The position numbers and the translations under genes are program-made. From Desulfatiglandales bacterium (lineage in GTDB: Bacteria > Desulfobacterota > DSM-4660 > Desulfatiglandales > Desulfatiglandaceae): DNA of 64,000 nucleotides. Below the pieces are notes generated by a model. That model saw only the letters and a program-made list of their open reading frames with translations, did no database searches and was not told the DNA's origin. The number at the start of each line of letters is the position of its first letter. Position 1 is the stretch's first letter. This document shows positions 1-64,000 of the stretch, in pieces. Location: contig OY759599.1 of assembly GCA_963662465.1 (NCBI GenBank), positions 1,568,001 through 1,632,000 on the forward strand, read 5' to 3'.

Positions 1-1
1 C

Positions 2-1300
2 GCTCCCGGCCAGGCGGAGCGACGTCTCGAATCTCTCTTTTCGCAAAACCCTCGTTTGAGTGAGAGGGATCGGGCCTTTGCGGTTCATCTGGTTCAGGGG
101 GTTCTGAGATGGCAAATCAGACTCGACTGGATTTTGAAGCAGTATGTTCGGTTCTCCTTCAAAAAAATCGATCCATCGGTTTTAAACATCCTCCGCCTGG
201 CCCTTTTTCAGATCCTGTTTTTGGATCGCGTTCCCGAATCCGCGGCCGTCAATGAAGCCGTAAAACAGACCAAGAGCATGGGCCAAAAGCATGTGGTGAA
301 TTTCGTCAATGGCGTCCTGAGGCAGATTTGCCGTGAAAAAGAGCATCTGCCTTACCCCCACCCTGAAAAAGAGAGGGACCTCTATCAGTCCGTGTATTAT
401 GCCTATCCCCTCTGGCTGGTGAAAAAATGGTTCCATGAGCTGGGACCGGATTTGACTGAACAACTGTTGAAGGCCGGGAATGAAATTCCCAGGACAACCA
501 TCAGGACCAATACCCTGCGGACCCGCCGCCGGGACCTGCTTGATCGCCTTCTGGAAGAGGGGGTTGAGAGTAGGGCGGTTCCCTTTGCTCCCGAGGGCAT
601 CGAACTGCTCGATTTTAGAGGATCCATCTCCCGGTTAAGGGCCTTTCAAGACGGCCTGTTTCAGGTGCAGGGAGAGGCGGCTCAGATCTGCTCTCACCTT
701 CTTTCCCCCGGCAAAGGAACGAATATAGCGGATATGTGCGCCGGTTTGGGCGGAAAGTCCACCCATCTGGCCGAACTGATGGGGGATCGTGGCCGGGTTT
801 TCTCCCTGGATACCAGTATCCACCGTTTGAAAGGCCTTCAGCAAAACGTCAAAAGGCTTTGTATTAACAGCGTTTTTCCCCTGGTTGCCGATGCGATGGC
901 GCCGGTCTCTTTTTTGCGGTGGTCCGTGAATAAAATCATGGTGGATGGTCCCTGTTCCGGCCTAGGGGTCATCAGTAAGCACCCCGACACGAAACTAGCC
1001 AAAAAAGAGGGCGACATCAAACGCATGGCGATGATACAGAAATCAATTATGACCCAATCCTTGCATGCGCTCCACAGTGGCGGTGAAATGCTGTATGCCG
1101 CCTGTACCATTTCAAAAGAGGAGAATGAAGGGGTCGTGGAACAATTTTTACAAGAAAACGATGGGATTGCGCTTGAAAATTTACGCAGACACATCCCCGG
1201 ATGGGGGATCGATCTGGTGGATGACAACGGCTTTTTTAAAACCTTTCCCCATATTCACGGCATGGAAGGTTTTTTTGCGGCCCTTTTTAGAAAAATATGA
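2..1300 (+). CDS. rsmB: 16S rRNA m5C967 methyltransferase RsmB/Sun (5' end outside window)
   Basis: NusB-like N-domain (AAVNEAVK, FVNGVLR), SAM motif DMCAGLGGKS, DGPCSG and YAACT catalytic Cys motifs; frame is open to the window edge. Confidence 0.93.
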   Translation, partial: APGQAERRLESLFSQNPRLSERDRAFAVHLVQGVLRWQIRLDWILKQYVRFSFKKIDPSVLNILRLALFQILFLDRVPESAAVNEAVKQTKSMGQKHVVNFVNGVLRQICREKEHLPYPHPEKERDLYQSVYYAYPLWLVKKWFHELGPDLTEQLLKAGNEIPRTTIRTNTLRTRRRDLLDRLLEEGVESRAVPFAPEGIELLDFRGSISRLRAFQDGLFQVQGEAAQICSHLLSPGKGTNIADMCAGLGGKSTHLAELMGDRGRVFSLDTSIHRLKGLQQNVKRLCINSVFPLVADAMAPVSFLRWSVNKIMVDGPCSGLGVISKHPDTKLAKKEGDIKRMAMIQKSIMTQSLHALHSGGEMLYAACTISKEENEGVVEQFLQENDGIALENLRRHIPGWGIDLVDDNGFFKTFPHIHGMEGFFAALFRKI

Positions 1301-1319
1301 CAAAGAAAAGAGGAAAAAC

Positions 1320-1973
1320 ATGAAAAAAATAGCGCCTTCAATCCTGTCCGCCGATTTCACCCGCCTGGGCGAAGAAGTTATCTCCGTTGTGAATGCGGGA
1401 GCGGACTATATTCACATCGATGTCATGGATGGTCATTTTGTCCCCAATATCACCATTGGTCCTCTGGTGGTCGAAGCGGTGGATCGGGTTACGCAGATCC
1501 CTTTGGACGTCCATCTGATGATTTCCCAACCGGAACTCTATATTAAGGAATTTGTGAAAGCCGGGGCTAATATTATCAGCGTCCATGGTGAAAGCACCGT
1601 CCACCTTCACCGAACCCTCGAATATATCAGATCCCTGGGCGCCAAAGCGGCTGTGGCGTTGAACCCCGCCACCCCCTTATGCGTACTGGATCATGTCTTC
1701 TCTCAATTGGATATGGTCCTGATCATGAGCGTCAATCCCGGTTTTGAAGCACAGAAATTTATTCCCGAAATGATTCCAAAGATCAAATCCCTACGAAAAA
1801 AGATTGATGAACTGGGTCTTGATATTGAAATCGAGGTGGATGGCGGCATCAACCATGAAACCATCGGAAGCGTATCTTCCGCCGGCGCTGATGTTTTTGT
1901 GGCCGGATCGGCCATTTATCACAGCAAAAATTATGCCGATACGATTCAGGTGTTGAGACGGAATATGGGGTGA
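1320..1973 (+). CDS. rpe: Ribulose-phosphate 3-epimerase
   Basis: MKKIAPSILSADF, HIDVMDGHFVPN, MSVNPGF, EVDGGI motifs; AGGA RBS before ATG 1320 (the ORF-track start at 1065 is an overlap artefact). Confidence 0.97.
   Translation: MKKIAPSILSADFTRLGEEVISVVNAGADYIHIDVMDGHFVPNITIGPLVVEAVDRVTQIPLDVHLMISQPELYIKEFVKAGANIISVHGESTVHLHRTLEYIRSLGAKAAVALNPATPLCVLDHVFSQLDMVLIMSVNPGFEAQKFIPEMIPKIKSLRKKIDELGLDIEIEVDGGINHETIGSVSSAGADVFVAGSAIYHSKNYADTIQVLRRNMG
1795..1973 (+). repeat. Left copy of duplicated rpe 3' end (putative attL)
   Basis: Aligns with 43552-43731; about 21 substitutions and 1 indel by hand count. Confidence 0.9.
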
Positions 1974-2084
1974 CAATCTTCGGTCATATTTTGAGCTTGT
2001 TTCTTCTGCTCCTTACCATCCTTATCTTTGCAGCTTGGCGCATCGTTTATGGCAATTGCAATGATCTTTTCCCTGGATTTTTCA

Positions 2085-2583
2085 AGAGCGAAGGGATTGG
2101 GATTGTTTTCCAGCATCGCCATGTCATTATAATCCAAAAGCTTGGTCATGGGAAATTCGATTTCGGGCCGGAATCCCCATCGTTTGTAGCCGAAGGAAGT
2201 GGGACGCCACCTTGGGTTTTCATCCGTCAGCACGGCAAGGCTCACCACGGGACAGCGGTACTTGTCATAAATCCGGTAATTGTAAACATATAACCGCTCG
2301 GGGAAATTACGTTCATATTGCCCCTGCACCTCTATATGCGCCAAAACCATGAGAGGTCCACCGTCACGGGTATGCACCCTGACGAGTTTATCGGCAAGCC
2401 TGCGTCCCATCTCCGAATCCCTGACAAGCTGCTGAAACTCCTTGTCCATAAAGGTGCATTCTCTGTCCCAGTCAATACCGGCGTGAACGTCGGGAAAAAA
2501 GAACGCGACAAAGTCGAAGAAAAACGTTCCAGAATATCTTTCCAAGGGGAATCATAATCGGGTTGATCAGGTATCGGAAACAT
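2085..2583 (-). pseudogene. Rpn/YhgA-like (PD-(D/E)XK transposase-like) protein, N-terminal half, frameshifted and truncated
   Basis: DYDSPWKDILERF continues as FFDFVAFFFP...LADKLVRV...HIEVQGQ...YNYRIYDKY after a frameshift in a T run near 2522; stops after NPNPFA. Confidence 0.8.
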
Positions 2584-2586
2584 TCC

Positions 2587-2901
2587 TTAATTGCTTTGAA
2601 ACTCAGACTCAAACTGTTCCAGTGACCGGGTTAACACTGCTTTTTTATGTAGTTCTTTCAAAATCTTTCGATCTTCAATGGCAGCAATTGCTTTCACGAT
2701 CTTTTCAGGAATTTGAGAAAACCTTGTGGAAAGCACTTCGGCAACCATTTCCCTGGCTTCTGCCGGCATGCCTTTTTCCATACCCAGTTCTTCTACGCTG
2801 CTGATAAATCTCATTTTTCTTTCCTCCTCATAAGCAATGATCCGTTCTGAGAAATCTTTTTTAAGTTCATCGGGAAGGGTCATGATCCAGTCGATGAACA
2901 G
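2587..2901 (-). pseudogene. Rpn/YhgA-like protein, C-terminal fragment
   Basis: FIDWIMTLPDEL...YEEERKMRFISSVEELGMEKG...VLSTRFSQIPE, typical C-terminus of the same family. Confidence 0.7.
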
Positions 2902-3025
2902 AAACGGGATACCTCGATACCTAAATGAAAACCTGCCAGATCGGTTTTGCGGCCATGGCTGTCCTTGGCGATAACTTGCAGTGTATGGGAACCGGATGGA
3001 ATATTTGACAATGGAATCTCAAGAT

Positions 3026-3160
3026 CAAAACCCAAAATATCGTAAGGCTCAAAAAAGCTGTGTTATCATCAAATCAGAGGGCTATAACGAACGTTGAGAT
3101 TTATTCTATTTTTCAATTTTATCATTATTGCAATAGATTGAGAGTATTCCCAAAAAAATC
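3026..3160. repeat. Dispersed non-coding repeat, module M1 copy A
   Basis: CAAAACCCAAAATATCGTAAGGCTCAAAAAAGCTGTGTTATCATCAAATCAGAGG...AACGAACGTTGAG recurs near 32460, 35440 and 40060. Confidence 0.85.
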
Positions 3161-3288
3161 AGCACCGTGAAAACCTGGTGATTCGAATTATTTATGCCCA
3201 CATACTCACATCCTGTCCAGCATCCTCTTGGCTCCCGGGAAGGCCCTTTAAAGCAACCGACCAAATAATGAACTACATTAAGCGGCTC

Positions 3289-3561
3289 TTATTTAGTTAG
3301 CCCCAACTGCCCTTGGTTTATCTTGTTGACATACTTTCCGTTAATGACCTGCACGGTCGCAATTCGCTTATCGCAAGAAGGGCAATAAATATCGGTGCCT
3401 TTCTCTGAGTAGTCATTTATAAAAATGCCTGTATAGTCTTCCGTTATTCGGTCCCGATGAATCTTCAACAACTTTCTTCCAGGGCCTTTTTTATATTTCA
3501 GTAGTTTTTGGCCGCATTGGCAATAAATTTCAAGGATTTTGTATTTGGTTAGCTTCTTCAA
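3289..3561 (-). CDS. Small zinc-ribbon hypothetical protein
   Basis: CQCG and CPSC pairs, 90 aa. Confidence 0.7.
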   Translation of the reverse strand: MKKLTKYKILEIYCQCGQKLLKYKKGPGRKLLKIHRDRITEDYTGIFINDYSEKGTDIYCPSCDKRIATVQVINGKYVNKINQGQLGLTK

Positions 3562-3875
3562 TCGTGGTCTTTCTTGTTCTGGTTAAGGGTCAATTGGAAT
3601 TTTGAATTGAGTGCCAACTTCTGGAAAAGAAGGCGATAAATAAAGAGGCTTAAAAAACCCTTTTAAACAATCCAAAGCATAATCACAAATTTTCCATCCC
3701 ATAACAATAGAAAATTCTTAAACCCTCATTATTTTTTGCTTTCATCTGGAATCTTTTTATACCATTCAGCTTTTTGGTCTGCTATCTTTCCGATATCTTT
3801 CTTTATTTTTTTGATTCTTTCGAATCCTTTGTTTGTACTAAGATTACTATTAACGGCGAAAATGCTTGATATGTT

Positions 3876-4370
3876 TTACACTCTGGCCATTATGCAATCT
3901 TCCAGGTCATCCAGAACATTTTTTCGGTCCGGTTCCAATTCATTGTAGATTTCATGGTACAGGCCTTCGTATACCCTTAGCGTTTTGTCTTTCGACCCAA
4001 GCTTTTCGTAAAACGACTTCGATGCTGCAGCATCAACCAAATGATCATCACCGGCTATCTGCATCAGAATCGGAACCTTCAGTGACGGTGCAAGCCGATG
4101 GGCTTCTTCCATGGCTCCTACAAATTCCGTAAACCATCTGGCGCTCACTTTCCCATGCCTGAGAGGGTCGTTATCGTATTTGTTGACAACCTCCTTGTCC
4201 CTGCTGATCTTAGATGAATCCAGTTCGTTGCCAAGGGACAGACCGGGCCAAATGGATGACATCACTTTTCCCATGAATGCTTTTAAACCGGGAATCTTCA
4301 CCTTCATGCCCAACCTGGGAGAAGAAACAATAACGCCATCAATCATATCGGGGTGTTTTAAAACTGGCTC
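3876..4370 (-). pseudogene. Alpha/beta hydrolase (lysophospholipase-like), C-terminal part only
   Basis: GVIVSSP, DPLRHG, VPILMQIAGDDHLVD, YEGLYHEIYNE; the nucleophile GxSxG region is missing. Confidence 0.75.
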
Positions 4371-4374
4371 TTGG

Positions 4375-4782
4375 TTAATAAGGGACTTCCGATGTGACAC
4401 GTTCCAAGCACTCTTCTAAAGTTATCACGGACGTGGGATACCACTTGCCGGTATGCCTCATATAGCTGTATTGGAACTTATCGTCACCCAGATATTCAAA
4501 TTTGACGAATTTACTTTCAAAGAATGGTGCAGTGGCATTTGGCGGACACTTATATTTGGAACAGAAATAGAATGCGTTTCTATACCATTTGGTATAGATA
4601 TCAAACAGTTGATTTAATGACTGTTCTTCCTGAGAGACAGGCGAGAGATACTCCGGCTTGAAAACTGTTTCTACAATCACATCAGCTTTTGCTTTGATGT
4701 CCCGCTTTAATTCCTCTGACAATTCAGGTTTTGGCTCTTTGATCTTTTTTGGATTGTATCTCCATGTTTTCCGGGTTGCCAT
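4375..4782 (-). CDS. Hypothetical protein (DUF3024-like C-terminus)
   Basis: YTKWYRNAFYF...YMRHTGKWY...LEECLE pattern. Confidence 0.6.
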   Translation of the reverse strand: MATRKTWRYNPKKIKEPKPELSEELKRDIKAKADVIVETVFKPEYLSPVSQEEQSLNQLFDIYTKWYRNAFYFCSKYKCPPNATAPFFESKFVKFEYLGDDKFQYSYMRHTGKWYPTSVITLEECLERVTSEVPY

Positions 4783-4985
4783 CGTTTACTCCAAAGTGTC
4801 CAAGGAGTTCCATTGCTGAGAATATTGGCAGAAAGTATATTGGAACTCCCAAAACAGTCAAGGCAATTCGGAATTCTCCATCTTCTGGAGTATAAAATTT
4901 TGATGATTCTGAAAGCAGTGGTCCTTCTTGACAACTCTATAAAATTAAGGCTATTTTCTCCCAAACCTTCAGGGAACCATAGACT

Positions 4986-5264
4986 ATGATATGTGTTATC
5001 TGCGGAACGGAAGTGGCCTCCATTGAAGAAACCGTCGATCAAGGCTGGATTCCATGTTTTTATGACAATCAGACTGAATGCGGTCCTGCCTGTCCAAATT
5101 GTTCGGAAGCTTTTTTTGAGACGGACGAAAATGGGGACATGGAACTGAAGGAACGGTTTCAAGGGAAAATCAATTATAAGAAAGATCCTTTCGATGAAGT
5201 TACAGAGGAAATGGTCCTGATAGGTGTTGTCCTAGAAAACAACTCGAACAAAATTCTGAATTGA
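4986..5264 (+). CDS. Hypothetical Cys-rich protein
   Basis: CVIC...CPNC; first gene of a co-oriented run. Confidence 0.6.
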   Translation: MICVICGTEVASIEETVDQGWIPCFYDNQTECGPACPNCSEAFFETDENGDMELKERFQGKINYKKDPFDEVTEEMVLIGVVLENNSNKILN

Positions 5265-5271
5265 GGTTACA

Positions 5272-5562
5272 ATGATGACCGTTATGAAAGCCAGCCTGAT
5301 AGATTCTATTTGCGAATCATGTGATTGTCCAAAACTGTTGTCCTCATCTACGATTGAATCCCTCCTGGAAATAATAAAGCGTACTTTGGCATCTGGTGAG
5401 GATATCCTGATCAGCGGTTTCGGGAAATTCTGTGTTAAAGAAAAAGGGGAACGAAGAGGAAGGAACCCTCAAACTGGCGATGACTTGATGATGGATGCAA
5501 GACGGATTGTAACTTTTAAATGCTCTAATATCATGCGGGACAAGATTAATGGGAAAGGGTAG
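5272..5562 (+). CDS. Integration host factor alpha-like / HU-family DNA-binding protein
   Basis: ISGFGKFCVKEKGERRGRNPQTG...RRIVTFK signature. Confidence 0.88.
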   Translation: MMTVMKASLIDSICESCDCPKLLSSSTIESLLEIIKRTLASGEDILISGFGKFCVKEKGERRGRNPQTGDDLMMDARRIVTFKCSNIMRDKINGKG

Positions 5563-5615
5563 GGCGGTTCTTTCAAATAATCCACAGACTATTGAGAGGC
5601 ATCAGCGAGGATTCC

Positions 5616-6110
5616 ATGGCGGGTGACAAAATCAAAGAGCTCAGAAAAGGAAACCGGGAACATTTACATGATCTTTGGGAAATCGCGAAAACCGGAGATC
5701 TGAAATCACTTTCCGGGGAAGACAAGCGGTTGGCTGAAGTAATGAACGATCACAGCGATCAGTATTTTAACCAATTTGAAATGGGGGATTTGACATACGA
5801 TCACGAATATGATGCCAACTCAGAAGAAAATCCCTTCCTCCATATTATGCTTCATTCAGCCATTGAGCGTCAGTTGGAATCAAAGAACCCCATCGAGGTT
5901 TTCCAATTCTACAATTCCATGAGAAAAAAGAAAGTCTCCCGTCACGATACGATTCATCTGATAGGAGCGATCCTGACACCTCTAATGGTCAATGTTATGC
6001 GGCAGAAAGCTCCCTTTGATAAAAATAAATATGCTGCCTTGTTAAATAAATACAAAGGCAAAAAGCCAAGCAGAATATATGAATCTTTGGAAAAAGCGTC
6101 TTTGGAATAG
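5616..6110 (+). CDS. DUF1841-like hypothetical protein
   Basis: ENPFLHIMLHSAIERQL...RHDTIH motif; GAGG RBS before ATG 5616. Confidence 0.65.
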   Translation: MAGDKIKELRKGNREHLHDLWEIAKTGDLKSLSGEDKRLAEVMNDHSDQYFNQFEMGDLTYDHEYDANSEENPFLHIMLHSAIERQLESKNPIEVFQFYNSMRKKKVSRHDTIHLIGAILTPLMVNVMRQKAPFDKNKYAALLNKYKGKKPSRIYESLEKASLE

Positions 6111-6125
6111 GAGTTCATCAAAAAA

Positions 6126-6455
6126 ATGAAAAAACTCACATCCTTCACATACAGTTATGCGATGATTTCAGGAGAAAAAAGAGCGTTTGGGAAATGCGAT
6201 ATGGAGATCGAAAGCAGAAAAGCTGAACCGCCTCCTGAAAAACGGGGTGACATTGCCAGAACCTACTTTTATATGGACTGGGCTTATCCCGGTCATGGTG
6301 TTCTTTCAAATAAAAACAAGAAATTATTTCAGGCTTGGGATAAAGAGGACCCGGTTGATGCTTGGGAATGTGAGAGATGTAAGAGAATTGAAGGGATTCA
6401 AAAAAACGAAAATCCCTTTGTAAAAAAGGCGTGTCAAGAGAAGAGGATGTGGTGA
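6126..6455 (+). CDS. Hypothetical protein
   Basis: ORF with RBS, tightly coupled to its neighbours. Confidence 0.55.
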   Translation: MKKLTSFTYSYAMISGEKRAFGKCDMEIESRKAEPPPEKRGDIARTYFYMDWAYPGHGVLSNKNKKLFQAWDKEDPVDAWECERCKRIEGIQKNENPFVKKACQEKRMW

Positions 6456-7030
6456 TGGGGGTTGAATATACGAACCGAAAGGGCAAGAAATACTATCTGA
6501 ATGTGGGGAAGACCAAAACAGGAAAACCCAGATACTATTTCTCCATGAAAACACGGGAGAAGCTTGCTGAAGAAATCCCTGAAGGTTATGAAATATATGA
6601 ACATCCAGGCAATGCACAGGTCTTTCTTCGGAAAGAGATTCCACCTCTGATCACGGAACTCGAAAAAAAACTCATTGAAAAGGAACTCAAGGAATTAGAT
6701 GGTTCGAGACTGTATATTGCTGACGTAAAAGGAGAAGAAATCGTAATCTATGAGTCCAATAAGAATGTTGAAGACCTGAAAGAAGTCTTTGGTTCCATAA
6801 GCCATGATACATCCAGATTTGAGAATATCATCAAAAGCAAGACGACATATTCGCCGATCATGAAATTCATCCTGGTTGACGAAAAGAAGCGGACAGTCAT
6901 TGTGAACAGGTACTGTTTTCTGGGTTCCATTGATGACTGGATCAATGTAGCAGGCCCGATGCACTTGAAAGAGGCATCAGAAGCATTTTCACAGCATTTA
7001 GGCAAAGAATCTTTCTTTGATGTGTTTTGA
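6455..7030 (+). CDS. Conserved hypothetical protein
   Basis: YTNRKGKKYYL...GKPRYYFS...IPEGYEIYEHP...RYCFLGSIDDW; start overlaps the previous stop. Confidence 0.7.
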   Translation: MGVEYTNRKGKKYYLNVGKTKTGKPRYYFSMKTREKLAEEIPEGYEIYEHPGNAQVFLRKEIPPLITELEKKLIEKELKELDGSRLYIADVKGEEIVIYESNKNVEDLKEVFGSISHDTSRFENIIKSKTTYSPIMKFILVDEKKRTVIVNRYCFLGSIDDWINVAGPMHLKEASEAFSQHLGKESFFDVF

Positions 7031-7126
7031 TGCCTGAACTTCGCAGGTGAGTGAAATGGGCAGGAAATTTGAGTATGGAAGCTAAGTCGATTCAAATCGT
7101 CACCTTCATTAAATAAGGATATTAAC

Positions 7127-7795
7127 ATGGAACCTAAGATTCTTTCAAACCTCTGGCAAGTGGGGGGACCTGTATTCACGTCATCCGAAGACGCCGCCAT
7201 TTATCTCATACGGTTCGGTGACAAAGCGGCCCTCATTGATGCAGGGTGTGGAAACGGTCATGACCTGTTGAAACTCAACATTTCAGAATGCATACCGGAG
7301 AATATGCCGATTGAATATCTCCTGCTCACACACTGTCATTTCGACCACACAGGTGGCGCTGAAAGGGTCCGTAACGAGTACGGTTGTAAAATCGTTGCAC
7401 ATGCCCTTGATGCCGTCTACCTGGAATCAGGCGACAGCGAAGTGACGGCTGCATCCTGGTACGGCGCCAATATGGAACCGTTAGACATTGATATTAAAAT
7501 TGAAGCAGATACTCAGAGCATCAAGATCGGAAACGGAAAGATAACCGCTCATCACTGGCCCGGCCATTCTCCCGGGTCTCTGGTGTACACAACACAAATG
7601 GATGGTCAGAAAGTGTTGTTTGGTCAGGATGTGCATGGACCACTGGATGCATCACTTCATTCCGATGCCAAGGCGTATCAGGAATCACTTAGAAAAATCC
7701 TGGAAATGGAGGCAGATATTCTCTGTGAAGGACACTTCGGTATTTATCGGGGTAAGAAATCAGTTCAACAATTCATCCGGTCTTTTATTTCTTGA
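7127..7795 (+). CDS. Metallo-beta-lactamase-fold hydrolase
   Basis: LIDAG, THCHFDHTGG, PGHSPGS, GQD, EGH metal ligands. Confidence 0.9.
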   Translation: MEPKILSNLWQVGGPVFTSSEDAAIYLIRFGDKAALIDAGCGNGHDLLKLNISECIPENMPIEYLLLTHCHFDHTGGAERVRNEYGCKIVAHALDAVYLESGDSEVTAASWYGANMEPLDIDIKIEADTQSIKIGNGKITAHHWPGHSPGSLVYTTQMDGQKVLFGQDVHGPLDASLHSDAKAYQESLRKILEMEADILCEGHFGIYRGKKSVQQFIRSFIS

Positions 7796-7840
7796 TAGAT
7801 TGGATTTTAGAATAGGGGATTGAAGGTTTTTCCGTTTGAT

Positions 7841-8155
7841 CTAAACAGCCCGGCCTTCTTTGATAGCTTCCAAGGCATCTTTGTAGTGTGCCCTGACATT
7901 TTGAACGAGATCCAGGAGCTCTTCTGATCCCTCTGATTGTCGGAGAATGTTTTCGATGACCACAATCAGGGGTTCCATTAATTTCAGATTCCTGACCGTT
8001 TCCCAGCTCATGGCCTCATCAATATGGAATAACACCCTGTCGGACCCTTTGAATCCGAATTCCTCGACAACCTGCCCCCTCAATACTATCCATGCCCCCT
8101 GCAAATCAGAAATAGCAGTTTTGGTGTATCCTGTTTCTTCTTCAATAAATGCCAT
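7841..8155 (-). CDS. Hypothetical protein
   Basis: ORF MAFIEEETGYTK... with AAGGA RBS. Confidence 0.65.
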   Translation of the reverse strand: MAFIEEETGYTKTAISDLQGAWIVLRGQVVEEFGFKGSDRVLFHIDEAMSWETVRNLKLMEPLIVVIENILRQSEGSEELLDLVQNVRAHYKDALEAIKEGRAV

Positions 8156-8327
8156 CAAAATTCCTTTTTTTAGGCGATATGGGGCGAACAACCTTGATAT
8201 GCATCCCTGTCAGCGACCTCTTTCCTCCCAGGACCGGCGCACGGCGCAACCTCCTTCGCCAAATAGAACCACAGCCAGCCGAGCGCCTACATCGTAGCTG
8301 TTTTAATCAGTGGGGCTATGGGCGTTT

Positions 8328-8389
8328 CATTGGGATTGGCTCAAGGGTGGGCGCAAAGAACCGCGCTCACCCTTGAGCCAATCCCAATG
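8328..8389. repeat. Long hairpin (27-bp stem, 8-nt loop); partial second copy at 9617-9654
   Basis: CATTGGGATTGGCTCAAGGGTGGGCGC-AAAGAACC-GCGCTCACCCTTGAGCCAATCCCAATG, one G-T pair. Confidence 0.85.
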
Positions 8390-9107
8390 GCTGGTATTCC
8401 ATAGGTAGTTTAGTTGCAGGGCGCAAGGTCGGGGACCAGATTTAATCACACACCTTTGCAGCAACCCTCTTCGACCAACCTCTCAACATCGATGTGCCTC
8501 AACCCTGGTAAGCAGACCATCGGAAGGGTTTTTGGCATGCACCATGCGATTTATCTTCCCGGGAGTAGCGTATGGGCCACGCCAAAAACCTGCCAACCTT
8601 AATTCACAACCCTTTGCCCTTTGCAGCAACCTCCATAATTCCACCTCAAACTTTGGTTGCTGCCTCGAACTTCTACGACATCGGTTGGCTGTTTTCGGCA
8701 CCCTTCCCCCCTCTCCTTCCATCCCCTCCGTGCATTTGTTTAACCGCAATCCAGTTGGTATGCTGACAAATGCACGGTACAAGGAAGGGGCTAAGCATGC
8801 GGCGCCGTTCCGGCTTGCAGCCCCATCTTTTTTTTTAAAGGGGGGGAAGGGGAAAACCGCCAGTCTCGCCAACTCAATTTAATGCCCTTTGGGAAATTCC
8901 GTCCGGAGGCTGGCAACTCGCCGGAGGCGTATCAGAAGAAACAGCACAATCCAATGGCACTATGGCCCGGCACATCATCCGGCCAGGCACTTCCAAACAG
9001 CCGCAAGTGCCCCGGCCTGCTTCAGCGCCAGGCCACAGCGCCCCCAAGTTTCACCCTGGTACTTTTCCTATCAAAGCCTATCAAGCCCATAACCTTGGTA
9101 AGCAGGG

Positions 9108-9213
9108 CATCAGACCGCCCGGTGGCGGGCATATTAAACAAAAACATACATCGGATCGGCCCGGTGGCCGTCTTAATTTAAAAGAGCATACATCAGGCCG
9201 CCCGGAGGCGGTC
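9108..9213. repeat. Three ~42-bp tandem REP-like hairpin units
   Basis: CATC(a/g)G..CGCCCGG(t/a)GGCGG..-like units starting at 9108, 9149 and 9191. Confidence 0.7.
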
Positions 9214-10089
9214 ACTGTTTTGATTACATATCTTCGCAGCAACCTCTTTCCTCTCATCCACCAGCATCGGAATCCCTTAACCTTGGGGCCAAACGTCGCG
9301 CCAAAACAAGAGCGTGATATTTCTCCAACGTCCACAGTCAATGGCCCGTCCTCAATCACGCACTCGTTTTGGCGCGGCGAGGTGTGTTTTCTCTTCGCTC
9401 GCGGTAAGCTATTTCCTTAATTCAAAAGTCCTCGCATCACGCGGGCAAAGGCAAAACACCCCACTCGGTTTTGATCACATACCTTTGCAGCGATCTCTTT
9501 CCTTTTATGCACCAGCGCACGGCGGAACGTCCTATATTTATTTCAACCTCAACCAGCCGAGCGCTTCCTCTTACAGGGTCTTAACCTGTGGGGCTATGGT
9601 CATTCCATGGAAACGCGGGTGGGCGCAAGGAGCCGCGCTCACCCTTGAGCCAATTTCGAAGTTCAGTATTTCATGGGCAGTCCTCATCCTTAACAACCAG
9701 TCGCCTACCCTGCTTCTGTTACGGCCTCCGGCGGCCCGGTTCCGCGTTGTGCGCGGGTATGAGGAACTTTTCATCATTTTTCCCTATTGGCATGGTTTTG
9801 TGCAGTAAATGCCCGGCTGAAAAGAATGCCCGCATCGCAAAAACCATCGCCAATAGAAAAAAAGGAGAAACGCTATTCAATAACACCCCTTTGCAGCAAC
9901 CTCTTTTTTCTCTTTATTATCCCTCACCCACATTCCAAGTGACCATCGAACCCTGGTTATCCGGATGTGTCTGCGGACAACAAACATACCAGGACCTTGC
10001 AATTATCCGTATTCTTTTGTCCCTCTGGTACTGGTTATGCGAGGACGTTTCAACTCAACTTTGAAGTTCGATACCAACACAACCGATCA

Positions 10090-10407
10090 CTAACCCAAAA
10101 CTGCCGACAGTACCTTGAATGCCAGCTTCAGTTGTTCGGTATCCGCTTGATCCAGGAGAGACATTATTATGGACTTCCTTTCCACTGGATCTTCGATTTG
10201 AATAAAGCCGAAGATTTCACCCAGACCCACTTCCAATGATTCCGAGAGCTTTATCAAGGTATTAAGGGTCGGATTTTCATTTCCCCTCTCAATGCTGCTA
10301 AGATATTTCGGGTTGATTTCCATTTTTTCAGACAATTGCTCCTGGGTGAGTCCTTTCTTGTTTCTGACCTCCTTTATTCGTGCCCCGATCATCTGTTTTT
10401 TATCCAC
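10090..10407 (-). CDS. XRE/Cro-C1 family HTH transcriptional regulator
   Basis: IGARIKEVRNKKGLTQEQLSEKMEINPKYLSSIERGNENPTLNTLIKL; GTG start after GGGGG. Confidence 0.9.
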   Translation of the reverse strand: MDKKQMIGARIKEVRNKKGLTQEQLSEKMEINPKYLSSIERGNENPTLNTLIKLSESLEVGLGEIFGFIQIEDPVERKSIIMSLLDQADTEQLKLAFKVLSAVLG

Positions 10408-10484
10408 GGCCTTTAACCCCCCGTCATTTTTGATTTTTCTAATTGTGACAGAGAGCAAGCCAGTTAAAAACAGTCCCACACACG

Positions 10485-10503
10485 GAATATGTTTGACATA
10501 TTC
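10485..10503. promoter_or_regulatory. Inverted repeat, probable operator between divergent genes
   Basis: GAATATG-TTTGA-CATATTC upstream of the XRE gene. Confidence 0.5.
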
Positions 10504-10598
10504 TTGGTGTGAGACTTAGGGTTCAACTTTTCAGATGGAATTTTGGGTATATTTGATGTCCTGTGGATGGAACATCTGTCTTTCCATTATGGAAGTGA

Positions 10599-10877
10599 AT
10601 GAAAATAGATCAGATAAGGGGATATTTGGTGAAATACTTAATATACCTATTCGGTGCGCTGGTTTTAGTTCTGCTTACGCCCACAGTAAACGTGGAAAAG
10701 TTACACTATGAAAAGTGGTATCAAGTTACGCCCAGAGCAAACGGAAAAAAGTTGCACTATGAAAAATGGTATCAGGAGAGATGGTGTAAGGCGAATGGTG
10801 GGTAGATGGAAGTGGTATTTCCGGACAAAACCCGATGTGATTGTTTGACGAACACTCACGCCATTGAATTTGATTTT
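10599..10877 (+). pseudogene. 5' part of a hypothetical exported nuclease-like protein (in-frame TAG at 10803; split by IS at 10878)
   Basis: Hydrophobic N-terminus, duplicated KLHYEKWYQ, then EVVFPDKTRCDCLTNTHAIEFDF, which continues in frame at 29404. Confidence 0.75.
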
Positions 10878-10936
10878 CAGACCATTCCGGATCGTTTTAA
10901 GTACAGATCCTAAGACATGTTTTTGGTACACTTCGT

Positions 10937-11432
10937 TCAGGTATTCTCGGCATACTGATTTTCGAATTTGACCTTCAGGCCAAGCCCTCCCCACCAGGTA
11001 ACCCTGTTGAGCCCACGTTCAGAACGACTCTGCAGAAGACGACCAATCGCGGACTGGAGTTCTCCCTCTCCCATGTCCAGATAGGTAAGTTCGAGATGGT
11101 CTCCACGTTGACGAATTTTACAGTTGTGCCTCCCAAATAGCAAGTATCGAAAGGTCGATAGTGTTCTCTTGTATCCTGCTGAATCTCTGACAAACTTTTC
11201 ATCCAGGGACTGGAGGAAGTTCTCGTAGGCTAGCCTGGCAATCTGTACGCAGTAGAAGTTGGTCTCTATCTTCTCTGGATCTTTACCCAGGATGTGATCT
11301 ATGAAGTAGCTGTGGATCAAATCCTTTAGCCCGTTTTCGATGGGCCAGCGTAGCCTGTATCTCTCCAAGACTTCTCGATTCGAGAGATCTTGAAAAGTCG
11401 TTCCGAAACAACGCACATCACCTGTCTTCTTG
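10937..11432 (-). pseudogene. Outer-IS transposase, fragment 4 (C-terminus)
   Basis: YRLRWPIENGLKDL = Y-R-E-K catalytic E motif. Confidence 0.85.
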
Positions 11433-13230
11433 CAGCAATTCCCGGTCAAGAATTTACTCACAGAGTTTGAAAAACATATTTCAAAAACAAACCCTGAGAT
11501 CAGATCCTTTTCAGAAAAATTGTATTAAATCCACTATTACCTCCCTCGATTTCTTGCAGGTTGAGCTTCTTTGACAAGAGTAAGAGCATAAAAGCACGAG
11601 TTAGGGCAGAGATATCCATTTCCGGAATCTCCAGTTTTTTATTAATGAGAGCATTTTTGTATGCGAACTTGGGCATGACAAATTTAACCACTGTTATATA
11701 GAATAACTGGCGCTTGAAACTTTACGCCATAATAGAGGGCTTCATAGAGCATCCTCATCGATTTGAATTCAAAATCTCTAAACAAAGCTCTCATCCGTTC
11801 CCACAATTCCCTTTTTGAGCCGAGTTTATGCCATGCGGCTATAAATAGAGGGCAACAAAGCTGTTGAGTTTGATCCACCAAGAATGCCAGCATCATGAGC
11901 ATCGCAAAAACAACACTCAGATTCTTCTTGCCGAGCCCGTAGTTGTGTTCAAAATGATATCCTTGGTTCTTAAGAGTATTGAAGGTTTCATTTTCGATCT
12001 TCCATCTCGCACGGCCGCCTCGCATTAGCTGGTATGCATTGTCCTTTCCTATTAAAAAATCTGTCACCCAACTAAAATGTTTTGTTTTTTTCGGTGTAAT
12101 TTCCCAATATTCCAGAAAGTTAACCAGCATATTCTTGTTAGAGGCATTGAGAGGTACCTGGTTAATAAATCGGAAACGATGTATTTTTTCCGGATCCTCT
12201 TTATCGACCAATTCGAATTCAGTGACGTCACCATTTATCCGCGCTTGTTCGACGTGATTAAACAAGAAATGGTGATCTCCTTTTTTAACTCCCAGAATAT
12301 AATGAAAATTTTGCTTTTGTATTTCTTCAATGTGGGGTGCATTCGAACTTAACGCGTCCTCTGTTATAATGATAGGCAGATGGGGATGCTCCTCTTTTAG
12401 CTTTTGCAAGAAACGTTTCGCGGCATTACGCTCACAGTCGTTCTTGCTTTGGCCATCCTGCTTGACTATGAATTCCGGAGCAAGCGGAATGACCTCTTTG
12501 AAATCCGGATGGACAATTGCTGCCCCCAACATCTGCTGATAATAGGTTTTTTCGCCGGTTTTTTTCGATACTTTTACCAAACAACTATCAGAGGAAAGTT
12601 TCTTCGATGAGAAGAAACCCGTTCCATCCAAAGATAGAAGATAACAACCTTCGAAAAATACCATACGTTCAAGCACCTTTCCCCTTTGCAGTTCCCAGAA
12701 GATATTCCTATACGGTTTCCGAAGTTCTTCTGCGAGCACTTCATCAAGAATGGTGCGCATCGTACTGTCACATGGGATCTTTCCAATATGGTATATGTTC
12801 CCAAGATTACTATCGGTTTTTCTTCTTTCATCAAAGGCAAGCAACGATGGCTCCTTGAGCGAAAACATTGCAAACCCGGACATCAAGGCATCCGCAATAG
12901 TAATATCGGGATCCTCACGGCAGTCAGAGACTTCAGAAAAATCTTTATGCAGACGCTTGAAAATTGCATCTGCATTAAGATGCTTGCGAACTCCAATCTT
13001 GCCTCTCTCTTTTCTTCCTTTTTGGCTTCTGATTCCCATAGGCAGTAATCATCGGCCAAGTTGATCTGAAAGTCCAGCTTTTTCTGAGAATTGCCAAAAA
13101 AATTCCTGTTTTATTTTAAAAATTGGAGAAAAAAGCCTTTTCAGGCTATTCATTCAACGTAAAGCTTTACGAAAAGGAAATGCCAAAAGGTACTGTCCTA
13201 GCGCCTTTAGAATCTAAGCGGGAATTGCTG
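11433..13230 (-). mobile_element. IS element, 1,798 bp, probably ISNCY (ISDol1-like group)
   Basis: TIR CAGCAATTCCCG at both ends; 9-bp TSD GTCTTCTTG at 11424-11432 and 13231-13239. Confidence 0.88.
11684..13039 (-). CDS. DDE transposase (intact, 451 aa)
   Basis: SLDGTG, TEDAL, GRARWKIENETFNTLKNQGYHFEHNYG. Confidence 0.92.
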   Translation of the reverse strand: MGIRSQKGRKERGKIGVRKHLNADAIFKRLHKDFSEVSDCREDPDITIADALMSGFAMFSLKEPSLLAFDERRKTDSNLGNIYHIGKIPCDSTMRTILDEVLAEELRKPYRNIFWELQRGKVLERMVFFEGCYLLSLDGTGFFSSKKLSSDSCLVKVSKKTGEKTYYQQMLGAAIVHPDFKEVIPLAPEFIVKQDGQSKNDCERNAAKRFLQKLKEEHPHLPIIITEDALSSNAPHIEEIQKQNFHYILGVKKGDHHFLFNHVEQARINGDVTEFELVDKEDPEKIHRFRFINQVPLNASNKNMLVNFLEYWEITPKKTKHFSWVTDFLIGKDNAYQLMRGGRARWKIENETFNTLKNQGYHFEHNYGLGKKNLSVVFAMLMMLAFLVDQTQQLCCPLFIAAWHKLGSKRELWERMRALFRDFEFKSMRMLYEALYYGVKFQAPVILYNSG

Positions 13231-13809
13231 GTCTTCTTGTTCCTTTTGACAACCAAGTGGAGTACCTTGGCGAGATTGTTCAGATCAAACCGTTTTCCCG
13301 CGATCTCGTATTCCTTACCGAAGGCTTCCCATTGGGCTTCGGAAACCACTTCACGCATCATCTGATCAACTCGCTTGTTTCGCTTCATGCACATGATCAC
13401 ATCAACTTGGGAGAACTCATCGACGACAAAGTAGTCGATTACCGGAAAGCTTGTGTATTCACTGTCCATGTATATCTCACGAATCGCATCGCGCCCCAGG
13501 ATCGGATAAAGGTTCTTTTCGCAGAACTCGCGGACAATCCTTGTTGCTCTGCTCGAACCATTGCAGAATGCTATGTTGATCAGAACGTCCGTGTCGAGGT
13601 CCCAGATAACGTGGGGCCGAAAGCCGGGGCAAATATCGCCGGCGGAGTTGGGTCCTTTGCCAATTTCCTCTGCGTCGGGTTGGTTGCCGTAGAACTCTTT
13701 GAAGTGGAAATCCTGTGCGATCCTCTCTCCCCGAATCAAACCCAGGTCCCGCGCCCTGGCGGCCACGTCATTTCGAAGATCCTGGAGGTGTTCGAACTTC
13801 ATATCAACA
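13231..13809 (-). pseudogene. Outer-IS transposase, fragment 3
   Basis: IAQDFHFKEFYG (D1) and IYMDSEY (D2); in frame with the flanking fragments. Confidence 0.85.
13698..13809 (+). repeat. 112-bp perfect direct repeat, left copy
   Basis: Identical to 21294-21405; abuts the IS66-like TIR. Confidence 0.95.
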
Positions 13810-13930
13810 GTGTCCTTTCTGCAAGCCTGCATAGGGCAAATTTTTTCATTTTTTTTTGGGTGGCCGGAAGACGCTAGGTGGCGAGCTCCGTTATCCGGCG
13901 TCTTCTGTCGATCTGATTATCTGTGAGTTA

Positions 13931-14170
13931 CTAAGACTGGGAATTTAGATTTTGCCTGTAATTCCAGGGAAGCCAGTTTTCGGGGTTTACCTTTACCAGC
14001 TCGGGATTTTTGTGAATGGTCAGGAGATATTCGTACGGATTTTCTCCGTTCATGGCACAGGTCTGAATAAGGCTCATAAAGATGTCTCCAATGAGGGCGC
14101 CATGCTCTGTTTTGTAAAACAGGGAGTTTTTTCTGTGAAGAATGGCCTTTTTCAAAGCCCTTTCGCAGAT
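13931..14170 (-). pseudogene. tnpC: IS66 TnpC C-terminal fragment
   Basis: CERALKKAILHRKNSLF...SLIQTCAMNGENPYEYL...WLPWN. Confidence 0.9.
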
Positions 14171-14306
14171 GTAATGCCGACTCCCGGATTATGCCGCATT
14201 ACAAGAATTTTGTGGGATTATTCGTGCCTTGAAGTAGTTGCTGACGCGGCATAATTTTTGTGGGATCTTCGGTTTGGCAATCCCGCCAAACGAAAGGAGA
14301 GACCAC

Positions 14307-15551
14307 ATGAAAACATTCAGTAATTTCGTATCGAAAAACAACCCGCATTCGAACCTATGTCAAACCCATGTCAACTCCTTCCTATCACACCTTCGCACTC
14401 TGGGGTATGCAGAACGGACGCTACGGAAAAAGCGTCCAGTTGCTGCCTCTTTTGCCCGATGGACAGTGGGGAAGCGGCTTACTGTAAACGATCTAAACGA
14501 ATCCCATCTGACCGAATTCGTGGAGCGTTTGCACAAAAGGCAAAAAGCCCGGATAAAATTCGAAATGGCTGCCCTGCGGCTTTTTCTCAGCTATCTGCGC
14601 CAAGAAGGTGTGGTTCCAAATCCTCCAATACTTGATGCTTCACCCGTGGATGATTTTAAGCGGACCTACATAGAATACCTGCGAAAGGAGCGAGGACTCG
14701 CCGAAAACTCAATTCTTGTTTATTCGCCTTTCATCAGTGATTTTCTCAATGATCGGTTAGCCCAAACCGGTTGCATCTCTTTCCATGCATTGGATGCCCT
14801 GACAATCCAAAATTTCCTCCTCGATCGCATTCAAAACCGGTCGAGAGAATACTCGAGGCTTCTGGCCGCCGCCCTCCGATCATTCTTGCGGTTTCTTTAC
14901 CTTCGCAAAGAAATAACAATTGATTTTTCCCTATCGATTCCCAGAGTCCGTAAATGGCATCAGTCCGAGGTAATTGGCTTTCTAACCCCCGACCAGGTAG
15001 AAAGGATCCTTTCGTCAACCGATCTGTCGACGCCACGTGGAAGACGCGATTATGCCATTTTGCTTCTTCTTGCACGACTCGGTCTGCGTGCGGGAGAGAT
15101 AATCACGATAGAACTCGGTGACATCCTCTGGCGGATCGGGGAGATCGTTATTCGCGGCAAGGGCCAAGTACAGGACCGACTACCATTGGTCTCAGATGTC
15201 GGAGATGCTTTAGCGGTTTATCTACGTCAAGACAGAGGAGATAGCGTATCGCGACGGGTTTTTCTGCGAATGATTGCTCCACGCGTTGGCTTGGCCGGCC
15301 CAGGGGCGATTGGCCATATTGTACGCCTTGCATTTGCCCGAGCCGGCATATGTGCTCCGAGCCGTGGCGCAGCCCATCTCTTCCGCCACGGTCTGGCCAC
15401 CAGAATGATCCGCCAGGGTGCCTCCATCGCTGAGATCTCTGAGGTTCTCCGTCATCAATCCCAGAGTTCCACAGCCATTTACGCGAAGGTCGATTTCGAG
15501 ACACTCCGTGAGATTGCTCCGCCTTGGCCGGGTCAAGGAGGTGTGCGATGA
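14307..15551 (+). CDS. ritA: Tyrosine recombinase RitA
   Basis: LGLRAGE, RGKG, HLFRHGLA, VLRH, TAIYAKVD; AGGAGA RBS. Confidence 0.92.
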   Translation: MKTFSNFVSKNNPHSNLCQTHVNSFLSHLRTLGYAERTLRKKRPVAASFARWTVGKRLTVNDLNESHLTEFVERLHKRQKARIKFEMAALRLFLSYLRQEGVVPNPPILDASPVDDFKRTYIEYLRKERGLAENSILVYSPFISDFLNDRLAQTGCISFHALDALTIQNFLLDRIQNRSREYSRLLAAALRSFLRFLYLRKEITIDFSLSIPRVRKWHQSEVIGFLTPDQVERILSSTDLSTPRGRRDYAILLLLARLGLRAGEIITIELGDILWRIGEIVIRGKGQVQDRLPLVSDVGDALAVYLRQDRGDSVSRRVFLRMIAPRVGLAGPGAIGHIVRLAFARAGICAPSRGAAHLFRHGLATRMIRQGASIAEISEVLRHQSQSSTAIYAKVDFETLREIAPPWPGQGGVR

Positions 15552-16489
15552 CTGCAATCCGTGACGCACTTGCACGGTATTTAACAGTCCGCCGTGCCCT
15601 CGGTACTCGTCTACAAGAGCCAGCCACGACACTTGGCTATTTTGTAGATTTCCTTGACCTTCAGGGAGCAAAATTCATCACCACTGATCTCGCCCTTCGT
15701 TGGGCGTGCCAGCCAAAGCATGTGCAAAGAGCGACATGGGCACGCCGGCTTACTATGGTCAGGCAGTTTGGTGCTTGGCTGAGTGCATTCGACCCGCGAA
15801 CGGAAGTACCGCCAAAACGGCTCCTCAATGCCCGTCATCGGCGCAGTAAGCCCTACATCTATACCGAACAGGAAATAGAACATCTCATGATCGAGGCCGC
15901 TTTGCTCCCGTCACCGATGGGATTGCGCGCATTAACCTATGTGACGCTCATAGGTCTTCTTGCCGTTACGGGTATTCGGCCAGGTGAAGTGGTAGCTTTG
16001 AATCTGTCTGATGTGGATCTAAAGAACGGTATTCTTGTAATTCGGCAGACGAAATTTGGAAAGTCCCGTTTTGTTCCGATTGACGATTCGACATGTTCCG
16101 CCCTTTTGGATTATGCAAATCGACGCAATAACTTTTACACACGTTTTCAGACCAACAGTTTTTTTGTCTCCGAACGAGGCACAAGACTAAGTCTTGGATC
16201 CGCCCGACGTACATTCGCCAAAGTATCATGTGCTGTCGGTCTTCGAACTGCAAAAGATGGCTGCCGAATCGGTCGCGGACCAAGGCTTCAGGATTTTAGG
16301 CATACGTTTGCAACAAGAAGAATTATCAAATGGTATCAGGCCGGATTGGACGTGAACAGAGAGTTGCCAAAGCTCACTTCCTATCTCGGCCACTCAAACG
16401 TCAGTCATACTTATTGGTATATTGAGGCGGTCCCGGAGCTCCTCCAGCTCGCTTCCGAGCACATGGGCCGGCAAGGAGGTGCACAATGA
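15548..16489 (+). CDS. ritB: Tyrosine recombinase RitB
   Basis: TGIRPGE, TKFGKSR, QDFRHTFA, YLGH, TYWY; ATGA overlap with ritA. Confidence 0.92.
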   Translation: MTAIRDALARYLTVRRALGTRLQEPATTLGYFVDFLDLQGAKFITTDLALRWACQPKHVQRATWARRLTMVRQFGAWLSAFDPRTEVPPKRLLNARHRRSKPYIYTEQEIEHLMIEAALLPSPMGLRALTYVTLIGLLAVTGIRPGEVVALNLSDVDLKNGILVIRQTKFGKSRFVPIDDSTCSALLDYANRRNNFYTRFQTNSFFVSERGTRLSLGSARRTFAKVSCAVGLRTAKDGCRIGRGPRLQDFRHTFATRRIIKWYQAGLDVNRELPKLTSYLGHSNVSHTYWYIEAVPELLQLASEHMGRQGGAQ

Positions 16490-17481
16490 AAGCCTCCAGC
16501 TTTTCATCACTTCTCCAGCGTTTCTTTACGGACAGATTGCTCGCACAGCTTGGCGCCAGTCCGCACACTGTTGCCGCATACCGGGATACCTTCCGTCTGT
16601 TGCTTCGCTTCGCCGCGAAACACTTCGGGCGTTCGCCTTCTGAACTGCGCATAGAAGAGCTCGATGTTTCTTTCCTGTGCAAGTTTATTCAACACCTTGA
16701 ACTTGATCGCTGTAATTGCATCCGGACACGGAATAACCGCCTTTCCGCCCTGCAAGGTTTCTTTCGGTATGTGTCCTTCAGTGAACCCGCACTGTCATTG
16801 CACTGTCAGAGGGTTCTGGCGATCCCTGCCAAACGGTACGAGCGCCGTCCGGTTGAGTTCCTGTCGGATGAAGAAACTGCCGCTCTTGTTGCAGTTCCCG
16901 ATTCAAAAAAATGGATCGGCAGGCGTGACCGAGCGCTCCTGTTGCTCGCCTTACAGACAGGATTGCGAAATAGCGAAATCACATCGCTTCAGTGCAAGGA
17001 TGTGGAACTCGGCACCGGTGCTCACGTCCGTTGCCTCGGAAAGGGTCGAAAGATGCGATGTACCCCTTTGCGCCCTGATGTCGTCGCAGTGCTGAAGAAA
17101 TGGTTAAAGGAGCAAGATGGCCATCCACAAGATCCTCTCTTCCCAAGCTCACGCGGTTTACGTCTCAGTGCAGATGCTCTCCAGCGACTCGTTGCCAAAC
17201 ATGCAGCCATGGCGAGTCATACATGTCCATCCCTAAAAGGGAAAACAGTTACACCCCACACCTTGCGGCATTCGGCGGCCATGAGCCTGCTCCGACGTGG
17301 TGTTGATCTGACCGTGATTGCTCTCTGGCTCGGGCACGAATCAAATGAGACAACACAAATCTACTTGCATGCTGATATGGGAATTAAGGAGCAAGCCCTT
17401 GCCCATACCACTGCAAGTGGTTCCATACCTGATCGGTATCTTCCTGAAGACCCTTTGCTAACATTCCTTGAGAGCCTTTGA
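16486..17481 (+). CDS. ritC: Tyrosine recombinase RitC
   Basis: TGLRNSE, GKGRK, TPHTLRHS, WLGH, TQIY; ATGA overlap with ritB. Confidence 0.92.
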   Translation: MKASSFSSLLQRFFTDRLLAQLGASPHTVAAYRDTFRLLLRFAAKHFGRSPSELRIEELDVSFLCKFIQHLELDRCNCIRTRNNRLSALQGFFRYVSFSEPALSLHCQRVLAIPAKRYERRPVEFLSDEETAALVAVPDSKKWIGRRDRALLLLALQTGLRNSEITSLQCKDVELGTGAHVRCLGKGRKMRCTPLRPDVVAVLKKWLKEQDGHPQDPLFPSSRGLRLSADALQRLVAKHAAMASHTCPSLKGKTVTPHTLRHSAAMSLLRRGVDLTVIALWLGHESNETTQIYLHADMGIKEQALAHTTASGSIPDRYLPEDPLLTFLESL

Positions 17482-17615
17482 TTATGCCGATTGAAAGAGC
17501 CATGAGAATAAGGGGTCCAACGCAGTTTCGACCAGTTAAAACGGATAAAATTGGCAATACGGCATAATCCGGGAGTCGGCATTATATCTGTTATGCCGCT
17601 CGCGGCATAACAGAT

Positions 17616-18080
17616 ATTGTTGTCAAGGGGCGCTCCAGGAACTTCCAGGAACCGGGTTAACGCCTTCCAGTGATTCAGCATATACTGAATTGCCTTTCCC
17701 AAACCGGAATTCGGTTCCACGAGTTTTTCGTCCAATTGCTTGTTGAGCCAGCAATACAATTTATCCATCAAGGGTTTGCTTTCAGCCTGATGGAAGGCCA
17801 GACGCTCTTCGGGTGACATGTTTTCGTCCCTGGCAATCTGATCATTGTGATACACTTTGGCAAGGGTATCGATCACAAACCGGCACTCTTCTGGAAAGCT
17901 CGGGGCGACATCCACGAAGTATCGGCGGGCATGGGTCAGGCAGTTTGCCATAATGACATCCAGGTCCTCCGATGAATTTCGAGACAAGGCATCGCACATA
18001 AGCTGAGGTGGACTGAGACCGGTCAGGCGATTTTCAAGAAGCGCCTTCAGATTTTCACCCGCGTGATTTCTGCCGGTAAA
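17616..18080 (-). pseudogene. tnpC: IS66 TnpC middle fragment
   Basis: FTGRNHAGENL...MCDA...CLTHARRYF...LGKAIQY...PLDNN. Confidence 0.9.
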
Positions 18081-18661
18081 CTAAACAACCACCGTCTTGA
18101 AGACGGTGGGTTTAAAAGCGCGGACTGAAAGTCCAGCAAGACCGGCTTTAGCCGGTAAATTATTCGATATCGAAACGATCGTTTGGGTCTTTTTCAAAAT
18201 GGTGCTCAAGATACTCTTGAATCATGTCCTTGGTAAGCTCGCCAGATGTGACACAGAAATACCCCCGCGCCCAGAAATGCTTACCCCAGTATCGTTTCTT
18301 CAGGTGTGGGAATTCCTCAAAGATCTTTCGCGACGCCCTTCCCTTCACCCTTCGCATTATGTCCGAAGGGGAAATATTTGGTGGCGCCGAAACGAGAATA
18401 TGCACGTGATCCTTGCTGACCACACCACGCACTATCTGGATTTCGAAACGTTCGCAGGTCTGTCGCACGAGTTCCCGAACTCTAAGGGCAACATCACCCT
18501 GCAAAACGTGATAGCGGTATTTGGTTACCCAAACAAAATGATATTCAATCTTGTAGCGAGTGTGGCTTCCTTGACGGTATTCCATGCCAAGTATTATAAG
18601 CCAACCGCTAGCAAAATGCTACCCGCCTGAAAGGCGGGGGTTTTAACCTTTTCCAGAAACA
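18081..18661 (-). mobile_element. IS200-type element (tnpA only), 581 bp, inserted in IS66 tnpC
   Basis: Subterminal hairpins CCCGCC-TTTCA-GGCGGG and CCACCGTC-TTCAA-GACGGTGG; no TSD; inserted 3' of TTTAT; removing it restores tnpC VLY|FTG. Confidence 0.9.
18160..18585 (-). CDS. tnpA: IS200/IS605 Y1 transposase TnpA
   Basis: YHFVWVTKYR, DHVHIL (HUH), FWARGYF, catalytic Tyr in QEYLEHH. Confidence 0.95.
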   Translation of the reverse strand: MEYRQGSHTRYKIEYHFVWVTKYRYHVLQGDVALRVRELVRQTCERFEIQIVRGVVSKDHVHILVSAPPNISPSDIMRRVKGRASRKIFEEFPHLKKRYWGKHFWARGYFCVTSGELTKDMIQEYLEHHFEKDPNDRFDIE

Positions 18662-19555
18662 ATAAAGAACCGCCTGGCGGTCATCCATTTTGGATATAAC
18701 ACCGGTGGTAAAAATCTCTTTTCGACCGTTTTTGGTTTCACCTTCCTTCATGAGGCTCAGAACTTTTCCCGTCGTATCGTCAATGTGGAACAACTCCCCC
18801 TGTGCGGATTGTTTCAGTAGTTCGATATACGGCCCTTTGGCCTCCAAACCCAATGGCTCAACGATACCCCACTGGGTTGATGCGGGAACCGGAACACCCA
18901 TCATGGCTTGAAACTGCTGCAACCGATAGAAAGGAACGCCGTTGGCGTATTTTAGAAGGGCAATGGAAACCGCAACCGTTTCATCATGTTTCTGAGTTCC
19001 CATATCTTCAGGAGGCGTTGCGGTAAAAATTTGGCCGCACAGGTTGCAGCGAAGCTTTTCCAGTTCATAAATCGTTCCCGTTAAAGGCGGCGAACCCTTA
19101 ATCCGGATTAACTTTTCGGGAACTTTTAACCGATACACTTTTCCCCTGGGACATTCCGGACAGGGGTCACCATGTTTGAGACTCTCGTGGCTTATGAACT
19201 TTCTTTCGGCGCCGGTAAAAGCCGAAGCACCGTTTCGACCATGGCCTTTCGGTGGGGGGTTGCCGCCTTTTGGACCGGGATCATCTTCCGGATTATCGCC
19301 GTCTTCGGAATCGGCGTCATCTTCCGGATCATTAAACACTTTATCTTTCTTTTCGGATTTTTGCCCGAACAAGAGGTTTAGCAGCCGCTTGATGGATGCG
19401 GCCTTCTGGTCCAGTACCTGACTCAGGGCTTCAATGGTATCCGCCATGACCTTGATAATCTCGTAGTCGGATTCGGAAACCGCCGGTTTTATCCTTTCAA
19501 GAAGGGACTTGACGTCTTCGGGGGTTAATTCGAGTTTTTGGGGTTTATCCGGCAT
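18662..19555 (-). pseudogene. tnpC: IS66 TnpC N-terminal fragment
   Basis: LFGQKSEK, CPECPRG...CNLCG zinc finger, VPFYRL, FHIDDT; the rejoined fragments give a 532-aa ORF. Confidence 0.9.
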
Positions 19556-20423
19556 GACATAAATACTCCCGAAAGTCTTTACCCATGGGATACCCCCAGA
19601 CGGCCTTTATGGAACGATTGGGTTTACCGGTTTGATCGTTTTTGCCTCTTCCGGTGGTATCTCCCAGATAGACCCAGTTGGCGGCTTTATAACAGGTGCC
19701 GGAAAACAAGGTTTTATCAACGAATGTCTCAAGATAACAAATAGGATGGCGGTATTGCTTTTGCCAATCCTTTGAAATACGCCGGGCCATTTGGCTCAAT
19801 ATATGAGACGCCAGATATTTGACCCGAATCCAGGGCAATATGAGAAGCCGGGTATTATAGGCCATCAGCGACAGGTTCTTCATGCGAACATCAGGAGACC
19901 ATCCGATAAACTGATCCCGGCTTTTGATATGGCGTGGCGGTGAACTCCAGGCCATGCATGCAATGGGATTTTCCCCTGCGAAAACAATGTATTTCAGATG
20001 TTCTCCGACAGGTCTGCAATAACCCAGGTAATGGTACTGGTCCACCAAGCTGTTGAACAGTTTCTCCAAAGGGGTGCGGCGTACCTGAATAAACCGCAGT
20101 GGGCGAATCGAAATCACCGATGTTGTCAGAGGCTTTTCGGGAACGGGGATCACTTCAGGTTTTTTCTGTTTTCCCGATGGATTGACCGGAGGCCGTTTCC
20201 TTTTGGGCAGCTGAATATGCCCCGACCGGTGAAGCTGCAACATCAACCCCCGGCATACCATATCCCTTGTAACACCATTGGGCTGCACCCAGTTCCATGC
20301 CTTACACAGTTTCACCGATAATGCATACCGGCTGTCTTGCGGGTTAGACGCGATCAACTCCTTTATAAAGGAGATGTCTTCTCGGTTGTAGTTCTTGCCT
20401 CTGTATTTGATGATCGTTTCCAT
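19545..20423 (-). CDS. DUF4338 (DruA-like domain) protein
   Basis: LCKAWNWVQPNG...YHYLGY...RDQFIGW...NTRLLILPW...LASHILS...LETFVD...GTCYKAANW...TTGRG. Confidence 0.82.
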   Translation of the reverse strand: METIIKYRGKNYNREDISFIKELIASNPQDSRYALSVKLCKAWNWVQPNGVTRDMVCRGLMLQLHRSGHIQLPKRKRPPVNPSGKQKKPEVIPVPEKPLTTSVISIRPLRFIQVRRTPLEKLFNSLVDQYHYLGYCRPVGEHLKYIVFAGENPIACMAWSSPPRHIKSRDQFIGWSPDVRMKNLSLMAYNTRLLILPWIRVKYLASHILSQMARRISKDWQKQYRHPICYLETFVDKTLFSGTCYKAANWVYLGDTTGRGKNDQTGKPNRSIKAVWGYPMGKDFREYLCHAG

Positions 20424-20476
20424 GGCAAAAACATAAGCATGTATGTTTTGAACGCAAGGGGGGGGACCTGGTTTTT

Positions 20477-20824
20477 TCAGGGTAAGCTAATTTTTTTCCA
20501 TAAAGGCGCGGCTCCTTTGGGGTTGGTGTTCCATAAAATCATCTGCAGTTCATGGGCGGCCAGCTGCTCCAAACGGCCATTTTCCGGCCACCAGTGAAAA
20601 CGACCACTCGACAGCCGTTTTTGGCAAAGCCAGAATCCCTGGCCATCATACCCGAGAATTTTGATGGTGGTCCCTCGTCTATTACGAAAAACAAAAATAT
20701 ACCCGGAGAAGGGATCTGATTTTAAAACACTGCGGCAAATGCCGGCCAGGCCATCAATGCCTTTTCGAAAATCCACCGGCTTCACCGCCACAAGTATCCG
20801 CATTTGGGGGCTGATCTGCATCAT
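20477..20824 (-). CDS. tnpB: IS66 accessory protein TnpB
   Basis: PVDFRKGIDGL...FVFRNRR...IKILGYDGQGFWLCQKRL; ATGA overlap with tnpA. Confidence 0.93.
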   Translation of the reverse strand: MMQISPQMRILVAVKPVDFRKGIDGLAGICRSVLKSDPFSGYIFVFRNRRGTTIKILGYDGQGFWLCQKRLSSGRFHWWPENGRLEQLAAHELQMILWNTNPKGAAPLWKKISLP

Positions 20825-21216
20825 GACTGTTGCCTCCAAAATGTTTGGATCAGGGATGCAACATCAATAGGCCCCTTCACATGGACTTTCATTCTGGCGC
20901 CTGCTTGTTCAAGCTCCAGATTTACTTCAACCGAATCAGCTGGTGGGTTGAGTGGTGGCAATTCTATGAATGTGGGTGGAAGAAGTTCTTCGGTCGGGCT
21001 GTTCGGAATACTTTCAATGCGATCCTTCAGGTCACTGTAATTCAGGTGCAATGCTTTGGAAAGTTTATTAATGCTGAAATTATCCACCAGGGAAACAGCA
21101 GCATCCCATAAGGACTCAGGAATACGGTCCCGTTTCTTGCGGTTTTTGCGCCAGTCGGAAAACTGGGCTTGTACTGCTTCGAGACGTTGCTTCTCTTTTG
21201 ATTTTTTCTTCGCCAT
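20821..21216 (-). CDS. tnpA: IS66 accessory protein TnpA-like
   Basis: WRKNRK...IPESLWDAAVSL HTH and FIEL motif; first gene of the IS. Confidence 0.75.
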   Translation of the reverse strand: MAKKKSKEKQRLEAVQAQFSDWRKNRKKRDRIPESLWDAAVSLVDNFSINKLSKALHLNYSDLKDRIESIPNSPTEELLPPTFIELPPLNPPADSVEVNLELEQAGARMKVHVKGPIDVASLIQTFWRQQS

Positions 21217-21293
21217 GGGCTATCCTCCTGAAAGGTTTTAGCCCAAGTTAAGTCCCCCGCGCAGCATTTCATGCGGGCTTGCCGAAAGGACAC

Positions 21294-21405
21294 TTTGAAG
21301 TGGAAATCCTGTGCGATCCTCTCTCCCCGAATCAAACCCAGGTCCCGCGCCCTGGCGGCCACGTCATTTCGAAGATCCTGGAGGTGTTCGAACTTCATAT
21401 CAACA
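21294..21405 (+). repeat. 112-bp perfect direct repeat, right copy
   Basis: Identical to 13698-13809. Confidence 0.95.
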
Positions 21406-22100
21406 AACCCATCGTACAGGGCCGTTTTCCCCGGAAAAACACCGACGCCGGCGGCAACCGCCACAGAGCGGTCGCTGTTTCTATTGAGGTGTCCCACCGT
21501 CTCGTATCCAGCCAGGATACGGCAGACGTTCAAGAGGACAAGATTGGTGATCTCACTGCCCTCGCCCCTCTTGGGAGCGTAGACCTGGAGAGCCTCGCAG
21601 ACCCCCAGATCATCAATGAACTGCGCAAGCACAATCGGGCCAGGATCGCAAACCGCAAATGCTCGGCTCTGCATGCGATTCAAGAAATGTGCAAAGTGTG
21701 CGTTCAACTTCTTCGGAACCCGAAACTGGCCTGCCTCGGCCGCATCCTTTGCTGTCTTGAGAAGCGGCGCCGGTTTCTCCGGTACCTCTTCTCCCCAAAG
21801 ACCTCGCAATCGTACAGGCCTACGTTCCTTCTCCAAGAGTTCCCAGTATCGCAGAACTTCGTAAAGCGCCGATCGGGAACAGCGCAACTCCATCCGTGCC
21901 ATCAGCTCATCCAGACTGAAACGCGGATGTTCCATCTTCTCCTCAATGACACGTATTTCCAATTCATCGGAAATTTTCCCTCGACCCCGACCGGGCTGTA
22001 TCCAATCCACCAACCCCCACACACCGTAGTTCCGAAAGCGATACAGGTACTTGTAAAAAGTTGGTCGCGACATGCCATAGCGGCGTATTGTATCCCCTAA
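21294..22100 (-). pseudogene. Outer-IS transposase, fragment 2
   Basis: LGDTIRRYGMSRPTFYKYLYRFRNYGVWGL HTH, running into the duplicated VDMKFEHL...FHFK segment. Confidence 0.85.
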
Positions 22101-22167
22101 CTTGAAAGCATAGGAATTTCCATTTTTGATTTGGCATATCAAATAGTTGTTGCAGTGATGGCATTAA

Positions 22168-23365
22168 ATGTGTCAAAAAAAGCACATTATGCATATGCCA
22201 TCAAACCAAAAAATTGATAAGGAGACTTTCCGGACGATTTTTATTGATCATTGGGAATCATTCAAAGAGCATCATCCAGGGTATGATAATTCGCAATATG
22301 AAGATCCGGTTCAGAAAATGCTTGGTTGCGGCAAGGAAAGCGCCGGATATAGCGAGCACCGGTGTGTTTATTGCGGTGGTGATGTTCGCCGGATAGGTTT
22401 TAGTTGCAAGAGCTGTTTTTGTTTATCCTGCGCCAAGAAATATGTTGACGATTTTGTCAGTCAAGTGAGTAGGGTGCTTCATGGGGGCATGAATTACCGT
22501 CACATTGTTTTGACAATTCCCGAGCAACTGAGAATCGTTTTTTATAAGGCTCGAAATGATGGACGTTTGTTATCGGCTTTTATGAGATGCGGGTACGAAT
22601 GTTTGGAGGATGTTGTCGGAACGGTTCTTCGGCGGAAACTGAAAATAGGAACGATCGTCGTTGTTCAAACGCATGGTCGATCCGGTCATTATAATCCGCA
22701 TTTGCATATCATCATGACAAGCGGTGGGATAAATGAAGATCTGTGCGGTTGGTTTGATTTAAGGTTCTTCAAGTATGAGATTATACATAAGAAATGGCAG
22801 TATCATCTATTCAGAATGCTCAAGTCCCATTTTAACAGCAGTGCGGTCGATAAACTTATTGATGAGCTGTGGAAAAAATACCCTAAAGGTTTGGTAGCCA
22901 ATGTGAGCAAGGGTAATGTTCCTGAGACATGTGGGGGTCTGGCGCGATATTTGGCGAAATATGTTGCATCTCCTCCGATAGCTCTGAGACGGATAATCAG
23001 TTATGATGGCCAATATGTTACCTATTGGTACAATGATCACATGACAAAATCCAGGAAGGTTGAAACCGTGGAAGTGGATGTTTTTATCGGTCGAATGGTT
23101 CAACACATAATGCCCAAAGGGTTCCAGCGGGTTCGTTATTATGGGCTACAGGCTACGAAAACTTTTAAGAAATGGTCGGAAGTAATACGGAAAGGGATGA
23201 AGGCTTTGGGGCGTGGGATTAAAGGAACGTATCAAGTCGTAAAAGCGAAAAGATATCGAGAACGTTATAAGGAGATCAGCTCTCAAGATCCTTTTTTGTG
23301 TCGTTATTGTGGCCATGAAATGGTGCTATGGAAGATATGGCATCCAAAATATGGAGTTTTATATG
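22168..23365 (+). pseudogene. IS91-family Y2 HUH transposase (interrupted near the C-terminus)
   Basis: Zn-binding SCKSCFCLSC, HIVLTIP, YNPHLHII (HUH), RYLAKY (Y2), QHIMPKGFQRVRYYG. Confidence 0.9.
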
Positions 23366-23727
23366 CTTCAACGCTAATCAAAACTGAACCAAGTTTGCTA
23401 ATGGAAATTGAACCATTGGCTGTCACCGCCGGTGAGTACGGCCCTCAGGTATAGCGGACGATGAGGGATCCATAAGTGGCGGCAAAGGAGTCGTTGATGT
23501 AGATTTACTTTTCAATAAATTTTTATAAAATCTATTTTCTTTGGATTTGGTTTTCTTCTTCCAAGACAGAGGCTTGGTTAAGTGGAAATGCGATTTACTT
23601 TGTAGAATGGATGGTGAAGGCCCGAAGTAGCCGCTTCGGGCCTTCTTTTTTGACCACCGGATAGAGCCGGAAGCCACACACACGCCAATTTTATATAAGT
23701 GTGTTTCCGGCCAATTGCAAGGCCGGA

Positions 23728-24144
23728 ATGATGGGAGATGTCCTTTTAAGAGTGGTTCAATGCCGATGTTGTGGTTGCTTTTTTCACGTCTGTCGGTCGT
23801 GTTGGCGTGGCCAGGCCTATTGTGGGGAACGATGTCGCAGGATACGCCAAAGACAGCTGCACCGGAAAGCTCAGGGGAAATACCGCAATTCGAAAAAAGG
23901 GAAAGAGCGCCGTCGTTTGTACGAAAAAACAAAAAAATCCAAAAAAAATGGACTGAACCCTGGTGATGATAGTTCAACACCTCAAAAAGACTGTGATATT
24001 GAACCCAAAAAGCGGTCGGGGAACCGACCCAGCTGTCTTTTTTGCGGGTCGATCGGGGTTGTTGTGGACCATTTTCCTCGCCGTGCTTATGCAGGGAGGG
24101 TTTTTTCAGATGTAACAGGCTTTGAGAAAACCCCATATCCATGA
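23728..24144 (+). CDS. Cys-rich zinc-finger protein (IS21 passenger)
   Basis: CRCCGCFFHVCRSCWRGQAYCGERC...CLFCG; start codon uncertain. Confidence 0.65.
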   Translation: MMGDVLLRVVQCRCCGCFFHVCRSCWRGQAYCGERCRRIRQRQLHRKAQGKYRNSKKGKERRRLYEKTKKSKKNGLNPGDDSSTPQKDCDIEPKKRSGNRPSCLFCGSIGVVVDHFPRRAYAGRVFSDVTGFEKTPYP

Positions 24145-24156
24145 CAGGAGAAAAAA

Positions 24157-24576
24157 ATGATCAAAAAAAGAGTCCTTTTTCCCGAAAGAGTGCGTGTCAT
24201 CAATGGAAGCTTCGGCTTTCTGGAGCATCGTTTTTTGAGAAACGGCTTTTGGGAGAGCCTGAATCATCATGAGCTGCTGCTCTACATTTTTCTGGTGTTG
24301 GTATCTGACAAAAACGGGCTCTCTTATTATGGTTACGACAGAATCTGCCGGATTTTAAAGGTGCATTTGGATCAATATATCGATGCCCGCGATGGCTTGT
24401 TGGACAAGGATCTGATTGGGTTTGATGGCCGTCTGTTTCAGGTTCTTTCGCTTCCCAGACGTCCTGTGATTGTGAAACAGGTAAAGGAGATCCGGCAAGG
24501 AAATTGGGTCAGTCTTGGAGAAACCATAGAGGAAATCTTTCGGGAGACTGGGTATGGAATCCATCCGAACCGTTGA
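24157..24576 (+). CDS. Winged-helix-like DNA-binding protein (IS21 passenger)
   Basis: SFGFLEHRFL...LLLYIFLVLVSDKNGLSYYGYDRICRILK; AGGAG RBS. Confidence 0.65.
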   Translation: MIKKRVLFPERVRVINGSFGFLEHRFLRNGFWESLNHHELLLYIFLVLVSDKNGLSYYGYDRICRILKVHLDQYIDARDGLLDKDLIGFDGRLFQVLSLPRRPVIVKQVKEIRQGNWVSLGETIEEIFRETGYGIHPNR

Positions 24577-25438
24577 TATTCATTTGCTGGAGTTGCGTTA
24601 CGCTCATTGCCGGATAATGAATCACCAGGCTTTAAAGCGATTGAGGGATTCCATCGAAACTTACGGGCAGATCGTTCCGGCCCTGGCTATTGAAGAAAAA
24701 GACAAACTGATTCTGATTGATGGCTACCTGCGTGTTCGAGCGCTTTGTGCTTGTGGAAAGGACCGGATATGTGTCCAATTCTCAAAAGAAAACGAACAAA
24801 ATGCCATGTTTTCGCTTTTAACCAAGGCCAATGAACGGCAATGGGAAGTCATTGAGCAGTCTGTTTTACTTCAGGAATTACATCGGCGTTTTGGGTGCAG
24901 CCTCTCCCATATTGCAACCCGAATAGGGCGCGACAAGAGTTTTGTAAAACGGCGGCTGGACCTGGTTGAAGCCCTGCCGGAAAATATTTTGAGAACCGTG
25001 ATTGCAGGCTCACTTTCAACCTGGGCTGCCAGCCGTGTCATGGCGCCGTTGGCGCGCGCCAACGGTGAAGACGCACAAAAACTGTTGGCCCACCTGGAAA
25101 AAGAACCTCTATCCACAAGGGAACTGGCCCGTTTCTACGCACATTACCAGAAAAGCAACCGGTCTGTTCGAGACCACATGCTGGAAAATCCATCCCTTTT
25201 CATAAAAGTTCTCGAACAAAGAACCCAGTCTAAACAAGCCAAAGAAGTTCATGATGGACCGGAAGGCAAATGGTTCAAGGATATTGAAATGGTATATGCG
25301 GTTCTCAAACGTCTGGTGAAAACCGTTTCGCATGTCCATTACCCAAAAAGCGATCAGTTGAAGAAACAAACGCTCAAAACCTGGGTGAAAAAGATAGAAA
25401 AACAAGCACTGGAACTCAAGAAAGCGACCCAATTATGA
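24554..25438 (+). CDS. ParB/RepB/Spo0J-like protein
   Basis: LRDSIETYGQIVP...LIDGYLRVRAL ParB-N motif, followed by HTH SLSHIATRIGRDKSFVKRRL. Confidence 0.85.
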   Translation: MESIRTVDIHLLELRYAHCRIMNHQALKRLRDSIETYGQIVPALAIEEKDKLILIDGYLRVRALCACGKDRICVQFSKENEQNAMFSLLTKANERQWEVIEQSVLLQELHRRFGCSLSHIATRIGRDKSFVKRRLDLVEALPENILRTVIAGSLSTWAASRVMAPLARANGEDAQKLLAHLEKEPLSTRELARFYAHYQKSNRSVRDHMLENPSLFIKVLEQRTQSKQAKEVHDGPEGKWFKDIEMVYAVLKRLVKTVSHVHYPKSDQLKKQTLKTWVKKIEKQALELKKATQL

Positions 25439-26817
25439 TCCGACAATCCAAAAAAGATGCCATTGTGGAATTGAAAAAAACCGGCATGAGTTTGCGCGAC
25501 ATCGCCAAAACCCTGAAGGCCGGTCGCAATACCGTCACGAAGGTTTTAGATGATCATGACGAAGAGGCGGTACCCCAAAGGAACTCCCGGTATGAAGAAC
25601 ATGTCCCGTTGATCCGCGAGCTTTTCAAGGAATGTAAAGGAAATGCCGTGCGAGTAGCCGAGGAACTGGAAAGCCGCCAACAGATCAAAATCCCTTATCA
25701 GAGTCTGACCTGGATTATGAGAAAGTACGAGATCCGGGAACGTAAAAAAAGACGGGCGGGCCAATACCATTTTAAACCCGGTCAGGAGATGCAGCATGAT
25801 ACGTCACCCCATCTGGTTGTCATTAATGGGAAAAAAATGTCGACCCAGTGCGCGTCCCTGACCCTGGCCTTTTGCCGAAGGATTTTTATTCAGTATTACC
25901 CCTGTTTTACCCGGTTTGAGTGCAAGGTTTTCCTAAAAAAAGCATTCGAGTTTATGGACGGGGTGTGTTCCCGGTGCATGGTTGACAACACCAATGTTAT
26001 TGTGGCCGGCGGCACCGGGCCTGATGCATTGATTGCGCCTGAAATGAAATACTTCGGCGATATGTATGGAACCCGGTTTGAGGCCCATGCTGTAGGAGAC
26101 GCCAATCGAAGTGCCCGTGTGGAAAGGCCTTTTCATTTTGTGGAAAACAATTTTCTTCCCGGTAGAACATTTGTTAGCTGGCAGGATTTGAACCGGCAGG
26201 CAATCGACTGGTGCCGGAATACAAGCGATAAAAAGTTTAAACGGGCTTTAGGGATGACGCCGGATGAGGCCTATGTCATTGAAAAGCCATATCTCATTGA
26301 TTTACCGGCATACCAGCCGCCAGTCTATGTGGCAGAACACAGGGTAGCCGATGTTCAGGGATATGTGCACTTGGACACCAACCGCTATTCAGTCCCTGAA
26401 GCGCTGATTGGGAACTCCCTGGAAGTACAGAAACATTGGCTCAAGGTCATCGTTTACGACAAAAACACAAAAGTGGCGGAACATGACCGCATACTGGATA
26501 AACGCAACACCCGAACAACCCTGCCCGGTCACCATGTTCCCATTCGAAGAAAAAAAGATCCCCGAATCCCTTCAAAAGAAGAACAGCTGTTGACGGGAGA
26601 GGATGCCATCCTGGATGAGTATGTGGCTGAACTGAAGAAAAGAAGTCACGGTCGCGGTGTGGTCAAGTTACGTCGGTTGCTTCATCTGAAACGCACTTAT
26701 CCCGGGGAACCTTTTTTGAAAGCCATAACACAGGCGCTTAAATATGGACTTTTTGATTTGTCGCGTCTGGAAAACATTATTCTCGATTATATCGCGGGAG
26801 ACTTTTTTGATCTATGA
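25435..26817 (+). CDS. istA: IS21 transposase IstA
   Basis: N-terminal HTH, PGQEMQHD, MVDN, SARVERPF, NRYSVP. Confidence 0.92.
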   Translation: MIRQSKKDAIVELKKTGMSLRDIAKTLKAGRNTVTKVLDDHDEEAVPQRNSRYEEHVPLIRELFKECKGNAVRVAEELESRQQIKIPYQSLTWIMRKYEIRERKKRRAGQYHFKPGQEMQHDTSPHLVVINGKKMSTQCASLTLAFCRRIFIQYYPCFTRFECKVFLKKAFEFMDGVCSRCMVDNTNVIVAGGTGPDALIAPEMKYFGDMYGTRFEAHAVGDANRSARVERPFHFVENNFLPGRTFVSWQDLNRQAIDWCRNTSDKKFKRALGMTPDEAYVIEKPYLIDLPAYQPPVYVAEHRVADVQGYVHLDTNRYSVPEALIGNSLEVQKHWLKVIVYDKNTKVAEHDRILDKRNTRTTLPGHHVPIRRKKDPRIPSKEEQLLTGEDAILDEYVAELKKRSHGRGVVKLRRLLHLKRTYPGEPFLKAITQALKYGLFDLSRLENIILDYIAGDFFDL

Positions 26818-27533
26818 AAAAGAAAATTGAACAGTTACTCATTGATTTGAAGTTTAAAGGCATGCTGAAGGCTCTCGAAGAACAGTTGGCTTCGGCTGAA
26901 AAGAACGGTTTTTCCATTCACGAGGTCATCTACAATCTCCTGGCTGAGGAATTACGTTTCCGGCAGGAGCGCAGCATGATCTATCGGGTCCAGATTGCAA
27001 AGCTTCCATGGGAATGGACCCTCAACTCCTTTCCGTTTGATCTTCAGCCGGGAATACAGAAGAGCCGGATCATGACGTTGTCCGGCCTTGACTTTATCAG
27101 CCGAAGAGAAAACATCGTGTTCCATGGAAAAACCGGCGTCGGCAAAACGGGATTGGCCGTGGGGATCCTTCGTCAAGCCATTATTGCCGGGTACCGGGGG
27201 CGTTTTTATAATGTTCAGGATTTGCTGGATCAGCTCTATGCGTCTTTGGCAGATCGGTCCACCCCGAAACTCCTCAATGCCCTTTGCAGATATGACCTGC
27301 TTCTGCTCGATGAACTGGGATACCTGACCCTCAAAAAAGAGCAGATGAACGCCTTTTTTAAACTCATGAAAGATCGCTATGAAGCCGGTCGGTCCACAAT
27401 TATTACGACCAATCTTCAACCTGAACAATGGTATTCGCTGCTTGAACCAAAGGACATGGTCGATGCCTTGCTGGATCGTCTCAACCATCGCTGCATCAAC
27501 ATTCATATTGATGGTCCTTCCCTCAGAAAATGA
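26814..27533 (+). CDS. istB: IS21 AAA+ ATPase IstB
   Basis: GKTGVGKT, LLLLDELGY, STIITTN, LLDRLNH, GPSLR. Confidence 0.94.
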   Translation: MKKKIEQLLIDLKFKGMLKALEEQLASAEKNGFSIHEVIYNLLAEELRFRQERSMIYRVQIAKLPWEWTLNSFPFDLQPGIQKSRIMTLSGLDFISRRENIVFHGKTGVGKTGLAVGILRQAIIAGYRGRFYNVQDLLDQLYASLADRSTPKLLNALCRYDLLLLDELGYLTLKKEQMNAFFKLMKDRYEAGRSTIITTNLQPEQWYSLLEPKDMVDALLDRLNHRCINIHIDGPSLRK

Positions 27534-27631
27534 GATGTTCGCCAAAGGGCCGGTTTTGAGGTCTGAATATCACCGGTCTGTTTGAATCTCGTTACACGAA
27601 TATCAGAAATTACCTTGTCTTGGAGCTTGAA

Positions 27632-27829
27632 ATGAGAGGTGGAAAACGGGTAGGCGCCGGCCGAAGAAAGAAACCGGAACATTTGAGACGTGAACTGCTC
27701 ACCATTCGTCTCCCCAAATGGATGATTCTACAGCTGAAAAAAAACGGGGAAATTGGATATTTGATTGAGGATCAATTGGCGAAGGGAGGCCTCCTGAATT
27801 TACCGGACGACTATGACATAGACAAATAG
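27632..27829 (+). CDS. Small DNA-binding protein (RGGxRxGAGR motif, RHH-like)
   Basis: MRGGKRVGAGRRKKP...LTIRLP; lies inside the IS21 right end. Confidence 0.55.
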   Translation: MRGGKRVGAGRRKKPEHLRRELLTIRLPKWMILQLKKNGEIGYLIEDQLAKGGLLNLPDDYDIDK

Positions 27830-28098
27830 TTCCTCAATAAGCATTGCCCTTAACCGAAAAATCTAATCCCCTCTTCTCTGCCATCACCATATTGATGGTA
27901 TCCTCATCACTGATTCTTCAACCAGAACGCTACGTGTCTCACCAGCATTTTTAAAATACCATCTGATATACTCTTTCATGCAACCTCTAACAAATTTACA
28001 AGAAAACCCTTCTAAAAGGAAAAGACCAGTGCGCAATATCTGGTTCCGTTTGGATTAGCAAAACTGGTTCCATTTTAGTTAGCGCCCAAGTTTATATG

Positions 28099-28235
28099 AC
28101 GAATATGAAAACATCAAAAACGACAGGTACGGCACGGTTACAGGACAAAATGACAGCGGGGGTGGAAGGCGAGGACTTCCCGTTCGGCCCTCCTCCGGAG
28201 GAATATCCTTACCGTTGTTCCCATTGCCGGCATGA
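28099..28235 (+). pseudogene. IS91 transposase C-terminal tail
   Basis: Rejoining gives GVLY|DEYENIK...* and a 444-aa ORF. Confidence 0.75.
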
Positions 28236-28386
28236 AATGAAGGTAAATGAAGCGATAATAGACGTCGAGATTGCAAAAGCAGAATATGAAGGAAGGAATG
28301 TGGAAGGCTTTATGCCCATTCTCGGTTGCCCTCAGTGCAATCGAGAAACAATGAAATATGCGCAAGGTAGAAAGCCCGCGCGTTAG
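28150..28386 (+). CDS. Small zinc-ribbon protein within the IS91-like element
   Basis: CSHC...CPQC; overlaps the transposase tail; start uncertain. Confidence 0.5.
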   Translation: MTAGVEGEDFPFGPPPEEYPYRCSHCRHEMKVNEAIIDVEIAKAEYEGRNVEGFMPILGCPQCNRETMKYAQGRKPAR

Positions 28387-28394
28387 CGCGCTAA

Positions 28395-28970
28395 GTTCTT
28401 TTTCTGCTTCAAGCCCAGTTCCCGAAATAACTCGAAGCGTAATTGCAGCGCCTCCTCAGGAATGTAAAACGTACCCCTGCGGTCTTTCTTACTTCGCATT
28501 GACCCCGTTTGCGACGTCAACCACCGAATCGCCCGTACGCTCTGCTGGATTCCATACCAGTAGCTCTGGTCATTTTCGTCGCGGCTATTCCCGATTCCGT
28601 GGCAATGCAAGATATGGCTGATCGTTTTCAACGTGGGTCGCGGTGAAAGACCAAGTGCCTCGGCGAAGCGCAATATCATCGTTTCCGTGGCCTTGGGCCT
28701 GGTCATCTTCAGAATCAAAGCGAGACGTTCAAGCTTTTTGTTCTGCTTCTTTGCGCCCAACTCAGGGAAGAGTGCAGCACACCCGTGCTCGATGAATGCG
28801 GTCTCTAACCGGTAGAAGTCAGTCCTGGAGCAACAAGCAGCTTTGCAGGCGTCTGTTATGGAATTCCCTTCCATCCAAACACTACGAAGCATCTCGTAAT
28901 TCTGCACAGCCGGATCGTCGGTAAAGAAAGGTACATCAGTATTGGGGCGCCTTCGGCAGTGCATGGGCAA
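28395..28970 (-). pseudogene. Outer-IS transposase, fragment 1 (N-terminus)
   Basis: NYEMLRSVWMEGNSITDACKAACCSRTDFYRLETAF HTH; the four fragments sum to 2,337 nt in frame (778 aa). Confidence 0.82.
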
Positions 28971-29403
28971 CCGTTGAAGGGAGCTCGGCCAGATAGCTCA
29001 TTTGTTTTTGCGTGAAGATCATGGCCGATATTGTAAATATCTAAACTGGATAAGTCAAGCATTTTTGTATACCCCTATACCAAACACACAGAACTCGCCT
29101 CAATTTTATATAACCATTTGAAATAATAAAGTATTTTGCTGATAGCCATGATCAGACAAGGCCGGAGCTCGGATCGATCGCTGATAGGATTTCCACCACA
29201 GGGATAAAATCTCCTTATTTATAAAGGGATTGGAGCTCAACTCCCGCGTTTTGCGACTATTCAGTTAGGGGGTTTACTTTTTGTTCGGAATGGCTATTTA
29301 CACCGCAATGGAATGTCAAACTTTTTCAGCTAATTGCATAGGAAGTGCATCCGATGACACGACAAAAACTGTATCGAAAAAGGGTCCGGAATGGTCTGAT
29401 TTT

Positions 29404-29595
29404 GGAAAAAAATGGGCTGAATCTATCGGCCAGGCGCTTTACTATTCGATCCAGACGGGGAAAAGGGCAGGGGTAGTACTCATACTGGAAAAACCGGGTG
29501 ATTATAAATATTGGATTCGATTAAATACCATTATTGAGCATTTCAGTTTGCCCATTGACACATGGAAAACAGCGCCGCCGGGCGGTCTTGATTGA
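29404..29595 (+). pseudogene. 3' part of the gene begun at 10599
   Basis: GKKWAESIGQALYYSIQTGKRAGVVLILE continues IEFDF in frame across the TSD. Confidence 0.8.
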
Positions 29596-29694
29596 TGTTT
29601 TTCACTGTACAAATCCGGATGCTACTCTGAAAAGGCTGACAGATCAATCCTTCACTTTTTTTGAAAATATTGAGATTCAAGAATAATATAGGAA

Positions 29695-30085
29695 GTCTTC
29701 ACTTTTGGATTAACAATCTGAAAAGGGAGCGAACACAAGATATAGGGGTCTCAAACATTTGTCGAAAGCGGTTTTCAAATACGGACCGGATGCAATATGT
29801 GGCTCATATCACAACGTCGTCTTTGGTTGTGGTACGTTGGAGATATACCCGGTTTCGTTAACAATATAGGAACCACAATATATGGTATGACCGCCCGCTA
29901 TTGGAAAAGCGTTGTGTCGGGTTTGAGAACCGATTAGTGAGCCCAGGACTTACTCTTCCAAAACGGAAGGCCGCCAAAGTTATTGTTCTGTGGGATGAAA
30001 AATCCTTGACGGAACAGTTATATTAGGAAACCTTCACTTTTGGATTAACAGTCTGAAAATGGCGTGACCACAAAATATAGAGGTT
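29695..30085. repeat. Non-coding repeat cluster (module M6 twice, flanking module M4)
   Basis: CTTCACTTTTGGATTAACA.TCTGAAAA near 29697 and 30032; 29862-30020 matches 35660-35820. Confidence 0.8.
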
Positions 30086-30162
30086 TGTTTGTTGTTGACG
30101 TACAAGGGGCATTTCTCTATAGCCTCTCCCAAAAAAAGCAAGGTCTTAACAGACAGATCGGA

Positions 30163-32031
30163 TCAAAACCCATATTTTGTTGAATGACCTTTGGGAATAT
30201 CTCGCTGTTCCTCTGAAGTCCCCCTCTGCTGTCCGGATGAAGAGGCACCACCCCCGCCAATACTTCCAAACGTGTCCCGGTTGACCGTTTTTGATCCGAC
30301 CTGCTTTTGCCAACCGCCGTCGGCCGGTTGCGGCAGGGCATTGTTGCCCGCCCAGATCTTGTAGTTCGCCTTGGCGATCTTAAACATTGTCTGGATGTTT
30401 TGGATCAGACCGGCCTTGTCATCGGCGGAAAGGTCGGGTGCCTCGCGGATCGCCTTGGTCAGTTTGCTTAAGATCATCTTTTGGGCGACAACCTCTCCGA
30501 CCTTTTTCATGATAGTCACGAAGGCCTTGTCGTAATTGCCCGTGGAATAGGCGCAGAGCGACGAGAATGTGGTGAAGCCCCAGCTTATGCCGCTACCGTA
30601 TACGGGCATTAGTTTCAGGGTCTCGCGCAGGACGACCTGTTGGGGCGTGTGCGCCTCGAACATGCAGGCAAAGAGCTGCTGCCACGAGGGATCGGACTCG
30701 AAGGTGGCGGTATAGAAAAAGTTCTGAGTCAGGTCGCCGAAATCCCAGGCCTCTCTGCTGCCAACGCGAGGTCGAAGCGCGGTCATGAACGAGTATTCGC
30801 CGGTGACCGCCAGTGCCACGCCGGGATACCGGTACTTGCCGAATTGGTGCTGCGGCCCGCCGCCGCCCTGTTTGACCTGCACGGGCATGATACCATCGAC
30901 GACCAGCACCGCCTCCTTGTCGTTCAGACGCGCGAAGGCCAAGGGGCCGCGATAGACCTGCAGTTTGACCGGGGCGCCGAACACCTCGTTGGGACCGATC
31001 AGCACCTCAGGCCGCAGATTGACCTTGATGTCGGGCTGCATGCGAGCCCGCCGGGCGCCTTGACGGCAGGTGTCGTAGCCCTCGAACCAGGCTCCGACAT
31101 CCAGGCCGGGTCGAAGGGCCGAGGCTACCGTCAGAACCAGGGCATGCGTCGCCAGCCGCGAGGGCTCGGTGTCGACCAGTATCAGCTTGGCGCCGGTATA
31201 GGCGAGGCCCAGGCCGACACGAAAGGGCAGCGTCTTGGAATCCAGGACTTTGCCCTCGTCGTCCAGGACCTCGAAAGTGATGGTCTTGTCGACCTTGCGG
31301 GTGCGCTGCTTGTCGTCGGCGCCGTTGTCATAGGCCAAGATTTCGAGCCGCGGCGCGTCTAGGGCAATATTGTGCGCCTCATCCTCGTCGCTTTGCATAT
31401 AGCGCAGACGCTTCCAGCCGTCGCCCTCAACTTTGATGTCGAAGCGCGCCGGGAAGCCCGGCCAGTTAGGGATCAGTGCGCCCTGACCTGATGGGTCGGC
31501 TGGGCAGGCGGTCACCTTCAAAGTTGCGTTTTTTGTGACCGAAGAATCCTTTATTAAGTCTTTCTTCTCCTCTCCCTGTAAGGAGCCGCTGACCACCAAC
31601 CCTCTGCTCCCGGCATTATATTCTCCGGTCATGTCCACGCGGAAACCACCCGATCCGGCGCCCTTAGGCACTTGAAGCGTCAGATTGAAGGACCGAGACT
31701 CGCCCTTTTTGAATTTCGCATTAAACTTTCGTTTTTCCTTTCCGGCCCAGAGTTCCACCCTGACCGATGCCCCATAGCCCCAGTCCTGCTTGACGCTGCC
31801 CGACAGGGTCATGGTTCCAGCACCTAGAACACCCTCGTAATGCCTGGCCGTTGTAAAGCCCGGCTTATCCACGGGTTTCCCGCAGACTCCCCCATTGAAA
31901 CTGTAGGTGATCTGCATACCATTAAATGGAGACCCCGGATAGGTACCGCTAACTGTTCCTCCTGAGTCCTTAGCCACACAAACGCCTGTTAAAAGCAGGA
32001 ATATCGCTGTCCCCAACAGAATCAGTTTCAT
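30163..32031 (-). CDS. Secreted hypothetical protein (622 aa)
   Basis: Signal peptide MKLILLGTAIFLLLTGVCVA; GGAGG RBS; no family recognised. Confidence 0.8.
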   Translation of the reverse strand: MKLILLGTAIFLLLTGVCVAKDSGGTVSGTYPGSPFNGMQITYSFNGGVCGKPVDKPGFTTARHYEGVLGAGTMTLSGSVKQDWGYGASVRVELWAGKEKRKFNAKFKKGESRSFNLTLQVPKGAGSGGFRVDMTGEYNAGSRGLVVSGSLQGEEKKDLIKDSSVTKNATLKVTACPADPSGQGALIPNWPGFPARFDIKVEGDGWKRLRYMQSDEDEAHNIALDAPRLEILAYDNGADDKQRTRKVDKTITFEVLDDEGKVLDSKTLPFRVGLGLAYTGAKLILVDTEPSRLATHALVLTVASALRPGLDVGAWFEGYDTCRQGARRARMQPDIKVNLRPEVLIGPNEVFGAPVKLQVYRGPLAFARLNDKEAVLVVDGIMPVQVKQGGGGPQHQFGKYRYPGVALAVTGEYSFMTALRPRVGSREAWDFGDLTQNFFYTATFESDPSWQQLFACMFEAHTPQQVVLRETLKLMPVYGSGISWGFTTFSSLCAYSTGNYDKAFVTIMKKVGEVVAQKMILSKLTKAIREAPDLSADDKAGLIQNIQTMFKIAKANYKIWAGNNALPQPADGGWQKQVGSKTVNRDTFGSIGGGGASSSGQQRGTSEEQRDIPKGHSTKYGF

Positions 32032-32381
32032 AATAGCACCCTCCCAAATTGGCTTTTTTAAAACGGCTTTCGGCTAAATGGTTGAATTAATCTTGTTTTG
32101 CGGCATGCCTCTGTTTTTCAATATTTCCCGCTTCATTATCAGCTTATTAAATAACGTAATAACGTTCAGAAACCCAATCCAGCATGATATCATGTATATT
32201 GCAGTTCCTCTACTCCGTGACGCACAAGGGGAATTTCGCTATGTCCGCCACTCATAAAAAAGGCCTTACCAAAGTGCGGAGGAGATTGGCTGGTCGTGAA
32301 TTGACGGTCCGTATCTGGCCTTCAAATATGTTGGGTTTCCAATAGAAAACACAAAGTATTGGCACCATCAAAAACCTTCAA

Positions 32382-32765
32382 TATGCCTTACTTCTTTGAT
32401 GAGAATATCGCCTCGAATTTGAAAAAATTCCAATCTCACCTTAACGCATTTCCTATGTCAAAACCACAAAATATCGTAAAGCTCAAAAAAACTGTGATAT
32501 CATAAAATTCAGATGGCTTGAACGAACGTTGTTATCATGCCATCTCTCAGGGCCGGCCGCTCTGGGTATTAATTGAGAAACTTCCAACTATCTTAAACCT
32601 CTGAAATTTTGTGATTAACCTTTAATACCTGTACTTTTCGGATACTTGGCGATTGTTGGAGGAATATGTAGGTGTTACGTGATCAAAAAGATGCGGCTCC
32701 CACCCTCAGGCCGCCACCCTCCCGATGAGGATATCACAACCGTTCGGTTCTGATAAATCGGTTTT
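32382..32765. repeat. Non-coding repeat copy B (modules M1-M2-M3)
   Basis: Matches 35362-35640, 33301-33507 and 40032-40190. Confidence 0.85.
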
Positions 32766-32927
32766 AAAGCATGACTTTGAGATGGCCCTTCCACCAACTT
32801 TTTGCCCAACAGACTTATCAGGAAACATGACCAAATATCATGCCGATATCTGAGCTATGGGCTCTTTTCAATAAGAGTTCTCACATTATTGAATTTCTAA
32901 TATGTCAAACGTTGAATGCTAAGACAA

Positions 32928-33218
32928 TTAGCTTGGACCTGAACCCGTTCCGCAACCAGCAGTAACTAATTTGCCGTAGGCGGGGCCGTTTATACAACCA
33001 GTAGAATTCAGGTCGTATGGTAATGTTTGACTAGCACCTGCTCCATCAGTACACCCACGGGGGGTAATTCCGAGCCCAGATGCATCTGCTCCCCACCAAC
33101 ATGTGATACCTCCGACCTCCAGAGCATCATTCCCACCTGTAGCTCCGCTTCCATCTGCACAACACGCACTGCTTGCCATGCTTCCGATATGGCGTAATCG
33201 TGGTTTATCATATTTCAT
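32928..33218 (-). CDS. Cys/Gly-rich RiPP precursor candidate (SynChlorMet ScmA-like)
   Basis: Leader YDKPRL (YxxPxL); five CxxG repeats; AGGAGG RBS. Confidence 0.7.
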   Translation of the reverse strand: MKYDKPRLRHIGSMASSACCADGSGATGGNDALEVGGITCWWGADASGLGITPRGCTDGAGASQTLPYDLNSTGCINGPAYGKLVTAGCGTGSGPS

Positions 33219-33300
33219 TTCGTTTCCTCCTGTTTAGTAAAAAGAACATGCTTAGCATTTTTTTGCATTTCGCGATGTCGGTTCAAATGGCAGAAAAAAA

Positions 33301-33507
33301 GGTATATTGAGAAACTTCCAACTATCTTAAACCCCTAAAATCTTGTGATTAACCTTTAATACCTGTACATTTTGGATACTTGGTGGTTGTTGGAGTAGTC
33401 CCAACCTGATGTGATCAGAAAACTGTCAATTTCATGCACCTTTTAGCCCTCAGTCCGCTCCCATGCCAACGATGATATCACAGGTATTCGACTGCGAAAA
33501 ATCGGCT
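33301..33507. repeat. Non-coding repeat (modules M2-M3)
   Basis: ATTGAGAAACTTCCAACTATCTTAAACC...ACCTGTAC..TT.GGATACTTGG shared with 32572-32660. Confidence 0.85.
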
Positions 33508-33669
33508 GAGATATCCATTCCGACCGAACAGCATCCTGAAATCAACAAAACTGGTGGGGAGGTGGTGACCCCGTGCCAGAAGCCACCTGTGATTGATTTG
33601 ATTGGCGACAGGCCAATCCTGCCGTCAAAAGGACCGTGTAATCCTTAATCGTCCCTCCCCATATTGATT

Positions 33670-35268
33670 TTATGGCTGTATGGTCAGCATTTTCATAGCA
33701 AGCGATCCATCTGTTACTATGGGCGCTTTGATAAAGGTCTTATTTGCACTTTGCACCGAAAACTTGGAATCCCATCCCCCCTCAAGCGTTAAGGTCTTTG
33801 ACAGACCGAGTCGGAATATTTCGTTGTACGTCCCCTCGGCCAACCGTATGGAAGCGGTTGCTGACGCGACATTGATGGCAGCCTGTATAGAGGTGTAGCA
33901 AGGGTCGTTGCCGTCACATGTGTCGTCGGTGTTGTTGACATATACAACTGACGGGGCTGACCCGAGATTAAACGTGATTGTGTGATAGGAGGAATTTCTA
34001 TAATTATTCCCATCTGCATCGATCACATTAACTCTCCATTTATAAGAACTCCCTTTAGGCAGATTTAAGGCTTCATTGGGAGTAAAGGAAGTCGCTGTGC
34101 TTGAAGGAGAGTCGAACCACCGCATTTGTTGAGTGTTATCGACAATACGAATACTGTAAAGATAGGTTCCATCACCAGCATCCCCTTGGACTCTTGACCA
34201 GCTGAATGTAGGTTTGTCTGTATCCAGATAGGCATTGTCTACTGGGATACGGGAGTCTTCCGAAAATTCGGGGATCGGGTTATAGGTGTAGCTTCGGGTG
34301 TCGGAATCAGTCCTCCCTGAACTGTCTTTGATTTCGACTGTATATGTTCCACTTGGAATTGACGCTGGCGGGTCAAACGATGTGACGTTTGCATTATAAG
34401 CCGGGAAAGTGAATTGATAGTAGCGCCCATTAAGGTCGTAGACGACATTATCGGGGCCGGTGAATCGAAAATAGTCGATATCCCAAGGTGCGACGTTGAT
34501 GGCCCGTGAGTAGATAAAGTTTATCAAATTTGAAGTCGATATTGACAGAATGCCTTTCAGATTTATTTCGGGTGCGGCCTTTGTGCCGGTGTAAAAAAGA
34601 GCTTCGCTTTCACGACAGTTCTGGCCGACGATATCCCACACACGCGCCTTATAACGGTAAGCAGTGTCAGCTTGCAGCATTTCTTTAGAAAACGTGAACG
34701 AAGGGATCGTCATAAAGGGGCTGCTGTACCAGATGGCCTTTCCGTCATAGTCTCGGATTTGTGCCTGGTAGCAATAGTTCCCTGTAACCGGGGAAAAGCT
34801 GAAGGTAGGGGTGGGGGTAGTTGATACCGCATAGGTTTTGTCTGCCGGAACTAGAGACGTTGCCGTCGGGATACTGTCATTATAGGTGAACTCCCGAACC
34901 ACCGAGGCGGTTCGACCAATGCTGTCTGTAACCGTCAAGGTATAGCTGCCGTTGTTCAGAACGCCGGGCTCCACATGCGCGTAATAAAGTCCATATTGCT
35001 GAAAAGATTGTCGGGAGGTCAGATTATAAGGACCGGATGGCCCGGTTGCCATAAAAGAGGCCACATCGACCGGTGATGGGCCGCTGATGATTGCAAAAAA
35101 AATGGTTGTGATCGAATCGTCCGCTGCGTGAAAAGAGAAAACCTTTGCGTCTTGGAATTGCGGCGCTGGATAGGCGTACACCTTGGTTATACTCAACGAA
35201 AAGATTGCAAGAGAAAGCAGAACAATGAATCTTCCGTTTTTTTTAACTCTGGTAACCATGAATTTCAT
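33670..35268 (-). CDS. Secreted beta-sandwich repeat protein
   Basis: Signal peptide; two ~190-aa internal repeats (GSYTLTVTDSIGR / GTYTVEIKDSSGR; PTFSFSPV / PTFSWSRV); C-terminal PCYTSIQAAIN domain; AGGAGG RBS before 35268. Confidence 0.75.
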   Translation of the reverse strand: MKFMVTRVKKNGRFIVLLSLAIFSLSITKVYAYPAPQFQDAKVFSFHAADDSITTIFFAIISGPSPVDVASFMATGPSGPYNLTSRQSFQQYGLYYAHVEPGVLNNGSYTLTVTDSIGRTASVVREFTYNDSIPTATSLVPADKTYAVSTTPTPTFSFSPVTGNYCYQAQIRDYDGKAIWYSSPFMTIPSFTFSKEMLQADTAYRYKARVWDIVGQNCRESEALFYTGTKAAPEINLKGILSISTSNLINFIYSRAINVAPWDIDYFRFTGPDNVVYDLNGRYYQFTFPAYNANVTSFDPPASIPSGTYTVEIKDSSGRTDSDTRSYTYNPIPEFSEDSRIPVDNAYLDTDKPTFSWSRVQGDAGDGTYLYSIRIVDNTQQMRWFDSPSSTATSFTPNEALNLPKGSSYKWRVNVIDADGNNYRNSSYHTITFNLGSAPSVVYVNNTDDTCDGNDPCYTSIQAAINVASATASIRLAEGTYNEIFRLGLSKTLTLEGGWDSKFSVQSANKTFIKAPIVTDGSLAMKMLTIQP

Positions 35269-35361
35269 TTTTTCCCTCCTGAAGTAGTACGTTGATGTTA
35301 AAACCATCAGTGACATATCTAATTGATATGCAGATGAATTCATACTATCAAAAAGCGGTGA

Positions 35362-35820
35362 TAAGCCTTGCGTTCTTTGGTAAGAATATTGCCTCCAGTT
35401 TAAAAAATTCCAGCCTCACCTCGATTCATTTCTTATCCCAAAACCCAAATATCGTAAAGAACGGAAAAGCTGTGATATCATCGAATCCGAGGTTTTGAAC
35501 GAACGTTGAGATTGATGCCATCTATCAAGGGTGGTCGCTCTGGGTATATATTGAGAATACATGGAATTCCTTCTTAAGTCAAAAACTTGGTATATCCCTT
35601 AATTACCTGTACATTTTGGATACTTGGCAGTTGTTGGAGGTATTGCCAGTTTCTCCAAAAATATGGGAACCACAATATATGGTATGACCGTCCAATATTG
35701 GAAAAGCGTTGTTGTCGGGTTTGAGAACTGCTTAGTGAAACCAGGACTTACTCTCCCACAACGGAAGGCTGCCAGAGGTATTGTTCTGTGGCCTAAAAAT
35801 TTCTTGACTGAAGTTCAATA
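35362..35820. repeat. Non-coding repeat copy C (modules M1-M2-M4)
   Basis: Matches 32382-32660 and 29862-30020. Confidence 0.85.
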
Positions 35821-35934
35821 TTTTGATGCCAGGCAACCATGTCCGTAATTCCCCCTTTACGGACATTAAAACTGTTTTCCATGACTTTCCCCTGTATCCC
35901 TTCTGTCAAATGATCAAAACGTCAAATAACCCAA

Positions 35935-37245
35935 TTATCTATCGCCCCGGGAACGCACTGCAAACGCCCTGCCGGCGTCGGTATTGCTGCGGTTGTTCCA
36001 AAGCCTGCTGCCGTGGTAGAAGAGGAAGATATTGGCCTTGGAAGAACCCCTCGTATCGCCTGACCAAACCCACCAACCGGTGGTCTTCAACAAATGCGTC
36101 ATATTCCGGTCCCCTTTTCTCTTTTCATAGAGGGTGTTCAACTCATCCGTCGTTGGCATCCGCCAGTCACCGCCTAGACTCTGAACCCACGATCGAGCTT
36201 CATTCCAATTCGTATTTTTGTCCGGTCCCACCTTCCATTCAAGTCCGGTGCGGGTATCCTTGACGTTGCCGTTGGCATAGGCTACATAAATTCCATCACG
36301 GTTGATTACGTTGGGGGTGGACGATGTTGGGCGGGAAGAGGACGGCTTTGAAGGGACACTTGCTACCTCGATCCTCTGGTTTTGGGACTCTGTCTGTCTT
36401 CTTTCAAATTCCGCCTTCGCCTGTTCAAACTCCCGGCGCTCTTGTTCCAATCTGGCTTGCTCTTCCTTGAAGCGGTTATCAGTCCCTTGTTTGGTAAAAT
36501 AGAAATTTCCCCTTAGTGATGTTGATTCCCATGGTATCTGTTTGTTCCCTGAACTGTTCATTACCATTGAACGTACACCTTGGAACATCTCTATTATCGT
36601 AATATTGGGAGTAGTAATGTGCTGTAACAACGCAGATGTGTATGGACTGTTATCACCTCTACCATCCAGCGCCGTCTTCCCAGGAGCGGTTGAGTATGCT
36701 ATCAGCGACCCTGACGGAGCGTTCATAAAGGCCAGACCTGACCCCTGGGAGCCTCGCCTCCAACTCCGTTCAAAAGGGTTGTCACGACAAGCATCCAGAA
36801 TCACGATATTGGTTCTACTTCCTGCGCTCTCCATTTTTCCCAGCACCCTGTCCGCTCTAACACAATCATACTCAGCATCGTTTGCGCTATCCAGTTTCGC
36901 ATCCACAGGGAGAAGATAATTGTGTCCATTGACCTGGACCCCATGACCGGCGTAGAAGAATAGGCCGACATCTTTATCTTTCAGGTTCTGGCCGAATTTG
37001 TCCATGGATCTTTTCATGGTCTTCTGGGAGCAGTCCTCATATTTCATGACGGTGAAACCCAGGCCCTCCAGTGCCTTCTTAATGGCCCTGACATCGTTGA
37101 CTGGGTTTGGAAGACTGCCACCATGGGTGTAGTGGCTGTTCCCGATCAGCAGGGCGAGGCGTTGTTCTTGTTTGGCCGACAGGTCACCGGCAAACAGCAG
37201 TGAAAGGGCCATCGCACAGATGCATGTGATTAGAAATTTTTTCAT
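35935..37245 (-). CDS. Exported caspase-like (peptidase C14) protein with coiled coil and C-terminal DUF1566/Lcl domain
   Basis: ALLIGNS.Y, YAGHG, LDACR; VKDTRTGLEW, WRMPTTDEL, WVWS...RAFAVR. Confidence 0.9.
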   Translation of the reverse strand: MKKFLITCICAMALSLLFAGDLSAKQEQRLALLIGNSHYTHGGSLPNPVNDVRAIKKALEGLGFTVMKYEDCSQKTMKRSMDKFGQNLKDKDVGLFFYAGHGVQVNGHNYLLPVDAKLDSANDAEYDCVRADRVLGKMESAGSRTNIVILDACRDNPFERSWRRGSQGSGLAFMNAPSGSLIAYSTAPGKTALDGRGDNSPYTSALLQHITTPNITIIEMFQGVRSMVMNSSGNKQIPWESTSLRGNFYFTKQGTDNRFKEEQARLEQERREFEQAKAEFERRQTESQNQRIEVASVPSKPSSSRPTSSTPNVINRDGIYVAYANGNVKDTRTGLEWKVGPDKNTNWNEARSWVQSLGGDWRMPTTDELNTLYEKRKGDRNMTHLLKTTGWWVWSGDTRGSSKANIFLFYHGSRLWNNRSNTDAGRAFAVRSRGDR

Positions 37246-37619
37246 GGCATACCCATATAAATCCTCAAAATATCCATTGCTTCGGGAGCAATGTTCTTAT
37301 GACGTCTAGTCAGCTTTCCCGTATTCGATTTTTTACTTCCGTTGATATGGCAAAAAGTTTTTTTCTGTGACGAACCAATGTGCGGAGGGTACGATAAATG
37401 CCGGATTGCGCAGGAGAACATTTGCCCCGCCGGTTGAGGAGCAAGGGCTCACTCTCCTCCCCAAAATCTATCCCTCGGAAAGGTACCAGATGTTGTGGTC
37501 AGCTTTTTCATCGCCAACCTGTTATAGATTGAGAGTATATGTAAAAACGAACACCCTAACAACCTTGTGATATCAATTGCATATTTGTAGGCGTCCTCAG
37601 ATTACAGATTCTTAATCGG

Positions 37620-37890
37620 GAGATTTTACCCCCACAACATATAGCGGTCAACCCATTTTCCGCTTATCCGGTCACAGAAAAAGATTACGTGCATTAACCC
37701 TCTTAGCACATCCGCCAAAACCGTGCAAGACTGGCAGATCAATTGTTGAAGTCAAGTCTGAGATATGTTGGAGATATTGCCGGTCTTATGTTATCCAAAA
37801 AACTGTTAATTCCATGCCTCTTTAGAACCCCAGTCCGGTCCCTACCAGTGATGATATCACAACCATTTGGCTGCCAGAAATAGTTTGAGA
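37620..37890. repeat. Non-coding repeat (modules M5 and M3)
   Basis: CCACAACATAT...TTCCGCTTATCCGGTCACAGAAAA shared with 40260-40375; CCCAGTCCG...GATGATATCACA shared with ~33450 and ~32705. Confidence 0.75.
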
Positions 37891-38273
37891 TAACATTCCG
37901 ACCGGAATAGCGAAATTGAACTTCAAAGAGCACAAAGCATTTTAAGCCAAAATTTGAAGATGGTTTTTATAGCAGATTTCAGCGATTTCCAGATATCACC
38001 TCGGTTTCAAAATACTGCCCGTAAATTCTAACGTTTGGGCTTCTTAAATGACGAAGTCAATATCACTAGCGATTTGAATGCAGAGGGGCTTAGAAAGAGT
38101 CACCCTTCCAGAGCTAGTCATACTCATTCTACTGATATCTCCCTTCGGATTTATAGGCTTGAGAAAGAAAAGATAATCGTGATTTTCCATTTTCAATAAG
38201 ACCTTTATATATCGCTGCCATTTCCCGTTATGCCGAGGAAGGGAGTCATGAAATGAAAGAATCCCCTTTGCTT

Positions 38274-38933
38274 CTACATTGAGTCTTCCTCAGAGTTTTG
38301 GGGCAACAGTTTGGTATACTCCTGATCACTAAACGCACTTTTCCATTCATTCAGGCCCTGCTGAATCAGTCCAAAAACCGCATTATAGCTGATAAAGTCA
38401 TATTTCTTCTGAAGAAAATGAATTGCATCCTTCTTGGGTATTGGTTTTCGATTATTAAGTGGTTGTGAATGTGACGTACCCATGATTAATTCGATATATT
38501 CCCCGAATACACGATCTTTGTTGATTGGCTCTTTGTGTTGCCAGCCGAGCAGCCGTTTTACTTCATTCAGGCCATGCGTTTCATTATCAGCGGCATCAAA
38601 TCTGCGGTGGGCTTCCTTAAAAATGCCAGTTAATCCCTTCAAAGCTATTGCGGTTTCAGTAAGCCTATCACTGCAATTTACCAGCATCTTAAAAACGAGA
38701 AGCAGATCTCCAAGATCTTTTTTTGAAATCTTCAATGCAACGGGGTCTTCAGATGTTTCTGTTACTGCCTCTTTTAGAATCTTATCAACGGAATCTTGCG
38801 TTTCGATTCCACTGACAAGCTTTTCGATCAGATTGGGAATTTCAGATTTTGAAAGAGTTCGGCATTTTTTGCCATTAATAGCCTTTGACATTAGCCTTTC
38901 AAGAAATGAATCCATTTCTACTTTCTCGCTCAA
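38274..38933 (-). CDS. Hypothetical protein
   Basis: 219-aa ORF with TTG start and protein-like composition. Confidence 0.6.
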   Translation of the reverse strand: MSEKVEMDSFLERLMSKAINGKKCRTLSKSEIPNLIEKLVSGIETQDSVDKILKEAVTETSEDPVALKISKKDLGDLLLVFKMLVNCSDRLTETAIALKGLTGIFKEAHRRFDAADNETHGLNEVKRLLGWQHKEPINKDRVFGEYIELIMGTSHSQPLNNRKPIPKKDAIHFLQKKYDFISYNAVFGLIQQGLNEWKSAFSDQEYTKLLPQNSEEDSM

Positions 38934-39307
38934 TGGTTTTTTCTATACTTTTGATGCGTCTTAGAAGCCAGGAAAATGGTGGAACAAAACATGCCTATCC
39001 ATTCAACCAGTTGATGTTTTGGGGTATGATCCTGCGCATGTCAGTTTACCCCCGCCAACTCCGTTGCAGTTTTAGCCCCTTTTCCCTGATGAGACGGTCT
39101 TCACCCGCCATTTGAAGCTATCCGGTAGCCCTTTGGGTGCGGGAATGCCCGTCCTGTGGTCAAGGTCGGTGATCTCTCGTATCCTGCCGAACCAGGTGAA
39201 CCTGTGCTAATCGGATAGGCATGGCATGACCAAAATCAACAACAAGATTTAGGTGCCACATCTTAAGAAACAAGTCTTTTGAGATAGTAAACTGTTGTGT
39301 GGAACAT

Positions 39308-39850
39308 TCAACCATCTGATCCCTTCAGTTTTGAAAGCACAATCAATCCGTCTTTCAAATCGATTTTGAACCTATCACCCTCTTCAAATCCACTTTCAAT
39401 CAAATGATTCATTGATATTTGAATGCCGTTGTCTTTGAGCTTAACTGGGGATGTTTCTCTATAAAGTCCCTCAATTTCAATGTATTTCTTGAGCTTATAA
39501 ACCAAAAATGCGTATCTTTCCCGTAGGTTGCTGAGCTTGATACCTGCTTCTTGACAGATCCTTTCAGCACGTTTGTATTTCTGAATTAGAAATAGCAGTT
39601 GTCTGTCAGATTGGGTGAAATCTTCCCCAAATAGCGGACTAGTTTCTTGATTTCCATCGTTAGGGTTTCGTGAATCCGAATTGTAAGTCCTACCCTGGGC
39701 ATTTGAAGCTCCCTCAAAACCTACACTTTCTCCCAATTTCCCGGTTGCATCGCTTTCAGGAACCACCTTCGCTAAGCCCTCATTCCAGTTCCTCAGTGCT
39801 TCCAAATCACTCTCAACAGCAGCTTGTTCTTTCTGATTGACCTTTTCCAT
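39308..39850 (-). CDS. Hypothetical protein, C-terminus AbrB/SymE-like
   Basis: GGAGG RBS; ISMNHLIESGFEEGDRFKIDLKDGLIVL. Confidence 0.6.
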   Translation of the reverse strand: MEKVNQKEQAAVESDLEALRNWNEGLAKVVPESDATGKLGESVGFEGASNAQGRTYNSDSRNPNDGNQETSPLFGEDFTQSDRQLLFLIQKYKRAERICQEAGIKLSNLRERYAFLVYKLKKYIEIEGLYRETSPVKLKDNGIQISMNHLIESGFEEGDRFKIDLKDGLIVLSKLKGSDG

Positions 39851-40031
39851 GTGAAGCCTCCATTAAGGTAACGTACCCATTATCCTCAATTATTAGATAT
39901 TATAATAGAAATTTCAATAGATAAAACCGGTTTCTTCCAAGCTTTTGCGAGTAATGCAAAAAAACCATCCTAGTTTGGGATATTTCCGAAAGGCATGAAA
40001 GCTCAGATTCCGAACCTCAGCCCGAACACAT

Positions 40032-40375
40032 AGCCTGACCTTAACTCATTTCTTACCCCAAAACCCAAAATATCGTAAAGGTCAAAAAAGCTATGATATC
40101 ATCAAATCAGAGGGTTTGAACAAACGTTGAGGTTTATGCCATCTTTGAGGGCCAGTCGCAACATAAATTGAGAATATTCCCAAAAAAACAGTGTCTCTGA
40201 AGTGTTAATATGCCCTTACATATCTGAAATTACCTTCACGTTCCTGGACCTAAACCGTAAGATCCTACCACCACAACATATTGTGGACAATTCGGTTTCC
40301 GCTTATCCGGTCACAGAAAAGGAGTACGTACATTAAGTCAGCATCCCACATCCGTATATATTATTCAAGACCGGA
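40032..40375. repeat. Non-coding repeat copy D (modules M1 and M5)
   Basis: Matches 3026-3160, 35410-35560 and 37620-37735. Confidence 0.85.
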
Positions 40376-40467
40376 ATCTCTAATATTCACTGTTTGTCCA
40401 TAAAATATATCAGATGGGTGGCATAGGAAGATTTCACTATGGCCACAAGCCGGGACAATTCAGGAAG

Positions 40468-40596
40468 CGCTCGTTCCCACGCACTGCGGGGGAATGAAAA
40501 TGTGACCCGCCGGGGCACAATGAGTTCCTCAGTGACGTTCGTAGTGACGCCGTGAGGCGTTTTCCCCGGCAATGCCCTCACGGGCACACTACAAAC
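40468..40596. repeat. REP-like hairpins
   Basis: CTCGTTCCCACGCACTGCGGGGGAATG and GTAGTG...CGTGAGG...CCTCACG...CACTAC. Confidence 0.5.
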
Positions 40597-40744
40597 CTCT
40601 CCCTCAGTCCCGACACAATAATATCCCAAAGGAAACGATAAACCCGCGAACGTCTTCAATTCGGCGGTGCCGGCATCGTCTTGAACCATGATTAAAAAGG
40701 ATGATCGGATTCCTTGATTATGACAAGGTTCATCGATGCGCCGG

Positions 40745-40935
40745 AGTGGTTTTTCTGGGAGGGAGAACAATATGCCCTCCCTTTCCAAACGCAATAGGAG
40801 ACCCCTGCAAACCATGTCCTTGAGATGACCGTTGGGTTGAACCCAGTTCCAACTCCTGCATATTTTTTTGAAAGAGCATACCTCCCATCCTCTGGGTGAT
40901 TTATCCTCAGCTTTCGGATGAAGGAAAAAATGATA
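40745..40935 (-). pseudogene. Remnant of a second DUF4338 gene
   Basis: GRYALSKK / CRSWNWVQPNGHLKDMVCRGLLLRL with frameshifts; homologous to 19545-20423. Confidence 0.75.
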
Positions 40936-40957
40936 CTGACGATCTTTTTGTTCAAAA

Positions 40958-41055
40958 ATAGGTAGAAAGAACTCTTGGCATGGCGGCGGGTATCACCGAC
41001 CATGTATGGACTTTTAGAGAACTATTAACCGCTAAATTTTGCAATGATCCTTAAT
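40958..41055 (+). pseudogene. C-terminal remnant of an IS1-like transposase
   Basis: RTLGMAAGITDHVWTFRELL motif. Confidence 0.55.
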
Positions 41056-41062
41056 CAAAGTA

Positions 41063-41461
41063 CTAGCGGAAGAGCACCCGAACATGAGGATAATCGATAA
41101 TTTTTTGATCAGTCGTAAGGAGCACCATATTGTGGTGACGGGATGAAGCCACAATAATCTGGTCAGCCGGATCCTTATGGAATGTGCCGGGGAGGATAGT
41201 TGATTCCAGTGAAATACTTATGGAAAGCGGCAAAATTTCAATGAATGGCTTCCGGGCGGCCTTGGCCAGCCAATCCCTGATGGGAATAGAGAGATTTAAT
41301 TTGTTTCGTGACACTTTTTTGGCTACTTCCCAAGGACTGATAGCGGATAAGTAGAAAGGATAATTGTTTACATCCAAGATTATTGGAGAAATTTGGGCAG
41401 GAACGAGATCAGGATTCTCCACCATTCGAATCCAAATATTGGTATCTAAGAGATATTTCAT
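41063..41461 (-). CDS. vapC: VapC-family PIN toxin
   Basis: YLLDTN, LSAISPWE, HKDPADQII, LLTTD. Confidence 0.9.
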   Translation of the reverse strand: MKYLLDTNIWIRMVENPDLVPAQISPIILDVNNYPFYLSAISPWEVAKKVSRNKLNLSIPIRDWLAKAARKPFIEILPLSISISLESTILPGTFHKDPADQIIVASSRHHNMVLLTTDQKIIDYPHVRVLFR

Positions 41462-41694
41462 TTGCATGCATCCCAATCATCTTCACCAAGGGGATCATCC
41501 CAGTCTGGAGCAAAAGAAACAGTGCCCTGCAAGCAGCCAAGAAATTCAGCAGGATCAGTCTTGCCGGTTTCCGGAGGTTGAATAATGGCTATTACCTTGC
41601 CACGTCTGGTTACCTCAATGGTCTCTCGAAGCTCTTCCACGTCCCGAAACATCCTTGTGCATTTGGCCTTAAATTCACTAACCGCAACTTTCAT
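41458..41694 (-). CDS. Phd/YefM-family antitoxin
   Basis: VSEFKAK...IEVTRRGKVIA; ATGA overlap with the toxin; upstream IR ACTTGAC-N10-GTCAAGT. Confidence 0.88.
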   Translation of the reverse strand: MKVAVSEFKAKCTRMFRDVEELRETIEVTRRGKVIAIIQPPETGKTDPAEFLGCLQGTVSFAPDWDDPLGEDDWDACK

Positions 41695-41769
41695 GATTAT
41701 ACCTCTAGGCTACTTGACTATTTACAAGGTCAAGTATAATGTTTTTAAGACAGATGAGTCAAGGACAGA

Positions 41770-41895
41770 TTTGTTTCAGATGAAGATTACGGATCTTATG
41801 CGGGTTGGCTGAAGGAGTATTCAAAGAAATTCAAGGTGGAGATCCATGCGTGGGTGATGATGACCAATCACTACTTATGTGGAACTCCACATAAA
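41770..41895 (+). pseudogene. REP-associated/Y1 tyrosine transposase remnant
   Basis: EDYGSYAGWLKEYSKKFKVEIHAWVMMTNH; the HUH motif is broken. Confidence 0.6.
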
Positions 41896-41974
41896 ATGTG
41901 ATTGGGCATGAGCGCCCACCGAAAACACTCTGTTTCTGTTTCGGAAATAACCTTCCCCAACCGCTCAATAAAAA

Positions 41975-42612
41975 TGTCTCGGTGAGGGGCCGGAGAGTTT
42001 TTATAAAGACATCTTTCGCGTTGAGCCGGGACATTTTCTCACTTTGGAACAGGGTCAGGTTCGCACCCGGCGGTATCATCGTTTCGATCCCAACCACCGC
42101 ATTGTGTTCAAAAACGACGACGATTACGTGGAAGCAGCCCGTGAAATGCTGGACAAGGCGGTTGCCTGCCGGCTCCGCAGTGCCGGTGGTATAGCGTCTC
42201 ACCTCAGTTCGGGCCTGGACAGTTCCACGGTTGCCGCCACGGCCGCACGTTTGTTGGGGACACAGGGCAAGAGGCTGACGGCCTTCACTTCAGTGCCGAG
42301 GGAAGGCTTTGACGAGCCCGGTTCCCAAGGGCCGGCACGGGATGAAGGACCGGCCGCCGCGGCGTTGGCGGCGAAGTTTTCTAATATTGACCACATTCTG
42401 TTTCGGCCGGGAAACCGGACCCCGGTGGATGGTCTGCGGGAAAAGGTGGAGAGATTCGACCGGGCCCCCTTAAATTCCTGCAATCATGTGTGGATCGACG
42501 GCATTCATGCCGATGCCGCCCGGCGAGGGGCCCGAGTTTTGCCGACCGGGCAGATGGGGAATATGACCATTTCCTATGACGGGCGCCCCCGTTTGGCATC
42601 TCTCTTGCGCTG
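41975..42612 (+). pseudogene. Asparagine-synthetase-like (lasso cyclase-type) internal fragment
   Basis: FYKDIFRVEPGH, AVACRLR, SHLSSGLDSSTV, VLPTGQMGN. Confidence 0.75.
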
Positions 42613-42940
42613 GGGGCCCTGGGAGGCGGTTTTGGGAAAAAGCGGTGTTTTTGCGTTCACCCGGGTGTAGGCGTCATGCACCTTCATGAAAAGAGTTTCG
42701 TCCGCATCGGCAGCCAGTTTTTCGTATACCTCCGGTCGAAGCCTATCGATCTTATCGGCGTTCATGTCAGAGGCTTCAAGCCCACTTCGTCGTCGAAGAT
42801 GCCCCTGGCACTGGCAATGGGGGTTCTGTGAAGGTTGTTGATGTCCGCCGACTTTTCCTGCTCTCCCCGCAGGTTGGTGAGGAACACCCGGAACCAGGTG
42901 TTTCCGGATTTGGGGTACGATGCCGGCCAGATAATCCCAC
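42612..42940 (-). pseudogene. Sulfotransferase N-terminal fragment (frameshifted)
   Basis: IIWPASYPKSGNTWFR PAPS-binding motif, then FMKVHDAY. Confidence 0.75.
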
Positions 42941-43500
42941 CCAGACCTTCCAGAAAACGGGGACGATAGGTATGATTGAGGAGCGGTTCAATCCGTTCCA
43001 TGCCTGTCAGTTCCGAAACCTCGAAATCATCCGTGTTGGTATCCTTAAGGAGGAAAACCGATCGGGCCGGCGTGGGGATTGCGGAGGTATGGTCAAAGGG
43101 GACGAAATACTTCTGGAAGTCCTGAGCGAGCCGCACCCGAATGAGGCCCATATCATCTTTTTCAAGCTTCTTCAGTGCATCGGCCCACAGCTTGAGCCTG
43201 GGAAAACCGGGAATGACCTTTGCGCTACCATTTTCATCCGCGGTTACCGCGCACACATCATCCGCCAAAAGTGGATAGCCCCGTTTTTGAAATCCCGCGG
43301 GTAGGGCCGATTTTCCGATACTGGAGGGTCCCATGAACAGGACCGCCTCGCCTCCACCTGAACGGCGCTGGCGTGAAGGGGCAGGATGTTCCGCTGGTGC
43401 AGGAGCGCCCCCATGGCGGAACCCATCAGGAAAAGGAGCACCTCCTCATCCGTTGCGCCGAGATCCCGATCGATGAGGATGTTGGTTCCTTTGAAAACAT
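42941..43500 (-). pseudogene. HPr-kinase-like protein (frameshifted, truncated)
   Basis: LLHQRNILPLHASAV, GPSSIGKS, LLADDVCAV, PRLKLWAD, YRPRFL. Confidence 0.75.
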
Positions 43501-43551
43501 GCCATATCTCTCAAAAGCCACAATCCTGCAAGACGAGTAGAACTACTGTAA

Positions 43552-43731
43552 GAAAAAAGATTGGTGAACTGGGTCTTGACATTGAAATCGAGGTAAATGG
43601 GGGCATCAACCATGAAACCATTCGAAGTGTCTCTTCCCGCCGGCGCTGATGTTTTTGTGACCGGATCGGCTATTTATCGCGGCAAAAACCATGCGGATAG
43701 CATTAAGGCGTTGAGACGGAATATAGGGTGA
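43552..43731 (+). pseudogene. rpe: Degenerate copy of the rpe 3' end (putative attR)
   Basis: KKIGELGLDIEIEVNGGINHETI, then a +1 frameshift; ends 7 bp from the trkH stop. Confidence 0.9.
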
Positions 43732-43738
43732 TCCCGGC

Positions 43739-45187
43739 CTACTTTCGCCAGTACTCGGGCGCCAGCAGAACAATCACCGTATAAATCTCCAGACGCCCCA
43801 GGAGCATGCAGGCAATCAACACCCATTTGCCGGCCGTGGGAATTTCCAGGTAGTTTCGGATGGGACCGACCACGCCAAAGCCGGGGCCGATATTGCCGAT
43901 AGATGCGGCCACGGATGATAAGGCGGAGATAAAGTCAAGTCCCAGGCCCGCCATGATCAGGGAAGCCACGACAAAAAGACCCATATAAAGGAAAAAGAAT
44001 CCCCATATGCTGCTGAGAACATCCGTGGAAACGGGTTGCCCGCCGAGCTTAACCGTGGTTACCGCATGGGGATGAATAATACGGAAGACCTGTTGATAAG
44101 CATGTTTCACCATCAGTATGATCCGCACGATTTTTATGCCGCCCCCCGTTGAACCCGCCATGGCCCCTAAAAACATGCAGACCAGGAGAATCAGCTGGGA
44201 AAGGGCCGGCCATTTTTCATAATCAGCGGATACAAACCCGGTTGTGGTGATGATGGAGCTTATCTGAAAGGCGGCAAACCGGAAGGCCTGAAAAAGGGAT
44301 TTATAAACAACGCCGTAAATATCCAGGGTCACCAGCAGGATGAACACGCCCACAATAATCAGGAACACGCGGCACTCCGAGTCCTTGCCGAAGATTTTCA
44401 GGTCGCCTTTGAGCAGTCGGTAGTGAAGAGAAAAGTTGATGCCGGCCAGAAGCATGAAAATTACAATGACAAAATCAAAGTATGTGCTGTTGTATTGGGC
44501 GATGCTGGCGTTTTGGGTTGAAAAGCCGCCTGTGGGCATGGTGCAAAAGGCATGGCAGAAAGAATCAAACAGGCTCATGCCGCCCCCGAAAAGCAGCGCC
44601 ACCTGAACCAGGGTGATGAGAAGATAGATTTTCCAAAGTATCCTGGCGGTTTCAGAGATCCGGGGTTTGAGTTTATCGACGACGGGACTGGGAATTTCAG
44701 CCTTGTACAGCTGCATCCCGCCGATGCCCAGGAATGGAAGAATGGCGATGGAAAGGACAATAATGCCCATGCCGCCCAGCCACTGGGTCAGACTTCTCCA
44801 GAGAAGGATTCCTTCGGGAAGGGACTCGATGTCTGTTATGACGCTGGCGCCCGTTGTGGTAAACCCCGAAATGGACTCGAAACAGGCGTTGGCTATATCC
44901 GTTGTGACGCCGGCAAAGAGATAGGGCAAGGCGCCGACCAATCCCGCCATCACCCATCCCAACGTAACAATGGCAACCCCGTCCCGGTGATTGAGCTGTT
45001 TTTCCTTCTGGCTTTTTGTCAAAGCAAAGGGAATGCCTCCCAGAAGGCATGTCACGGCCATGGCCAGGAGCAGCGGTTTGGTGCACTGGTCATCAAGCAG
45101 GAAAGACACGCCCACTGGAGCTGCCATGGAAAGCCCCAGAAAAAAAACCAAAATACCGGTGAAACGGACGATAATTTGAAAGTTCAT
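43739..45187 (-). CDS. trkH: Trk potassium uptake membrane protein
   Basis: FESISGFTTTGA, QWLGGMG, TGGFS, GSTGGGIK, GRLEI. Confidence 0.95.
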   Translation of the reverse strand: MNFQIIVRFTGILVFFLGLSMAAPVGVSFLLDDQCTKPLLLAMAVTCLLGGIPFALTKSQKEKQLNHRDGVAIVTLGWVMAGLVGALPYLFAGVTTDIANACFESISGFTTTGASVITDIESLPEGILLWRSLTQWLGGMGIIVLSIAILPFLGIGGMQLYKAEIPSPVVDKLKPRISETARILWKIYLLITLVQVALLFGGGMSLFDSFCHAFCTMPTGGFSTQNASIAQYNSTYFDFVIVIFMLLAGINFSLHYRLLKGDLKIFGKDSECRVFLIIVGVFILLVTLDIYGVVYKSLFQAFRFAAFQISSIITTTGFVSADYEKWPALSQLILLVCMFLGAMAGSTGGGIKIVRIILMVKHAYQQVFRIIHPHAVTTVKLGGQPVSTDVLSSIWGFFFLYMGLFVVASLIMAGLGLDFISALSSVAASIGNIGPGFGVVGPIRNYLEIPTAGKWVLIACMLLGRLEIYTVIVLLAPEYWRK

Positions 45188-46563
45188 CAGAAATATTCCA
45201 GCTTTACGGTGAGTAGCTTTTCCAGTTTTGGGAGTACTTGTTGAAGGGCGAATATGATCAGCCGGTCTCCCGGTTTGATCACGGTGTCGCCCCGGGGGAT
45301 AATAATTTCGCTTTCGTGAAAAATTGCGCCGACAATGGCCCCTTTCGGCATTTTTATTTTGTGGAGGGGTTTGTTGACAATTTCCGATGTTTCCAGGGCT
45401 TCCGCTTCAATGGCCTCGGCGTGTTCCCCTTTCAAGGGCGCCACCGATAGAATTTTACCCGGTCTGATATATTGTAAAATGGCCCGGACCGCCGCCAGTC
45501 TCGGACTGACCACGGTATCGATGCCGATGGCGCTCATGAGCGGCAGATAACTCAATTTGCTGACGCGGGTGACGGTCTTCCGGGTTCCCAGCCCTTTGGC
45601 CAGGAGGGATATGAGGATGTTGCTTTCTTCATCCCCGGTAATGGTCACAACGCAGTCCGCGCTCCCGATATTTTCCTCTTCCAGGAGGTCCTTGTCGGTG
45701 CCATCTCCATTGATGACCGTTACATGGGAAAGACCGGCTGAAAGCTCCGCGCATATGGCTTCGTCTTTTTCAATAATTTTAACGTTGATCTTTGTCCTGT
45801 CCATTTCCCTGGCCAAGGCCTGGCCTGTCTGCCCGGCGCCGATGATGATGACCCGTCTCAGGCTTTTTTCCTTGATTCCGAACAATTCAAGGGCTTGCTC
45901 CACCTCTCTGTTTCTCGCCACCAGATAAACCAGGTCTCCCGCCAGGATGCTGTCGCTGCCTTGGGGAATGATCACCTGGGACGGTAAATTGGGACGGGTT
46001 CGTACGATGGCCCCCACCAGAATTTCCCTTTCCGCCTCCGTGAATGAAAGGAGTTTCCGACCGGCAAAGGGAGAATTTTTCTCCACGGTAACGCCGATGA
46101 GTTTGACGCTCCCCCCCATGAAATCGATAACTTCGGAAGCGCCCGGGATCTCCATCAACGTTTGAATGCTGTGTACCATTTCAACCTGGGGGTTGATCAC
46201 ATGGTCAATTCCCAGGTGATCTTTATCCAGTAACAACGGCAATTCGTTTACATATTCCTCATTTCTAAGCCTTGCAACCTTGATCAGGTACGGGTTCAGG
46301 TTTTTGGCGATCAAGCAGGAAATCAGATTGACTTCATCGCTGTTGGTTGCGGCCAACAGTATGTCGGCATCCTTTATTCCTGCATCCTTGAGGAGTCGAG
46401 GACTTGTCCCGGAACCCAGAAAAGCCTGTATATCCAGGTTGTCGGCGACCCTCTTGATTTGTTCCGGATTCTGGTCAATCAGGACAACGTCCTGGCTTTC
46501 TTCCGAAAGTCTCTGAGCGATATGGAACCCGACTTCCCCTGCGCCCACAATGATCACTTTCAA
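45187..46563 (-). CDS. trkA: Trk potassium uptake NAD-binding protein
   Basis: Two RCK domains (IVGAGEVG, IIGAGQTG), IIPRGDTVI. Confidence 0.95.
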   Translation of the reverse strand: MKVIIVGAGEVGFHIAQRLSEESQDVVLIDQNPEQIKRVADNLDIQAFLGSGTSPRLLKDAGIKDADILLAATNSDEVNLISCLIAKNLNPYLIKVARLRNEEYVNELPLLLDKDHLGIDHVINPQVEMVHSIQTLMEIPGASEVIDFMGGSVKLIGVTVEKNSPFAGRKLLSFTEAEREILVGAIVRTRPNLPSQVIIPQGSDSILAGDLVYLVARNREVEQALELFGIKEKSLRRVIIIGAGQTGQALAREMDRTKINVKIIEKDEAICAELSAGLSHVTVINGDGTDKDLLEEENIGSADCVVTITGDEESNILISLLAKGLGTRKTVTRVSKLSYLPLMSAIGIDTVVSPRLAAVRAILQYIRPGKILSVAPLKGEHAEAIEAEALETSEIVNKPLHKIKMPKGAIVGAIFHESEIIIPRGDTVIKPGDRLIIFALQQVLPKLEKLLTVKLEYF

Positions 46564-46772
46564 TCAAAAATCCTCCAACTGTTTTCCCATGAACCCAAGG
46601 CTTTGCGAAAACGGTTATGATAAGCTTGGCATAAAAAGATAATGTAGGAGAGCGCTTCCAAAAAGTCAACTGGGATGAAAGCTATATCTGTTTACAACGC
46701 AAGCGCGTGGTGGTATAAACCGGTCCAAAGAATGGCGTTTGGCCTGTGTTTAAGAAAGCAGAGAGAAATTTT

Positions 46773-47794
46773 ATGCCCATAAGCGAATTGAAAAATTTAC
46801 AGGATCCGAAGGTCCTGTTCACGAAGTCCATAGATCGGTTTTCCGAAGCAAAGATTGCCGTTCTCGGAGATGTTATCATGGATGAATTTATCTGGGGAGA
46901 TGTTTCCCGGATTTCTCGGAAGCGCCGGTGCCGGTTTTGGACGTGGAACGGGAAACAAAACTATTGGGCGGCGCCGCCAATGTGGTGCGCAATATGGGCG
47001 CCCTTGGGGCGGAGGCAATCCTCTGCGGTGTTGTGGGTGATGATGCCATGGGAAAAAAAATTCTGTCGGAACTGGCCTCCATGGGCCTGAGATCCGATGG
47101 CGTGATTGTGGAAAGCGGTCGACCCACCAGCATCAAAACCAGGGTTGTGGCCCGAAATCAGCAAATCGTTCGATATGACCGGGAGAGCAGGGCGGATATC
47201 CGTGCCGAAAGCGTTAAGAAAATGCTCGATTTTGCAAAGGCGGCGTTTCCCCGGATCAACGCCGTTGTGATTTCCGATTATGGAAAGGGCGTAATTTCGG
47301 CGCCCCTCATGAAAGGGCTCAGGGATCTGCTCGGGACCGCCTCGATGAATCCGAATATGGTGATGACGGTGGATCCCAAGACCGGCAATTTCGAACACTA
47401 CAGGGGCGTGGATGTTATTACGCCCAACCATCATGAGGCAGGGCTTTTTTGCGGTTTTAAAATCGTTGATGAGAAAACCCTCAACAGGGCTGGACGGAAA
47501 ATGCTGGATGCATTAAATTGCCGTTCCGTCTTGATTACCCAGGGGAAAGACGGTATGACCCTTTTTGAGCGTGGGGGGGAGATCACTCACATTCCCACCG
47601 TGGCCAAAAAAGTCTTTGATGTCACCGGGGCCGGCGATACCGTCATCAGCGCCATCTCGCTGGGCTTGGCTGTTGGAATGGATTTAAAGTCCGCGGCGTA
47701 TGTGGCAAATATTGCGGCCGGTATTGTGGTGGGTGAAGTGGGCACATCGGCAGCAACGGCGGCGGATGTGAAAAAAGCCATCATGAATGCCTGA
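46773..47794 (+). pseudogene. rfaE1: D-glycero-beta-D-manno-heptose-7-phosphate kinase with a one-base frameshift near 46916 (possibly a sequencing error)
   Basis: VLGDVIMDEFIWGDVSRIS|PEAPVPV, GGAANV, SDYGKG, DVTGAGD; ATTTCTCGGAAG lacks one C. Confidence 0.85.
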
Positions 47795-47824
47795 AGTTTT
47801 AAGTCTCAGGCGATAAGGTGAATT

Positions 47825-48364
47825 ATGAGCAAACCGGAAAAATCCGATGCGGTTAAACTGATTGCCAGCCTTTTTTCTTCTGAAAAAGCGCTTGTTGAAA
47901 GGGTGATCGAACAGCTGGTGAAACTCTATGGAGACGCTGACTGGATCAGCCCTGAAATTTTTTTCGATCGGACCCGGTATTACGAAAAAGAGATGGGGTG
48001 GCCGCTGCACCGTCGGTTCCTCGCTTTCAAAAATCTCATTGCTCCTGAAATGCTGGTGGATGTGAAGCTCAAAACCAATGAGATCGAAAAAACATATCTG
48101 AAGGGAGAAAAAAGGCGGATCAATATTGATCCGGGGTATATCTCCCTGGAACGGTTGATTCTGGCCACCGGGAAAAATTATATCCACAGGGTGTATCTGC
48201 GGGAAGGGATTTATGCCGATCTGACCCTGGTTTTCAAACGGGGAGGGTTTGTGCCGCTGGAGTGGACTTATCCCGATTATGCACACCCGGAAATGATTGC
48301 CTGTTTTAATGCCATTAGAGCCCAATATCTGGAACAGTTAAGAGGGGGTAAACCCATTGATTAA
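47825..48364 (+). CDS. DUF4416 family protein
   Basis: YYEKEMG, RRINIDPGY, LATGKNYIHRVYL, WTYPDY. Confidence 0.8.
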   Translation: MSKPEKSDAVKLIASLFSSEKALVERVIEQLVKLYGDADWISPEIFFDRTRYYEKEMGWPLHRRFLAFKNLIAPEMLVDVKLKTNEIEKTYLKGEKRRINIDPGYISLERLILATGKNYIHRVYLREGIYADLTLVFKRGGFVPLEWTYPDYAHPEMIACFNAIRAQYLEQLRGGKPID

Positions 48365-49238
48365 AAGCATGACCGCATATGGCAAAGGAGATTTCCCGCG
48401 GGATGGAAAACGGTTTCTGGTGGAGATTAAATCGCTCAACAACCGTTATCGGGACGTTATTATCAGAATCCCTAAAAATCTCCAGGGGTTTGAAAAGGAA
48501 TTGCGAACCCTGATCGATTCAAAGGTGAACCGGGGACGGGTCGAAGTCTTTTTTCAGATCGAAAGTTCCAGTGATATGCCCTCCTATAAACTCCATCTGA
48601 ATTTGCCGTTGGTGGATGCTTATTTAGATGCTTTTTCCCAGCTGTCCAACCGTTCAGGCCTCAATCAGGATATGCGGCTGGAAACCCTGCTTCAGATGAA
48701 TGATGTGGCAATGCTTAAACCGGACACGGGCGACGAAGAAGAACTGGGGGCGGGGCTTCGCCAGGCGCTCATCCTGGGTCTCGAGTCCCTGGTTGAAATG
48801 AGACGGGAAGAGGGGGCGGCGATTGAGGCCGATTTGAGAAAAAGGCTGAGCAGGGTTGCCGGATTCGTTGATTATGTGCAGGGTCGTACCACTGATATCG
48901 TAGAGGCTTATCGGGTTCGGTTGAAGGAAAATATGGATAAATTGGTCCAAGGGGTTGATGTGGATGAGGGAAGACTCGCCCAGGAAGTCGCCATATTTGC
49001 TGAACGATCCGATATTACGGAAGAACTGGTCCGACTGCGAAGCCATATTGAACAATTCGCCACATACCTGGAAATAGATGACGTGGTCGGTAGAAGGCTC
49101 GATTTTCTCATTCAGGAAATGAACCGGGAGGTCAATACCCTCGGTTCAAAGGCCTCTGACGCATTTGTTTCGAAAATTGTAGTGGAAATGAAGGCGGAGT
49201 TGGAAAAACTGCGGGAACAGGTGCAGAATGTGGAATAA
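48357..49238 (+). CDS. yicC: YicC/YloC endoribonuclease
   Basis: [49 protein letters not shown]. Confidence 0.93.
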
Positions 49239-49252
49239 AAGGAGATTTGTCC

Positions 49253-49531
49253 ATGAGTATTAATCTTGTGAATGTGGGTTTTGGAAATTCGGTGGTTTCA
49301 AGACGCGTGGTTGCCATTATCTCCGCCGGCGCGGCGCCCATAAAACGGCTTCGCGATGAAGCCCGGGATGAAAAGCGGCTGATCGACGCCACCCAGGGAA
49401 GGCGAACCCGGTCCATATTGATTACGGACAGCAACCATGTTATTTTGTCCGCCGTGCAGCCTGAAACCATTGCACAGCGATTCAGTCCCGAAGGCAATAT
49501 CCCTTTGCAGGAATTGGAAGAGTTATCATGA
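49253..49531 (+). CDS. remA: DUF370 / RemA regulator
   Basis: NVGFGNSV...APIKRL...[12 protein letters not shown]; yicC-remA-gmk gene order. Confidence 0.88.
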
Positions 49532-50142
49532 CCGGTCGGATTTTCGTTTTTTCCGCGCCTTCCGGTGCGGGGAAATCGACCATTGCCGCGGCCTTGATGG
49601 AAAGGATTGAAGATCTCTCCTATTCCATCTCCCACACCAGCCGTTCCCCAAGAGGGACCGAACGGGATTCAGTTGATTATCACTTTGTCGCCGAGGACGT
49701 TTTCAGGAAAATGATTCGCGAAAATGCTTTCCTGGAGTGGGCCGAAGTCCATGGGCATTTGTATGGTACTTCTTTCGAAGCAATCCAGGCGCAGATGTCG
49801 GCGGGCGATGATATCCTGATGGACGTGGATGTTCAGGGGGGGCGAAATGTCAAAAAGCAATTTCCTGAAAGCGTTCTTGTTTTTCTGTTGCCGCCGTCTC
49901 TTGAGATCCTGGAAAACCGTTTGACGGCCAGGGGAACCGATGACCCATCCGCCATTGGAAAACGAATGGCAAAGGCCTCCGAAGAAATCAAAAACTGTTT
50001 GGGGTACGACTACATCGTCATTAACGACGATCTGGAAAAAGCCATACATGAAGCGCAATCCATTATCGTGTCGGAACGGTGCAGACGAGTGCGCCGAATG
50101 GGTTGGGTCAATGCTCATTTCAACTTAAAACTTAAAACCTAA
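49528..50142 (+). CDS. gmk: Guanylate kinase
   Basis: [36 protein letters not shown]. Confidence 0.96.
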
Positions 50143-50145
50143 AAC

Positions 50146-50913
50146 TTAAGTTGAACACAATCCCTTAACAAAACGGCCCACGGCATCAATCCCGTCCTTT
50201 TCCATGATCCGGATAGCCTGGGTGCCGATAACGGCGATATCCGCTTTTCCCGCCAGATAGTCCACATCCGCTTTTTCCTTGAGCCCGAAACCCACGGCCA
50301 GGGGAAGGGGCGAAGCCTTCCGACATTGGGCCAGGTAGGTGGACAGGTTTTGCGTAAATTCGGTTTCAGCGCCCGTGACGCCCTTCCTGGCTACGCAGTA
50401 AACAAACCCCTGAGCAAAGCCGCCAAGGGTTTGCATGCGCTCAAAAGAGGTTGTGGGTGAGAAAATCAGCACGGGGGACAATGCATGCGCGTTCATGGCC
50501 TTCAGGTACTCGCGGCCCTCTTCAGGGGGAAGATCCGGAATGATGGCCCCTTTGAGCCCTGTTTCCGCCATGCGCGCAACAAAAGCGTCCACGCCGTATT
50601 TAAACAGAATGTTGTAGTAAGTCATGATGAGAAACGGGATGTCAAACCGACGGGCAGCCTCGGCGGCAAATGCCAGGCATTTTTTCACAGTGGCCCCCCG
50701 TTCCAGGGCCTTCTGGTTGGCGCTCAAGATGATGGGTCCGTCCGCGATGGGTTCGGAAAAGGGAACCTGCAATTCCATCAGGTCCACACCCGCGTTCACC
50801 ATGGTTTCAACCAGGTTCATGGAGGCTTCAAATGAGGGGTATCCCACCACCATGTGCGTCATCAAAAGAATCTTTTTTTTCTTCAATCGGTTTCTCAAAT
50901 AGGTTTCAAGCAT
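50146..50913 (-). CDS. trpA: Tryptophan synthase alpha
   Basis: ELQVPFSEPIADGP, MTYYN, IIPDLP, RKGVTG, AVGFG. Confidence 0.95.
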   Translation of the reverse strand: MLETYLRNRLKKKKILLMTHMVVGYPSFEASMNLVETMVNAGVDLMELQVPFSEPIADGPIILSANQKALERGATVKKCLAFAAEAARRFDIPFLIMTYYNILFKYGVDAFVARMAETGLKGAIIPDLPPEEGREYLKAMNAHALSPVLIFSPTTSFERMQTLGGFAQGFVYCVARKGVTGAETEFTQNLSTYLAQCRKASPLPLAVGFGLKEKADVDYLAGKADIAVIGTQAIRIMEKDGIDAVGRFVKGLCST

Positions 50914-52132
50914 TGTAGTCCTCCGCTTTTTTCTGAATAAATGCTTTCCAGCCGGGATCATCAAAGGCGTCCGCGATGGTAAAGATGTCTTTGTCCCCCC
51001 GGCCCGATTGGTTGATCAAAATAATATCTTTCGTTGACAGTAAGGGTGCTTCCTTGAAGGCCTGGGCAAAGGCGTGGGCTGATTCGAGGGCCGGAATCAG
51101 GCCTTCCATGCGAAGGGTGAGGGACAGTGCGTCGATGACCTCCCGGTCCGCGGCAGCTTCAAACCGAACCCGGCCGCGATCGCCAAGGGATGCCAGGATG
51201 GGGGAAACACCGATATAGTCCAACCCGGCCGCCACGCTGTGGGTTTCCATCATCTGCCCCTCTTCATTTTGAAGGAAGTAGGTTTTGTACCCCTGGGCCA
51301 CACCCGGGCTGCCGTCCGCCGATGCCAGTCGGGCCGCATGTTGGCCCGTGTGAAGCCCTTTTCCAGCGGCTTCGACGCCTACCAGTTCCACCTCATCATC
51401 CAGGAAACCGTTGAATATCCCCAGCGCATTGGAGCCTCCGCCCACGCAGGCGTAGACCCGGGTGGGAAGCTTTCCCGTCTGTTTCAACATTTGCTCTCGG
51501 GCTTCTTTTCCGATAATGGACTGAAAATAGGACACCATTTCCGGATAGGGGTGGGGACCGCAGGCCGTGCCCAGCACATAATGGGTATCGTCCATATTTG
51601 AAACCCAGTCCCTGAAGGCTTCGTTGATGGCATCCTTGAGGATGCGGGACCCATCCGTTACGGGGACTACCCGTGCGCCGAGGCGTTCCATCCAGAAAAC
51701 ATTGGGCCGCTGCCGTTCCACATCCGTTTCCCCCATGTAGACGGTGCATCTCAGACCGTATTTGGCGGCCATGGTGGCAGTGGCCACGCCGTGCTGACCC
51801 GCGCCCGTCTCCGCGATGACCCGGGACTTTCCCATGCGTTTCACCAGGAGTCCCTGCCCCATGACGTTGTTGGCCTTGTGGGCGCCGGTGTGGTTTAAGT
51901 CTTCTCTCTTGATATAGATTTTCGCCCCGCCGAAGTGACGGGTCAGATTTTCGGCAAAGGTGATGGGCGTGGGTCGGCAGGAATAGGTACTCATGATATG
52001 CTCATATTCGTTCCAGAATGAGGGATCGGCCTTTGCGGTTTCAAAGGCCTTTACCAGTTCTTCAAATGTTGAGACCAGAATCTCGGGGATAAATGCCCCC
52101 CCGAATGGTCCGTAATAGCCCCGATGGTCCAT
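50906..52132 (-). CDS. trpB: Tryptophan synthase beta
   Basis: KREDLNHTGAHK, AETGAGQHG, VGGGSN, PALESAHA, SGRGDKD. Confidence 0.97.
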   Translation of the reverse strand: MDHRGYYGPFGGAFIPEILVSTFEELVKAFETAKADPSFWNEYEHIMSTYSCRPTPITFAENLTRHFGGAKIYIKREDLNHTGAHKANNVMGQGLLVKRMGKSRVIAETGAGQHGVATATMAAKYGLRCTVYMGETDVERQRPNVFWMERLGARVVPVTDGSRILKDAINEAFRDWVSNMDDTHYVLGTACGPHPYPEMVSYFQSIIGKEAREQMLKQTGKLPTRVYACVGGGSNALGIFNGFLDDEVELVGVEAAGKGLHTGQHAARLASADGSPGVAQGYKTYFLQNEEGQMMETHSVAAGLDYIGVSPILASLGDRGRVRFEAAADREVIDALSLTLRMEGLIPALESAHAFAQAFKEAPLLSTKDIILINQSGRGDKDIFTIADAFDDPGWKAFIQKKAEDYNA

Positions 52133-52133
52133 T

Positions 52134-52766
52134 TTATTGATGCCTCCGTTCAAAATCCTTAATTTTCCCCATGAAGATTCGCATCTTCTCATGATCCTTT
52201 ATGCCCGGTCTTTTCTCGATGCCGCTGCTGATATCGACGGCAAAGGGATTTACCTGTTCCAGGGCTTCGTCTATGTTGCCGGGTCCCAGTCCACCGGACA
52301 ACACCATGGGGATGCCTGACGCTTTGGCTTTCATTGCCAGGCGCCAGTCAAAGGTCTTGCCGGTGCCGCCGTTTAAGCCCTCTTGATAGGCGTCCAGGAG
52401 GATGGCCCTCACGTGGTTCTTAAATTCCGCAATCTGCGAAAGTGACGCTTCGCTTTGAACGCGAAAGGCTTTGATCACCTTTGGGGCCAGTTTGGAACAG
52501 GCGGAGACGGTCTCGTTTCCATGGAGTTGAAGCAGATCCAGGCCGCAGAAGTCCATGACCTTTCGAATTTCCGACGGTTGTTCATTAACGAAGACGCCGA
52601 CGGTTTTGACGAATGGAGAGATCCTCCGGGTGATATCCCTCGCTTTTTGAGGCGTGATTTGCCTGGGACTTTTCGCGAAAACGAATCCCAGGGCATCCGC
52701 GCCCAATTCAATTGCCTTTTCGGCATCCGCCATATGGGTGATGCCGCAGATTTTAACCCGTATCAC
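52134..52766 (-). CDS. trpF: Phosphoribosylanthranilate isomerase
   Basis: VKICGIT, LQLHGNE, GGTGKTFDW, VDISSGIE. Confidence 0.96.
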   Translation of the reverse strand: MIRVKICGITHMADAEKAIELGADALGFVFAKSPRQITPQKARDITRRISPFVKTVGVFVNEQPSEIRKVMDFCGLDLLQLHGNETVSACSKLAPKVIKAFRVQSEASLSQIAEFKNHVRAILLDAYQEGLNGGTGKTFDWRLAMKAKASGIPMVLSGGLGPGNIDEALEQVNPFAVDISSGIEKRPGIKDHEKMRIFMGKIKDFERRHQ

Positions 52767-53548
52767 TGTTTTGCTCCCGCCTTTACCAACTCCGCCGCCT
52801 TTTGCCCCGGATCATCCGCCCCCATCAGCGCCGAACCCACCAGCACCGCCTGAATATTCAACCCCTTATAGGGTTCTATGTCTTTGCCTGAAAGGATGCC
52901 GCTTTCACTGATCACCACCCTGTCCGGGGGGATGAGGGGCGCCAGATCGAGTGTGGTGTCGGCATTGATCTCAAAGGTGTCCAGATCACGGTTGTTGATG
53001 CCGATAATCCGGGCATCGCAGTTCAGCGCTTTTTCCAGATCCCGGTTGTCGTGAATTTCAGTGAGTGCGCTCATACCCAATGCCCGTGCGGCATCGAGGA
53101 GGTGTTTCAATTGTTGCTCGGACAATATCCGGGCAATGAGCAGCACCGCATCGGCGCCGAACCAGGCGGACTCGGTGATCTGAATTTCATCTATTATAAA
53201 ATCCTTTCGAAGGATCGGCAGGGATACCGCCTGCTTCAGCCGGGACAGGTTTTTCAGATCCCCTTTAAAAAATTTCCGGTCCGTCAGCAGGGAGATGGCG
53301 GCGGCGCCGGCTTTCTCATAAGCGCGGCCGATGGCCGGTGGATCGGAATCATCCCGAATAATGCCTTGCGAGGGAGATCCGAATTTGATTTCAGCAATCA
53401 GATCAATCCCATCGTTGGACGTCAGCGCCTCCTTGAAATTGCGGATGCCGCCTGAAAAACGGTTCTCCGGCAATGCCGATGATCCCTTTTTCAGACGTTC
53501 CACTTCTCTCTTTTTTTCTGCCAGGATTTCTAACAGCTTGGCGTGCAT
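52763..53548 (-). CDS. trpC: Indole-3-glycerol phosphate synthase
   Basis: IAEIKFGSPSQG, LRKDFI, GINNRDL, ISESGI. Confidence 0.96.
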   Translation of the reverse strand: MHAKLLEILAEKKREVERLKKGSSALPENRFSGGIRNFKEALTSNDGIDLIAEIKFGSPSQGIIRDDSDPPAIGRAYEKAGAAAISLLTDRKFFKGDLKNLSRLKQAVSLPILRKDFIIDEIQITESAWFGADAVLLIARILSEQQLKHLLDAARALGMSALTEIHDNRDLEKALNCDARIIGINNRDLDTFEINADTTLDLAPLIPPDRVVISESGILSGKDIEPYKGLNIQAVLVGSALMGADDPGQKAAELVKAGAKQ

Positions 53549-54628
53549 CTACAGTTCCTTTCGCACAAAGTCGGTGCATCCCCGGGTGAAATCCACCAGC
53601 GCATCCAGCTTTTCCCTGGCCTTGCCTGAATCGATGATGTCTTCCGCCCGTTTGATGCCGGCGAAAAAGTCCGGATCCAGACCGGCCGCCACATAGGCGG
53701 AGGCGGCGTTGAGCAGGACCATCTCCCGCTTGGGACCTTTTTCGCCGGCAAGGATTTGGCGGACGATTTCCGCATTCCGTTTGGCATTGCCCCCCTGTAT
53801 GTCTTCGGCAGCGGCCCGTTTGAACCCGTAGGTTTCCGGTTCCATGTTAAAGGTATCGATGTCGCCGTTTTTAAGGTGGGTAATCTTGGTTTTTCCGCAG
53901 ATGCTGATTTCGTCGTAAGTGCCTTCGCCGCATACCACAAAGGCCTCCCGAACTCCCAGGTTGCCTAAGACCCGGGCCATCATTTCCGTCAGGTCAGGGG
54001 AGTACACCCCCAGAACCTGTACGTTGGCGCCCGCCGGATTGGTTAACGGCCCCAGGAGGTTGAAAAGGGTCCTGATGCCCATTTCACGCCGGGGTTCGGC
54101 GGCGTACTTCATGGCCCCGTGAAAACTCGGGGCGTAGAGAAATCCGATGCCCACCTCGTCCACACATCGCTCCACATCCGCGTGGTTGATGTCCAGGTTG
54201 ACGCCCAGATTCTCCAGCACATCCGCGCTGCCGCAAAGGCTGGATACCGCGCGGTTACCGTGTTTGGCCACCCGCAGGCCTGCGCCGGCCGCCACGAAGG
54301 CGGTGGTGGTGGAGACATTGAACGTCCGGGTCCCGTCTCCACCGGTGCCCACAATGTCAAGCAGGGTTTCATCTTCCGCATTGATCTCATCCCGGTCAAT
54401 GCTGACCAGGTGGTTTTTGACGTTAATCTTTCCGCCTTTCTCACGCATGACCCTGGCGGCGCCTGTGATTTCCGCCACGGTTTCGCCCTTCATCCGCAGC
54501 GCCGTCAGAAATGACCCGATTTGTGAAGGGGTTGTCTGGCCGGTCATAATCTCATTCATGGTGGAAACCATTTCTTTTTCGGTCAAATCCTGTTTGTTTA
54601 CCACTTTAGCGATGGCCTGTTTGATCAT
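53549..54628 (-). CDS. trpD: Anthranilate phosphoribosyltransferase
   Basis: VGTGGDG, FNVST, KHGNRAVSS.CGSAD, NLLGPLTNP. Confidence 0.96.
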   Translation of the reverse strand: MIKQAIAKVVNKQDLTEKEMVSTMNEIMTGQTTPSQIGSFLTALRMKGETVAEITGAARVMREKGGKINVKNHLVSIDRDEINAEDETLLDIVGTGGDGTRTFNVSTTTAFVAAGAGLRVAKHGNRAVSSLCGSADVLENLGVNLDINHADVERCVDEVGIGFLYAPSFHGAMKYAAEPRREMGIRTLFNLLGPLTNPAGANVQVLGVYSPDLTEMMARVLGNLGVREAFVVCGEGTYDEISICGKTKITHLKNGDIDTFNMEPETYGFKRAAAEDIQGGNAKRNAEIVRQILAGEKGPKREMVLLNAASAYVAAGLDPDFFAGIKRAEDIIDSGKAREKLDALVDFTRGCTDFVRKEL

Positions 54629-55197
54629 TGGTCGATCCTCCCTAAAAAATTTTTAATGATATCCATCCCGGCATCGGTCAAAATGGATTCCGGATGGAAT
54701 TGCACCCCTTCCATGGGGTGTTGTTTGTGTCTCAGTCCCATTACTTCACCCTGTTCCGTCCAGGCGCTTACTTCGAAGCAGTCCGGGATCCGATTGCCGT
54801 CGACAATCAGGGAATGATAGCGGATGGCGGGAAAAGGGTTGGGCAGGTTACGATAAAGGGTCCGGCCGTCATGGAATATGAGGCTTGTCTTTCCGTGCAT
54901 GATCCGGTTTGCTCGAATCACTTCACCGCCGAAAGCGGCGGCCATGGATTGATGACCCAGGCACACCCCCAGAATCGGAATCTTTTTTCCAAAATGCCGA
55001 ATGGCATCCACCGAAATACCGGCATCATCCGGCGTGCCCGGGCCGGGGGATACCAGGAGGGCGGTCGGGTTTAAATCTTCCAGCGCCGGGATGTCCACCT
55101 GGTTGTTCCGCCGTACGGAAATGCTTTTCCCCAATACCTGTATCATCTGGACCAGGTTGTAGGTAAAGGAATCGTAATTGTCGATCATCAGAATCAT
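54625..55197 (-). CDS. trpG: Anthranilate synthase component II
   Basis: IDNYDSFTYNL, SPGPG, GVCLGHQ, QFHPES. Confidence 0.95.
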   Translation of the reverse strand: MILMIDNYDSFTYNLVQMIQVLGKSISVRRNNQVDIPALEDLNPTALLVSPGPGTPDDAGISVDAIRHFGKKIPILGVCLGHQSMAAAFGGEVIRANRIMHGKTSLIFHDGRTLYRNLPNPFPAIRYHSLIVDGNRIPDCFEVSAWTEQGEVMGLRHKQHPMEGVQFHPESILTDAGMDIIKNFLGRIDQ

Positions 55198-56663
55198 TTG
55201 GTTTTCGTCCTCCCGATGGCCTGAAACATGGCGCCCGCCTTGTTCAGGGTTTCCTGGTATTCCTTTTCCGGATCGGAGTCGGCCACAATCCCGGCGCCCA
55301 CCTGGATGGACAGCTTATCCTTGTGCAGGGTTATGGTGCGGATGGTGATGCAGAAGTCCATGTTGCCGTTGAACCCGAAATACCCGACGGCCCCCGCGTA
55401 GGGGCCCCTGGGTGAAGGTTCCAGCTCATGGATGATTTCCATGGCACGGATTTTGGGGGCGCCTGAAACCGTTCCCGCGGGAAATGACGCCATGAAGAGG
55501 TCAAAGGCGTCTTTTTCCGGGCTCAATTTCGCTTCCACACGGCTGACCAGGTGCATCACATGGGAGTAACGTTCCACTTCCATCAACCTGGGAACCATAA
55601 CCGTCCCCGGCGCCGCCACCCTTCCCGCATCGTTTCTCCCCAGATCCACCAGCATGATGTGTTCGGCCCGCTCCTTGGGATCCGCCATGAGTTCTTGTTC
55701 CAGGGCCTGGTCCATGGTCTCGTTTTTTCCTCTGGGCCTCGTGCCCGCGATGGGGCGCAATTCAATGCGATCGTCCGTAAGGCGCACCAGAATTTCAGGG
55801 GAAGCGCCGATCAGTCGGGTTTCTCCGAAATTGAGATAAAACATGTAGGGCGACGGATTGATGCTCCTGAGCTTTCGATAGAGGGCAAAATCATCTCCCG
55901 ATACGGTTCCCTGAAATTGCTGGGACAGAACTATCTGGATAGCGTCGCCTGCCGCAATATATTCCTTGGCCTGTCTTACAGCCCCCATGAAGGGTTCTTT
56001 TTTAAAATTGGAGCTGATCTCCGATATTTTGACGTCATTTCCTTCCATGATGGTGGGAACAGGCCGGCTGAGTTCGGCAATGGTTTCATTCACCGCGTCG
56101 CAAGCCTGAAAATAGGCGGACTCCGGATCTTCGTTTTCCAACACGTGAGCATGGGCCGCTACGGTAATTTTGTGGGTCAGGTGATCAAAGATGATGAGCC
56201 GCCGGGAAGCGGTGAAAATGCATTCCGGCATGTCTGCATCCGGACGCGCCGGGACCGGTTCCCAGGTCCGAATCAGGTCGTAATTGAAAAATCCTACGAG
56301 ACCTCCTTGAAACGGGGGAAGATCCTCTGATGTCACGGAACGGTATTGTGACGCCAGATCCCTCAAAACTTCCAGGGGATTTTCAACCGGGTTGAGGGTT
56401 TCGGTTTCATCACCCTTTGTAATCTCCATCCGTTGGCCCATGAACCGGGCCGTCAGAAGGGGTTTATATCCAATAAAACTGTACCGGCCCCAGGTCGTTC
56501 CGCCGTCCGCGCTTTCCAGAAGATAGGAAAAGGCTTTGTCTTTGATTTTCAGATAAGCTGAAACCGGGGTTTCCGTATCCGCAAGGAATTCCCCATACAC
56601 CGGTATCAGGTTGCCGTGCGCCGCCATTCGTTTGAATTGTGAAAGAGAAGGTCGTATTTCCAA
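55194..56663 (-). CDS. trpE: Anthranilate synthase component I
   Basis: DTETPVSAY, LLES, NPSPYM, PIAGTRPRG, AEHIMLVDLGRND, SGAPK; TTG start inferred at 56663. Confidence 0.95.
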   Translation of the reverse strand: MEIRPSLSQFKRMAAHGNLIPVYGEFLADTETPVSAYLKIKDKAFSYLLESADGGTTWGRYSFIGYKPLLTARFMGQRMEITKGDETETLNPVENPLEVLRDLASQYRSVTSEDLPPFQGGLVGFFNYDLIRTWEPVPARPDADMPECIFTASRRLIIFDHLTHKITVAAHAHVLENEDPESAYFQACDAVNETIAELSRPVPTIMEGNDVKISEISSNFKKEPFMGAVRQAKEYIAAGDAIQIVLSQQFQGTVSGDDFALYRKLRSINPSPYMFYLNFGETRLIGASPEILVRLTDDRIELRPIAGTRPRGKNETMDQALEQELMADPKERAEHIMLVDLGRNDAGRVAAPGTVMVPRLMEVERYSHVMHLVSRVEAKLSPEKDAFDLFMASFPAGTVSGAPKIRAMEIIHELEPSPRGPYAGAVGYFGFNGNMDFCITIRTITLHKDKLSIQVGAGIVADSDPEKEYQETLNKAGAMFQAIGRTKTK

Positions 56664-56693
56664 AATGCCTGATCCTCTTGAAATTGGCCCCTC

Positions 56694-56735
56694 AAAAAAA
56701 TAGGGCCGTGGGAATTTTGCCCCACGGCCCTTTTG
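56694..56735 (-). terminator. Intrinsic terminator T2 in the trp leader
   Basis: AGGGCCGTGGG-GCAAAATT-CCCACGGCCCT-ATTTTTTT. Confidence 0.85.
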
Positions 56736-56749
56736 TTTGTAATGCTCAA

Positions 56750-56792
56750 ATAAAAAAAACCGTGAAGCCCTTGATGAAGCGCGCCACGGTTT
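56750..56792 (-). terminator. Terminator-like hairpin T1 in the trp leader
   Basis: AAACCGTG...CACGGTTT followed by a T run. Confidence 0.7.
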
Positions 56793-56818
56793 GCTTGTTG
56801 ATGATATTACTGCTGGTT

Positions 56819-56908
56819 CTAAACCCGGTGGGCACACCCCCTCTGTATGAAGCTGCGCCACCACCAATTTCTTAAAGCACTTGTATTTTTTATCTCACAT
56901 GTTTTCAT
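56819..56908 (-). CDS. trpL: trp operon leader peptide (29 aa, WWW)
   Basis: MKTCEIKNTSALRNWWWRSFIQRGCAHRV*, upstream of the terminators and trpE. Confidence 0.85.
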   Translation of the reverse strand: MKTCEIKNTSALRNWWWRSFIQRGCAHRV

Positions 56909-57071
56909 GGGTGAATTTTTAAACTTTTGAAAAAGAATTGTCAAGGAGTTTTTTTAACTTTTAAAAAACAAGGCTGGATGCGTTGTTTATCCCTCTTGAC
57001 AAATTGGCGATTTCGTTTGACACTGAAATCTGGTTATCAAATTTACAGCACCGGGTTCCAAGGAGGAAAAA

Positions 57072-58784
57072 TTGAAAAACACTTTTAAAATTAGTATGTT
57101 CCGGATTGTGAAAACCGGAAGATGGTTGGTTTTGGGTATTGCCATGGTCCTGATGCCATCCTTATGTTTTTCAGAAGGGGATGAAACAAAGATGATCGAA
57201 ATGTTGTCAGAGAGTTCGAAACTGATTAACCCTCAGTCGGTTTTATCGGGTTTTGCGGATGGAAGTTCAACAACCCGCGTCATCGTAAATTTGAGACAGC
57301 CGGTTAATGTAAGTACCCCGCTAAATCTAAGAAACATGGATGCCCGAAAACAGATGGTAACTGATGTAAGCAATGCGCAGGATCGAGTCATTGGCGACAT
57401 GAATGCTCGAGAAACCCGGATTACAAACCGTTTTAAATATGTTTATGGATTTTCGGCGCAGGTAACTTTAAAGGGGCTTCAAGCACTCATCGACAATGGG
57501 GACGTCACTTCCATTGAAAAAGATGAGATTCTTCATCCCAACCTGGCCCAAGGCATCCCTTTGATGAATGCAGCAACGGCCAGAAGTACCTATAACGGGA
57601 GTGGGGTGTCCGTGGCGATCTGCGACACCGGCATTGATTACACCCATTCCCGTTTGGGCGGAGGCGGGTTTCCCAATCCAAAAGTGATTGGCGGATATGA
57701 TTGCGGAGAGGACAAAAATGACCCCATGGATGGAAATGGACACGGCACTGCCTGCGCCGGGATCGCCGCCGGCGATCTTGGTACTGTGGGAGATTATATC
57801 GGCGGCGTGGCCTACAGCGCCAGGCTTTATGCTTTGAAAATAACGGATACTGCAACCGGGGGAAGTGCCTGGACATCGGATATGATTGAGGGCTGGGAAT
57901 GGTGTGTTACCCATCAAAACGATGACCCCAACAACCCCATTATGATTGTCAGCACCAGCTTTGGGGGGGGCAGGTATTACAGCACCTGCGACAGCGCCTC
58001 CACCGCTATGACTGCGGCTGCGGCCAATGCTGCATCGGTGGGTATGACGCTTTTTGTTTCTTCGGGAAACGACGGTTACTGCGATTCCATAGGTTGGCCC
58101 GCGTGTATTTCCCATGTCATTTCGGTCGGTGCGGTCTACGACGCCGGATTTACAACATCATCCATCGGCTGGTGCGTTTCCTCCGGTTCCTGCGCCGACA
58201 AGATTTCGACCTGGGGGTGTTCTACAGGGTGGTATTCCCCGCAGGAACCCGATTCCGACCGAGTGATTGTTTATTCCAACACCGCCTCTTTCCTGGGCCT
58301 TCTGGCGCCCTCCAACTGGGCCACTACCACAAAAATGGGGGGAGGTTATTACACTGGCGCCTACGGGTTCGGCGGCACTTCCGCCGCGTGCCCTTATGCA
58401 GCCGGAGCTGCTGCATGTTTGCAAAGCGCCAGTAAAACGCTCAGCAGCACTTTTCTATCACCGAGTCAGGTTAAATCAAAACTGGTGGAGAGTGGAGATC
58501 CGATCACCGATGGAAAAGTGGCCATCACAAAACCACGGGTGAACCTGGGAGCCGCAGTGGCCTCAATGGCCTCCTGTCCCGATTGTCCCGCTAATGGCAT
58601 TATTAACAATACGATCTATCTTTCAGATACGAACTGTTCGTGCAGCAACGCGACATCTCTAACCCTCGGTGAAAATACCACAGTCAAAGATGGCGCCGCC
58701 GTTACCTTCATTGCACCCTCCGTGAATGTGGAACCCGGTTTTCATGCGGAAAACGGAGCTGTCGTTACCATACGGCGCCAGTAA
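57072..58784 (+). CDS. Secreted subtilisin-family (S8) serine protease
   Basis: Signal peptide, prodomain, ICDTG, HGTACAG, SSGN, GTSAACP. Confidence 0.92.
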   Translation: MKNTFKISMFRIVKTGRWLVLGIAMVLMPSLCFSEGDETKMIEMLSESSKLINPQSVLSGFADGSSTTRVIVNLRQPVNVSTPLNLRNMDARKQMVTDVSNAQDRVIGDMNARETRITNRFKYVYGFSAQVTLKGLQALIDNGDVTSIEKDEILHPNLAQGIPLMNAATARSTYNGSGVSVAICDTGIDYTHSRLGGGGFPNPKVIGGYDCGEDKNDPMDGNGHGTACAGIAAGDLGTVGDYIGGVAYSARLYALKITDTATGGSAWTSDMIEGWEWCVTHQNDDPNNPIMIVSTSFGGGRYYSTCDSASTAMTAAAANAASVGMTLFVSSGNDGYCDSIGWPACISHVISVGAVYDAGFTTSSIGWCVSSGSCADKISTWGCSTGWYSPQEPDSDRVIVYSNTASFLGLLAPSNWATTTKMGGGYYTGAYGFGGTSAACPYAAGAAACLQSASKTLSSTFLSPSQVKSKLVESGDPITDGKVAITKPRVNLGAAVASMASCPDCPANGIINNTIYLSDTNCSCSNATSLTLGENTTVKDGAAVTFIAPSVNVEPGFHAENGAVVTIRRQ

Positions 58785-58887
58785 ATAGGGGAAAAATCCT
58801 GAAAATTATTGACCCCGGTATATTCTCATATTAGCGTTCTGAAATAAGCAACATTCTGAAACCCTTGACTGGGAGGCGTTATAAACC

Positions 58888-59805
58888 ATGAGCAACCCCA
58901 ATCTGGCAGTCCAAATCGGCTCTCTGAAACTCAAAAATCCGGTTCTTACGGCCTCGGGAACCTTTGGCTATGGACGGGAATTCGCGCCCCTCATGGATCC
59001 CAACCTGCTGGGCGGCATCGTTGTCAAGGGCATTTCCCTCAAACCCATGGAAGGAAATCCCCCGCCCCGCATCGTGGAGACCCCCTGCGGTATGTTGAAT
59101 GCCATCGGGTTGGCCAATGTGGGGCTCGATGCGTTTTTGTCGGAAAAACTACCCTGGCTTCAGACGCTGGATACCTGCGTCATCGTAAACATTTACGGCC
59201 ATTCCCTTGACGAATACGGCGCCGTGGCGGCGGGGCTCAAGGGAATTGAAGGTGTTTCCGCACTCGAAGTCAACATCAGCTGCCCCAATGTGGAGCAGGG
59301 GGGTATGGCTTTCGGTACGGACCCAGGGATGGCCGCGCGGGTTACGGAACGGGTCCTGAAAGAAACAGACAAGCCCGTCATCGTCAAATTATCTCCCAAT
59401 GTCACGGATATTCGAAAAATCGCCCTTGCCGTGGAAAAGGCCGGCGCCCACGCCCTGTCCCTGATCAACACCCTGACCGGTATGGCCATTAATATCGAAA
59501 CCCGCACCACCCAGCTGGCCAACGGGAGCGGCGGGTTATCGGGCCCGGCCATCCGCCCGGTGGCACTTCACATGGTGCGCCAGGTGGTCAAAACCGTTAC
59601 AATTCCCGTTATCGGCATGGGAGGAATCCTGGAACCGCGAGATGCCCTGGAATTTCTCATTGCGGGGGCCAGGGCAATCCAGGTGGGAACGGCCAACTTC
59701 ATCAATCCAAGGGCTGCTTTGAACATTATCAAGGGCCTGGAGGATTTTTTGAGTGAGCATGGCATCGAATCCATTGATGATATTATCGGTTCCCTGAAAG
59801 TATGA
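58888..59805 (+). CDS. pyrD: Dihydroorotate dehydrogenase, catalytic subunit (class 1)
   Basis: ASGTFGYG, NAIGLAN, NISCPN, VKLSPN, INT, GGLSG. Confidence 0.95.
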   Translation: MSNPNLAVQIGSLKLKNPVLTASGTFGYGREFAPLMDPNLLGGIVVKGISLKPMEGNPPPRIVETPCGMLNAIGLANVGLDAFLSEKLPWLQTLDTCVIVNIYGHSLDEYGAVAAGLKGIEGVSALEVNISCPNVEQGGMAFGTDPGMAARVTERVLKETDKPVIVKLSPNVTDIRKIALAVEKAGAHALSLINTLTGMAINIETRTTQLANGSGGLSGPAIRPVALHMVRQVVKTVTIPVIGMGGILEPRDALEFLIAGARAIQVGTANFINPRAALNIIKGLEDFLSEHGIESIDDIIGSLKV

Positions 59806-59833
59806 CGACTGCCCTTTGGAAAGGACGAATGGA

Positions 59834-60644
59834 AATGAAGATTTTATGCCCCAGTCAATTTCTGGTATTGGCTTTACTGTTTCTAATGGTTTTCATGGGC
59901 TTGCCGGAACAGGGAATCTGTGAAGAGCGATCTTTCGGAAAGGTGGTTCAACTCGATGCCGGCGACCGGGAAGCCCTGGCCATTCTGGGAGAGGGGGTCG
60001 TGGGCAAATCGCTGCCGGCATGGCCCATCACGGACACGGCCGGCCTGATGCCCTTGCGTGAAGGGGAATGGACCTACCGGATTACCGCCGGCGACCGGGA
60101 AGGAACACGCCAGGTGGCTGTCATCTCAAAGACGGACCGAAAGAATGGACAATGGTGGCATCGGATGGTAGTTGGGGATTCTACTGAGTTTTTCTCGGTT
60201 ACAGGCGACGGCGCCATCAATCTGGTTTCGGAAATGGACCTGAAGCAGGGCGTTATCACCCGCTATGATCCCATACTTCCGCTCATGTCCGGCGGTATGA
60301 AGCCGGGTGAAACATCCCGGGTTGAAACAGTGGTAAAGGTCTATGATCTCAATGATCCCACTTTTTTAAAATACAGCGGGCATCTCAAGGTGACCCATAC
60401 CTATGTGGGGGCTTACGAAATAACGGTTCCGGCGGGAAAATATGAGGGGGTGCTCATCAAGTCTTCCTATGCGGGAGAGGTGGGACCGGCCCATGTGGTG
60501 GACGGCGGATATGTGTTTTATGCCAAAAACGTGGGCATGGTGGCATCCGTTGAACGGATGCATGTGACGGCATTTCTTTTTTACGACAAACGGACCCAAA
60601 CGCCGAAAGTGCTGGTTCAACCTGTGACGCCCACGATCCGATAG
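59834..60644 (+). CDS. Exported hypothetical protein
   Basis: Signal-like N-terminus; ITVPAGKY...YAKNVGMV motif; start uncertain. Confidence 0.7.
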
Positions 60645-60654
60645 GATCAGCTCA

Positions 60655-61698
60655 TCAGCTCAGCTCTATTCCGATGCGGCGAAATGACGGCAGAACGTCC
60701 ATGAAAATGTCGAAGAGACGGGGGTCGAAACTCCGGCCCTTCTCCGGGGTCATGATGCGGAGAACCTCTTCTTCGGGCAGTGCCGCCCGGTAAGGACGGT
60801 CCATGATCAGGGCGTCATAGACGTCGCAGATGGCCGTGATGCGACCGCTCTCGGGAATTTCCTCCCCAGCCAGGCCATTGGGGTAGCCCGTGCCGTCCCA
60901 TTTTTCGTGGTGGGTCAGGGCAATGTCATGGGCCATGCGTATCAGCGGGATATCCGACCCGGCCAGAATGCCGGCCCCGATCCGGGGGTGATGCTTCACC
61001 CGTTCGCATTCTTCCCGGGTCAGTTTTCCCGGTTTGAGCAGGATGGTATCGGATATGCCGATCTTGCCGATATCGTGCATGGAGGCCGCCAATAGAATAT
61101 CATCCACGTCGCTTTGCCGCCATCCCGCCGCTTCCGCCAAGGTGGCGGCGTACCGGCCGATGCGGCGGATGTGGGCGCCGGTTTCCTCGTCTCTGAACTC
61201 AGTGGCCATCAGCAGTCTGACGATGATTTCTTCCTGGGATTTGCGAAGGGATTCGGTTCGCTCGCGCACTTCACGCTCGAGGTCCTGGGTATACCGCTTT
61301 TTCATGGCCACGAGCTTTCGCCTGTGCAGGGCCCCGGCCACATGGATGAAGATTTCATTCATTTCAAAGGGCTTGATGACGTAGCCGTAGGCCCCCAGTT
61401 CAAGGGCTTTTTCAGCCGTCCGGCGGTCATCCACCGCCGTCACCATGATGACGGCCACATCTGGTTGCTCCCAGGCGAACCGGGCCAGGAGTTCTATGCC
61501 CGACATGCCGGGCATCATGATGTCCAGTATGGCCAGTTCCGGGGGATCTTTCATCGCCATTTCCCAGGCCGCCTCACCGCTCGTGGCGGTTCTGCAGTCA
61601 TACCCCTGGGTGGACAACCAGCGCGCCAGCAGCCGGCACACATGATCTTCATCATCCACCACCAATATCCTGATATTTTTCTCCTCGGACACGCACAC
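60655..61698 (-). CDS. Response regulator with HD-GYP c-di-GMP phosphodiesterase domain (RpfG-like)
   Basis: REC domain; ETGAHIRR, HDIGK, HHEKWDGTGYP, DVYDAL...RPY. Confidence 0.93.
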   Translation of the reverse strand: MCVSEEKNIRILVVDDEDHVCRLLARWLSTQGYDCRTATSGEAAWEMAMKDPPELAILDIMMPGMSGIELLARFAWEQPDVAVIMVTAVDDRRTAEKALELGAYGYVIKPFEMNEIFIHVAGALHRRKLVAMKKRYTQDLEREVRERTESLRKSQEEIIVRLLMATEFRDEETGAHIRRIGRYAATLAEAAGWRQSDVDDILLAASMHDIGKIGISDTILLKPGKLTREECERVKHHPRIGAGILAGSDIPLIRMAHDIALTHHEKWDGTGYPNGLAGEEIPESGRITAICDVYDALIMDRPYRAALPEEEVLRIMTPEKGRSFDPRLFDIFMDVLPSFRRIGIELS

Positions 61699-61702
61699 CT
61701 CC

Positions 61703-64000
61703 TTATGGATTTGATCCGGCCAGAACCGCTTCGATCACCTGCACCAATCGGTCTGCTTCGAAGGGCTTCTGGATCAGGATGATTTCCGGGCCCACAATTC
61801 CGCGCTCGGCAATGACGTTTTCCGGGTATCCGGACATGTAAACCACTTTCAATGAGGGCTTGTGGGTCTTAAGGTTTTCGTACAACAGGCGTCCGTTCAT
61901 GCCCGGCAGCACCACATCGGTCAGAAGGAGCCCCACGCCTTCGCCTTCATGGGCGAACAGCCTTTGGGCATCGTCGGGATTGCCTGCGTGAAGTACGCTG
62001 TAGCCATAATTTTTAAGGGTCCTGACGCAAAGCTTCAGCACCACGGGGTCATCATCCACCACCAGGATTTTCCCCGTGACCGATACTTGGGGCACGAATC
62101 TTGTTTCCTTCTCCGGGGACGGCGGTTCATCGTCGCATGTCGGCAGATAGATATTGAAAGTGGCGCCCTTGTCAGGCTCGCTGGATACGGAAATATGACC
62201 GTCATGCTGTTTGACGATGCCGTACACCGTTGCCAGTCCCAGGCCGGTTCCCTCGCCTAACTTCTTCGTGGTGAAAAACGGTTCGAAAATATGGGATTGG
62301 GTGGCTTCATCCATACCCATTCCCGTGTCCGAGACGGCCATCATGACGTACTTTCCGGGCGTAACCCCGGAATGGCGGTCGGCATAGGTCTGGTCCAGCG
62401 TTACGTTGGCCGTTTTAAGGGTGAGCATCCCACCCTTCGGCATGGCGTGGCGGGCATTTACCGCCAGGTTCATGAGAATCTGATCCATTTGTCCTGTATC
62501 CGCTTTCACCCGTCCCAGGTTCTGGGCCGTTTCAATGGTAAGCTTGATGTCCTCCTCCAGAAGCCTGCCCAGCATCTTTCTCAAGTCCAGAATCTGTGCA
62601 TTCAGATCCAGAACCATGGGCTGAAGCGGCTGTCGACGGCTGAAGGCGAGGAGTTGACGGGTGATGTTGGCCGCCTTATCGGCCTGCTTATTGACTTCCA
62701 GAAGGTCTTTATATGCTGGAGAACTCTCTTCCGTCTCGACCAGGGCCAGTTGCGTAAAGCCCTTGATCCCCATCAGGCAGTTGTTGAAGTCATGGGCTAC
62801 GCCGCCCGCCAGTTGCCCTATCGACTCCAACCGCTGTATTTGTCGGAGTTCGGCCTCCACCTTTTCTTTTTCCGCCCTGGCCCGATTCCGATCCAGCCGC
62901 GTGCGGATAGCGGCGATGCCAAAGGCCATATCATCGGCCAATTGCACCAGGAGCTCTTTTTCCGATTCGTCAAAAGCATCCATTTTGTTTGAAACGACCA
63001 CCAGCGCACCTAATGTTCCAAGGGCTGAAATCAAGGGAAGGGAAATGCAGGATCGGAAACCCCGATCCAGGGCCGCATCCCGCCAGGGCGCAAATCCCGG
63101 ATCTGTGGCAATATCCCTGGAAATAATGGGTTGGCCCGTTCGAATGGCTGTGCCGGTGGGCCCCCGGCCTTTTTCCGTATCCGCCCAGGAGAGGTCCAAT
63201 AGTTCCAGGTAGCCTTTCTTAACACCGGCATAGGACACGGAGCGTATGGTTTTTTCCGCGTCATGTTCCGCAAAGGCGACCCATGTCAGTGCATAACCGC
63301 CTCTTTCCACAATGGTCGTACAGATTTGTTTCAGCAAACTCTCTTCTTCCTTGGCGCGGATGAGAATTTCATTGCACAGGGTGATGACCAGCAGGGATCG
63401 ATTGGCTCTTCGAAGCGATTCCTCAGCATTTTTTCGGCCGGTAATATCCCTGGCCACGGATACGCTGCCGATCACCTTTCCCTCACACCGGAGAGGCTCC
63501 CCGCTGATTTCCGCCCATTTTCGGGTGCCGTCCCGGGCAACAAATTCGTATACGACCATTTCCAACCGCTCACCTGAAAACATGCGCTGGGCGTCAGCCA
63601 CCGCTGTTGCCAGGTATTCCGGGGCTAAGAGCCCCAGGTCCATGACCGGAATATCCACCAGCTCATGGGGAGGATAGCCCAGCACTCTTTCCACCGAAGG
63701 CGTTATGCGCTGGATCCTGAGTTGCAGGTCCAGGGTGTAAACCACGTCAAATACGTTGTCGAACAGCACTTGAAACTGTTGCTCGCTTTCTCGGAGCTTT
63801 GACTCCGCCGCCCGCCGCTCCGACTCGCTTTTTTCAAGCCCTTCAGCCATTTGGTCAAAGGCCCGGGCCAGTTCGTTGATTTCCCCTTTTTTCCCGGTGA
63901 TGCCGGTGCGTGCGGAAAGATCCCCCTCTTGGAGACGTCTTGTGGCCTTCAGCAACCGCTGAGCAGGCCGCACAATCAGCCATCCCCCGAAGAACCAGGC
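61703..64000 (-). CDS. Hybrid sensor histidine kinase (HAMP-PAS-GAF-HisKA-HATPase-REC); 5' end outside window
   Basis: AHDFNN, NLAVNA, DTGMG, FEPFFTTK, GTGLGL, C-terminal REC. Confidence 0.93.
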   Translation of the reverse strand, partial: AWFFGGWLIVRPAQRLLKATRRLQEGDLSARTGITGKKGEINELARAFDQMAEGLEKSESERRAAESKLRESEQQFQVLFDNVFDVVYTLDLQLRIQRITPSVERVLGYPPHELVDIPVMDLGLLAPEYLATAVADAQRMFSGERLEMVVYEFVARDGTRKWAEISGEPLRCEGKVIGSVSVARDITGRKNAEESLRRANRSLLVITLCNEILIRAKEEESLLKQICTTIVERGGYALTWVAFAEHDAEKTIRSVSYAGVKKGYLELLDLSWADTEKGRGPTGTAIRTGQPIISRDIATDPGFAPWRDAALDRGFRSCISLPLISALGTLGALVVVSNKMDAFDESEKELLVQLADDMAFGIAAIRTRLDRNRARAEKEKVEAELRQIQRLESIGQLAGGVAHDFNNCLMGIKGFTQLALVETEESSPAYKDLLEVNKQADKAANITRQLLAFSRRQPLQPMVLDLNAQILDLRKMLGRLLEEDIKLTIETAQNLGRVKADTGQMDQILMNLAVNARHAMPKGGMLTLKTANVTLDQTYADRHSGVTPGKYVMMAVSDTGMGMDEATQSHIFEPFFTTKKLGEGTGLGLATVYGIVKQHDGHISVSSEPDKGATFNIYLPTCDDEPPSPEKETRFVPQVSVTGKILVVDDDPVVLKLCVRTLKNYGYSVLHAGNPDDAQRLFAHEGEGVGLLLTDVVLPGMNGRLLYENLKTHKPSLKVVYMSGYPENVIAERGIVGPEIILIQKPFEADRLVQVIEAVLAGSNP

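Follow-up and report, generated by a model that had tools for sequence, protein, structure and literature searches.

Nests of insertion sequences (ISs) within ISs are known from IS-rich bacteria; for example, self-insertion of IS1 is described in the accessible part of a report on E. coli mutation accumulation (PMC12065110), and a "complex IS-in-IS segment" in that of a report on Acinetobacter lwoffii M2a (PMC7031236). RIT elements, furthermore, are characterized in the portions available of three papers (PMC3414803, PMC10214605, PMC5737581) by three overlapping tyrosine recombinase genes in ~3.5 kb and a terminal inverted repeat with a palindrome, and the same sources report insertions into radC and into a transposase gene (Tn6049-like); RitA is expected to have two core-binding domains (PMC8138268). 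Our literature searches did not turn up a report of any comparable nest of seven elements and, in terms of RIT, returned general papers only; a search for RIT inserted in IS66 gave no papers, although Ricker et al. 2013 may already name this target and the supplement of Van Houdt et al. 2012 (PMC3414803) may bear on the point.

The window examined here, a stretch of 64,000 nucleotides from the transposon-rich genome of a sulfate-reducing bacterium, carries seven elements of seven different families and four chemistries at one locus. As the preliminary description had proposed, they are nested three deep, and boundaries, target duplications and restored frames were all found: the outer IS contains an ISNCY-like element directly in its transposase gene, an IS66-like element with RIT and IS200 inside, and an IS91-like element with an IS21-like one inside. 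The outer IS has thereby grown from 2.8 kb to 18.5 kb. Elsewhere in the window, an MBL-fold gene (7127-7795) scored under every beta-lactamase cut-off and was named glyoxalase-like, and an Rfam search of the window gave no matches. The outermost parts of the nest are as follows.

10599..10877, plus strand: 5' half of the host gene (protein of 156 aa), with a premature TAG at 10803-10805
29404..29595, plus strand: 3' half of the host gene
10873..10877 (left) and 29399-29403 (right), strand not applicable: 5-bp target duplication ATTTT of the outer IS
10878..29398, minus strand: outer IS, 2824 bp when emptied, terminal inverted repeats beginning CAGACC
28970-28399, 22104-21406, 13809-13240 and 11432-10937, minus strand: outer transposase, 778 aa, in four pieces
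11433..13230, minus strand: ISNCY-like IS, 1798 bp, with a DDE transposase of 451 aa at 11684-13039

The two copies of ATTTT agree with an empty paralogous site (G000:166865-166900), which bears out the splitting of the host gene by the outer IS with a 5-bp duplication. This gene, whose protein matched no Pfam or NCBIfam family, is part of a 1.6-kb segment duplicated at G000:163670-167076, and its TAG stands upstream of the outer insertion, where the paralogue reads CAG; a pyrrolysine reading of the TAG was set aside for the latter reason. The host gene is thus already dead and duplicated. The claim that every host frame is restorable, therefore, holds for the three transposase frames but not for this outermost gene.

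The outer transposase has N-terminal helix-turn-helix (HTH) regions and a DDE_Tnp_1-type domain, and residues 17-783 of the restored protein align at 35.6% with an intact natural homologue from a relative (G004). The family passed the Pfam DDE_Tnp_1 cut-off (28.5 vs 23), while its intact homologue L005 passed no NCBIfam family cut-off, scoring best with IS4_1 (27.8/115), ISH3 (20.2/225) and IS1634 (20.8/100); matches were found with two unnamed clusters, one with 82 members and the other with 112, mostly from Thermodesulfobacteriota. The outer IS resembles the IS4 superfamily (DDE_Tnp_1; ISH3, IS1634, IS701) in its single large DDE transposase, CAG-starting inverted repeats and 5-bp duplication, but differs from the named families in its length (778-801 aa), two N-terminal HTH regions and unreached NCBIfam cut-offs. 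The 1798-bp IS inside it shows the 9-bp duplication previously noted (11424-11432 / 13231-13239) and CAG ends, and has 10 full-length sisters, seven of which are identical. Elements of ISNCY (ISMae2 group) have CAG ends, a 9-bp duplication and a size of 1.4-2.4 kb; no NCBIfam cut-off was passed, and we take the ISNCY label as putative.

The IS66-like element, the duplication flanking it and the IS200 element are located as follows.

13810..21293, minus strand: IS66-family element, 3458 bp when emptied
20821-21216, minus strand: IS66 tnpA-like gene
20477-20839, minus strand: IS66 tnpB
19545-20423, minus strand: cargo gene, DruA/DUF4338-like, between tnpB and tnpC
19555-18661, 18079-17617 and 14171-13931, minus strand: IS66 tnpC, 532 aa, in three pieces
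13698..13809, strand not applicable: 112-bp direct duplication, left copy, outer-transposase DNA, exact
21294..21405, strand not applicable: 112-bp direct duplication, right copy, identical to 13698-13809
18080..18660, minus strand: IS200/IS605-family element, 581 bp, Y1 transposase at 18160-18585, without duplication

An intact natural sister of TnpC scored 221.9 bits against a family cut-off of 180, and TnpB 97.8 against 50; the 131-aa ORF at the tnpA position is in the correct place with no family match. The element is like the IS66 family in its tnpB and tnpC, and possibly in its target duplication, which is 8 bp at one sister copy (G000:7133218), but unlike it in the DruA/DUF4338-like gene, GTGTCC-starting ends and 112-bp flanking duplication in the window. 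The target duplication of the IS66 family is 8 bp; removing only 0 or 8 bp here leaves the outer frame broken. Among 153 paired copies, a 112-bp duplication was found only in this one. Its likeliest origin, proposed tentatively, is that IS66 inserted at two positions 104 bp from each other in sister copies of this locus, which then recombined through the element.

In the case of IS200/IS605, the transposase scored 160.9 against 55 (NF033573), and the element has no duplication, an empty site and a fixed short target, with AATAAA (TTTATT on its own strand) next to all four right ends found. A right boundary at 18666 (tnpC of 530 aa) was replaced by 18660, which gives the 532-aa frame. The other branch of the nest is composed as follows.

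22098..22104, plus strand: 7-bp target TAACTTG of the IS91-like element, host-derived
22105..28398, plus strand: IS91-family element, 1561 bp when emptied, without duplication
22168-23365 and 28099-28235, plus strand: IS91 Y2 transposase, 444 aa, in two pieces
23366..28090, plus strand: IS21-like element, 4725 bp
25435-26817, plus strand: istA
26814-27533, plus strand: istB
23423-24142, minus strand: extra ORF of the IS21-like element, 239 aa
24157-24576: extra ORF of the IS21-like element, HTH
24554-25438: extra ORF of the IS21-like element, ParB-like

The restored IS91-like element equals a sister copy in 1561 of 1561 bases (10 full-length sisters), and its transposase has both the Y2 and the zinc-binding domain (NF033538, 217 vs 125; PF04986, PF14319). 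It inserts behind a TAACTTG-like 7-mer without duplication. Empty sites in two of the three hosts tried, namely IS families K and N, and in public run X1 make the 7-mer host DNA, so that a left boundary at 22098 (777 or 775 aa) was rejected; the third host, family G, gave no match. The IS21-like element shows an 8-bp duplication (23358-23365 / 28091-28098) and has 20 full-length sisters; IstB scored 225 against 200, and IstA 129.4 against 160 with IS21 as its best family. The ends of the IS21 family are 5'-TG...CA-3', whereas those of the present element are CTT...AAG in 26 of 26 copies. The element would work like IS21, with atypical ends and three extra ORFs.

When the elements were excised in silico, the frames of 778, 532 and 444 aa were indeed free of stops as described, the first of them only with one 112-bp copy also removed, and natural empty joints were found in public contigs at the predicted bases: 22104>28399 (run X1), 14171>17617 (run X22), 18079>18661 and 23357>28091. 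The runs drawn on were X1 and X20-X22; those sharing only a small fraction of words (X2-X19, X23, X24) carry no weight either way. The insertions had also been called recent. This suits the five inner elements with 0 differences from a sister copy and is weaker for the IS66-like element (at least 10 differences), while the outer IS cannot be dated because it has no full-length sister copy. A nest assembled by mis-joining of repeats would fit the uniqueness of the 112-bp duplication and the fact that none of the public contigs spans the entire nest; also, a contig of run X20, which extends from the left part of the outer element through the duplicated segment, is as compatible with an allele lacking IS66 as with the left copy. 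Such an artefact is nonetheless extremely improbable given the four junction pairs with matching target duplications, the exact restoration of frames, the private substitutions of the window IS66 and the depth of the duplicated segment in run X21, about twice that of the flank (84.5 vs 40.3), although X20 and X21 may come from the source sample and are not independent. Contig depths, which are not copy numbers, ascend from the single-copy outer element through IS66, RIT and IS91 to IS21.

All six inner insertions do lie in a transposase gene. This is not beyond chance (P = 0.10-0.22), since 83%, 86% and 46% of the length of the respective host elements is transposase gene. In the genome as a whole, repeats make up 14.3% and the mobile-element mask 7.46%, the latter omitting unknown single-copy elements; ORF calls were mechanical. 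Some 30 mobile families are present and are in a recent burst. Insertion events were taken from empty-site reconstruction, which replaced a classification by flanking ORFs with many mixed calls. With unmatched duplications and single-ended cases dropped, 109 clean events were obtained, and setting aside five in the nest left 104. Of these, host ORFs took 39 (0.5 times the expected number), intergenic DNA 38 (2.4 times) and the interior of elements 17, and a further 10 had an element on one flank.

The preliminary description had offered a neutral sink, selection for disabling transposases and active targeting of mobile elements as explanations, and a genome-wide bias toward transposase genes as a test. 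Events in or at elements (17-27 of 104) exceed the mask fraction 2.2-3.5-fold (p <= 0.002), but their density equals that of intergenic DNA (17 vs 38, p 0.78; 27 vs 38, p 0.19). Host ORFs are struck at about one-fifth of the intergenic rate, and a selection-aware expectation, with its ORF weight fitted on the same events, is 20.5 (P(>=17) 0.84, P(>=27) 0.07). A selection-blind local control was passed with 17 events (p 0.25) and failed with at least 21 (p 0.04 to 0.0005). Since the excess over the mask is matched both by intergenic DNA and by the selection-aware expectation, a neutral sink is in keeping with all of the inner insertions but one, RIT being the exception.

That several IS families of the nest seek other transposase genes might be read from the six-of-six pattern and the excess over the mask; the excess disappears, however, against intergenic DNA, a strike on the transposase gene is unsurprising once an element is hit, and most clean insertions of each family outside the nest lie off elements. 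Those inside elements number 3 of 19 for IS21-like (plus 2 at an edge), 2 of 12 for ISNCY-like, 0 of 3 for IS200 and 4 of 12 for IS91-like (plus 2 at an edge). General targeting is largely refuted for IS21-like, ISNCY-like and IS200 and is very improbable overall, with active targeting standing for RIT only. That insertions disabling active transposases are positively selected, with elements as mutual suppressors, is if anything slightly less credible. The outer family has no intact copy in this genome and RIT sits in tnpC of four of the five copies of this IS66, but the first hit kills the outer gene and later hits add nothing, and the RIT pattern is accounted for by site specificity. Furthermore, 10, 10 and 20 full-length sisters of the ISNCY-like, IS91-like and IS21-like elements remain, so that loss of one copy removes little.

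A local hot spot, in which the island or the outer transposase gene physically attracts insertions (through bound transposase, stalled forks, an open nucleoid or DNA that is bent or AT-rich), deserves more weight, albeit as an unlikely account; nesting would then depend on how accessible the target is as well as on survival. Events are clustered, with a variance of 3.0 against a mean of 1.3 per 100 kb and 35 of the 82 bins holding none, and sites are AT-richer (GC 0.44 and 0.41 vs 0.50 for the genome), but clustered non-essential DNA predicts equal clustering and the outer element is not AT-rich (GC 0.50). Among 45 junction sites, one-ended junctions included, the 699-aa family N took 8 hits against 1.6 expected from length and the outer family 4 against 0.28, the latter count having been picked post hoc; for at least three direct hits on some 2.8-kb element, the genome-wide probability is only ~0.06. 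These figures speak against a uniform sink. A second IS66 end lies 16 bp within a remnant that is 86% identical to the outer family (G000:7144008), and an outer homologue in another genome (G007, locus L090) is split by an IS1595-type element. On the other hand, the family is uninterrupted in two relatives, G004, where two intact copies are identical to each other, and G005, and the outer element, having no sister copy, is probably the oldest part of the nest and the longest exposed.

The reading that we prefer, with a probability of about 0.7, is a neutral sink that enlarges itself, together with a single true hyperparasite of site-specific habit, RIT. The ISNCY-like, IS66-like, IS91-like, IS200 and IS21-like insertions are ordinary events under their own short target rules, to judge from their boundaries, duplications, target motifs and genome-wide rates. 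The outer IS would have entered a redundant gene also bearing a nonsense mutation; insertions in host genes would mostly be purged, leaving survivors to accumulate in intergenic and mobile DNA, and each insert would kill the transposase struck and enlarge the harmless target. Purifying selection would thus be the cause of the insertion pattern. The site-specific partner is built as follows.

14166..17616, plus strand: RIT element in tnpC
14166-14171, plus strand: 6-bp core C1
14172-17584, plus strand: RIT body with 35-bp terminal inverted repeats
14238-15551, plus strand: ritA
15524-16489, plus strand: ritB
16486-17481, plus strand: ritC
17585-17590: inverted core C2
17591-17610: 20-bp palindrome
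17611-17616, plus strand: core C3

Excising 14172-17616 (3445 bp) recreates the natural empty site. Three adjacent overlapping ORFs each have a Phage_integrase domain, the 35-bp inverted repeat and 20-bp palindrome are features as in the accessible part of PMC3414803, and RitA has two core-binding domains (SAM-like 46-116, weak, and 144-224). All five RIT sites in this genome lie at the same core in the NN-x-x|ER codons of IS66 tnpC; two of them are inverted, and at one the IS66 relative is only 70% identical while the RIT end is 98.8% identical. Among RITs with RitC at least 64% identical, 17 of 19 readable loci are at this motif (12 of 19 before the pattern was widened after a first pass), compared with none of the 12 loci at 56-64% and none of the 66 below 56% (0 of 78 distant loci together). 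The 17 loci form five clusters at 90% RitC identity and occur also in other phyla, including Holophagaceae MAGs and Burkholderiaceae plasmids; the two off-motif relatives are L189, apparently at a reverse-transcriptase YAD motif, and L121. All 10 empty tnpC relatives that were inspected keep the motif. Sequence comparison thus shows the lineage to integrate site-specifically at the Asn-Asn-x-x|Glu-Arg codons of IS66 TnpC.

Between the window IS66 and the copy at G000:2.49 Mb, 11 substitutions are found in 3452 bp of IS66 and 0 in 3413 bp of the RIT body (p 0.001), suggesting that RIT entered the window copy after the IS66 copies had diverged; gene conversion could also have equalised the RIT bodies. 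A merely inherited RIT-in-IS66 composite is disfavoured by these counts and by the RIT end in the 70%-identical IS66. RIT would most likely move as an excised circle with two 6-bp crossover cores flanking the 20-bp palindrome, either of them usable, which would place the body in both orientations with the palindrome always on the Asn-Asn side. The cores vary between sites and between the two ends of a single insertion. At several loci C2 equals the local target core, which counts against a carried core alone and calls for later inversion or repair. A literature search gave no paper fixing the catalytic residues of IS66; the conserved glutamate of TnpC is putatively the catalytic one. Tentatively, and with more doubt than belief, this widespread lineage might be a dedicated reversible hyperparasite of IS66 that homes, one copy after another, just before that glutamate through a circle with two alternative cores, its excision restoring tnpC as an off/on switch, and the outer element (an unnamed 780-800-aa family) might be a preferred landing site.

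In conclusion, the nest is a showcase locus of known parts. It preserves a clean natural record of mobile DNA piling up, in which all junctions can be read, and within this one genome sink and targeting can be tested side by side, five families behaving neutrally and one being site-specific. RIT matters most because its target choice and movement are listed as experimentally untested in the accessible part of PMC10214605, while sites of one RIT element that are filled, empty or inverted all occur in the present genome. The value is tempered by further nests of similar size in that genome (19.4 kb with six families; 13.4 kb with five) and by published RIT insertion in a transposase. The window RIT is like published ones in its three overlapping recombinase genes, ~3.5-kb size and inverted repeat with adjacent palindrome, but unlike them in that the target is pinned to the NN-x-x|ER codons of IS66 tnpC throughout a lineage found in three phyla, with insertion in either orientation and with three cores of 6 bp. 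The nest as a whole is like the IS-in-IS nests of IS-rich bacteria, as far as their accessible descriptions go, in arising at about the rate expected from the non-essential share and in having inner elements identical to sister copies, but is unlike them in its seven families, four chemistries and three levels, and has been spared the deletions by which other large nests in the genome are scrambled.

The nest is real, unusually clean and made of known kinds of elements, which are arranged in the window as follows.

10878–29398: outer IS, with the target duplication ATTTT
11433–13230: 1798-bp ISNCY-like IS, inside the outer IS, with a 9-bp duplication
13810–21293: IS66-family element, inside the outer IS; its transposase gene tnpC holds the RIT and IS200
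14172–17616: recombinase-in-trio element (RIT), in the IS66 tnpC, given as the segment removed on excision
18080–18660: IS200, in the IS66 tnpC
22105–28398: IS91-family element, inside the outer IS, behind the host 7-mer TAACTTG
23366–28090: IS21-like element, in the IS91 transposase gene, with an 8-bp duplication

As the preliminary description had claimed, in silico removal of the inserts restores frames of 778, 532 and 444 aa. The full restored protein of 778 aa can be aligned to an intact homologue of 801 aa, encoded in two identical 2764-bp copies in another genome (G004), a natural uninterrupted tnpC of 532 aa exists at L044:5342–6937, and the empty site of the outer IS is present in the paralogue of the host gene in the source genome (G000:166865–166900). 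Public contigs, compared for 4 of the 24 listed sequencing runs over 13810–29800, furthermore contain the empty joints 22104>28399 (run X1) and 14171>17617 (run X22) as well as the outer element without IS66 (X1); within that comparison, no contig spanned the whole nest. The outer IS is a member of an unnamed family (L005, L080, L081 and L083–L090) whose DDE transposases are 780–800 aa long and have two HTH regions at the N-terminus; the family passes none of the curated family cut-offs, is active in G004 (the two identical copies) and is multi-copy in a further genome, G007.

The frame of the host gene (10599–29595) had also been considered restorable, but it is not, because at 10803, ahead of the insertion point, it contains a TAG that corresponds to CAG in the paralogue. 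This stop may precede or follow the insertion of the outer IS. The host segment (9470–10877 and 29404–29595) comprises a 158-aa ORF, an XRE regulator and a 156-aa gene in which a 51-bp unit is repeated in tandem, and its second copy at G000:163670–167076 has an independent insertion of the same 1798-bp IS at 164291. Repeated non-coding units with hairpins, including a 49-bp family in four copies and 27-bp and 25-bp inverted repeats, occupy 8194–9922; they have no Rfam match and recur at G000:162–164 kb and 7.73 Mb. Just right of the nest, at 29632–30084, is a dispersed non-coding repeat with many 70–94% matches across the genome.

An exact 112-bp duplication flanks the IS66 of the window; a sister copy shows the usual 8-bp duplication, and in a test of 153 paired copies no duplication other than the 112-bp one was long. 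In run X21 the sequencing depth of the segment is about twice that of its flank (84.5 vs 40.3), and one contig of run X20 could represent the left copy or equally an allele lacking IS66. Two IS66 insertions separated by 104 bp and brought together by recombination could have given exactly this duplication, as could an aberrant staggered strand transfer.

The source genome is a single contig of 8.16 Mb and is considered to be that of an environmental sulfate reducer, because dsrA was found with a score above its cut-off and its element proteins cluster with deltaproteobacterial sequences. Repeats (≥200 bp, ≥90% identity) make up 14.3% of it, and the mobile mask, built from thirty exemplar families and single-copy transposases from seven family scans, covers 608 kb (7.46%). 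All six inner inserts are indeed in transposase genes, but this is within chance given the transposase share of the hosts (P 0.10–0.22). Genome-wide, the element ends found for 21 families (354 in all) were paired and narrowed down to 109 clean events, those with no matching duplication or a single end being dropped; 104 of the clean events lie outside the nest. Host ORFs were interrupted by 39 of the 104 (expected share, 75%), while 38 were intergenic (15%), 17 were inside another element (7.5%) and ten had one flank in an element. The suggested bias toward other elements thus stands relative to their share of the genome, at 2.2 to 3.5 times (p ≤0.002), but not relative to intergenic DNA, over which elements show no excess (p 0.78 to 0.19). 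A null down-weighting ORFs by a fitted factor of 0.20 expects 20.5 insertions in elements; a selection-blind local null expects 14.3, with which 17 is compatible (p 0.25) and 21 or more is not. In each family the majority of clean insertions fall outside elements, and insertions of IS within IS occurred at the neutral rate in an E. coli experiment (PMC12065110). We consider that the nest is mostly explained by survival of insertions in neutral DNA.

Certain families are nonetheless over-hit: among 45 internal junction sites, 8 fall in family N, a 699-aa transposase family (1.6 expected), and 4 in the outer family (0.28 expected), and the probability, genome-wide, that a single 2.8-kb element receives three direct insertions is ~0.06. 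The outer IS has no full-length sister in the source genome; five inner elements each have an identical sister copy, and IS66 differs from its own by at least 10 changes. Longer exposure is the simplest reading of the over-hit outer element.

Elsewhere in this genome there are a 19.4-kb nest of six families and a 13.4-kb nest of five. The former, G000:7125152–7144555 (L044), is larger than that of the window; a family N element is interrupted there both by DUF6431 elements, three in tandem, and by an IS66 holding an IS1182-like element. Next to it comes an IS66 that carries an inverted RIT; the left end of this IS66 is in a relative of the outer IS that is 547 bp long, 86% identical and internally deleted. 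The IS21-like element (23366–28090), represented by 26 ends of each kind genome-wide, has CTT...AAG ends and three extra genes, including those for a ParB-like and an HTH protein; copies at G000:5347739–5354848 and 6062590–6068261 have swapped flanking duplications and, with a split ISNCY-like copy, suggest a large rearrangement between IS copies. The DruA/DUF4338 (Mom-like) domain is a separate gene in the window IS66 (19545–20423); at L016:733–1917 an ISAs1-like transposase, present in 13–14 copies in the same genome, carries it as an N-terminal fusion. A 2006-bp element (L013, G000:413702–415707; ~25 copies) has perfect terminal inverted repeats, an 8-bp duplication and a 602-aa ORF with only a weak DUF6431 match.

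Judged from its insertion sites, the RIT is the one truly site-specific member of the nest. All five RITs in the source genome are at one 6-bp crossover segment (core) of an IS66-type tnpC, four in the IS66 family of the window and the fifth in a relative of 70% identity, with the body inverted at two. The core is located in the codons D-N-N-I-C|E-R, a motif conserved in 10/10 empty tnpC relatives examined; its Glu is presumably catalytic. RitC relatives came from 21 genome loci, the best 80 of 110 from metagenomes, 8 of 307 plasmid records and 3 loci of relatives, and a RitC match was obtained for 111 collected loci. Where RitC was at least 64% identical, 17 of the 19 loci with readable ends (21 in all) were at the IS66 motif, compared with 0/12 at 56–64% and 0/66 below 56% (a stricter first motif pattern gave 12/19, 0/12 and 1/66). 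These 17 form five clusters at 90% identity and come from Holophagaceae MAGs, metagenome contigs and Burkholderiaceae plasmids; in a further genome, G106, these tnpC codons likewise adjoin a RIT end. More distant RITs occupy other mobile-element genes (ritC of another RIT, istB and an ArdC-like gene). One close RIT relative (L189:1–1842; RitC 66% over residues 203–331) appears to have inserted not in IS66 but at the YAD(D) motif of a reverse transcriptase.

The RIT carries three cores, which differ between insertions and within single insertions, and its palindrome is always on the Asn-Asn side while the body takes either orientation; a circle that carries spacer bases and can cross over at either of two sites would be expected to give this pattern. 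The TTATGCCG repeat of the RIT ends is similar to the Asp-Asn-Asn codons when these are read as their reverse complement, a resemblance that may have a role. Since the window IS66 and the copy at G000:2.49 Mb differ by 11 substitutions and their RIT bodies by none (p 0.001), the RIT came after these IS66 copies diverged, or was converted.

Our literature search, which did not reach Ricker et al. 2013, turned up no publication that links RIT to IS66. In earlier papers RitA–C are defined (PMC8138268), RIT intermediates are described as protected from nuclease (PMC5737581), and RIT target specificity is listed as untested (PMC10214605). The 3.5-kb RIT with an inverted repeat and a palindrome is described by Van Houdt et al. 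2012, who report an insertion in a Tn6049-like transposase gene; the RIT here is in the tnpC of IS66.

Follow-up and report, generated by a model that had tools for sequence, protein, structure and literature searches.

Target-duplication length is regarded as a constant hallmark of a transposase, dictated by the distance between its two active sites. In the window, i.e. the whole stretch of 64,000 nucleotides analysed here, an IS66-like element is flanked by direct repeats of 112 bp, and another, almost identical copy in this genome (G000:C1:7133218-7138623) has an ordinary 8-bp duplication. Is the long repeat genuine, does it recur among related elements, and how might it arise?

The repeat and its locus

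Sequence comparison in the window showed no difference between the two repeat copies along their 112 bp; the perfect match extends to 113 bp because the base preceding copy 1 is the same as the last base of the terminal inverted repeat (TIR). Each 23-bp TIR directly adjoins one copy, and the ends of the element are fixed because the 8-bp-flanked copy defines them. In the 8.16-Mb genome, the 112-mer has exactly two occurrences, and so does each of eight 25-mers sampled from it. The description of the repeat in the sequence-only reading was thus correct, for a single locus and exactly at both tips. The same is true of its gene order, tnpA-tnpB-DUF4338-tnpC, and of its claim that keeping one copy restores the host transposase frame, which is then open across the site for 459 codons until the first stop and runs on beyond a second insertion. 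The tnpC gene of this copy is interrupted twice, by an IS200 element and by a three-recombinase (RIT) element (Table 1).

Table 1. Features of the element and of the interrupted host gene (window coordinates).
Feature	Position	Strand	Remark
Direct repeat copy 1, 112 bp of host transposase gene	13698..13809	+	
Direct repeat copy 2, identical to copy 1	21294..21405	+	
TIR, tnpC end (GTGTCC...)	13810..13832	+	End fixed by 8-bp-flanked copy
TIR, tnpA end	21271..21293	-	21/23 match with other TIR
tnpA-like ORF, 131 aa	20821..21216	-	Position and clade homologues; no family match
tnpB	20477..20839	-	PF05717 and NF033819, both above cut-off
DUF4338/DruA-domain gene, 292 aa	19545..20423	-	PF14236 E 4e-31; weak Mom match
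tnpC 5' piece	18661..19555	-	
IS200-family element within tnpC	18080..18660	-	Other copies lack it
tnpC middle piece	17617..18079	-	
RIT element within tnpC, three tyrosine recombinases	14172..17616	+	35-bp inverted ends
tnpC 3' piece	13931..14171	-	
TIR-tip-like host sequence, one gap	13681..13697	-	In register with duplication start
Host DDE-like transposase gene, 5' part	21406..22142	-	IS91-type end begins at 22105
Host transposase gene, middle part	13231..13697	-	
IS4-like element, 1798 bp, 9-bp duplication	11433..13230	-	Second insertion, same host gene
Host transposase gene, 3' part	10937..11432	-	

An assembly artefact at the repeat borders is very improbable. Among the read-derived contigs, one of run X21 begins at 21376, as would be expected of a repeat with two exits; one of run X22 spans 21293-22127 with no such break, which speaks for an artefact. 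Long repeats occur in seven genomes, the sites in G000, G096 and G966 lie on contigs that span the genome, and the copies of one repeat (L309) have diverged to 97% identity. In the same G000 assembly, 128 copies belonging to 11 other repeat families showed no host-derived long repeat. A repeat of 100 bp beside a different insertion sequence of G000 was rejected, as it is a fragment of the element's own end and not host DNA. The 112-bp repeat is real and not a one-off.

A GTGTCC-ended branch of IS66

The intact TnpC copy (L001:1840-3438) scores 221.9 with NF033517 (cut-off 180) and matches PF03050 (E 2e-51). Its residues D259, D328 and E456 are invariant across 32 sequences and, together with C345-x-x-H348, are IS66-like. 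The ORF at the tnpA position is conserved across the clade, with no match in Pfam or NCBIfam. Gene order, the TnpB and TnpC family matches, the TIRs and, for most copies, a duplication of 8 bp are shared with IS66 and IS679. Han et al. 2001 are said to have found that all three genes are needed for transposition.

IS66 ends typically begin with GTAA. The sequence-only reading was right in taking this as the usual form, but it is not a rule: other IS66 elements seen here begin with GTGAGC, GTGCGC or GTAGCC. As IS66-annotated elements of RefSeq plasmids begin with GTGAGC, GTGTCC ends mark a subgroup and do not exclude an element from the family. The GTGTCC-ended elements form one TnpC clade in a quick tree. 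Besides their ends, they differ from other IS66 elements by a DUF4338 gene that is often added, and by a shortened TnpC loop after the second Asp, which reads DAL(S/A)RN in place of DGY/DAY..Y. The loop has the same length in the GTGAGCTT sister group, which was not found in the E. coli genomes searched.

IS66 TnpB and TnpC peptides bind the sliding clamp, according to PMC3971601; a scan of the clade TnpC proteins for the clamp motif gave nothing convincing. Neither TnpC nor the DUF4338 protein has a sequence match among solved structures. The TnpC model (pLDDT 87) is closest to ISCth4, an asymmetric transposase of the IS256 family (Z 14.1, rmsd 6.1, 327 aligned; Foldseek E 5e-7), and the single-sequence fold of the DUF4338 protein (pLDDT 40) is too low in confidence to be used.

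Repeat lengths in the clade and in control elements

The count covered 32 GTGTCC-ended elements in which each flank extends for 1 kb or more. Their direct repeats measure 8 bp in 14 cases, 10 bp in one and 25-431 bp in seven, and ten elements have none. The 48 other IS66 elements yielded 8-9 bp in 25 cases, none in 23 and no long repeat (Fisher p=0.002 in a small sample whose copies are not independent). Of the scorable clade sites with such flanks, seven of 22 have long repeats, vs 0 of 25 in the controls. An 8-9-bp duplication is present at 15 clade sites, including the copy of the window element, and absent at eight, including the window. This branch of IS66 is widespread; it usually duplicates 8 bp but makes a long duplication in about a third of scorable cases. 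Among the 69 paired elements, 37 had a flank shorter than 1 kb, 36 of which were without a repeat; these were excluded as mostly collapsed copies. A metagenome scan contributed one scorable site (L202), and the viral contigs and phages searched gave nothing usable.

The seven long repeats represent independent sites in seven genomes. Lengths above 8 bp are scattered (10, 25, 29, 35, 73, 112, 169 and 431 bp), and all these repeats begin at the TIR tip. A candidate 333-bp decayed duplication at G000:C1:2490781-2497683 was discarded: on either side lies one of two paralogous ATPase genes, which are 78% alike and differ from the second base onward, and the element was scored as having none. The flanking repeats of other copies had been proposed as a check; long and variable ones recur, and the outcome of 8 bp throughout was not seen. 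The proposal that every jump makes a long duplication fails, as in G000, G133, G709 and G966 a single element has both 8-bp and long repeats.

The notion of a long-duplication subfamily is upheld by these seven sites, but its suggested link with the DUF4338 gene is not. The gene is found in 5/7 long-repeat elements vs 5/15 8-bp elements (Fisher p=0.17). Counted within the element, it is lacking in the elements with 29-bp (L296), 431-bp (L304) and 10-bp repeats. As long repeats flank both carriers (five) and non-carriers (two), DUF4338 is not required, and we dismissed it as their cause. PMC10853773 presents this domain as a GNAT acetyltransferase, neither nuclease nor helicase, and the protein is probably a GNAT-fold passenger; there is hardly any chance that it drives a wide cut. 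In Druantia systems DruA stands with other Dru genes, whereas the neighbours here are tnpB and tnpC. PADLOC gave no match for the window protein, and one of three homologues weakly matches DruA1.

Homologous recombination between two nearby insertions, on two chromosome copies or on two copies of repeated host DNA, is a distinctly improbable source of the long repeats. In its favour, several of the sites are located within or next to other mobile elements, and the L141/L142 site is within an 8.9-kb two-copy segment. However, in G000, G709, G966 and G096 the entire stretch that was duplicated occurs at a single locus, which disfavours the earlier idea of two insertions 112 bp apart, and the G133 segment has the same insertion in both copies. 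Recombination would also need paired hits within 25-431 bp seven times, yet never in 48 controls.

Target preference and possible routes to a long duplication

The junctions were scored with a target profile trained on 311 other junctions. At positions 1-3, the 14 long-repeat junctions have a mean of 1.06 vs -0.82 for the background, like normal insertions, and none of 20,000 background draws reached this value. The transposase's target preference is thus kept beside each tip of the long repeats. The near-half scores of the window's own two junctions are poor (-0.34 and -1.42). At positions 6-8, which in a normal 8-bp site form the partner half, the long-repeat junctions average -0.12 vs 0.48 in training (p=0.019); given p=0.11 in comparison with the 15 8-bp sites, P=0.11 with the background and p=0.053 in a simpler count, the loss of the far-half motif is a weak signal.

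We consider it somewhat more probable than an even chance that the element's ends are joined to the target in succession, each at a site of its own, with host replication filling the gap. The clade's own TnpC, together with TnpA and TnpB, would make two kinds of insertion. In the usual kind, both 3' ends would be joined at a distance of 8 bp. Roughly one in three repeat-leaving insertions would have uncoupled strand transfers: one end would be linked to a preferred half-site, and the other to a second such half-site on the opposite strand, at a distance of tens to hundreds of bases. This second half-site may belong to the same duplex or, close to a replication fork, to the sister duplex. The stretch in between would then be copied to both sides by host replication, through strand displacement or through crossover and dimer resolution. 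The uncoupling, the role of the fork and the repair route are what we infer here. In favour of this model stand the contrast of 7/22 with 0/25 in the controls, the other repeat families of G000 without a host-derived long repeat, the scattered lengths, the near-half scores, the clamp binding of IS66 peptides and the fold likeness to ISCth4. According to PMC7780238, ISCth4 can join a single end if the other is blocked. Nevertheless, it gave 8 bp in all five sequenced events, which weighs against uncoupling, as does the finding that repeat-free elements are equally common in controls (23/48) and clade (10/32). Further points against it are the weak far-half signal, the poor near-half scores of the window's own junctions and the clamp-motif scan of TnpC; moreover, neither an empty allele nor a reciprocal deletion turned up at any of the long-repeat sites. 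That the transpososome of a multi-phylum IS66 clade routinely uncouples its strand transfers, giving 8-bp and long duplications in a single insertion, we rate at slightly below even.

A two-step route is rather unlikely: after an 8-bp insertion, ends on sister chromosomes would re-insert nearby, yielding a duplication and a reciprocal deletion, much as in P-element hybrid element insertion or Ac/Ds alternative transposition. It permits any repeat length and is known for eukaryotic 8-bp elements, as PMC3744419 relates; their transposases, Hermes and P, are fold relatives. At G000:C1:2490781-2497683, the element has a different paralogue at each tip, which is what an adjacent deletion would produce. 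However, this route predicts full 8-bp motifs at both junctions, and the far half is found to be weaker (p=0.019 to 0.11); alone it leaves the 0/25 of the controls unexplained. P hybrid element insertion and Ac/Ds reversed-ends transposition also make tandem duplications by transposase that are bounded by element ends, as here, but they are eukaryotic, need pre-existing copies and yield reciprocal deletions and full target sites.

It is improbable that the transposase binds cryptic ends, i.e. TIR-like host sequences, and joins the element end at their tip, thereby fixing one border. A TIR-like sequence abuts the repeat in L144 (8/10) and L142 (7/10), compared with 7/10 in ~0.3% of random 10-mers and 5/10 at the best of 14 8-bp sites. 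The gapped one in the window, spotted post hoc, is equalled by 0.135% of 40,000 random sites. Head-to-head ends occur 37 and 63 bp apart in L035 and L179, the latter ruled out as a closed circle. The idea, however, was drawn from the first three long-repeat sites and failed at the next five (L296, L304, L309, L300 and, by eye, L332). We rejected it as a general mechanism; at best it would apply to a subset.

To return to uncoupled joining, the closest solved fold, that of ISCth4, an IS256-family element with copy-out/paste-in transposition, has 8-bp duplications in common with the clade. It differs in its 12-13% identity to TnpC, in having no accessory genes and in its fixed 8 bp in vitro. IS256-type circles have a short spacer of 6-8 bp, in contrast with the 37 and 63 bp between head-to-head ends here; the likeness is one of fold alone. 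Restriction-modification genes can insert with long target duplications, with variable flanking repeats of >30 bp (PMC2853133). Those units come without another mobile element, whereas the clade repeats start exactly at the TIR tips.

Long variable direct repeats (10-431 bp in the clade) are shared with IS1549/IS1634, for which they were known with no model as of a 2008 paper. Those elements have a single gene for an IS4-related transposase, whereas the clade element has three or four genes, a TnpC that matches IS66 models only, and repeat lengths with a clear mode at 8 bp and a long tail. The clade works like the IS1634 family but is not a member of it. The literature searched contained no account of IS66 elements with long repeats. 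Long variable repeats, earlier from two IS1634-family elements, are now seen in an unrelated family and many lineages. As one element gives this trait alongside an 8-bp product, and as there are relatives without it, the question is testable by genetics. If the proposed mechanism is true, the clade would offer a first way into the mechanism behind long variable target duplication, and the close sister group with 8-9 bp only would be a natural control for the responsible residues, with the loop after the second catalytic Asp as candidate, or for an accessory protein. Long-repeat insertions can spare a gene end or a promoter and can be removed cleanly through recombination between the repeats. 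Insertion-site software that seeks short duplications only will miss them.

Repeat lengths at GTGTCC-ended IS66 elements

As the sequence-only reading had described, the direct repeats of the window element are identical over 112 bp and directly abut the TIRs (23 bp, two mismatches between ends). Their sequence occurs exactly twice in the 8.16-Mb single-contig genome. The host gene codes for a single-copy DDE-like transposase, and reading through the site confirmed that its frame is open with a single repeat copy; the same frame carries on beyond a second, IS4-like insertion with an ordinary 9-bp duplication. This gene of ~620 codons is interrupted by three other elements and has weak matches only (HTH; ISH3, IS4, IS1634 and IS1380 models, all below cut-off). 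The window element is 7484 bp long because an IS200 and a RIT element lie inside tnpC (~3.46 kb without them). Of two sequencing runs available as contigs, X21 breaks at 21376, as expected if the repeat has two exits, and X22 has no such break; we regard an assembly artefact as the source of the duplication as very improbable.

Relatives were gathered by their TIR pattern (102 stretches from genomes, 120 from metagenomes, and also 401 genomes), and TnpC searches of overlapping sets found matches in 17/209, 11/151, 10/301, 9/301, 11/123, 2/141, 1/111 and 6/226 genomes. After duplicate removal, both ends were present in 69 elements, and in 32 of these each flank extended for 1 kb or more. Fourteen of these 32 carry 8-bp repeats (one matching at 7/8), one a 10-bp repeat, ten none and seven long repeats of 25-431 bp, all starting at the TIR tips; the proposed subfamily with long, variable duplications is thus supported. 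The 37 elements with shorter flanks, mostly element-only contigs, were excluded (one 8-bp repeat, 36 none). Near-identical copies show both outcomes within G000 (the window's genome), G133, G709 and G966. In G000, a copy with an intact tnpC, >98% identical to the window element in the aligned parts, has a perfect 8-bp duplication. The 112-bp repeat is therefore not this element's invariable product, and the idea of a long duplication at every jump had to be abandoned. A third full copy, in locus L002, has no repeat; it lies in a tandem array of paralogous ATPase genes and joins two of these paralogues, with the joined flanks in frame and ~111 codons repeated. Two further copies are truncated.

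Coordinates and flanking repeats of the features analysed
Feature	Location	Repeat or remark
Long repeat	window 13698-13809, 21294-21405 (G000)	112 bp
Long repeat	L144, G096 (window's family)	169 bp
Long repeat	L141/L142, G133 (window's genus)	35 bp; one site in two-copy segment, counted once
Long repeat	L332, G558 (window's phylum)	25 bp
Long repeat	L296, G709 (same family as uncultured Thiodictyon sp. genome)	29 bp
Long repeat	L309, G657 (same family as uncultured Thiodictyon sp. genome)	~73 bp, copies 97% alike
Long repeat	L304, G966 (same class as uncultured Planctomycetaceae genome)	431 bp
Near-identical copy	G000 7133218-7138623	8 bp
Third full copy	G000 2490781-2497683	absent
ATPase array (L002)	G000:C1:2484000-2501000	
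RIT loci	window 14172-17616; G000:C1 2491138, 4401672, 7143652, 5169958	
Host transposase gene	window 10937-22142	
Head-to-head ends	L035:9765-9801; L179:2830-2892	37 and 63 bp apart
Non-autonomous derivatives	L045:9811-10022; L280:10084-10526	212 and 443 bp
IS91-family element, IS21-like unit	window 22105-27533	
Intergenic repeats	window 29689-40336	50-120 bp
Repeated gene 3' end	window 1792-1973, 43549-43731	87-89% identity, 41.8 kb apart

IS66 elements typically have GTAA ends and 8-9-bp repeats, in agreement with our controls, 48 IS66 elements without GTGTCC ends that came from four genomes and five plasmid records (25 with 8-9 bp, 23 with none, 0 long; flank <431 bp in 7/48). Comparing 7 long/14 short with 0/25 by Fisher's test gave p=0.002, a figure that overstates the difference because copies within one genome are not independent. 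The nearest sister group (GTGAGCTT ends; Vibrio, Shewanella and Klebsiella plasmids) has six short repeats, two absent and none long. Eleven other repeat families of G000, with 128 copies between them, showed no host-derived long repeat; a single 100-bp repeat, at another IS, was rejected as a fragment of that IS's own end. The long-duplication trait is very probably a real property of the GTGTCC clade. In another genome, G759 (L368-L383), IS66 elements with GTGAGCGT ends lack the repeat in 11/13 copies, which suggests heavy recombination or adjacent deletion.

TnpC scores above the IS66 cut-off, with D259, D328, E456 and C345/H348 invariant. A quick tree built from 39 TnpC sequences groups 24/25 GTGTCC elements on one branch (SH-aLRT 96); the 25th, L319, falls beside it in an unresolved position together with the sister group (98). 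GTGTCC-ended elements are a new IS66 variant, which part of the time acts like IS1549 and IS1634. The latter generate 8-514-bp repeats, for which no mechanism model had been put forward as of 2008 (PMC2266710). Other sources describe long duplications by restriction-modification units without other mobile elements (PMC2853133), duplications by Ac/Ds and P through alternative transposition (PMC3744419), and IS66 organisation and recombination between IS66 copies (PMC6778807). In the literature covered, which did not take in ISfinder or the original descriptions of IS66, IS1549 and IS1634, no account of long repeats at IS66 elements came up.

Target sites and strand transfer

The target preference approximates G-R-T-n-n-A-Y-C over 353 distinct junctions. 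Using a profile trained on 311 junctions, test sites excluded, positions 1-3 at 14 long-repeat junctions scored like normal insertions, far above background; thus, both joints are most likely the work of the transposase. Positions 6-8 scored between background and normal (p=0.019 versus the training set, p=0.11 versus 8-bp sites, P=0.11 versus background), a weak indication that each joint relied on just a half-site. Near-half fit is poorest at the window's own junctions. Cryptic-end targeting, whereby a TIR-like host sequence sets the repeat border, agrees with three long-repeat sites but fails at five and is improbable. Recombination between insertions, which the sequence-only reading had offered as an alternative, is less probable still: the entire duplicated stretch is single-locus in all four genomes where shown, which argues against such recombination in repeated hosts.

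The structure model of TnpC is nearest to ISCth4 (IS256 family), then to Hermes and P. ISCth4 is an asymmetric dimer that can join one end if the other is blocked, but 5/5 sequenced events had 8 bp (PMC7780238). Peptides from IS66 TnpB and TnpC bind the sliding clamp (PMC3971601); a motif scan of TnpC of the GTGTCC clade revealed no clear clamp motif. Weighing together the junction scores, the single-locus stretch, the ISCth4 likeness and clamp binding, we favour, at somewhat better than even chances, an explanation in which the two strand transfers would be uncoupled within one insertion event and host replication would complete the insertion after such joining. Two-step re-insertion between sisters ranks second and is rather doubtful.

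Tandem elements with head-to-head ends at two loci are possible long-spacer junctions or insertions near existing ends. Short non-autonomous derivatives share the clade's ends.

The DUF4338 gene and the RIT element

DUF4338 genes are carried at 5/7 long versus 5/15 short sites (p=0.17) and are patchy over the clade branch, even between close relatives: L309 has the gene, and L296 has a long repeat without it. The suggested tie between DUF4338 and long duplication found no support in these counts, and DUF4338 as the cause of long duplication is highly unlikely. The protein has a strong PF14236 match and a weak Mom match; the domain is described as a GNAT acetyltransferase (PMC10853773). We infer that the gene is a passenger, possibly coding for a DNA-modifying enzyme, and does not represent a Druantia system. 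At L310, L312, L313 and L324 the gene is placed outside the tnpA-tnpB-tnpC order or runs opposite to it. Genome-wide, G000 has at least 20 additional DUF4338-like matches, many identical at 38% and inside a multi-copy repeat, which suggests that other IS families also carry DUF4338.

The RIT element occupies the identical tnpC position in four copies and one 70%-identical relative, which suggests site-specific targeting of this transposase gene. Beyond the right inverted end of the RIT element there is a short palindrome.

Other features of the window

The IS91-family element is followed by an IS21-like unit in which additional small ORFs and a ParB-like gene come ahead of istA/istB. Several imperfect intergenic repeats stand upstream of genes, which include those for a caspase-domain/Lcl protein and an Ig-like protein. 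The repeated gene 3' end may mark the edge of an integrated island containing this nest of elements.
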